From a virus (Duplodnaviria; Caudoviricetes), in the IMG/VR virus record IMGVR_UViG_3300044448_008510, positions 1 to 27,892 of that record: a stretch of 27,892 nt of DNA. One strand, 5' to 3'. Positions within the stretch are counted from its first letter, which is position 1. Each line of letters starts with the position of its first letter. Shown here one piece after another: positions 1-27,892 of this stretch. The translations under genes and the position numbers were made by a program. The notes below the pieces were generated by a model that had not been told where the DNA came from, did not search any database, and was given only the letters and a program-made list of their open reading frames with translations.

Positions 1-814
1 AAAATTGCTTAGTTTTGATATTATTTAAATATATTTCAGCAGGATTAACACCAGCTAAAGTAGCAAAATAAGTACCTCCTCCTAGTCTAGGGTTACACTC
101 AATAAGTTTAGGTTTACCATCCTTATCTTCTTTCCATTGTATGCAACAGGGTCCCTGTATTTTTAAAAACTTACATAATTTTTCTGATTTATTTTCTAAA
201 TATTTATGTCTTATAATACTACCCTTAACAGAAATACCCGCTTTTATTCCATTTCTTTTTCGTACTATAGTACCTAAAGATATACTTTTATGGTCGCAAA
301 AAACATCAACTGTATATTCTTCTCCAGGTAGATATTCCCATAAATGATTATCTTTAGGAGGAGTAATTAGTTTAACACCCCTAGCTCCAGAAGATTCATC
401 GGGTTTTTGTAAAACATTAGAAATTATAAAAGGCATATTAAATTTTTTATGTAATTTTTTCCAAAATTTAAATTTATTATTACATAATTTAATAGTTTCT
501 AAAGGAGATATCCAAACTTTTATATTACTATCTAATAAATATTTTTTATGTTTTGAAATTAAACCTAAAACTGCTTCATCTACAGGAAGTATACAATTAA
601 TGTTATTTTTAATTATTATATCTTTTATAATACCCCAGGGATTAGATAATTCTTTTATAGGTGGTATAACATAATATTTATCAGATAAAAATAACCCCGC
701 CGCCATGTTATCACAATCTATACTTATAATGTTATGGTTTTGGTTTAAATCCCTAATGGATTTTATTAGTCCTATTGCCGCCGGACCCCCCGCTGAAGAT
801 ATTAATACATTCAT
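1..814 (-). CDS. ATP-grasp ligase, carbamoyl-phosphate-synthase-like/PylC-like; runs off the window edge (3' end missing)
   Basis: Not in the ORF track. Hand translation from ATG at 814 (TAATG overlap with the SDR stop) gives MNVLISSAGGPAAIGLIKSI...SIDCDNMAAGLFLSDKYYVIP...QKPDESSGARGVKLI...WEYLPGEEYTVDVF...CIQWKEDKDGKPKLIECNPRLGGG, open to the window edge. KP..SG..G, EY..G.EY and IE.NPR.GG are ATP-grasp motifs. Confidence 0.85.
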   Translation of the reverse strand, partial: MNVLISSAGGPAAIGLIKSIRDLNQNHNIISIDCDNMAAGLFLSDKYYVIPPIKELSNPWGIIKDIIIKNNINCILPVDEAVLGLISKHKKYLLDSNIKVWISPLETIKLCNNKFKFWKKLHKKFNMPFIISNVLQKPDESSGARGVKLITPPKDNHLWEYLPGEEYTVDVFCDHKSISLGTIVRKRNGIKAGISVKGSIIRHKYLENKSEKLCKFLKIQGPCCIQWKEDKDGKPKLIECNPRLGGGTYFATLAGVNPAEIYLNNIKTKQF

Positions 815-1461
815 TAAAAAAGAAAGTTTGAATGACCACCATCAAAATTAATGGTAACCCCATTTAAATATTTAATATTATTTTTAATAATTTCTCTAGT
901 GAATATACCAATTTCTTCTACGGTTCCCACCCTATTTAGTGGAAGTTTTTGTTCTAATTTACCCATATCAGAAACTAATCCTCTAAGTCTATCGGTATCA
1001 ATAGGACCAGGGGCTATATTAATAGTAGTAATATTATTTTTTGCAAATTCTTTACTTAAACATTTTAACACACTAATAAAAGCTGTTCTATATGCATTTG
1101 ATAGTAATAATTTTCCATCTGGCTCTTTAACATTATACGATGAAATTAAAAAAATATATCCTCCTTTATTTATTTTAATTTCTTGTAAAATTTTAAAAAA
1201 ACCATAAAATAACTGATTATGGTATTTATCACAATCTTCCCTAGTAATATCTTTAAATTTTTGAGAAGGGGGACCACCTGTATTTAATACTAAGATATCC
1301 GTTGATGGGTTATTATTAATAAATTTACTAACATTATCTATATTAGATGTATCTAAATCTTTAGTTGATGTTCTTATTACATTTAAATTTAAGGTTTCTA
1401 GGGAATCAGCAATTCCTTTTCCAATACCTCTACTACCTGCTAATACTATTGCTTTTTTCAT
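814..1461 (-). CDS. Short-chain dehydrogenase/reductase, FabG-like atypical subgroup
   Basis: N-terminal AGSRGIGKGIA Rossmann motif, DILVLNTGGP, NIAPGPIDTDR and NFDGG. The canonical YxxxK is replaced by SNAYR. Confidence 0.85.
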   Translation of the reverse strand: MKKAIVLAGSRGIGKGIADSLETLNLNVIRTSTKDLDTSNIDNVSKFINNNPSTDILVLNTGGPPSQKFKDITREDCDKYHNQLFYGFFKILQEIKINKGGYIFLISSYNVKEPDGKLLLSNAYRTAFISVLKCLSKEFAKNNITTINIAPGPIDTDRLRGLVSDMGKLEQKLPLNRVGTVEEIGIFTREIIKNNIKYLNGVTINFDGGHSNFLF

Positions 1462-1464
1462 AAT

Positions 1465-2061
1465 TTATAATTTTATATCAATAAACACTTTATTTCCACT
1501 TTTATTATAATAATATAGAGATTCTTTTCCTGGGAAATAAAAAGCTTTTACAAATTTTGTTATATTTTTTTGTTTTTCTAAATCTTTATACTTATAAATT
1601 TTACAATGTTTTGTTTGGGGTTTTACTAAAAAATCTTTATTTAATAACTTAAGATACCAATTTTTAAACATTTGATATGTAAGTTCCATTCCCTTAGCAT
1701 GTAAACTATAAGCCGTATCATGGGGCAAAATAGGGAATTCTTGAATTTCAATTATATCACCAGTATCAATTCCTTCATTTATTAAATGAAGTGTTGTTCC
1801 TGTTTTACTTTCCCCATTAATTAAAACCCAACTATAAGCTCCAACTCCCCTATATTCGGGCAATATGGCAGGATGAAAATTATAACAGGGTCTTTGTTTT
1901 ATAAAATCTTCTTTTAAAATTTTATCATATAATACAGAAATAAAAATATCACAATCTTCAATCGAATTAGTTAATTGAAAATTTTTAGGAGTATTTTTTT
2001 TAGCCCATTCTATACATTTATTACCTATTTGTTTAGCACTTCCTATATAAACTTTTTTCAT
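1465..2061 (-). CDS. Formyltransferase (Fmt/PurN fold), probably NDP-aminosugar N-formyltransferase
   Basis: NFHPAILPEYRG and TLHLINEGIDTGDII formyl-THF motifs; 198 aa with no Fmt tRNA-binding domain; sugar-gene context. Confidence 0.85.
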   Translation of the reverse strand: MKKVYIGSAKQIGNKCIEWAKKNTPKNFQLTNSIEDCDIFISVLYDKILKEDFIKQRPCYNFHPAILPEYRGVGAYSWVLINGESKTGTTLHLINEGIDTGDIIEIQEFPILPHDTAYSLHAKGMELTYQMFKNWYLKLLNKDFLVKPQTKHCKIYKYKDLEKQKNITKFVKAFYFPGKESLYYYNKSGNKVFIDIKL

Positions 2062-2795
2062 TATATTTTATTTTTTATTTTTGTCTTAATCCCAGTTCCA
2101 ATTGCATGTTTTAAAATTTTTAAATTATTTACAACTGTTTGTACATCATTTAATGCAATCGCATGTTCATCATCTGGGTATTTTACGGGCCAATGTGAAT
2201 TGCCATCCTTAACATAAAATAATATATCACTAGGAGAATAACATAAAGACATGTATAGGGTATTTAAATTATCACAATGATTCCCATATGAAACTTTACA
2301 ATTATATTTTTCTTTAAGTGTAGTTATAGCTTTTAAATTACAATCATTAATTTCATGGGATAATTGAGTATGATTTAAAACTATGTTTTTATTATTTTTA
2401 TACTTATTCATAAAAATTTTAATATCTTGGTCTGAGCTAAGTCCCGTGGATACTATTATTTTTTTATTTAAAGATAATAATTTATCCATAAGTTTTGTAT
2501 TAGCCATATCATTACGAATTACTTTATAAAAATCAACGTTAATAGATTCAAAAAAATCAATTTTTTGAAAATCGGCTAAAGCAATTCCAAATTTTTTATT
2601 TGTATTTTTTATTTGTTTAGATAATTCTATATAATCCTTATCTTCTAATCTATACTTTGGATTTCTATCATAATATTCTTTTTCTCTAACTTGGAAAGTA
2701 ATCCCATCAACTTTAGTATTGAATAAATCCATTAACATAATTTCTGCAGAAGAAAATACCCCTAAATGATTCATTCCTATTTCAGCTATTATCAT
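2061..2795 (-). CDS. Divergent NeuB-family (nonulosonate synthase-like) protein, no SAF domain
   Basis: IIAEIGMNHLG, IIVSTG, NLKAITTLK and SYGNH match NeuB. KFQ is changed to TFQ and the E-[KR]-H motif is absent. Confidence 0.75.
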   Translation of the reverse strand: MIIAEIGMNHLGVFSSAEIMLMDLFNTKVDGITFQVREKEYYDRNPKYRLEDKDYIELSKQIKNTNKKFGIALADFQKIDFFESINVDFYKVIRNDMANTKLMDKLLSLNKKIIVSTGLSSDQDIKIFMNKYKNNKNIVLNHTQLSHEINDCNLKAITTLKEKYNCKVSYGNHCDNLNTLYMSLCYSPSDILFYVKDGNSHWPVKYPDDEHAIALNDVQTVVNNLKILKHAIGTGIKTKIKNKI

Positions 2796-3430
2796 AATAA
2801 TTTTTTAATTAATTGTAAATCATCTTTATTATCAACTTGAAAACTTTCATAATATGGCATTTCTACTATGCCAATATTTTTACTGTATCTTAATTTAGAT
2901 TCTAAAAGATTTTCTTTTGTTGTAATATAAAAAGCTCCATTTTCAACATATAATTCTTGTTTATCTTGTCTTCGAGGTCTTTTATTAATATCCCATTCAT
3001 AAGGCTGTGAATCTTTTGTCCACCTAGGTTGCCAGTGTTCCTTATAAGCACTAAATACTGAATCATACTTATTTAGCATCTTGAGTCCTATATTAATATA
3101 TTTACTTTTTAATAAAGGAGAAGTAGGTTGGATAAAAACTAAAATATCAAATTCATAATTTTTTGCAAAATGTACTAAAGCAGCATCCGGCATTATTATA
3201 TCATTTGATAATTCTTTAGGGCGAGTTATAACTTTAGCTCCACATTTTTCACTTACATCTTTTATTTGTCTATCTTCAGTACTTACCCAAGTTTCACTAA
3301 CCTTAGAATTTTGTGAAACATTAATAGTATATTGTATTAATGGTTTTTCCCCTATATTTAAAATATTTTTATTTGGGATGCCCTTACTTCCTCCTCTAGC
3401 AGTTATTAATGAAACTATTTTTTTACTCAA
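2792..3430 (-). CDS. neuA: Acylneuraminate (CMP-nonulosonate) cytidylyltransferase
   Basis: ITARGGSKGIPNKNI, VSTED, RPKELS, QPTSPL, RPRRQD and ENGAFY; single domain of 212 aa. Confidence 0.93.
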   Translation of the reverse strand: MSKKIVSLITARGGSKGIPNKNILNIGEKPLIQYTINVSQNSKVSETWVSTEDRQIKDVSEKCGAKVITRPKELSNDIIMPDAALVHFAKNYEFDILVFIQPTSPLLKSKYINIGLKMLNKYDSVFSAYKEHWQPRWTKDSQPYEWDINKRPRRQDKQELYVENGAFYITTKENLLESKLRYSKNIGIVEMPYYESFQVDNKDDLQLIKKLL

Positions 3431-4385
3431 AATCTTCTATTTTTTTAGGTCCTTCACTAATGTGCATTTTAAATAATTTTTCTTGAATTGTATTATTATA
3501 AAAATCAGAATTATCTAAAACATTTTTAAATTGGTATCTTAAATGTAAATTTCTTTTTCCCCATTTCCAACCCCATCTATCTTCAAATACTTCATGAACA
3601 TTAGTACTTCTAGAATAATTTATATCACTAATTAGCTTAATAGAATTTTTTAGGGTACCACTATCATGGTAAACGGAAAGATAAGGAAAACATACATTAA
3701 ATATATTATATAACATAAATTGGTGAGCTATGTCGTCTGTATTTAATAATCTACCCTTATACTCAACATCTAATGATATTTTTTTTCTAAATAGTTTTCT
3801 ATTAACACATACAGATTGCCAATTTGGAACCTCTATTACAAAATAATCACTTGTATAATAATCCTCAGGTAAATCCTTATACCACCCTGAGTAAGGGGGA
3901 TCCAAAATACCATCAACTAAACAACCTCTTCCTGGGACTGGATTACCTGGGGCTTTAATTTTTTTACTATTATTATAATGTTGATAATTACTAAATCCAA
4001 ATAAACCTACTTTTTTTTCTAAAAAATTATATTGGTCAATAGTTTGATTTAATTTATTAAAAAAATCTTTTTGAAAAGGAAAACAATCATTTTCAAAAAA
4101 TAATATCCAATTAGATTTTATGTTATTATCCAATAAATAATTATCCGCACTTTTGAATGCTGAAAAAATTGGGGCTTGGGCATTTTGATTAACAAAAGGA
4201 TTTATCCAGGTAATATTATCATATTTTTGACATAAATTCCTTAATAATTCTTTTTGTTCAGGTAAAGAATTATCATCAAAAATTAATATTGAAATTTTAT
4301 TAAAGTTATCCATAGAATATTTAAAAAGAAAATTTTCAAACATTTCATACTGATTTTTAACACAAAATAAAACTACAAAATTCAT
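3423..4385 (-). CDS. Putative GT-A/GT2-like glycosyltransferase
   Basis: ILIFDDNS, WILFFENDCF (DxD-like) and late DD...VYH motifs; sits between neuA and neuB. Confidence 0.6.
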   Translation of the reverse strand: MNFVVLFCVKNQYEMFENFLFKYSMDNFNKISILIFDDNSLPEQKELLRNLCQKYDNITWINPFVNQNAQAPIFSAFKSADNYLLDNNIKSNWILFFENDCFPFQKDFFNKLNQTIDQYNFLEKKVGLFGFSNYQHYNNSKKIKAPGNPVPGRGCLVDGILDPPYSGWYKDLPEDYYTSDYFVIEVPNWQSVCVNRKLFRKKISLDVEYKGRLLNTDDIAHQFMLYNIFNVCFPYLSVYHDSGTLKNSIKLISDINYSRSTNVHEVFEDRWGWKWGKRNLHLRYQFKNVLDNSDFYNNTIQEKLFKMHISEGPKKIEDFE

Positions 4386-5203
4386 TTACCCCTTAAAGTT
4401 TTTCTTTTTAATAATTCACTTTTAAATAATTCTCTTTCTTTTCCTTCTAACCCCAGAGCTAATTCTATATCTCTTATTCCTTTTACTAATTTAAATAGTC
4501 CTGAGGGTTCAACTGAAGCTACTTGATCCGATCCCCACATAGTTCTATCTAAGGTAATATGCCTTTCAACCCATGTTACACCCAAAGGTATAGTAGCAAA
4601 AGTAGTTACAAGCCCAAATTCATGTCCACTATAGCCCACTTCTTTTTTAAACTTATTTTTTAGCCAAGTAATATAATTTAAATTTAATTCATTAATTGGG
4701 GAAGGATATGTAGAATTAGTATGCATTATAACATTAGGATTGCAATATTTTACACAATTTTCTATTTCTTTTTCTGTAGACATGCCTGTTGAAACTATAA
4801 GATAATTAAATTTTTCTCTAGCATATTGACATAACTCTTTATTTGTTATTAAAGCCGATGGGATTTTAGCTAAATTATTATATTGAGACATAAAATCAAC
4901 CGAATCTTTATCCCATACAGAAGCAAACCAACCTATATTTTTTTCTTTACAATATTTATCTATTTCATCATATTCTTTTTTTCCAAATTCAATCTTGTGT
5001 TTATATTGTAAGTAAGTCATTTCTCCCCAGGGAGTAGATTTGGGTTTATTTTTTTGTTCTTCAGGAACACAGATATCGGGATTACGTTTTTGAAATTTAA
5101 CATAATCACATCCAGATAAAACCGCCGCGTCTATAATTTTTTTACATAAATCTAAATTACCATTATGGTTTATTCCTATTTCTCCTATAATTTTTACTTT
5201 CAT
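4382..5203 (-). CDS. neuB: N-acetylneuraminate/nonulosonate(-9-phosphate) synthase, no SAF domain
   Basis: IIGEIGINHNG, VKFQKR, KIPSA, VSTGMS, HTNSTYP, GYSGHE and VERHITLDRTMWGSDQ; all canonical motifs present. Confidence 0.93.
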   Translation of the reverse strand: MKVKIIGEIGINHNGNLDLCKKIIDAAVLSGCDYVKFQKRNPDICVPEEQKNKPKSTPWGEMTYLQYKHKIEFGKKEYDEIDKYCKEKNIGWFASVWDKDSVDFMSQYNNLAKIPSALITNKELCQYAREKFNYLIVSTGMSTEKEIENCVKYCNPNVIMHTNSTYPSPINELNLNYITWLKNKFKKEVGYSGHEFGLVTTFATIPLGVTWVERHITLDRTMWGSDQVASVEPSGLFKLVKGIRDIELALGLEGKERELFKSELLKRKTLRGK

Positions 5204-7782
5204 ATTAATTTTGGGTTTTGTAAATCTTTTATAGATATAAATCTAACTCCTTTATCTATCAAATCCTTATTATTATTTTTAATCTCTTTAATAAAGTTCC
5301 AAGCCATTACAATTATAACATCAGGAAATATTTCCCGTGTTTTTTCTTTTGAAAATATAGGGATTCTTACACCTGGAAGGGTTTTATTATGTTTTAATGG
5401 GTTATCTTCTATTATATAAGTTATTTCTTCAGATGTAATACCATAATAATTTAAAGATGTAGTAGCTTTAGCAGGTGAACCATATCCTACTAAAGTTAAT
5501 CCTTTATCTTTTAAATTTTTAATATTATTAACTACATTTATTTTCGCTTCCTCAATTCTAGATGCAAATTCTAAATAAGTAGTATAGTCAGTTAAACCTT
5601 CATTTTTTTCATTTTGCAAATATTCTTCTAAATTGCTTTTAGAATTCATATACGCAGGATTCATATGTCTTTGAACATATACTCTTATTGAACCTCCATG
5701 GGTATCAACATGGTCTATGTTTGTGATAAATAGTCCTAATCGTGAAAAGAAATTATTTAATGATGTAACACTCCAATAATTAACATGTTCATGATATATA
5801 TTATCAAATGTTAAATCCTTAATAGTATCTAATAGATATTGAACTTCAACAATAAAAACACCATCATCTTTTAATATTTTAAAAGCAGATTTAGCTATTT
5901 CTTCTAATTTATCTGAGTGAGCAAATACATTTGAAGCCATTATAATGTCAGCATTTCCATGGTTTTTTATAATATCTTCAGCTACAGTATTATTAAAATA
6001 AGAGTTAATAGTATTAATTCCTTTTTCATTAGCTATTTTACAAATATTTTTAGCCGGTTCAATACCTAATACCTTAATTCCCTTTTCTTTAAAAGGTAAA
6101 AGAGCAATACCATCATTTGAACCTATATCTACAATAAATGAATTAGTATTTAATTTAAAATCATTAATATAATCATTAGCAGCTTTTTTAAAATGATCTC
6201 TAAAACTTTTAGCTGTAGATGAAACATATAGATAATGGTCAAACATTTTTTTAGCCGGAACAATATATGACAATTGACAATTATGAGATTCGGGACAATA
6301 CATCATTTCTAATGGGTATAGCTCATCGGGTTGGTCTTGTGAATCCAATAAATTATTAGCTAAAGGAGACATACCTAATGAAATTACAGGTCTAAGTTTT
6401 CCTTTTTTTCCTGCTCTATCAATAGATGAATAATTAGATATAATTTCTTTTCTAAACCTTTCATTAACTAATTTGTAAGGAATAGTATGAGTGACCCCAT
6501 AATTTTCATGTTCACGTTCACCTCTTACTAAATTTAAGAAAATTGAATCTTCTAAAAATACCATAGTATGAGCTACATTTGGTTTAATTACTGCAATATC
6601 TCCTTCTTGGATTAATTGAGTATGAATTTGTGCCTTAGGATTAGATAAATCCTTAATAACACTTACATATTTTCCCTTAATTAATAAACATTTTTGTTCC
6701 TGTATTGGGTGATAATGATTAGCTCTAACTGTGCCTTTTTTAGATTCAATGTATCCTATTAAATTAATAGGTTCAGTTAGCTCATAATTACTAATTTTAC
6801 CCCTTTCATCAATATATTCCTTGCCCCCTTGTACTGTATATTCTAATTCAGGTCTAATTTCTTGTTTAGACCAATTGTTAATCATTTCTTTTAAACATTG
6901 TTCTAAACTATATCTAAATTTAAATCCAGTTGATAATAATTTTTCGTTAGAAATAGTATAACCTAAATTAGGGATTTCATCATTAGTCTCTATTAACTCT
7001 AATGAAGGTTTTATCTTTTTACATAATTCTGCAACTTCTTTAACAGTCATATTTTCTTTTGATAAATGAAATGTTTCTCTTTTAATATCTTTTCTTTCAG
7101 CCATAAATTTAAAACATCTTGCTACATCTACTAAAGGTACTAAACTTTTTAATTGTACCCCTCCCGAAAATAATTTAATAATTCCATTTTGAGAGGCTAT
7201 TTTAGAAAATAAATTAGGCATTATTCCTACTCTCATAGTATCCGTAGAATACCCATATACTGAAGCTAATCTTAATATTATATAATTTAAATTTGATTTA
7301 AGTAAATCTTTTTCTGTTGTATCTTTACCTTTAGAATAAGTAAGTATAGGAGTAGTAGGTTCTGTTTCTTTAACATCATAAACAGTTTTATCAAATCCTT
7401 CATAAACAACATGAGTAGAAGGAAATATCAACTTACATTTACCAGAAACATTATTAATTATATTTCTAGAACCCTCTATACCAACTTTTTCAATTAATTC
7501 ATTTTGACCAAATTTTTCTTCTAATTTAGTATATGCCACATCAGTTATACCCGCAAAATGGTATACTATGTCTGCATCTTTTACCAATTTACTAATAAAT
7601 TCTTTATTTAAAATATCTCCCTGTCTAAAATCAAATCCCCAATCTCTTAATTGTTTAACTCTTTCGGATACAAATCTTTTGTCCGTTACTATTATATTTT
7701 TATATCTAGTTTCTCCCGAGTAGAGTTTACATAACTCAGTTCCTATATAACCTAATCCACCTGTTATTACTATTTTTTCCAT
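5200..7782 (-). CDS. Three-domain fusion: NAD-dependent sugar epimerase/reductase + cupin (isomerase/epimerase) + NDP-sugar C-methyltransferase
   Basis: aa about 1-305: TGGLGYIG, STHVVY, YSKGK. aa about 310-440: DERG, RANHYH, PNVAH (cupin). aa about 450-860: SLGMSPLANN, YPL, DIGSNDG, GIEPA, NVFAH, IYHEH, HGGSIR, GYGSPAKATT, VMAWNF. Confidence 0.88.
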   Translation of the reverse strand: MEKIVITGGLGYIGTELCKLYSGETRYKNIIVTDKRFVSERVKQLRDWGFDFRQGDILNKEFISKLVKDADIVYHFAGITDVAYTKLEEKFGQNELIEKVGIEGSRNIINNVSGKCKLIFPSTHVVYEGFDKTVYDVKETEPTTPILTYSKGKDTTEKDLLKSNLNYIILRLASVYGYSTDTMRVGIMPNLFSKIASQNGIIKLFSGGVQLKSLVPLVDVARCFKFMAERKDIKRETFHLSKENMTVKEVAELCKKIKPSLELIETNDEIPNLGYTISNEKLLSTGFKFRYSLEQCLKEMINNWSKQEIRPELEYTVQGGKEYIDERGKISNYELTEPINLIGYIESKKGTVRANHYHPIQEQKCLLIKGKYVSVIKDLSNPKAQIHTQLIQEGDIAVIKPNVAHTMVFLEDSIFLNLVRGEREHENYGVTHTIPYKLVNERFRKEIISNYSSIDRAGKKGKLRPVISLGMSPLANNLLDSQDQPDELYPLEMMYCPESHNCQLSYIVPAKKMFDHYLYVSSTAKSFRDHFKKAANDYINDFKLNTNSFIVDIGSNDGIALLPFKEKGIKVLGIEPAKNICKIANEKGINTINSYFNNTVAEDIIKNHGNADIIMASNVFAHSDKLEEIAKSAFKILKDDGVFIVEVQYLLDTIKDLTFDNIYHEHVNYWSVTSLNNFFSRLGLFITNIDHVDTHGGSIRVYVQRHMNPAYMNSKSNLEEYLQNEKNEGLTDYTTYLEFASRIEEAKINVVNNIKNLKDKGLTLVGYGSPAKATTSLNYYGITSEEITYIIEDNPLKHNKTLPGVRIPIFSKEKTREIFPDVIIVMAWNFIKEIKNNNKDLIDKGVRFISIKDLQNPKLI

Positions 7783-7783
7783 T

Positions 7784-8401
7784 TTATGTATTATTTAATT
7801 GTGTTTGAATAAGATTTTCTATATCATGGTTTTTTTCAGGAGAAACATCACAAAACCTATAAACTTTAATGCCATTATCTTCTAATAATTTATTATATTG
7901 ATTTAAATAGGGTTTTAATTCTCCTACTTTATGAATATCAGTCCCTGCACCACATATAATATTAAAATTTTTATGTAAATTATTATTTATTAAATCATTT
8001 ATCATATACCATTCAGCTCCTTCAATATTAAATCTTAATATATTAAATTGATTTTTAAAATTTGGATAGTTTTCTAACATAGTTGAAAAAGGGATTCCTT
8101 GGATTTCATAATGGGCATCATTTACATTATTTTTAGTTCTAAAGATTGAATTACCTTGTCCCCCATTACCATGAGCTAAATATAATTTTATTTTTTCTGT
8201 ATTTTCAGAAATAGCATAATTAAAAATATTAACCTTAGGATTATTTATATGTTTATTATGAATAGATTGGGCATATTCAGGATGAGCCTCTACTCCATAT
8301 ACTCTATAATCCCAATTGTTTCGAGTACAAATATTAATAAACATTTCTATTTCTCCTCCAGTATATAACCCTAAATCATAATAATGTATAATTTTTTTCA
8401 T
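7784..8401 (-). CDS. FkbM-family SAM-dependent methyltransferase
   Basis: YYDLGLYTGG, YGVEAHP, FNYAIS and LRFNIEGAE match the FkbM DxG, EP and KxDxEGxE positions. Confidence 0.75.
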   Translation of the reverse strand: MKKIIHYYDLGLYTGGEIEMFINICTRNNWDYRVYGVEAHPEYAQSIHNKHINNPKVNIFNYAISENTEKIKLYLAHGNGGQGNSIFRTKNNVNDAHYEIQGIPFSTMLENYPNFKNQFNILRFNIEGAEWYMINDLINNNLHKNFNIICGAGTDIHKVGELKPYLNQYNKLLEDNGIKVYRFCDVSPEKNHDIENLIQTQLNNT

Positions 8402-8402
8402 T

Positions 8403-9596
8403 CTATGTGTTATTAATTTTATTTATCGCTTTTTCTATATCTTTTAAAGAATATTTACGACCTAAATAAGGTGTTGAGTTATTTTTCCATTTAATTCTTG
8501 GATTATCTAAAATATGGTGCCAAACATATCTGGCAGATCCTAACGATAACCCCCCATCATAAGGAACAGGGTCACAGTATATATTTTCTATAGAGGGAAA
8601 CCAATCATACATTTTTCCCATAGCCACAGCATTTAAACTTACTCCACCAGACACACATAAATTTTTATAAGGATACTTAACTAAATATTCTGATAATATT
8701 TCTTTTATAATTGATTCAGTAGCCTGTTGTAAACCCATAGCAACATTAAACTTATGCTGTTCTCCCTTATCTGCGATTTTTTTAAATGAATCTGTTAAAG
8801 GTTTTAAATAAGAATACATATTGGGCCAAACTATGTTATTATGATATAGTTTTTTAAATTCACTAAAGAATTTTTCATAACATGATTGATTATTTATTTC
8901 CTTGTATTTAGCACTACCATCTCCTAAAGGGGCCATTCCCATTACTGTTCCAGCCTGATTCCCACCTTGACCTTTTCCTCCCCCACATCTTAACCCAAAT
9001 ATCTGAACTAAGCAGGCATTCCAAAAATTACCTATATTTACTTTATGGTTATTAAAAGCCTTAATTCTATGAATTTTATTATCTTTCCCCTCCCATAAAG
9101 TAACAGCAACAGTACCTGCCCCCATATTTGGACTTTGACTTCTAAAATCACAATATTCCCCTATTTGCATTAGTTCTTTAGTATCATGAACCCAATCTTC
9201 AGTATTGCCTTTTTCAACACCTCCTCCATCTATAGTAAGAATTAGTGCTTCATCAAAATTACTTGAAAAAAAAGCATTAGATGCATGAGATTGATGATGA
9301 CCTATAACATAAAATTCTCCATTTGATTTTTTTATTATATCCCTCATTTTATTAAAATCTCTTGCTTTTTCAGAATATGCTCCCCTTTCATAACCTAACC
9401 CCCCATAGCAAAAACTATAATTACTCTTACTAAGATTTATATAATTAGGTTGATTGTCAAAAAACATTTCTAACCCATCTCCAGAAGGTTCTTTTTCACG
9501 TGTAAATCTTTCTAATTCTTCATGGATTATAGGTACCCCATTTTCTAATATACAATAAGAAACATCATGTCCTGCTTGAAACCCTATTATTTTCAT
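8403..9596 (-). CDS. O-carbamoyltransferase (NodU/CmcH/TobZ family), N-terminal Kae1-like half only
   Basis: GHDVSYC, EELERFTREK, HHQSHA...FFSS, LTIDGGG, VMGMA, SGGVSLN and DGGLSLG; ends at the interdomain linker PYLG. Confidence 0.88.
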   Translation of the reverse strand: MKIIGFQAGHDVSYCILENGVPIIHEELERFTREKEPSGDGLEMFFDNQPNYINLSKSNYSFCYGGLGYERGAYSEKARDFNKMRDIIKKSNGEFYVIGHHQSHASNAFFSSNFDEALILTIDGGGVEKGNTEDWVHDTKELMQIGEYCDFRSQSPNMGAGTVAVTLWEGKDNKIHRIKAFNNHKVNIGNFWNACLVQIFGLRCGGGKGQGGNQAGTVMGMAPLGDGSAKYKEINNQSCYEKFFSEFKKLYHNNIVWPNMYSYLKPLTDSFKKIADKGEQHKFNVAMGLQQATESIIKEILSEYLVKYPYKNLCVSGGVSLNAVAMGKMYDWFPSIENIYCDPVPYDGGLSLGSARYVWHHILDNPRIKWKNNSTPYLGRKYSLKDIEKAINKINNT

Positions 9597-9598
9597 AT

Positions 9599-10159
9599 TT
9601 AAGTTTTATTAATCAATATTTTAAAATCCCTAAAATATAAATAATCTATTTTAGTATTCATAAAGCAATTTAAAGCATGTTCGGGGGTTTCAACTATAGG
9701 TTCTTGATTATTAAAACTTGTATTTAATAAAATAGGAACCCCCGTTTTTTCCTTAAACTTTTTTAAAAAATTATAATACCAAGGATTATCTTTTTTAGTT
9801 ACAGTTTGTAATCTTCCAGTTCCATCAAAATGTACTACGGCAGGAACTTTATTTCTTACTTCTTTTTTAAAAGGAATAACAAAAGACATATAAGGGCTAT
9901 CAATATCTTTTTCAAACCAATCTTTTACATCTTCTCTTAGAATAGAAGGAGCAAATGGTCTAAACCACTCTCTATGTTTAACTTTATCATTAATAATATC
10001 TTTCATTTTTTCATCTCGAGGATCTGCTAATATGCTTCTATTACCCAATGCTCTTCTACCTGACTCGGATCCCCCTCCAAATACACAAACTATTTTTTGG
10101 TTGCATAATAACTGTATAACTTGATCATCAGTTGCTTTTTTATTTATATTTAATTTCAT
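9599..10159 (-). CDS. O-carbamoyltransferase, C-terminal YrdC-like half only
   Basis: SESGRRALGNRSILADPR, VKHREWFRPFAPS, PAVVHFDGTGRLQTV and LLNTSFN..EPIVETP. Confidence 0.92.
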   Translation of the reverse strand: MKLNINKKATDDQVIQLLCNQKIVCVFGGGSESGRRALGNRSILADPRDEKMKDIINDKVKHREWFRPFAPSILREDVKDWFEKDIDSPYMSFVIPFKKEVRNKVPAVVHFDGTGRLQTVTKKDNPWYYNFLKKFKEKTGVPILLNTSFNNQEPIVETPEHALNCFMNTKIDYLYFRDFKILINKT

Positions 10160-10899
10160 TTTATTTTTATAAAATTTTGATTCTCAAGTTTATTAAAATA
10201 TTCTTCTTCATGTTTAAAATTATGTCCCTGTTTATAAGGAGTTATTTTTTGAAAATAATGTTTTTTATTCCAATTGTTTTCTTTATAAAAATTAAAACCA
10301 TACACCGAAACATTAGATGAAAAAGCACATGCTAGAATAACAGCACAAAAACCCATTGTTACATCTTGAGATTTACTTAATGTATTACAATAATCTAAAA
10401 ATTCTTTGGTAAAAAAATGAATAGTATTTTTTGAATTATAATTCTTTACTATTCCCTGAATAGCATTATTTAAAGGGGTAGCTTTAATTATTAAAGTTTC
10501 ATTTAAACTAGGAATAAAATTATCATCAAAAGCTTCAAATTTATCTTTTAAATTATGCCAAAAAGATTTTCCTGCAATACATCTTATAGAAGTTCTAGAT
10601 CCTACATATTTTTCAAATCCCTTTATTCTTGCTAAATTACACCTTATTACTAAATCATGGCTATCGATTTCTTTACCTAATTCCCTATCTAAAAGAATTC
10701 CCGAATTTCCTATAACAGCTATTGAAGGATTATTTTTAATGTTTAACCTAGGTACATTCATTTCCCTAATCCGAGTTACTATTTGATCAAGTTTTAAACC
10801 TGAATTTTTAACTATTGGGTAGTCCAAAGATCGAGGGACATTAAATACCCTATCAATCTCATTATCATCTATAATATAATTTTTTAACTTATTAAACAT
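10156..10899 (-). CDS. GT29-family (eukaryote-type) sialyltransferase-like protein
   Basis: Sialylmotif L (IAVIGNSGILLDRELGKEIDSHDLVIRCN...FEKYVGSRT), motif S (VTMGFCAVILACAFSSNVSVYGF), motif III (HYF) and motif VS (HNFKHEE), in the correct order. Confidence 0.88.
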   Translation of the reverse strand: MFNKLKNYIIDDNEIDRVFNVPRSLDYPIVKNSGLKLDQIVTRIREMNVPRLNIKNNPSIAVIGNSGILLDRELGKEIDSHDLVIRCNLARIKGFEKYVGSRTSIRCIAGKSFWHNLKDKFEAFDDNFIPSLNETLIIKATPLNNAIQGIVKNYNSKNTIHFFTKEFLDYCNTLSKSQDVTMGFCAVILACAFSSNVSVYGFNFYKENNWNKKHYFQKITPYKQGHNFKHEEEYFNKLENQNFIKIK

Positions 10900-11699
10900 T
10901 AATAATCATACTTAATATTTAAATTTTCTAATAAATCCTTCATATAAGGTTGTAAAATATATTTATCCTGTAAATTTTGTCTTATTTGTCTATCTATAGC
11001 CCCCCTAGCATGGCCCTTACTATGTTTATTATCTGCCCCAATTGCTGTAAAAATTGCATATCTATCTCCTGAATATTGTTCCCCCTTATGAAGTAATCTA
11101 GCATCAAATATTATACAGTCCCCCGCTTTACTAGGAATGTAAAAAGGATCTTCAAATTGCTCTATATTAATCCTATTATATAATTTATTTTCATTTTCCG
11201 GGATTGAATGAGAAGCAGGTATTACTGAAAATCCTCCTCCATTTATATGATCCTGTAAATAAATAGCCATTCTGTATATACCATATTTTTCTCCATCTTC
11301 ATCCCAAACTCCCCCTTTATCTTTAGTATTGTGTTTCCCACCATCATAATATATATTTTGAACATCAGAATGCCATCCTTTAGCACCAGGCATATTAAGA
11401 TGAATATCAAAATGGTGTACATATCTAATCTTATTATCGGTAATATTTTTTATAACTTCAATCAATCTAGAATTACTAAAAATCCCCTTCATGGGTTCAA
11501 AATATGGATCGTTTATGCCATCAGGTTTTAAAGTAGAAGTAGGAGCTTTAACATAACCCTTACATCTATTTTTATTATTAGAAAAATATTCTTTTATTAA
11601 ATTTTTATATAAAATAACCTCTTCTTTACTTAAAAAATTTTCTAATACAGTAAATCCATGAGATTTTAAATAATTAGTATGTTGAATTATATCTTCCAT
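10899..11699 (-). CDS. Phytanoyl-CoA dioxygenase (PhyH)-family 2OG-Fe(II) oxygenase
   Basis: GFTVLENFLS, WHSD (HxD), IYLQD, VIPASH, AGDCIIFDARLLHKG and a distal Arg. Confidence 0.85.
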   Translation of the reverse strand: MEDIIQHTNYLKSHGFTVLENFLSKEEVILYKNLIKEYFSNNKNRCKGYVKAPTSTLKPDGINDPYFEPMKGIFSNSRLIEVIKNITDNKIRYVHHFDIHLNMPGAKGWHSDVQNIYYDGGKHNTKDKGGVWDEDGEKYGIYRMAIYLQDHINGGGFSVIPASHSIPENENKLYNRINIEQFEDPFYIPSKAGDCIIFDARLLHKGEQYSGDRYAIFTAIGADNKHSKGHARGAIDRQIRQNLQDKYILQPYMKDLLENLNIKYDY

Positions 11700-11715
11700 T
11701 TTTTATTTATTAATT

Positions 11716-11744
11716 AATATACAAAAAAATAATTAAAATTACAA
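11716..11744 (-). promoter_or_regulatory. Candidate sigma70-type promoter TTGTAA-N17-TATATT
   Basis: Lies in the largest intergenic gap of the island (11700-11751), with exact 17-nt spacing, 16 nt upstream of the PhyH ATG. The AT-rich background weakens the call. Confidence 0.5.
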
Positions 11745-11751
11745 ATTATAT

Positions 11752-12516
11752 TCATTGTTTTAATGAAAAAGGGCAAATTCCTTTAAAATTAGGGTAATTA
11801 GTTTCTCCTAATTTAATCATCCCATTATAATGATTAGGTTGCCATTCATTATTAAAATAAATTTCTTTTGCCCCACTTAAAACGGCAGCCCACCAAGAAA
11901 AAGTACTATTTGAAAATAATATTTTATTAAATTGTCTAATAAAATTAAAATCTTGCATTATTTGAGAAACTGCTTTTTTACGTTCTTCATTGTCTCTTAT
12001 AGTAGCGGTTGAAAAAATTGTAGCATTATAATGTTGTTGAAATTTTAAAGCATCAGAGGAATTAGGTTCATCTGTTACTAAAAACATTTTTGAAAACTGT
12101 ATATTATTATCATCTATAGCTTTTTTATACCATTCAAAAGGAGTATAAACATTAGATCCATTATCACCTAATCTAAGATGAACGACTAACTCATTAGGGT
12201 CTCTTTTTGGAATAGGTGGAAAAAAAGTTTTAATTTTATCTAAATAATTGGAATAATTATGAGGATTTTCTAATTCAACTGCTTGTGTTTTATTATAATC
12301 AATTAATAATTGACATTCATGGGTTGAGTCCATTTTCTTTATATCCTGAGGGTCTTTAACCATACCAAACTCAATTAAATCTACTGCACAAGCACGTCCT
12401 TTTCCATTATGAACTAGTTCCCATCCTTTTTCTTCTGAGATTATTTTTCCATAAGCATATTGAAATAATTGATTTCCAAACCCATTTCTCCATAAAATTA
12501 CTACTGATTTTTTCAT
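11752..12516 (-). CDS. GT11 alpha-1,2-fucosyltransferase family
   Basis: NGFGNQLFQYAYG, VHLRLGD, TDEP and SNSTFSWWAA; gmd and fcl nearby. Confidence 0.9.
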   Translation of the reverse strand: MKKSVVILWRNGFGNQLFQYAYGKIISEEKGWELVHNGKGRACAVDLIEFGMVKDPQDIKKMDSTHECQLLIDYNKTQAVELENPHNYSNYLDKIKTFFPPIPKRDPNELVVHLRLGDNGSNVYTPFEWYKKAIDDNNIQFSKMFLVTDEPNSSDALKFQQHYNATIFSTATIRDNEERKKAVSQIMQDFNFIRQFNKILFSNSTFSWWAAVLSGAKEIYFNNEWQPNHYNGMIKLGETNYPNFKGICPFSLKQ

Positions 12517-12534
12517 TTATTTGTATTTAGTTTT

Positions 12535-13341
12535 TTAAATTATTGGATACCATTGTCTGTTAATTATCATTCCACAATTTATATCTTTAGGAATAATATT
12601 ATTATTTTTCATTTCATTTATAATACTAGGATCTAGAGAGATATGATTAGTATCATAGGCAGAACAATGAAAATTTAATCTATTAAAATCCTTATACCAA
12701 TTTCTCCAAAGAGCATTAGTATTAAAGATAATTGCATTATCAGGTGGACTAACTGGGTTTAGTAATGAAGTTGAAATAATATCATATTTTTTATTTTTAG
12801 ATTGGATTGTACCTTCTTTTTCTAAAGTCCAAGGAGTTCTACCTGATTTATATAATTCTATTAAAAAATCTCTTTTGTAAATAGACCAGGCTACACTTAC
12901 TCTATACTCTGCTTCATCGGAAGCGCTAACTATGTCAATACCGTCTATAGTATCTAAATAATAATGGGGTCGTGTTACTAAATCTCTAGTTAAACTAACT
13001 CTACCAACTTTTTTATTAACATCTAAATATTTAATAATAGTATTATAAAGATTAACGTTCACATAATCTACTAAAAAATTATCATCAACACAGGTTATTA
13101 CATACTCATCATCTATAGACATAAAATAATTTCTTAAATCGTCTGAGTAGTATTTAAGATTATCATCCTTACCTAAGGAAATAAATGTGCAGTTTTTGGG
13201 TAATTTAAAATTAGGAGGGTTATAGCCTAAATAAACTACTTCCGTAGTATCATCCCAAAATTTATTAAAAAGGAACATAAATGGTTTAATTAACCATAAA
13301 TAATTGTCACAGGTAGGTATGTATATTTTTAATTTTTTCAT
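12535..13341 (-). CDS. Putative GT-A-fold glycosyltransferase (unclassified)
   Basis: YIPTCDNY...FNKFW, YVITCVDDNFL (DD motif) and TPWTLE resemble orphan GT-like proteins of polysaccharide loci. Confidence 0.55.
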   Translation of the reverse strand: MKKLKIYIPTCDNYLWLIKPFMFLFNKFWDDTTEVVYLGYNPPNFKLPKNCTFISLGKDDNLKYYSDDLRNYFMSIDDEYVITCVDDNFLVDYVNVNLYNTIIKYLDVNKKVGRVSLTRDLVTRPHYYLDTIDGIDIVSASDEAEYRVSVAWSIYKRDFLIELYKSGRTPWTLEKEGTIQSKNKKYDIISTSLLNPVSPPDNAIIFNTNALWRNWYKDFNRLNFHCSAYDTNHISLDPSIINEMKNNNIIPKDINCGMIINRQWYPII

Positions 13342-13342
13342 T

Positions 13343-14053
13343 TTATATAACCTTTCTTTGTTTTAAACCAAGGGGCTCATAATGTTGTACTACTGCTTTT
13401 TTGGGTATAGCAAATTTTCTATTACCTACTAACGAGTGTAAAATTCCTTCACCATGAGAAAACCATTCATAACAATTAGGTAATGCTAATGAAAATCTAT
13501 TAGATTTTTGATTGGTATTATATATAGTAAGAAATTCATTAAGAAAATCCTTTTTATAAAGTGCTACAGAAGATAAACAACTACCGGGATACTTTAAACT
13601 ACTAACAACATGTAAATATTCTTTTGAATCATATAAGGGTAAATATTGAGGGTTAGTACCATAATTTTTAACATCTTCAATTCTATGCATTAGCATATAA
13701 TCACATTCATATTCTATAAATTCCCTAAATAAATTTTTAAAGTAAAATTTATCTTTTGTAACTATCTTAAAATCCTCGGGTATAATTAGTACATAATCCT
13801 CGTTGATATCTAATAACATACTTTGAATTATTTTACCCCAATCTTTAGTTAAATTATTATAAAAATTTAAATTTTGAGGAGGAATTTCATTTTCATAAAT
13901 AGAATAGACTTTATTAAAATTTATATCAGTGTTATAATTTATATAAAAATTATTATCCCTAAAATATTGTGCAAAAGAGGGAAAAGTTTTTCTAAAAATT
14001 TTTAAACGTTTAGATTTAGTTAATATAAAATTTTGTAAAATAGCTACATTCAC
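13343..14053 (-). CDS. Hypothetical protein, possibly a GT-A-like glycosyltransferase
   Basis: DYVLIIPEDF (ED motif after a beta strand), ALYKKDFL and late VVQHYE; loosely parallels the neighbouring ORF. Confidence 0.45.
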   Translation of the reverse strand: MNVAILQNFILTKSKRLKIFRKTFPSFAQYFRDNNFYINYNTDINFNKVYSIYENEIPPQNLNFYNNLTKDWGKIIQSMLLDINEDYVLIIPEDFKIVTKDKFYFKNLFREFIEYECDYMLMHRIEDVKNYGTNPQYLPLYDSKEYLHVVSSLKYPGSCLSSVALYKKDFLNEFLTIYNTNQKSNRFSLALPNCYEWFSHGEGILHSLVGNRKFAIPKKAVVQHYEPLGLKQRKVI

Positions 14054-14955
14054 TTTCTAACTTTATTATAATTTTTTATAAACCACTCTATAGTTTCTCT
14101 TAATCCTATTTCCAAAGGAGTGAATTCAAATTCAGGTAATATTGATAATAATTTTGAATTATCCGCTGGCTTTCTATACTGCCCATCAGGTTTATCTGAT
14201 AGCCATTTTACTTTACCTTTAAAATCCATTATATTAACTATTATTTCGACTATTTGTTTAATTGAATATTCTTTAGATGAAGTTAATATAATAGGCTTAT
14301 TACTATCATATTTTTCTAGTAATAAACTACATATTTTTGCAACATCTTTAGAATATAAAAATTCTCTTAGAGGTTTACCTGACCCCCATACTTCAAAATC
14401 TGTGTTGTTTTTCTTTGCTAAATAACATTTATGGATTAATGAGGGTAAAACATGGCCATTTTCTATATCAAAATTATCATTTGGTCCGTATATATTAGTT
14501 GGAATCACAGACATATAATTTAATCCATATTGTTCTCTATAAGCTTGTATTTGCACATCAGCCATTCTCTTTGCATATGCATATCCAAAATTAGAATTAT
14601 GTGGTTCTCCTAAGTGAATTTTATCTTCAGTTAGAGGGTATTCTGTCTTATCAGGAAAGACGCATGTTGATAAAAAACAAACTAACTTTTTTACGCCACT
14701 TGTTCTACATGCTTCAATAACATTAGTATTTATCATTATATTATCATAATAATATTCTCCCTTAGCATTAAGATTACCCCCTAAACCACCTACTCTACCC
14801 GCACAATGGATTACATGAGTAGGTTTTAACACCTTAAAAGCTGCTTTTGTTTCATGAAAATCTTTTAAATCTACATCTTTAGAGCTAATTTTAACATCAG
14901 CATTATCTATTGCTGACCCTACTAGCCCGGTACCTCCTGTTACTAATAATTTCAT
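14050..14955 (-). CDS. fcl: GDP-L-fucose synthase
   Basis: TGGTGLVG, AGRVGGL..N, LSTCVFP, YAYAKR, PTNIYGPNDNF, HVLPSL, WGSGKPLREFLY and KPDGQ. Confidence 0.95.
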   Translation of the reverse strand: MKLLVTGGTGLVGSAIDNADVKISSKDVDLKDFHETKAAFKVLKPTHVIHCAGRVGGLGGNLNAKGEYYYDNIMINTNVIEACRTSGVKKLVCFLSTCVFPDKTEYPLTEDKIHLGEPHNSNFGYAYAKRMADVQIQAYREQYGLNYMSVIPTNIYGPNDNFDIENGHVLPSLIHKCYLAKKNNTDFEVWGSGKPLREFLYSKDVAKICSLLLEKYDSNKPIILTSSKEYSIKQIVEIIVNIMDFKGKVKWLSDKPDGQYRKPADNSKLLSILPEFEFTPLEIGLRETIEWFIKNYNKVRK

Positions 14956-14957
14956 AA

Positions 14958-15620
14958 TTATTTATTTTTATTTATATTTAAGATATTATAATACTCACCA
15001 ATAATAAACTTATTACTCATTGTCGCACTTTCTCCATTATATGAACTATCATAATTTACAGGGGGTATAACTCTAAAATCAAAACTACATCTTGTAACCC
15101 CTGTGTTGTTAAATTTATTATGATGTCTTAATTTATTTCCATAAAACATTATAAATTCTCCAAATTCCATAGGACGGGACTTATAATCGGCTAAACCAGG
15201 AATAGACTCTATATAAACCCCATTTGTATCCCACATCTTAGTTAAGGGCATTATAATATTAATTTCTCCCGTAGGGTGTTTATGGAGATGATCTCCGTCA
15301 CAGTGAGGAGTGTATATAGCTTTACCCTCTGGTTGGTTAACTCTAAAGGATGGGGTTTTTTGGTATATTAGCTTCGATTCTTCAGTGAACATTGGACCTA
15401 TAACGTTTTGAATAAATGATTTATATAATTCAATGAATTCTGGCCATCCTGCTCTTAATTTATCATAAAATATACTATGCCAAATAGAGTCAGTGTCCAT
15501 TCCAACGGCTCCTTGTGAATGATCAAGATTATCATTTAATTCATTAAGATTATAATCATATAGTGAAGATAATAATTTATCAAAAGGATAAATTTTTTTA
15601 TCAAATTTTAATATTTTCAT
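14958..15620 (-). CDS. StrG-like 2OG-Fe(II) dioxygenase-fold protein
   Basis: YQKTPSFRV, HCD (HxD), HPTGEINIIMPLT, LRHHN..N.TG.TRCSFDFRV (distal His and RxS). Confidence 0.7.
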   Translation of the reverse strand: MKILKFDKKIYPFDKLLSSLYDYNLNELNDNLDHSQGAVGMDTDSIWHSIFYDKLRAGWPEFIELYKSFIQNVIGPMFTEESKLIYQKTPSFRVNQPEGKAIYTPHCDGDHLHKHPTGEINIIMPLTKMWDTNGVYIESIPGLADYKSRPMEFGEFIMFYGNKLRHHNKFNNTGVTRCSFDFRVIPPVNYDSSYNGESATMSNKFIIGEYYNILNINKNK

Positions 15621-15632
15621 TTTTTGTATTAA

Positions 15633-16610
15633 TTAATTGTTTTTTTTAAAAAATTCTAACCAATAGTCGGTCATTTCTTCCATCATTTTTTTAAATGTGT
15701 ACGTAGGTTTCCATCCTAACTCAGTTCTAATTTTAGTAGAATCCCCCTTTAAATAAGGTAATTCTTCAGGTCTTAAAAATTTAGGATTCTGTTTTACATA
15801 ATTTTTATAATCTAAATCTAAATGATTGAAAACTAACTTACACATTTCCCTAACTGAATGGGTTTCCATAGTTGATACTACCCAATCATCAGGCTTATCA
15901 TGTTGTAATATTAAATACATAGCTCTTACATAATCATATGAATGACCCCAATCCCTATAAGAATCCATATTACCTAATTCTAATTTATCTTGTAAACCTA
16001 ACTTTATCCTAGCTGCTGCTTTAGCTACTTTATTTGTTACAAAATTACTGCCTCTTCTAGGAGATTCATGATTAAATAAAATACCATTAGTTGCGTGTAA
16101 CCCATAAGCACGTCTATAATTTCTTACTACATTATACCCAAATACTTTTGAGCATCCATAAGGTGAAACTGGGTTCATTATAGTTGTTTCTCTTTGAAAA
16201 TTATCTTCTTCTACAGATAACCCAAACATTTCAGAACTACTGGCTTGATAAAATTTAGCTTTAGGGCAAGATCTACGATATGCCTCTAAAATATTTAGTA
16301 CCCCTATGGAATTTGTTTGAACCGTAAATTGAGGGATATCAAAACTAATTCTAACATGGGACTGAGCAGCAAGATTATAAATTTCATCGGGTTGGATTTT
16401 ATCTAATAATCTTTCTATTCCCCCCTGATCTAATAAATCCCCATAATAAGTTATTAAATTAGGTTGTATTTGTTGAATTCTAGTATTTTGTTCTTCTGCT
16501 ACCGAGTGTCTTCTAACAATACCATAAACTTTATAACCTAGTTCTAAAAGATATTCAGCTAAATAGGAACCATCCTGCCCATTTATACCAGTAATAAATG
16601 CTTTTTTCAT
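15633..16610 (-). CDS. gmd: GDP-mannose 4,6-dehydratase
   Basis: ITGINGQDGSYLAE, YNLAAQSHV, QASSSEMFG, SPYGCSK, NHESPRRG.NFVT, RDWGH and RPEE. Confidence 0.97.
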   Translation of the reverse strand: MKKAFITGINGQDGSYLAEYLLELGYKVYGIVRRHSVAEEQNTRIQQIQPNLITYYGDLLDQGGIERLLDKIQPDEIYNLAAQSHVRISFDIPQFTVQTNSIGVLNILEAYRRSCPKAKFYQASSSEMFGLSVEEDNFQRETTIMNPVSPYGCSKVFGYNVVRNYRRAYGLHATNGILFNHESPRRGSNFVTNKVAKAAARIKLGLQDKLELGNMDSYRDWGHSYDYVRAMYLILQHDKPDDWVVSTMETHSVREMCKLVFNHLDLDYKNYVKQNPKFLRPEELPYLKGDSTKIRTELGWKPTYTFKKMMEEMTDYWLEFFKKNN

Positions 16611-17308
16611 TATTTAAATATTTTTTTACTTGATAAATCCGAATATGTATTAGAATGACCTGTATCTTGATTAAAATCCGGAATTTGATCCATTAATAAT
16701 ATACCCCTAGCTGCATCTTCTGGTGTCATATAATAATGCCATCCTATCATTTTAAAATTATCATCAGCATAGTATGTATTTAAATCCCTACCATCATAAG
16801 AAGCATATTTTAACCAATCATAAGCTTTCTTACTATTAGTCATTATCATCCCTCCTCTTCCAATTGGAATTCTTTTTTTAATTTGAAAAGATACAACTTG
16901 TAAAGCATCCCCCCCTACAAACATATTCTTTGTCCACCTAACAGCACCATCCCATATAGGATAAGGTTTTAATTGGTAGACTCCACTCCATTCTAAATCT
17001 TCAAATTTAACTTTACATCCGGCGTGTAATATTTGCATAGGGGTAGATACATATGTATTTTTTGGAATAGTAATAGTACCTTTACATTCTAAATATTTCA
17101 TACATAAAAATAATCCATGTGAACAACAATCAACAGCTACAGCATATTTACTTCCCGCAAATTTTGCAACTTTTTTTTCAAATATATCAATTACATCCCT
17201 AGGATCTTTCCAATCATATCCTTTTTCTTTTATTTGGTCTAATTCAGGTCGTTGCCATTTTTTAGGTAATTTACCTACAGGCCATATATTATACTTTATT
17301 TTTTTCAT
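16610..17308 (-). CDS. Short DegT/DnrJ/EryC1/StrS-family PLP aminotransferase-like protein
   Basis: FEKKVAKFAGSKYAVAV, PKNTYVST, IWDGA, VSFQIKK (SFxxxK) and GRGGMIMT; only 232 aa. Confidence 0.8.
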   Translation of the reverse strand: MKKIKYNIWPVGKLPKKWQRPELDQIKEKGYDWKDPRDVIDIFEKKVAKFAGSKYAVAVDCCSHGLFLCMKYLECKGTITIPKNTYVSTPMQILHAGCKVKFEDLEWSGVYQLKPYPIWDGAVRWTKNMFVGGDALQVVSFQIKKRIPIGRGGMIMTNSKKAYDWLKYASYDGRDLNTYYADDNFKMIGWHYYMTPEDAARGILLMDQIPDFNQDTGHSNTYSDLSSKKIFK

Positions 17309-17726
17309 TTTTATTTTTTATAAATTCTTTATCTAACTCCCGTCCCTCATATGGACCGGTTTTATATTCATATACTAATGTATCATCTTGTAATATTGTA
17401 TATGTATGGGCACCCTCTAACGTAAAGCTAGCATCTCCGGGTTTTAATATAGGTTCCATTATTATAGTATTGTCTAAATCATAAAAATGGCATTTAACCT
17501 TGCCCTGAATTACTATCCAACTTTCCTGGGCTATAACATTCCTAGTTCTTTCTTTCCATATATGCTTATGAGGTGGAAATGTTTTTTTATTTTCCATTCT
17601 TAAAGTAGCACATTGAATAAAATTATCCGCAGGTACTATATCTGTCCTGCCAGGTTTTAAATTATTTTTTCTTACTACTATATGTAATAACCTATTAGGA
17701 ATTATTTTTGAATATATCTTTTCCAT
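17289..17726 (-). CDS. Cupin (WbuC/sugar isomerase-like)
   Basis: PPHKH, QESWIVIQG, LKPGD, GAHTY and EYKTGPY give a cupin metal-binding pattern. Confidence 0.75.
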   Translation of the reverse strand: MEKIYSKIIPNRLLHIVVRKNNLKPGRTDIVPADNFIQCATLRMENKKTFPPHKHIWKERTRNVIAQESWIVIQGKVKCHFYDLDNTIIMEPILKPGDASFTLEGAHTYTILQDDTLVYEYKTGPYEGRELDKEFIKNKNEKNKV

Positions 17727-17732
17727 AACCTA

Positions 17733-18497
17733 TTACTGAATTTCTGATATCATTTCTTTTTTATATTTATACCATAATTTTGATAATTCATTCTCGTCTT
17801 CCTTTTGTTCCCAAGGTTTACTAAATACTGGTCTATTTCCTGTAGGTAAAGCACCTGCCCAATGAATTATTCTAGTATCTTCTGTAATTTTATAGTTATG
17901 GGTTAGATGTCCCTGGGGAGATACTTTCCAATTATAACCCTCAGGAAGCAAATTAAAGGATGGAATAACATGATTAATCATATGCTGTGTGAATAATCTA
18001 GTAGTTCCAAATTTAGATATGCTATCAACCATATCTCTATATGTTTTTTCATCCAAATATTTTTTTCCAATAACCATTAACCCACAATTTATATCTTTAG
18101 GACTTCCCCCACACCCTGAAACATGATCATTTGGAGAATTTTCTATACCCTCAGAAATGTCCCGTATGCAAAGCATGTCACAATCAAAAAAGAATACTTT
18201 ATCATAATTAGAGGGTCTAAAACATTCTAAAGATAAAAAAGCAGTTCTATGTTTAGGATATTTAACAGGAGCATTAATATATTCATTTCTATTTATATCT
18301 TCAAATTCAATATGTGGAACTAATTTTTTTAGTTTAGATTGATTTTCTATAGATATTCCTGCTATTTCAGTACTATGCATTATTTTTATGGGATAATCCA
18401 TAAAATTTTTAACATTTTTTTTCATAGAATAGATCATAACAAGGGCTCCATCTATAAAATTATCATCTAAATGTGTAGTAAATAAAATATTTTTCAT
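17733..18497 (-). CDS. GT8-family glycosyltransferase
   Basis: YDKVFFFDCDML (DxD), INCGLMVI, YN and IIHWAG...KPW. Confidence 0.85.
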   Translation of the reverse strand: MKNILFTTHLDDNFIDGALVMIYSMKKNVKNFMDYPIKIMHSTEIAGISIENQSKLKKLVPHIEFEDINRNEYINAPVKYPKHRTAFLSLECFRPSNYDKVFFFDCDMLCIRDISEGIENSPNDHVSGCGGSPKDINCGLMVIGKKYLDEKTYRDMVDSISKFGTTRLFTQHMINHVIPSFNLLPEGYNWKVSPQGHLTHNYKITEDTRIIHWAGALPTGNRPVFSKPWEQKEDENELSKLWYKYKKEMISEIQ

Positions 18498-19189
18498 TAT
18501 TTTTTTCCTTTATGTTTTCCTGTGTGTAAAAAGTATTTTGTGTTTCTTGAATCTCCTTTAAAATATACAAAGGAAGTATTAGTTTTCCAAATTGAATAGT
18601 TAAAACTTAATTGGTCTCTTTTACTCCCGTATTTTATTTCTTCCCACCACTGTTCCATAATTTTTATACAATCTTTTTTATTATGTTTTCTTAATAATTG
18701 CATAGTAACTGCTAAACTATTATGAGAAGGATATCCTTCATCAGCATATCTTTGTATTTGTTTTTGAATAATATTAGGATCATCTTTATAATTCCCATTC
18801 CTTTTACCAAAGTAAAAAATAGCCTGTGCTTCTTGATATACACAATTTCTAGGATCTAACTGATTTTGATTATGGTCATGTACTGCTATATTTACTTTAT
18901 TTAAATATTCAGGTATTAACTCATTAATATTATTTCTTATTAAGATATTCCCATCCACCCACAAACTATACTCATAATTAGGAAACCATCTATGGGGTAA
19001 AATTTTATATTTTCTAGCATTTCTAGTAGGATCTTTATATATTGCAGGAACTTTTTTAACTTCCCATATATTAGATTTAATATTACTATCAGTAAAACAT
19101 ATAAAATCCCAACCTTCAGGTATAAATTGAGGATCTGGGAGTTCATCATATCCCCCAAATATAGCTGTATAGACTACTTTTTTATTCAT
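18497..19189 (-). CDS. DUF616 (TOD1/MUCI70-like) putative glycosyltransferase
   Basis: VVYTAIFGGYD, FICFTD, KILPHR.FP.YEYSLWVDGN, RNCVYQEA and RDQLSFNY. Confidence 0.85.
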   Translation of the reverse strand: MNKKVVYTAIFGGYDELPDPQFIPEGWDFICFTDSNIKSNIWEVKKVPAIYKDPTRNARKYKILPHRWFPNYEYSLWVDGNILIRNNINELIPEYLNKVNIAVHDHNQNQLDPRNCVYQEAQAIFYFGKRNGNYKDDPNIIQKQIQRYADEGYPSHNSLAVTMQLLRKHNKKDCIKIMEQWWEEIKYGSKRDQLSFNYSIWKTNTSFVYFKGDSRNTKYFLHTGKHKGKK

Positions 19190-20055
19190 ATATAATTTAT
19201 TCCTTTTACAAAATTCATTCCTAAAGAAGATTGCCTCTGAGATTCATAAATTTTAGAATACCTTACTACTAAATGGTTAGTACCACATTGATTACTTATA
19301 TTTATTTTAGCTCTAGATTTAATATAAAGTTGAATTCTTAAACTAACATGCCTTAAATTTAAAATTTTATTTATAAAATTAAAAGGGGTAGTTTTTAAAG
19401 GTTTATAAGACCAATAAAAATAGGGTAAATTATTATCTTTTAATACTTTAGTAAGAACTTTAGTTTCTTTTTGTAAAGTTTTTTTATCTAATTGACCCCT
19501 TTGAGTTCCAAATCTTTCCGAAAGTAAAAAACACCCAAAATTTTTATTTCCTATATATTTTTCAATTATTTGATTTCCTAATTTAATTTCTTTTTCAGAC
19601 CAATATAATTCCGGTTGAGAATCCTTATATTCATCTTCATTAAACTGCCAAAATTTAAGTATTTGTTCCGTAAGTGGAATATCCTTTTTATCTTTGTTAT
19701 AAATTCTATAATGATCATGAAAAATTTCTCCTTTTATTGAATCTTTAAATCCATCCACATAGGGATTATTATTAAAAATATCATACATTAAGTTAGTATC
19801 TACCCCAAATATTTTTTTAACTAATAAAGAAGAAGGAATATATACCTTACAATCTGGATATTTTTCTTTTAATAAACGAGGAATTGCAGATATTATTCCC
19901 CAATCTCCTATACCCCAAGTAGTTCTTAAAACAATAAATTCTTTTTTATTAAGATATTCATCCGGAATTCTTAACCCCTCAGATTCTTCAAAACCTAATT
20001 CATTAGTTTCTTTAATAGGGTAAAGAGTGTTATCTAATATTCTCCAAAATATCAT
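19186..20055 (-). CDS. GT9-like (heptosyltransferase-like, GT-B) glycosyltransferase
   Basis: LRTTWGIGDWGIISAIPRLLKEKYPDCKV, FNNNPYVD, QPELY and ISNQCGTNHL. Confidence 0.65.
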   Translation of the reverse strand: MIFWRILDNTLYPIKETNELGFEESEGLRIPDEYLNKKEFIVLRTTWGIGDWGIISAIPRLLKEKYPDCKVYIPSSLLVKKIFGVDTNLMYDIFNNNPYVDGFKDSIKGEIFHDHYRIYNKDKKDIPLTEQILKFWQFNEDEYKDSQPELYWSEKEIKLGNQIIEKYIGNKNFGCFLLSERFGTQRGQLDKKTLQKETKVLTKVLKDNNLPYFYWSYKPLKTTPFNFINKILNLRHVSLRIQLYIKSRAKINISNQCGTNHLVVRYSKIYESQRQSSLGMNFVKGINYI

Positions 20056-20681
20056 AATGTGTCGTAGTAAGAATTTTGTTTTTCTTGTCTTTCTATTGTT
20101 TTAGGATGTTGTAAAGCTAATTTAGAATGTTGAGGAAGTGGGGCGTAAGTTTTAAACCCTTCTAACTTTTCATGAACCTTATTAACCCATTTGATTTCTG
20201 GTTTGTTTTTCCAAATACGCCATTGATAATCGGGCCAATTTACTCTACCCTCTTTATCTACATTCCATCTCCATTTTGTAATATGTTCTTGGGTTAAACC
20301 AGATACTGTATTTACTCTGGGAACTAAATAAACTTCATTATCAGGATTATTTTTAAATATATCATGTAAACTACCTATTAAAACTTCTGTAATCATTTCA
20401 TCCGCATCTATTTGAAAAATATAATCTCCATTACACATTTCAGTTAATTTATTTTTCATGTTAGCAAAATGACCATCAAAATTATATTTACTCCAAGTAA
20501 ACCAATTAAAATTATCCTTAGTATAGTGGTTTAAAAAAGTTTCAACTTCACTAGTACCATTAATAGAATCAAATAATATTACTATTTCATCCTCTTGTCT
20601 TTTATTTTCTAATAAAAAACCTACTAGTCTTTGAATTTCTTTTAATTCATTACAAACCGGAATTGCATAACTTATTTTCAT
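20052..20681 (-). CDS. GT2-family glycosyltransferase
   Basis: ISYAIPVCNE, DEIVILFD, FANMKN, DYIFQIDADE, WPDYQWRI and WVNKVHE. Confidence 0.88.
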   Translation of the reverse strand: MKISYAIPVCNELKEIQRLVGFLLENKRQEDEIVILFDSINGTSEVETFLNHYTKDNFNWFTWSKYNFDGHFANMKNKLTEMCNGDYIFQIDADEMITEVLIGSLHDIFKNNPDNEVYLVPRVNTVSGLTQEHITKWRWNVDKEGRVNWPDYQWRIWKNKPEIKWVNKVHEKLEGFKTYAPLPQHSKLALQHPKTIERQEKQNSYYDTL

Positions 20682-20684
20682 ATC

Positions 20685-21146
20685 TTAACTAGGTAGTACC
20701 CCAATGTACGAAAGAGCATCCATAAAGTCACGTTCTTCAAATTGTTTCATTGTAGTCATGTCCATTCTATGTTTATAGTATTGATCTTTTTTTCCTGGGA
20801 TAGGATATTTTAATTTTTCTTCTTCTGTTACCTCTACAGCTTTAACTGCTGCCCATTTCCAATTTTTAGTTGTAGATCCATTTGCAAATACCATTCCTTG
20901 TTTTGGTAAATTTACTGTTGAAGGAAACCATACTTGACCTGTTTCGTCTTCATATCTAAGATCTTTATATAACTCTGGTAAAGTAGCTAATTGATCATCC
21001 ATTATTTCCTCTTCTTCTCTCATTAAAGTATTAGATTGAAAACCACAACCATAACAAAAATAATTATTTATATCCTGATTTACTTCAGTTACATAACATG
21101 CATCCGAACCACATCGGGGACATATGTCTAATTTATCTGAGTTCAT
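20685..21146 (-). CDS. Hypothetical protein with N-terminal zinc ribbon
   Basis: CPRC and CYGC pairs; clean ORF with ATGA overlap. Confidence 0.7.
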   Translation of the reverse strand: MNSDKLDICPRCGSDACYVTEVNQDINNYFCYGCGFQSNTLMREEEEIMDDQLATLPELYKDLRYEDETGQVWFPSTVNLPKQGMVFANGSTTKNWKWAAVKAVEVTEEEKLKYPIPGKKDQYYKHRMDMTTMKQFEERDFMDALSYIGVLPS

Positions 21147-22471
21147 GTTTCTATTTTTTTAAGTTTAGGAAGTTTTAATTTTGGAAGTTCAGATTTAGTA
21201 TTTCCTCCTCCTACTTTTTTAAGTTTTGGTAATTGTAAAGGTACCTGTTTAGGAGCAGTTGTTATATTTTCTTTTAATATTTTACTAAATTTTTCTTTCA
21301 TTTTAACATATGTAAAATTTTCTTTAGCAAAATTACCTTGCTGTTTAGCTCCATGAATCCAATTTTTATAATTCTTATGCATATCTTTTAAAGCCTTCCC
21401 TAAAGCCATAGTATCAACATTAAACCATTTAGCTCCATCTACAAACCAATCATTTTTAACACTTTTATGAATATCTCCTAAAGTGCCGGGTAGTAATACA
21501 CTCATATCAGGTTTAAGAAAATCTATATGACCTGACCAGCCTGTAGCTATTATTGGTTTTTTAGTTTGAGTAAATTCTAATAATGGTCTACCAAATCCTT
21601 CTCCTTTGGTAATGTTAACCATACATTTTACTTTAGGATGGTTATATAATTCATTCATTTCTTCATCTAAAAGATCACCATGTATTAAATAAACTTTAGG
21701 TAGTTTACCCTTTACTGTTTTTTTAATATCATTTATCTTTTTTAGAATAATATCCCTATCCATATATGATACTACTCCTCCAGAAGTTTTCATTATAAGG
21801 GCAGGTTGATTTTGTTTATTTTTAAATGTTTCTAAAAATGATTTTACTAATAAACCTACATTTTTTCTATCATGACCAAATGCTCCCTGCATCCAATGTC
21901 CTACAAATAAAAAGCAAAATTGTTCCTTTATCTCTGGTAAGTCTAAATATTCATTAGTTTTTTTCCAAGTTTGTTCATTAAATCCCTCAAATAATACTTC
22001 AGTTTTAGTATTTAATTCTATACTTTTTACTACTTGGTTAGTTTTATTATCTTTTTGTTGAAATTTACTATCTTTTAATACTTGAATAGTATGTTTAGAA
22101 GATCCAACTACCATATTCATTCTATTACACCCTTCTACCCATTCAGCCCTACATAAAGTAGTTTCTATACCTGCTGTCATTCCTATACTATAATGTCCCT
22201 GAGGCATGAATTCATTTGGAATTGTTATTTGCATCCAAATATCTGGTTTTGGGTATTGTTTATTAGGTTCTGGTTGCCATAAATATTTATTTAAAAACTC
22301 CCAATCTTTATGATCTTCTATAAAGCCCCAAGGGGTAGCACCCCATCTTTGCGGCATTATTTTTACATCATATTTATCCATTTCAATAATAGCTTTTACT
22401 ACATCTCTTGATCTTGCTCCATAACCCGAGTAGGTATCTATTGGACAACTTATTATAAATGTTGGTTTCAT
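21143..22471 (-). CDS. GT4-like (GT-B) glycosyltransferase with repeated basic C-terminal tail
   Basis: SGYG, FLFVG, RKNVGLL and KGEGFGRPLLEF...PIIATGWSGHIDF. Confidence 0.85.
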   Translation of the reverse strand: MKPTFIISCPIDTYSGYGARSRDVVKAIIEMDKYDVKIMPQRWGATPWGFIEDHKDWEFLNKYLWQPEPNKQYPKPDIWMQITIPNEFMPQGHYSIGMTAGIETTLCRAEWVEGCNRMNMVVGSSKHTIQVLKDSKFQQKDNKTNQVVKSIELNTKTEVLFEGFNEQTWKKTNEYLDLPEIKEQFCFLFVGHWMQGAFGHDRKNVGLLVKSFLETFKNKQNQPALIMKTSGGVVSYMDRDIILKKINDIKKTVKGKLPKVYLIHGDLLDEEMNELYNHPKVKCMVNITKGEGFGRPLLEFTQTKKPIIATGWSGHIDFLKPDMSVLLPGTLGDIHKSVKNDWFVDGAKWFNVDTMALGKALKDMHKNYKNWIHGAKQQGNFAKENFTYVKMKEKFSKILKENITTAPKQVPLQLPKLKKVGGGNTKSELPKLKLPKLKKIET

Positions 22472-22472
22472 A

Positions 22473-23921
22473 TTAATATACTAAATTATGTGTTTGTACT
22501 TTTCTAATATCTTCATCTGCATCTATTACTTCAAATGCTATCCTAGGTTTCCAGGTATTAAATAACTCATTAGCAAATTTTATAAATCTTTTACCTTGAT
22601 GTTCAGCTGTAAATCCTGCTTCTTCACTTAAGCACCATTCTCTGGCTTTAACACCTAATTCTTTTCTTTTTTCTTCACCTAAATCATACACTTCCCTTAT
22701 CCTATCTGCTGCATCTTCCGGCTTACATCTATCATCCCAAATATAAGGTGTAATAGGTGATCCCTGAATTGATCTTGAAGCAGGATAACATGGAAAAGCC
22801 CATTCACCATGTTTTTTATATTTTCCTGTATTATTTGAAGGTACTTCAGGTGATGGTGTAAACCATTTTCCATTTTCATCTTTAAATCTCATTTGATCTT
22901 GCATCCCACCAGTAACATTAGCTATAATAGGATTACCTGCTAACATTGCCTCAGTTAAGGTTAATCCCCATCCTTCATTTGATGTTAATAAAATTTGACA
23001 ATCAGAAATATTATACAATAAATTTAATTGTTCAGTTGACCATCTTTTTTCATCAATTACTATAGCATTAGGGTATTTATCTCCAAATAATAGCTCACTT
23101 ACTACGGGAAGGTCTGTTCCCGCTTCATGTACTTTTTCAGTATGAAGTAAAAATCTACACTTATCTGCCTTTTCTTTAGGTAAACTATCTAAAAACATTC
23201 TAAATGCCCACATAGTATCTGGGATTTGCTTTCTTCTAATATTTCTAGAATTAAAAAATAAAACAAAATTAACTTCATCTTTACCAAATAACTCAAATTT
23301 CATTTTTTCTATTGCATTTATCTCTTCAGTAGTTTCTAAAGGACGGTAAATATTATGATTTAAACCATGAGGTAAATATTTTACTATTTTATCCTTAACT
23401 TTATCTCCTAATACAATCTTATTAATATTTACTGTTTGTTTTGAAATTCCCATTAATAAATCACATGATTCATAAAATGCTCTATTATATAAGGGAGCGG
23501 GGTAATCGTCCCAAATATTAAGGTATATAATAGGCATATTTTTTCTTATTTCGCCTTCAGCATTAAATAACCACATAAAATATCTTGGATCCGTAATAAG
23601 CATTAAAGCATCTGGTTTTTCTTGATTAATAATTTGTCTTACTAGTTCTATATTACCATAACCATCAACTGGGAACAATTTTATATTAGAATCAGTTAAA
23701 CCCGTTTGTTTATTTACTTCATTAGATAAATCAAACACTTTACCCTTATCTGGGTGTTTAATAGCTCCTGCTATTTGTACCCAGTTAAAATGTTGAGCAG
23801 TATGCATTACTATTTCTTTACCCACTGTGGCTATTCCTGAATGTACTCTAATATCATCACATATTAAGAGTATTTTCTTCCTTTTATCTTTAGGAAGATA
23901 CTTAAAATCTTTATTAATCAT
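22473..23921 (-). CDS. GT4-like (GT-B) glycosyltransferase
   Basis: HSGIATV, PHG, SRNIRRKQIPD and NEGWGLTLTEAMLAGNPIIANVTGGMQDQ (E-x7-E motif). Confidence 0.88.
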   Translation of the reverse strand: MINKDFKYLPKDKRKKILLICDDIRVHSGIATVGKEIVMHTAQHFNWVQIAGAIKHPDKGKVFDLSNEVNKQTGLTDSNIKLFPVDGYGNIELVRQIINQEKPDALMLITDPRYFMWLFNAEGEIRKNMPIIYLNIWDDYPAPLYNRAFYESCDLLMGISKQTVNINKIVLGDKVKDKIVKYLPHGLNHNIYRPLETTEEINAIEKMKFELFGKDEVNFVLFFNSRNIRRKQIPDTMWAFRMFLDSLPKEKADKCRFLLHTEKVHEAGTDLPVVSELLFGDKYPNAIVIDEKRWSTEQLNLLYNISDCQILLTSNEGWGLTLTEAMLAGNPIIANVTGGMQDQMRFKDENGKWFTPSPEVPSNNTGKYKKHGEWAFPCYPASRSIQGSPITPYIWDDRCKPEDAADRIREVYDLGEEKRKELGVKAREWCLSEEAGFTAEHQGKRFIKFANELFNTWKPRIAFEVIDADEDIRKVQTHNLVY

Positions 23922-23931
23922 ATTTTATTTT

Positions 23932-24120
23932 TTATAACTCAAGGTTATTGTGATTATTAATTTGTCTTCTAAAATCATCATCTGTAAGATACAAATAAAT
24001 TGCACGATCGGCAAGTTTCTGGAAAGAAAATTTACGTTTTACGCACTCTATTTTAAAATTTTCAAATAAATCACTTTTAACTTTTACACTGGTTAGTGTC
24101 ATGTCTTTTTTTGCTGTCAT
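23932..24120 (-). CDS. Small ribbon-helix-helix-like DNA-binding protein
   Basis: TLTSVKV (alternating strand) followed by SDLFENFKIECVKRK and SFQKLADRAIYLYL helices. The ATG at 24120 is preferred over the track's 24153 because it leaves an intergenic gap, but the start is uncertain. Confidence 0.65.
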   Translation of the reverse strand: MTAKKDMTLTSVKVKSDLFENFKIECVKRKFSFQKLADRAIYLYLTDDDFRRQINNHNNLEL

Positions 24121-24167
24121 AATCTTTAATTTAGTAAAACTATTTATATCCATACATACGTATAGAC

Positions 24168-25115
24168 TTAAAAATGTTCACCTAATCCACAAAGTTTTTT
24201 ATCGTTTTTATAGGGGCAAAACCCACAGTTCCATTTTGAAGGATTTGGTAACATTTCTTTTGTTGAGTATTCATTTTTTATAAAACATTCACTCATAAAT
24301 TCTTCTATTGCTTTAGTTGCTCTACTTATTTTTATTTTACCCGAAGGTGGAGAATACATTTGAAATCGTTTTTGTGGATAATCCCCCTCAGTATAAACTT
24401 TTCTTCTTGTAATAAAGAACTCAATATCAATATCTTTTATATCTACTCCAAATTGTTCTGCAAAGAATTTTTTGTATAATATAAGTTGGAATTGTTTGTC
24501 TTCATCATTTTTAACATAATTTAATTTCCAACCATTAGTAGATGTTTTAATATCTATTATTTTAAATTTATTTAACCTTTCACTGTACATTACAATGTCA
24601 AGATAACCCATAAATAAAATATTAGGATTATATTTTACAGGAGGCATTAGTACAGGAGTTTCTATTCCTACTAAATGCCAACCTCGTTTTGAAAAATATT
24701 TACCTCTATGTTTTTTTAGGTAATTTAGTATTTCAACTCCATCTTGATAAAATTCACTTAATTCACCTGGATTAGAAAAATGTTGTTTGTTGTTTTTCTT
24801 ATATTCTTCTTGGTAGTGGGCTCTTAACTGATCTTTAAGTATTTCTAATATGTCTTCTCTATCAGCTGCTGCAGCACTTTTTTCATACATTACTTTAATG
24901 TAATGTTGAAATGCCTCATGTAATGCTTTTCCAAATACAGTATGAATACTAGGTGTATATACTTTATGACCATCTCTATATTGTAAAGCCCATTGTTTAG
25001 GACATTTCTTCCACATTGTATATTGTGAATATGAAATATTTTTTTGATAAGAATAGTCTAATTCTCTTTTAGGGGATAATTGTATCTCCTTTACTATAGC
25101 TGGTGTTTTAGCCAT
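24168..25115 (-). CDS. PD-(D/E)xK nuclease, Cas4/RecB/AddB-like, with probable 4-Cys Fe-S cluster
   Basis: ISYSQ...CP, FGKALH, E, GYLD, IIDIKT, QLILY and C-terminal CGFC...C (1+3 Cys arrangement). Confidence 0.88.
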   Translation of the reverse strand: MAKTPAIVKEIQLSPKRELDYSYQKNISYSQYTMWKKCPKQWALQYRDGHKVYTPSIHTVFGKALHEAFQHYIKVMYEKSAAAADREDILEILKDQLRAHYQEEYKKNNKQHFSNPGELSEFYQDGVEILNYLKKHRGKYFSKRGWHLVGIETPVLMPPVKYNPNILFMGYLDIVMYSERLNKFKIIDIKTSTNGWKLNYVKNDEDKQFQLILYKKFFAEQFGVDIKDIDIEFFITRRKVYTEGDYPQKRFQMYSPPSGKIKISRATKAIEEFMSECFIKNEYSTKEMLPNPSKWNCGFCPYKNDKKLCGLGEHF

Positions 25116-25451
25116 TTATTTTTTCCACTTGTTACGTCCTACTAACATACCAATTATACCATAATTAGCTATATCTATAAACGTGTCTTCCATTCCTTCA
25201 CCTTTAACAAAATTTCTACCATTAGTAAGTAAATTTCTTAATCTTGAAATTTTATCTGTTAACCTAATAGCTAAACCTGTTAATGAAAATTTTTTATCGT
25301 TTTCTTTAGTTAAATCCCCTCCTAATGAAATGTTTTGTAAACCATAATCCATATGTTTGGCTGCAAACATTTTATACATTTCATCTTGAATAACTTTAAA
25401 TTCCTGGGATAGTTCAGGGTATTCTTCTTCAAATGCTTTTACTGGGTCCAT
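25116..25451 (-). CDS. DUF1599 / nucleotide-modification-associated domain 1 (Nmad1) protein
   Basis: KHMDYG, IRLTDKISRL.NL and EDTFIDIANYGII. Confidence 0.8.
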   Translation of the reverse strand: MDPVKAFEEEYPELSQEFKVIQDEMYKMFAAKHMDYGLQNISLGGDLTKENDKKFSLTGLAIRLTDKISRLRNLLTNGRNFVKGEGMEDTFIDIANYGIIGMLVGRNKWKK

Positions 25452-25452
25452 A

Positions 25453-25680
25453 TTAAAAAGGTAGTGGTTGATCGCCCCAATATTTATTTAATGTTTCTAA
25501 TTTATCATCAGCTTCGACTAATAATTCTAATGCCTCATTTGCATCTTTAAAAAAATCATTTGCTGTGTGATCACCAATTCCTACCGCTTGGTTTTCTAGT
25601 AAATCTAATGCCATTAAAGCTTTTGATTTATCTGCTTCTGCTTGCCTAATTAAGGCTTCTATAATTTTACTTTTTTTCAT
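25453..25680 (-). CDS. Small helical phage-type hypothetical protein
   Basis: Helical hairpin with a central VGIGDH turn; overlaps its neighbour by ATGA. Confidence 0.7.
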   Translation of the reverse strand: MKKSKIIEALIRQAEADKSKALMALDLLENQAVGIGDHTANDFFKDANEALELLVEADDKLETLNKYWGDQPLPF

Positions 25681-25829
25681 GTTTTCATTACATTTTGATA
25701 TGCTTGTTCGTATTGTTGTTCTAAAGTGAGTTTAGGGTTTTGAAGTTTTAATTTATTTATTTCTTCAAACATTTGTTTTCTTTTTCCATGTTCTTCAGCA
25801 CTCCAAAGTAATTCTTCTAATTTACTCAT
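25677..25829 (-). CDS. 50-aa hypothetical protein (missing from the ORF track)
   Basis: MSKLEELLWSAEEHGKRKQMFEEINKLKLQNPKLTLEQQYEQAYQNVMKT; fills the gap exactly, with ATGA overlaps at both ends. Confidence 0.8.
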   Translation of the reverse strand: MSKLEELLWSAEEHGKRKQMFEEINKLKLQNPKLTLEQQYEQAYQNVMKT

Positions 25830-26251
25830 TTTAATAACTTTTTTATTTCTTTATTATCTAATCCCATCTCTCCTAAAATAACAGGCATCTCTTTATCCGT
25901 TATAACATTAATATATGAACGAGCATCTGAGGTTCCAACCTCATAGTATTCTGCTATTTTTTCTACAAGTTCTTTATTTATCTGCTTATTTTTAGTCTTT
26001 ATATACTGTAGCCAGACTTTACGTTTTGGTATCATTTCTTTATAAAAATTATATATTTCTTTTTTCATAGTTGGTAACATACTTTGCGCATAATCTGCGA
26101 TTTCAACGTAATATACATGCATACTAACAAATCTATGCACCATATATGAATTAAACTTTTCCCAGTCGTTATCCGTAAATTCAGAAGCAGGTGTTTTATA
26201 CAACGTTATGTGTTGTAACCAATCAAATATATTTTTAATCTTATCTTTCAA
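25826..26251 (-). CDS. Putative clamp-loader small subunit (T4 gp62-like)
   Basis: FDWL..I, FNSYMVHRFVSM, YNFY...IP and IAEYY.V....A..YI resemble gp62-like proteins; close to the clamp-loader ATPase. Confidence 0.6.
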   Translation of the reverse strand: MKDKIKNIFDWLQHITLYKTPASEFTDNDWEKFNSYMVHRFVSMHVYYVEIADYAQSMLPTMKKEIYNFYKEMIPKRKVWLQYIKTKNKQINKELVEKIAEYYEVGTSDARSYINVITDKEMPVILGEMGLDNKEIKKLLK

Positions 26252-26497
26252 TTAAATAGTAATGTCTTTATAATCTTCTCTAATTTCTTTAGGTAAAGAA
26301 TCTTTAATTATTTTCTTAGTCTCTAAATCATAAAATACAGGTATTGGGAGCATTGCATCTTCATCTGTCCCTGCTACGAATTTAGATACTTTTCTTAATA
26401 CAAATGCCTGACCGAATAATAATCCTCCGTCAAAACCTTCTATCATTGTTGTATTTTTAAAATCTATATTTAGTCCTTGTTGTTGTGGGCCTTTCAT
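26252..26497 (-). CDS. Phage-type hypothetical protein
   Basis: 81-aa ORF in the operon; F.QAF.LRKVSKF..G...A..PIPVF pattern. Confidence 0.7.
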   Translation of the reverse strand: MKGPQQQGLNIDFKNTTMIEGFDGGLLFGQAFVLRKVSKFVAGTDEDAMLPIPVFYDLETKKIIKDSLPKEIREDYKDITI

Positions 26498-26502
26498 TTT
26501 TC

Positions 26503-27339
26503 TTATTTTATATTATTAATAATTGCTCTTCCTTCTTGTCTTTCCCAATCTCTATCTGTTCTAACATCATTATTTTTACAATCAACTGCTGTTAGCATTC
26601 TTGGAAACACATTTAAATCATGAGCTAGTGATATTAAAGCTTTTATATCTTTAGGAAAACAGTGTCCCCCATACCCAAAGTCACCATCAGGTCCAGGTAC
26701 ACTCCAATGTGAATATCCTAATCTTTCATCTTGAATAGCATACTCAATAATTTTATCATAGTCTATATTTAATTCCTCACATATTTGATACATTTCATTT
26801 GCAAATGATACTTTAGTTGCTAAAAAACTATTAGTAACATATTTAACCATTTCAGCATAAGTTGAATCAGTTTTTATAATTTTAACTTTTGGAAAAGCTT
26901 TTACAAATATTCTACGAACTTGTGAAGTTGGTTTTTTAGGGCCCCCTATTATGATTCTGTTTTGGTTTTTGAAATCATTAACAGCATTTGCTTCAGTTAA
27001 AAATTCAGGATTAAAGACTATTTGTAAATTTTTATATTTTACATTCCATTCTTTAGTAGTACCAGGAGGTACTGTTGATTTAATTATTATGATTTTAGAT
27101 TCTTTTCTTAAATCTAATTTATTTAGAACATTTTCTACTATGTTTAAATGGCATTTCCCATTTTTTTCCATTGGGGTAGGTAAACATGTAAATATAATGT
27201 CTGATTTAGATGCTAATTCATTAAGAGAATTACAAGTAGACGGTAAAGCTATATCATAAGTTTCAATTTTAAAAAAATCCTTTAATCCATTATAAACAGC
27301 ATTACCTACAAAACCTTGTCCTATAATTCCTATTTTCAT
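26503..27339 (-). CDS. UDP-glucose/GDP-mannose 6-dehydrogenase family, short form without the C-terminal domain
   Basis: GQGFVG, CLPTP, KSTVPPGT, FNPEFL, AEMVKY..NSFLATKVSFANE and GYGGHCFPKD (catalytic Cys); 278 aa. Confidence 0.9.
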   Translation of the reverse strand: MKIGIIGQGFVGNAVYNGLKDFFKIETYDIALPSTCNSLNELASKSDIIFTCLPTPMEKNGKCHLNIVENVLNKLDLRKESKIIIIKSTVPPGTTKEWNVKYKNLQIVFNPEFLTEANAVNDFKNQNRIIIGGPKKPTSQVRRIFVKAFPKVKIIKTDSTYAEMVKYVTNSFLATKVSFANEMYQICEELNIDYDKIIEYAIQDERLGYSHWSVPGPDGDFGYGGHCFPKDIKALISLAHDLNVFPRMLTAVDCKNNDVRTDRDWERQEGRAIINNIK

Positions 27340-27892
27340 ATCACTTGTGGTTTTTTTATTTCAATTATTTTTGCTAATGCACTTGCGATATTGACTTCCT
27401 TATCAATACGAAAGTTAGAATGATATTGATGCTCATTCAAAATTATTGCTATACTTCCTTCTCTACCAATGGCATATTCCGAAGCATGATCAAATAATGC
27501 TCTATATAATTCTTCAAAATCACGTACTTGAGAATCGGCTATTATTTGTCTTAATTTTCTAAAATCGGTTTTCTTTAGTTTTAGCTCTTCTATAATCTGT
27601 TTTATATAGTTTGATGATACTAAAATAGATTCATCCAATACTAATTCATTATCCTTAGTTGATAACTGAATTGTATTTAGCATTTTTCGTATATCCGGAT
27701 GATGTTTATTAACTATGTTAACAAGAGCTTCAATTTCGAACTTTGTTTGTTCTTTATCTAGTATCTCTTTTATGTGTTTTGCTACTTCTTTTTTACTTGG
27801 TGGTACTATTTTTAATGTTTGGCACCTTGATTGAAGCGGATCTATAATACGCTCTATAAAATTACAAGTGAGGATAAAACGTGTGTTACGTT
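27336..27892 (-). CDS. Sliding-clamp loader ATPase subunit (RFC-small/T4 gp44-like); 5' end outside the window
   Basis: The frame stays open upstream of the track's ATG at 27683: RNTRFILTCNFIERIIDPLQSRCQTLKIVPPSKKEV...HPDIRKMLNTIQ. This includes the SRC arginine finger and sensor-2 motifs. Confidence 0.92.
   Translation of the reverse strand, partial: RNTRFILTCNFIERIIDPLQSRCQTLKIVPPSKKEVAKHIKEILDKEQTKFEIEALVNIVNKHHPDIRKMLNTIQLSTKDNELVLDESILVSSNYIKQIIEELKLKKTDFRKLRQIIADSQVRDFEELYRALFDHASEYAIGREGSIAIILNEHQYHSNFRIDKEVNIASALAKIIEIKKPQVI

Follow-up and report, generated by a model that had tools for sequence, protein, structure and literature searches.

What would a phage build with a long run of sugar-making and sugar-attaching genes, and on which molecule would the product sit? 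The question is raised by a stretch of 27,892 nt (the window), which is the whole of a record labelled as viral (G000) and a fragment of a larger phage genome. Thirty-six long genes and one further 50-aa open reading frame near 25680-25830, all on the minus strand, fill 99% of it, and no tRNA was found in the window. A clamp-loader gene stands at the right end, and at the left end the record breaks off within an ATP-grasp gene; three conserved glycosyltransferase (GT) genes are followed by a block of 24 genes, mostly for making or attaching sugars. The original prediction was of a membrane-independent phage system, attached to a replication module, that glycosylates either a virion protein or DNA.

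Phage origin and conserved core

Sequence comparison indicates that the window comes from a large T4-like phage genome, in agreement with the phage origin first proposed. Over 9,734 bp a second record, G001, matches the window at 99.98% identity; it extends into PolB, GroES/EL, 7-deazaguanine genes, and an endolysin, and the complete relatives (160-166 kb) carry a gp23-type capsid, terminase, portal, and sheath. Among cultured phages the nearest relative is Flavobacterium phage immuto, with a GT4 that is 51% identical.

Profile searches supported most of the functions assigned to the replication side: a gp44/RFC clamp-loader large subunit in a conserved core slot (27336..27890; PHROG 168, E 5e-29; 48/80 loci), its 5′ end cut by the record end and its gene complete in locus L001 at 311 aa; a gp62-like small subunit (25826..26251; PF16790; PHROG 225, E 7e-15); Nmad1 (DUF1599; 25116..25451; PF07659; 44/80 loci); and a PD-(D/E)XK nuclease with a Cas4/AddB-like four-Cys pattern (24168..25115; PF12705, E 2e-18; 78/80 loci). 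The exception was a conserved 73-aa gene (23932..24153; 78/80 loci) that had no match in Pfam, PHROGs, or NCBIfam; its strand-helix-helix appearance makes a ribbon-helix-helix regulator possible. Two conserved hypothetical genes encode 81 aa (26252..26497; 58/80 loci) and 75 aa (25453..25680; PHROG 1811; 43/80 loci). A short UDP-sugar dehydrogenase without a matched C-terminal domain (26503..27339; PF00984/PF03721) has homologs in 20 of the 80 loci, mostly within islands, and appears to be a mobile donor-synthesis gene placed inside the core.

Next come GT4a, a GT-B transferase of retaining type (22473..23921; PF00534; model pLDDT 86.8), GT4b, a second GT-B transferase (21143..22471; PHROG 2170, E 2e-16; 76/80 loci), a Cys-rich, Zn-ribbon-like protein (20685..21146; 68/80 loci; 3656 homologs, with no Pfam shown among the 120 listed), and a semi-conserved GT2 (20052..20681; PF00535). 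The core of clamp loader, nuclease, GT4a, GT4b, Zn protein, and GT2 recurs across 80 related viral loci, with the GT4a-GT4b-GT2 genes in 57-80 of them (many loci end early). The proposed functional attachment of the sugar genes to the replication module did not hold up, because DNA is modified by separate Que/Dpd genes and the neighborhood is a conserved genome slot.

A hypervariable glycan island

The island has at least 24 genes over 20 kb; its left end lies outside the record and was not found. The island is swapped even among relatives that are 90% identical: 12 of its 24 genes had no match across the 80 loci and most others had at most two (many loci end early), and 401 island proteins of relatives fell into 202 clusters. 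In relatives with 85-95% identity in the flanking genes, the GT2 allele is 57-59% identical; that of immuto is 71% identical. These patterns show a locus of two layers, in which the GT4a-GT4b(-Zn)-GT2 core is fixed and the island is hypervariable; the GT2 allele changes together with the island and marks the exchange boundary. We found no published description of the island or of the motif discussed below.

Beyond GT2, the island begins with a GT9-like transferase (19186..20055; ESM Atlas 0.96 to a GT9 cluster), a TOD1/MUCI70 (DUF616) GT-like protein (18497..19189; PF04765), GT8 (17733..18497; PF01501), a WbuC-like cupin (17289..17726; TIGR04366, E 1e-9, below cut-off), and a short DegT-family sugar aminotransferase (16610..17308; PF01041), similar short forms of which make up a 15-member cluster in relatives. 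GDP-mannose 4,6-dehydratase (Gmd; 15633..16610; PF16363, E 3e-116; TIGR01472, 381 bits against a cut-off of 415) and a GDP-L-fucose synthase-like protein (Fcl; 14050..14955; NF047922, E 3e-69, below cut-off) flank a possible, weakly matched 2OG-Fe(II) oxygenase (14958..15620; TIGR04324, E 0.004). A GT-A-fold protein (12535..13341; model pLDDT 89; Foldseek SpsA, E 2e-6) is followed by GT11, of the alpha-1,2-fucosyltransferase family (11752..12516; PF01531), a PhyH-type 2OG-Fe(II) dioxygenase (10899..11699; PF05721), and a GT29 sialyltransferase-like protein that by hydropathy has no N-terminal membrane anchor (10156..10899; PF00777, E 1e-33). A carbamoyltransferase (8403..10159) is split over two genes, that for the C-domain (PF16861, 9599-10159) lying upstream of that for the N-domain (PF02543, 8403-9596).

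The remaining genes encode an FkbM-family methyltransferase (7784..8401; PF05050), an 860-aa fusion of an NDP-sugar epimerase, a middle domain, and a C-methyltransferase (5200..7782; PF01370, PF13489, PF08484), two NeuB-family synthases (ulosonate synthase 1, 4382..5203; PF03102, E 3e-65; synthase 2, 2061..2795; PF03102, E 3e-21), a GT2-like transferase (3423..4385; ESM Atlas 0.98-0.99), a CMP-ulosonate synthetase (NeuA/PseF-like; 2792..3430; PF02348), a formyltransferase (1465..2061; PF00551), an SDR oxidoreductase (814..1461; PF13561), and the truncated ATP-grasp enzyme (2..814; PF15632, PF21360). The SDR belongs to a recurring NeuB-NeuA-NeuB-SDR cassette that is also found in metagenome loci. 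About 11 putative GTs had been counted in the window, and ten were supported, six of them passing the Pfam cut-off (GT4a, GT2, GT8, TOD1/MUCI70, GT11, and GT29). The eleventh (13343..14053) is a possible but unproven GT-A protein: blastp matched it to its neighbor at 12535..13341 with E 5e-4, hhalign gave that pair a probability of 3.4%, and a PDB search returned no match. From these gene families we infer a fucosylated, nonulosonate-capped glycan.

Absence of membrane components

The two absences reported from the translations were borne out. None of the 36 window proteins reached a 19-residue Kyte-Doolittle mean of 1.8 (the top value, 1.69, lies in the sialylmotif-S region of GT29), and Pfam, PHROGs, and NCBIfam searches of the window returned no Wzx, Wzy, Wzz, ABC exporter, or WecA-type initiating transferase. 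The pattern is clade-wide: no island protein of relatives (0/401) had three or more transmembrane (TM) segments, none of the 17 islands seen end to end held a multi-TM protein, and among 148 representative island proteins there was no match to any flippase, polymerase, or exporter family. Missing TM segments are not by themselves proof of membrane independence, as peripheral enzymes without them are frequent among LPS transferases.

Predicted pairing of GT4a and GT4b

The only solved structure matched by both GT4 profiles was the chlorovirus GT B736L, whose own function is unproven. The GT4a model aligned to B736L with Z 32.0 and rmsd 2.8 over 372 residues, a match tied with MshA and BshA (Z 31.7-32.0). 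GT4b has an intact EX7E motif, with E291 and E299 invariant in 25 sequences. Prediction of a GT4a:GT4b complex scored 0.84, against 0.00 for the best of three controls; the mark for this score was reached by 116 of 157 solved pairs and 2 of 215 mismatched pairs. Runs shared at least 96% of contacts, partner pLDDT was at least 89, and GT4a residues 462-469 form a predicted contact region. GT4a and GT4b are thus predicted to form one heterodimer, and GT4a is a candidate priming enzyme. Among 185,579 species genomes scanned, GT4a occurred in only four loci, each with phage-core neighbors.

Virion proteins as likely acceptors

We compared tripeptides in the proteins of 11 GT4a-positive genomes or fragments and of nine phages without GT4a; the virion proteins of the positive sets come from relatives of the window phage. 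The observed/expected ratio of [ST]GS was at least 2.4 in 8 of the 11 positive sets and 0.80-1.58 in all nine negative sets, Lak-A1 having 1.58 (z 2.7, where z-scores count related genomes as independent). By enrichment SGS ranked first and TGS fourth in the positive set, and both were missing from the negative set's top 25. The three lower positives were G010 (1.00), a fragment without the head, fibre, and baseplate block whose sheath holds 10 sites; G007 (0.98), a 78-kb fragment; and LR756508 (1.54), covered over about 230 of 484 kb and without a GT4b match. Both codon types (TCN and AGY) encode the motif, and neither the permutation S[ST]G nor the host D[ST]x motif was enriched. The third position is not always Ser, since [ST]GT was enriched in Mel-JY01 (3.19) and immuto (1.56); GS[ST] reached 1.68 in G009.

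In tail sheaths the motif is concentrated toward the N-terminus, on the outer part: among 73 non-redundant sheaths, 524 of 530 sites lay in reference residues 50-449 and 4 in 450-714. Toward the C-terminus the motif dropped about 100-fold, against about 7-fold for the control [ST][GA]T. The RM378 sheath had one site and that of the control P-SSM2 five. In low-S/T proteins, positive phages had 39 [ST]GS against 66 expected (z -3.5) and control phages 95 against 93; enzymes were depleted of the motif in positive phages only. Presence of GT4a is confounded with phylogeny in this comparison, as the positives form one clade and no clade member without the GT4 pair was found. Of the two acceptors originally proposed, a virion protein is now likely, given the enrichment, position, and enzyme depletion of the motif, and DNA is unlikely.

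Alternative explanations

That the genes serve to attach oligosaccharides to phage DNA, in a hypermodification like that of 5hmC-dependent GT clusters, is very improbable. The genes do adjoin replication genes and Nmad1, known phage GTs add mono- to trisaccharides to 5hmC (Pyle et al.), and a minor or nuclease-resistant species could escape a UV nucleoside profile. Yet immuto, which also has this core and an island of 9-10 genes, shows only dA, dC, dT, and fdPreQ1, a 7-deazaguanine. That pathway has separate genes, present in the near-identical copy of the window phage: Que genes, together with a DpdA3 homolog (37-38% identical to that of immuto), were found in both G001 and G002. A thymidylate-synthase/hydroxymethylase-family gene was absent from four of five genomes (immuto has one), and a search without a positive control found TET in none of the five. 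We also give little credence to counter-defence by glycosylation of intracellular host proteins or small molecules: the GT4a fold does tie B736L with small-molecule GTs, but the motif signal lies in virion-region proteins and a hypervariable 24-gene cassette resembling those for surface polysaccharides better suits an exposed antigen.

The soluble phage enzymes might instead feed the host's lipid carrier, flippase, and polymerase and so remodel the surface of the infected cell (LPS, capsule, or host glycoproteins), which would block superinfection or alter grazing; similar clusters of T4-like cyanophages have been interpreted in this way (PMC12801897). Some loci with multi-TM proteins (L323, L345, L347) contain the NeuB-NeuA-NeuB-SDR cassette too, which means that the island has genes in common with bacterial surface-polysaccharide loci, and soluble LPS transferases are common. 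We nevertheless consider this reading unlikely: without multi-TM island proteins a new repeat unit would need the host's flippase and polymerase, all four GT4a loci of the species-genome scan had phage-core neighbors, and the motif's enrichment in virion-region proteins, sheath position, and avoidance by enzymes are left unexplained. Alternatively, virion proteins may be glycosylated elsewhere, the motif being an inherited structural turn of beta-rich fibre and sheath domains. The phylogenetic confounding and the single RM378 site fit this, as do NGT, DGT, and EGT, which alternate with SGS in some columns of the sheath alignment in the way that turn motifs would. It is, however, a doubtful account, as Gly swaps with Ala and Ser at fixed columns (TGS, TAS, TSS) while both flanks stay, the sites occupy 79 different columns, and only positive phages show motif avoidance in enzymes.

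Comparison with known systems

Immuto shares the PD-(D/E)XK nuclease, small gene, GT4a, GT4b, Zn protein, GT2, and sugar island in the same order (44-71% identity), has 7-deazaguanine genes like the window's near-identical copy, and is enriched 2.5-fold in the motif. It differs in having a family A polymerase instead of PolB and an island of 9-10 genes instead of at least 24; we found no report of its glycans in the literature.

The Moraphages (Perez-Hernandez et al. 2025, PMC12619734) are similar in their features, being aquatic T4-like phages with predicted Bacteroidota hosts, variable islands, and four core GT orthogroups, but have genomes of 200-307 kb, against 160-166 kb for the complete relatives; the sections considered propose DNA, serotype, or virion as targets without a test, and contain no motif or cassette analysis. 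Mycobacteriophages such as Che8 (Freeman et al. 2023) encode their own GTs and reportedly carry capsid and tail-tube glycans that form a shield. The reported sites are at subunit C-termini, whereas here each protein has many internal motif sites, the two GT4 proteins are predicted to form a heterodimer, and the phages have donor-synthesis cassettes of their own, ranging from 4 to more than 24 genes. Megavirinae fibril clusters (Notaro et al. 2022, PMC10117803) are clade-specific, comprise 6-33 genes, and place rare bacterial-type sugars on the particle surface; they belong to eukaryotic giant viruses with chemically demonstrated glycans, whereas here the glycan of a tailed phage is predicted from genes, and cassettes are exchanged between close strains. 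GtfA/GtfB (PMC6973325) is also a conserved two-protein Ser/Thr priming complex with variable extending GTs, acting on serine-rich-repeat adhesins. There, GtfB is a chaperone and both proteins carry DUF1975, whereas GT4a and GT4b both keep EX7E; no GtfA/B was among the matches listed for their profiles, and the accessory Sec system was not seen here. Cyanophage "cell wall synthesis and modification" clusters (S-SCSM2R, P-SSM2; PMC12801897) are similarly large, soluble GT and nucleotide-sugar sets in T4-like phages, with up to 13 GTs, but neither P-SSM2 (first 220 of 252 kb) nor S-SM2 has GT4a/GT4b or an enriched motif (1.15 and 1.18).

Proposed mechanism

We consider it reasonably probable that the system carries out sequon-directed O-glycosylation of its own virion at [Ser/Thr]-[Gly/Ala/Ser]-Ser, with chain extension by fucose and sialic-type sugars specific to the cassette. 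The GT4a-GT4b heterodimer, acting in the host cytoplasm, would prime sheath, baseplate, and fibre proteins with one or more sugars, and the GT2 allele and cassette transferases would lengthen the chain by one nucleotide-sugar per step, without a lipid carrier or export. The chain of this strain would contain fucose, via Gmd, Fcl, and GT11, and a sialic-type ulosonate, via the two NeuB proteins, NeuA, and GT29, and may be decorated with methyl, carbamoyl, formyl, and hydroxyl groups. Because the particle proteins of relatives are crowded with the motif and their enzymes are poor in it, a strain-specific coat on the phage's own particle is likely, and cassette exchange at or inside the GT2 gene would give each strain a coat of its own.

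Phage Identity and Relatives

The window has 27.5% GC and makes up the whole of a virus-class record; 99% of its length is occupied by 36 long genes, every one of them encoded on the minus strand. The original prediction of a phage origin held up, as we found a gp44/gp62 clamp loader and family B polymerase (PolB) module and no cellular housekeeping genes. G001, a near-identical contig (99.98% identity across 9,734 bp), extends upstream with GroEL, GroES, a split PolB, an endolysin, and homologs of FolE, QueE, QueD, QueC, and DpdA3 (L096:4238-7259 and 2213-2908; likewise L093 in G002). Its DpdA3 homolog is 37% identical to that of Flavobacterium phage immuto, the closest cultured relative, which also carries GroES/EL. 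By our reading of the sequence, the G001 stretch contains an Hsp20-like gene as well.

With respect to membership of the T4-like clade around immuto and RM378, capsid, terminase, portal, and sheath genes were found in neither the 27.9-kb record nor G001, and are present in the complete relatives G002 and G003, whose core genes are 50-89% identical to those of the window. A gp23-type capsid gene occurred in three of five long relatives tested, including both that were at least 90% complete. The profile scan, which covered 138 proteins (126 from G002 and 12 from G001), also identified terminase, portal, sheath, tube, and baseplate genes in G002 (160 kb). Among 50,697 phage records, only seven carried GT4a homologs: four records of immuto (51% identity), Mel-JY01, LR756508, and RM378. 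The top capsid matches were these same phages. Judging from immuto, the phage probably infects Bacteroidota. The Mel-JY01 record names Microcystis as host, though its relatives infect Flavobacterium and Rhodothermus.

On genus-level similarity and polymerase type, the phage appears to fall outside Immutovirus, with core proteins mostly 44-54% identical and PolB versus the PolA of immuto. The complete relatives measure 160-166 kb, against a moraphage criterion of >200 kb. A bacterial home for GT4a was considered and rejected, as 185,579 species genomes yielded four loci, all metagenome-assembled with phage-core neighbors. These phage-core contigs (L389-L392), inside four species-representative assemblies, are probably mis-binned phage DNA.

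Several smaller features were observed along the way. In G001 and G002 (L001:1-2070; L093:12662-15683), PolB is divided over two genes that flank a third, small one. In G003 and G009 it appears as a single gene (860-909 aa); the slot holds a family A polymerase in immuto. G002 encodes a 936-aa protein (L088:2309-5119) that had no profile match; by our reading of its sequence, it begins with what resembles a signal peptide, and its C-terminal end resembles a secreted protein of Bacteroidota. A 50-aa ORF at window positions ~25680-25830 has a 50-aa counterpart at the equal slot in close relatives.

A Conserved Core Beside a Swappable Island

Close relatives of GT4a are encoded in 295 viral stretches. 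In the best 80 of these, many of which end early, the gene order is kept: clamp loader, nuclease, small gene, GT4a, GT4b, Zn protein, and GT2, with GT4b present in 76, the Zn protein in 68, and GT2 in 57. A search for a role of the Zn protein gave nothing. Downstream of this core lies the island of sugar genes, where 12 of the window's 24 genes had no match in the best 80 of the 295 loci. Relatives with GT4a 85-90% identical carry unrelated islands. Because GT2 in these close relatives is only 57-59% identical beside a Zn gene at 91-95%, yet the window's GT2 is 71% identical to that of the distant immuto, the exchange boundary lies at or within GT2. In one locus (L048:13154-14422), the Zn gene and GT2 are separated by an inserted PF11397 GlcNAc-transferase-family gene; this family is related to cytoplasmic protein GlcNAc-transferases.

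Seventeen islands were complete end to end, with 4-15 genes each and a conserved downstream closing block of DksA-like and HNH genes; the window's island has at least 24 genes. Together, the 401 distinct island proteins of relatives and the window's 24 formed 202 clusters. We compared 148 representatives (147 of 156 selected, plus one GT29) with Pfam; the matches included the GT2, 7, 9, 10, 11, 25, 29, Core-2/I-branching, and GlcNAc-transferase families, enzymes that act on nucleotide sugars, and tailoring enzymes of the methyl, acetyl, formyl, sulfo, and LicD-like types. Attempts to extend the window's left flank did not succeed: none of 36 candidate stretches found via the last gene in a viral-contig scan was related, and of the 33 loci that the SDR gene picked up in metagenomes, no locus was identical. 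The two nearest (L316 and L325) continue with further soluble proteins.

The Predicted Island Product

The phage sugar-gene feature is real, with virus-encoded soluble glycosyltransferases and donor pathways present. Of the roughly 11 glycosyltransferases first proposed, ten were supported; the gene at 13343-14053 is an unproven candidate. Going by gene families, Gmd, an Fcl-like enzyme, and a GT11 suggest fucose, and a sialic-type ulosonate is suggested by two NeuB synthases, a CMP-synthetase, and a GT29 that lacks a membrane anchor. The synthase, CMP-synthetase, and transferase of a CMP-nonulosonate pathway are all there (two PF03102, PF02348, and PF00777), with all scores under the Neu and Pse equivalog cut-offs of NCBIfam. 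The identity of the sugar would be set by a precursor enzyme, either NeuC or the PseB/PseC route; NeuC had no match in the window, where the record ends within the island at left. The chains could then be decorated by carbamoyl-, formyl-, and methyltransferases, PhyH, an aminotransferase, and an ATP-grasp enzyme, as assigned from their families.

The carbamoyltransferase (8403-10159) consists of two genes, of which the C-terminal-domain gene is transcribed first, and it is therefore not a simple frameshift of one gene. The DegT-type aminotransferase (16610-17308, 232 aa) and UDP-sugar dehydrogenase (26503-27339, 278 aa) are short, and because similar lengths recur across many relatives, they look like stable minimal versions. 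The NeuB-NeuA-NeuB-SDR cassette (814-5203; also L316-L347), with two short synthases and no NeuC, is common to phage islands and to loci with multi-TM proteins.

The proposed membrane-free character was borne out: none of the 36 window proteins is a flippase, polymerase, exporter, or initiating phosphoglycosyl transferase, in a record that ends inside the island at left. No protein among the relatives' 401 island proteins reaches three hydrophobic segments, and single segments occur in three of them; the same test finds proteins with 8-11 segments in other NeuB-NeuA-NeuB-SDR loci. Export families were absent from the 148 representatives by Pfam. As far as the record reaches, the locus is unlike a bacterial Wzx/Wzy- or ABC-dependent polysaccharide locus.

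A Predicted GT4a/GT4b Heterodimer

The GT4a model has a retaining-type GT-B fold (pLDDT 86.8). Chlorovirus B736L (Z 32.0, rmsd 2.8, 372 aligned) came first among structural matches, on a par with MshA and BshA. B736L, the only entry matched by both GT4 profiles, is described in the available part of PMC9614988 as having an unresolved function. The EX7E motif is kept in both GT4a and GT4b. In RM378, GT4a is followed by a weakly similar gene (E 1e-4) with no annotated island at the slot, which suggests that GT4a and the next gene may form the minimal unit. In Mel-JY01, GT4a is split into two genes (L082:18441-19932).

GT4a and GT4b are predicted to bind each other. Their complex scored 0.84, compared with 0.00 for the best of three controls, with at least 96% contact agreement between runs and a partner pLDDT of at least 89. 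Of solved pairs, 116 of 157 attained the score mark, compared with 2 of 215 mismatched ones, a calibration that is only rough given the custom alignments, and fold-level memory of solved GT-B dimers may contribute. In the model, GT4a tail residues 462-469 pair with GT4b 259-268; this tail is low-confidence when folded alone.

The layout recalls GtfA/GtfB, where a priming pair is followed by variable extending glycosyltransferases (available part of PMC6973325), the pair here being a predicted one. That system has a DUF1975 domain and a second subunit that is non-catalytic; here there is no DUF1975 Pfam match, and GT4b keeps invariant E291 and E299. GT4a/GT4b is not of the GtfA/GtfB family. GtfA, GtfB, and T4 alpha-glucosyltransferase were absent among the fold and profile matches listed; they may nevertheless be kin.

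A Three-Residue Motif in Virion Proteins

Proteins rich in Ser and Thr are numerous in the virion regions of G002 and G003; they contain an excess of [S/T]-[G/A]-S and none of [S/T]-[G/A]-T. Motif flanks are hydrophobic. We computed observed/expected [ST]GS ratios against per-protein shuffles. Among genomes with GT4a, these were 2.58 (G002), 3.40 (G003), 2.52 (immuto), 2.42 (Mel-JY01), 2.63 (RM378), 2.53 (G008), 2.82 (G009), 3.07 (G005), 1.54 (LR756508, part), 1.00 (G010), and 0.98 (G007). Among those without it, they were 1.18 (S-SM2), 1.30 (phiM12), 0.86 (Acj9), 1.22 (Melnitz), 0.80 (PTm1), 1.15 (P-SSM2, 220 of 252 kb), 1.58 (Lak-A1, 140 of 542 kb, code 15), 1.32 (CM1, 120 of 320 kb), and 1.19 (LR756511, 135 of 595 kb). 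Thus, eight of 11 GT4a-positive genomes reached 2.4 or more, versus none of nine GT4a-negative ones; z-scores are inflated by related genomes, and the positives are all one clade. Missing from the G010 sequence is the block of head, fibre, and baseplate genes; the G010 sheath carries 10 sites. [ST]GT is enriched as well in immuto and Mel-JY01, in the latter more than [ST]GS. A DNA-repeat artefact was rejected because each genome encodes the motif by 37-65 different 9-mers and draws on both classes of Ser codon, and the host Bacteroidota motif D-[S/T]-x, like N-x-[S/T], showed no enrichment in S/T-rich proteins (0.81-1.13).

We then located the motif in the tail sheath. Eighty sheath loci gave 86 sheaths which, with the reference, reduced to 73 at <90% identity. 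These 73 contain 530 sites spread over 79 columns, with 3-14 in each sheath and 524 sites within reference residues 50-449 and four within 450-714. The latter region, which aligns to T4 gp18 423-651, presumably includes the tube-facing domain. Across this boundary the motif falls ~100-fold, versus ~7-fold for the control [ST][GA]T. TGS, TAS, and TSS replace one another at fixed columns, as expected of a sequon; NGT and DGT occur there too, as expected of a turn. GT4a was found in both sheath contigs checked. The immuto sheath has eight motif sites, the RM378 sheath has one, and that of GT4a-negative P-SSM2 has five; this comparison leaves out PTm1 (sheath not found) and Lak-A1 (sheath split by a stretch boundary). 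Two or more tandem sheath genes occur in several clade members, including G003 (L122:16584-19998, L123:3-1100) and G005 (L386), and likewise at L264, L304, L308, L309, and L312.

The motif is depleted from low-S/T proteins in six positive genomes (39 vs. 66 expected) and not in six controls (95 vs. 93). Island proteins contain 46 [ST][GA]S vs. 66 expected, and window proteins one vs. four, which is not significant. Such avoidance in enzymes would be selected by a promiscuous cytoplasmic transferase, and a structural explanation would not predict it. Several points count against this reading: the relatedness of the genomes, the single clade of the positives, the site numbers in the RM378 and P-SSM2 sheaths, and the [ST]GT enrichment of Mel-JY01 and immuto.

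Acceptor and Alternative Explanations

Of the two acceptors originally suggested, virion protein or DNA, the motif, as indirect evidence, favors protein, and the nucleosides of immuto speak against DNA. Immuto DNA contains dA, dC, dT, and N-formyl-dPreQ1 in place of all dG, according to the available part of Cui et al. (bioRxiv 10.1101/2023.04.13.536721). Its core is that of the window, whose phage has early genes of a separate 7-deazaguanine pathway. Because QueF and DpdN had no match in the G001 (L096) and G002 (L093) stretches compared, their 7-deazaguanine is likely to differ from immuto's. Known phage DNA glycosyltransferases require 5hmC, as stated in the accessible portion of Pyle et al. 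A hydroxymethylase, or a methylase together with TET, would provide this base. The thymidylate-synthase family PF00303 was absent from four of five genomes, immuto having one, and TET PF12851 from all five in a search without a positive control. DNA is an unlikely acceptor, and we rate it a long shot, even though a UV nucleoside profile can overlook minor species.

We consider glycosylation of the particle by virus-encoded enzymes, in a new form, the most likely reading, and hold it with reasonable confidence. Its detailed version we judge only somewhat better than even: in a widespread aquatic T4-like clade, a phage-specific GT4a/GT4b heterodimer would prime [S/T]-[G/A/S]-S on sheath, baseplate, and fibres, and cassettes of 4 to more than 24 genes, similar to capsule loci, would be swapped at one slot, giving serotype-like fucose and sialic-type coats. 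Remodelling of the host surface is improbable on our assessment; cyanophage clusters have been interpreted as host-surface or DNA modifiers (available text of PMC12801897). Virion glycosylation at sites other than the motif, for which the turn-like NGT and DGT at sheath columns can be cited, seems more doubtful again, and intracellular targets we give very little weight.

Relation to Earlier Work and Significance

Virion glycosylation by virus-encoded enzymes is known from mycobacteriophages (Freeman et al. 2023) and giant viruses (PMC10117803), and glycosylated phage particles are regarded as rare, as far as the available portions of these and other sources go. The accessible part of the moraphage paper (PMC12619734) describes four core glycosyltransferase groups, the target not being tested there. 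We found no publication on the motif, the GT4 heterodimer, or the cassette slot, in a search that covered few subscription papers and no supplements.

The proposal is directly testable because the cultured relative immuto carries both core and motif. If it is true, glyco-engineering would gain useful tools in a cytoplasmic O-glycosyltransferase guided by a three-residue sequon and in the anchor-free GT29 and GT11 enzymes. Clusters of this kind, for the most part interpreted today as modifying host cell walls or DNA, would become particle-surface loci under diversifying selection, and a common aquatic lineage would possess variable sugar coats and a readable attachment code.
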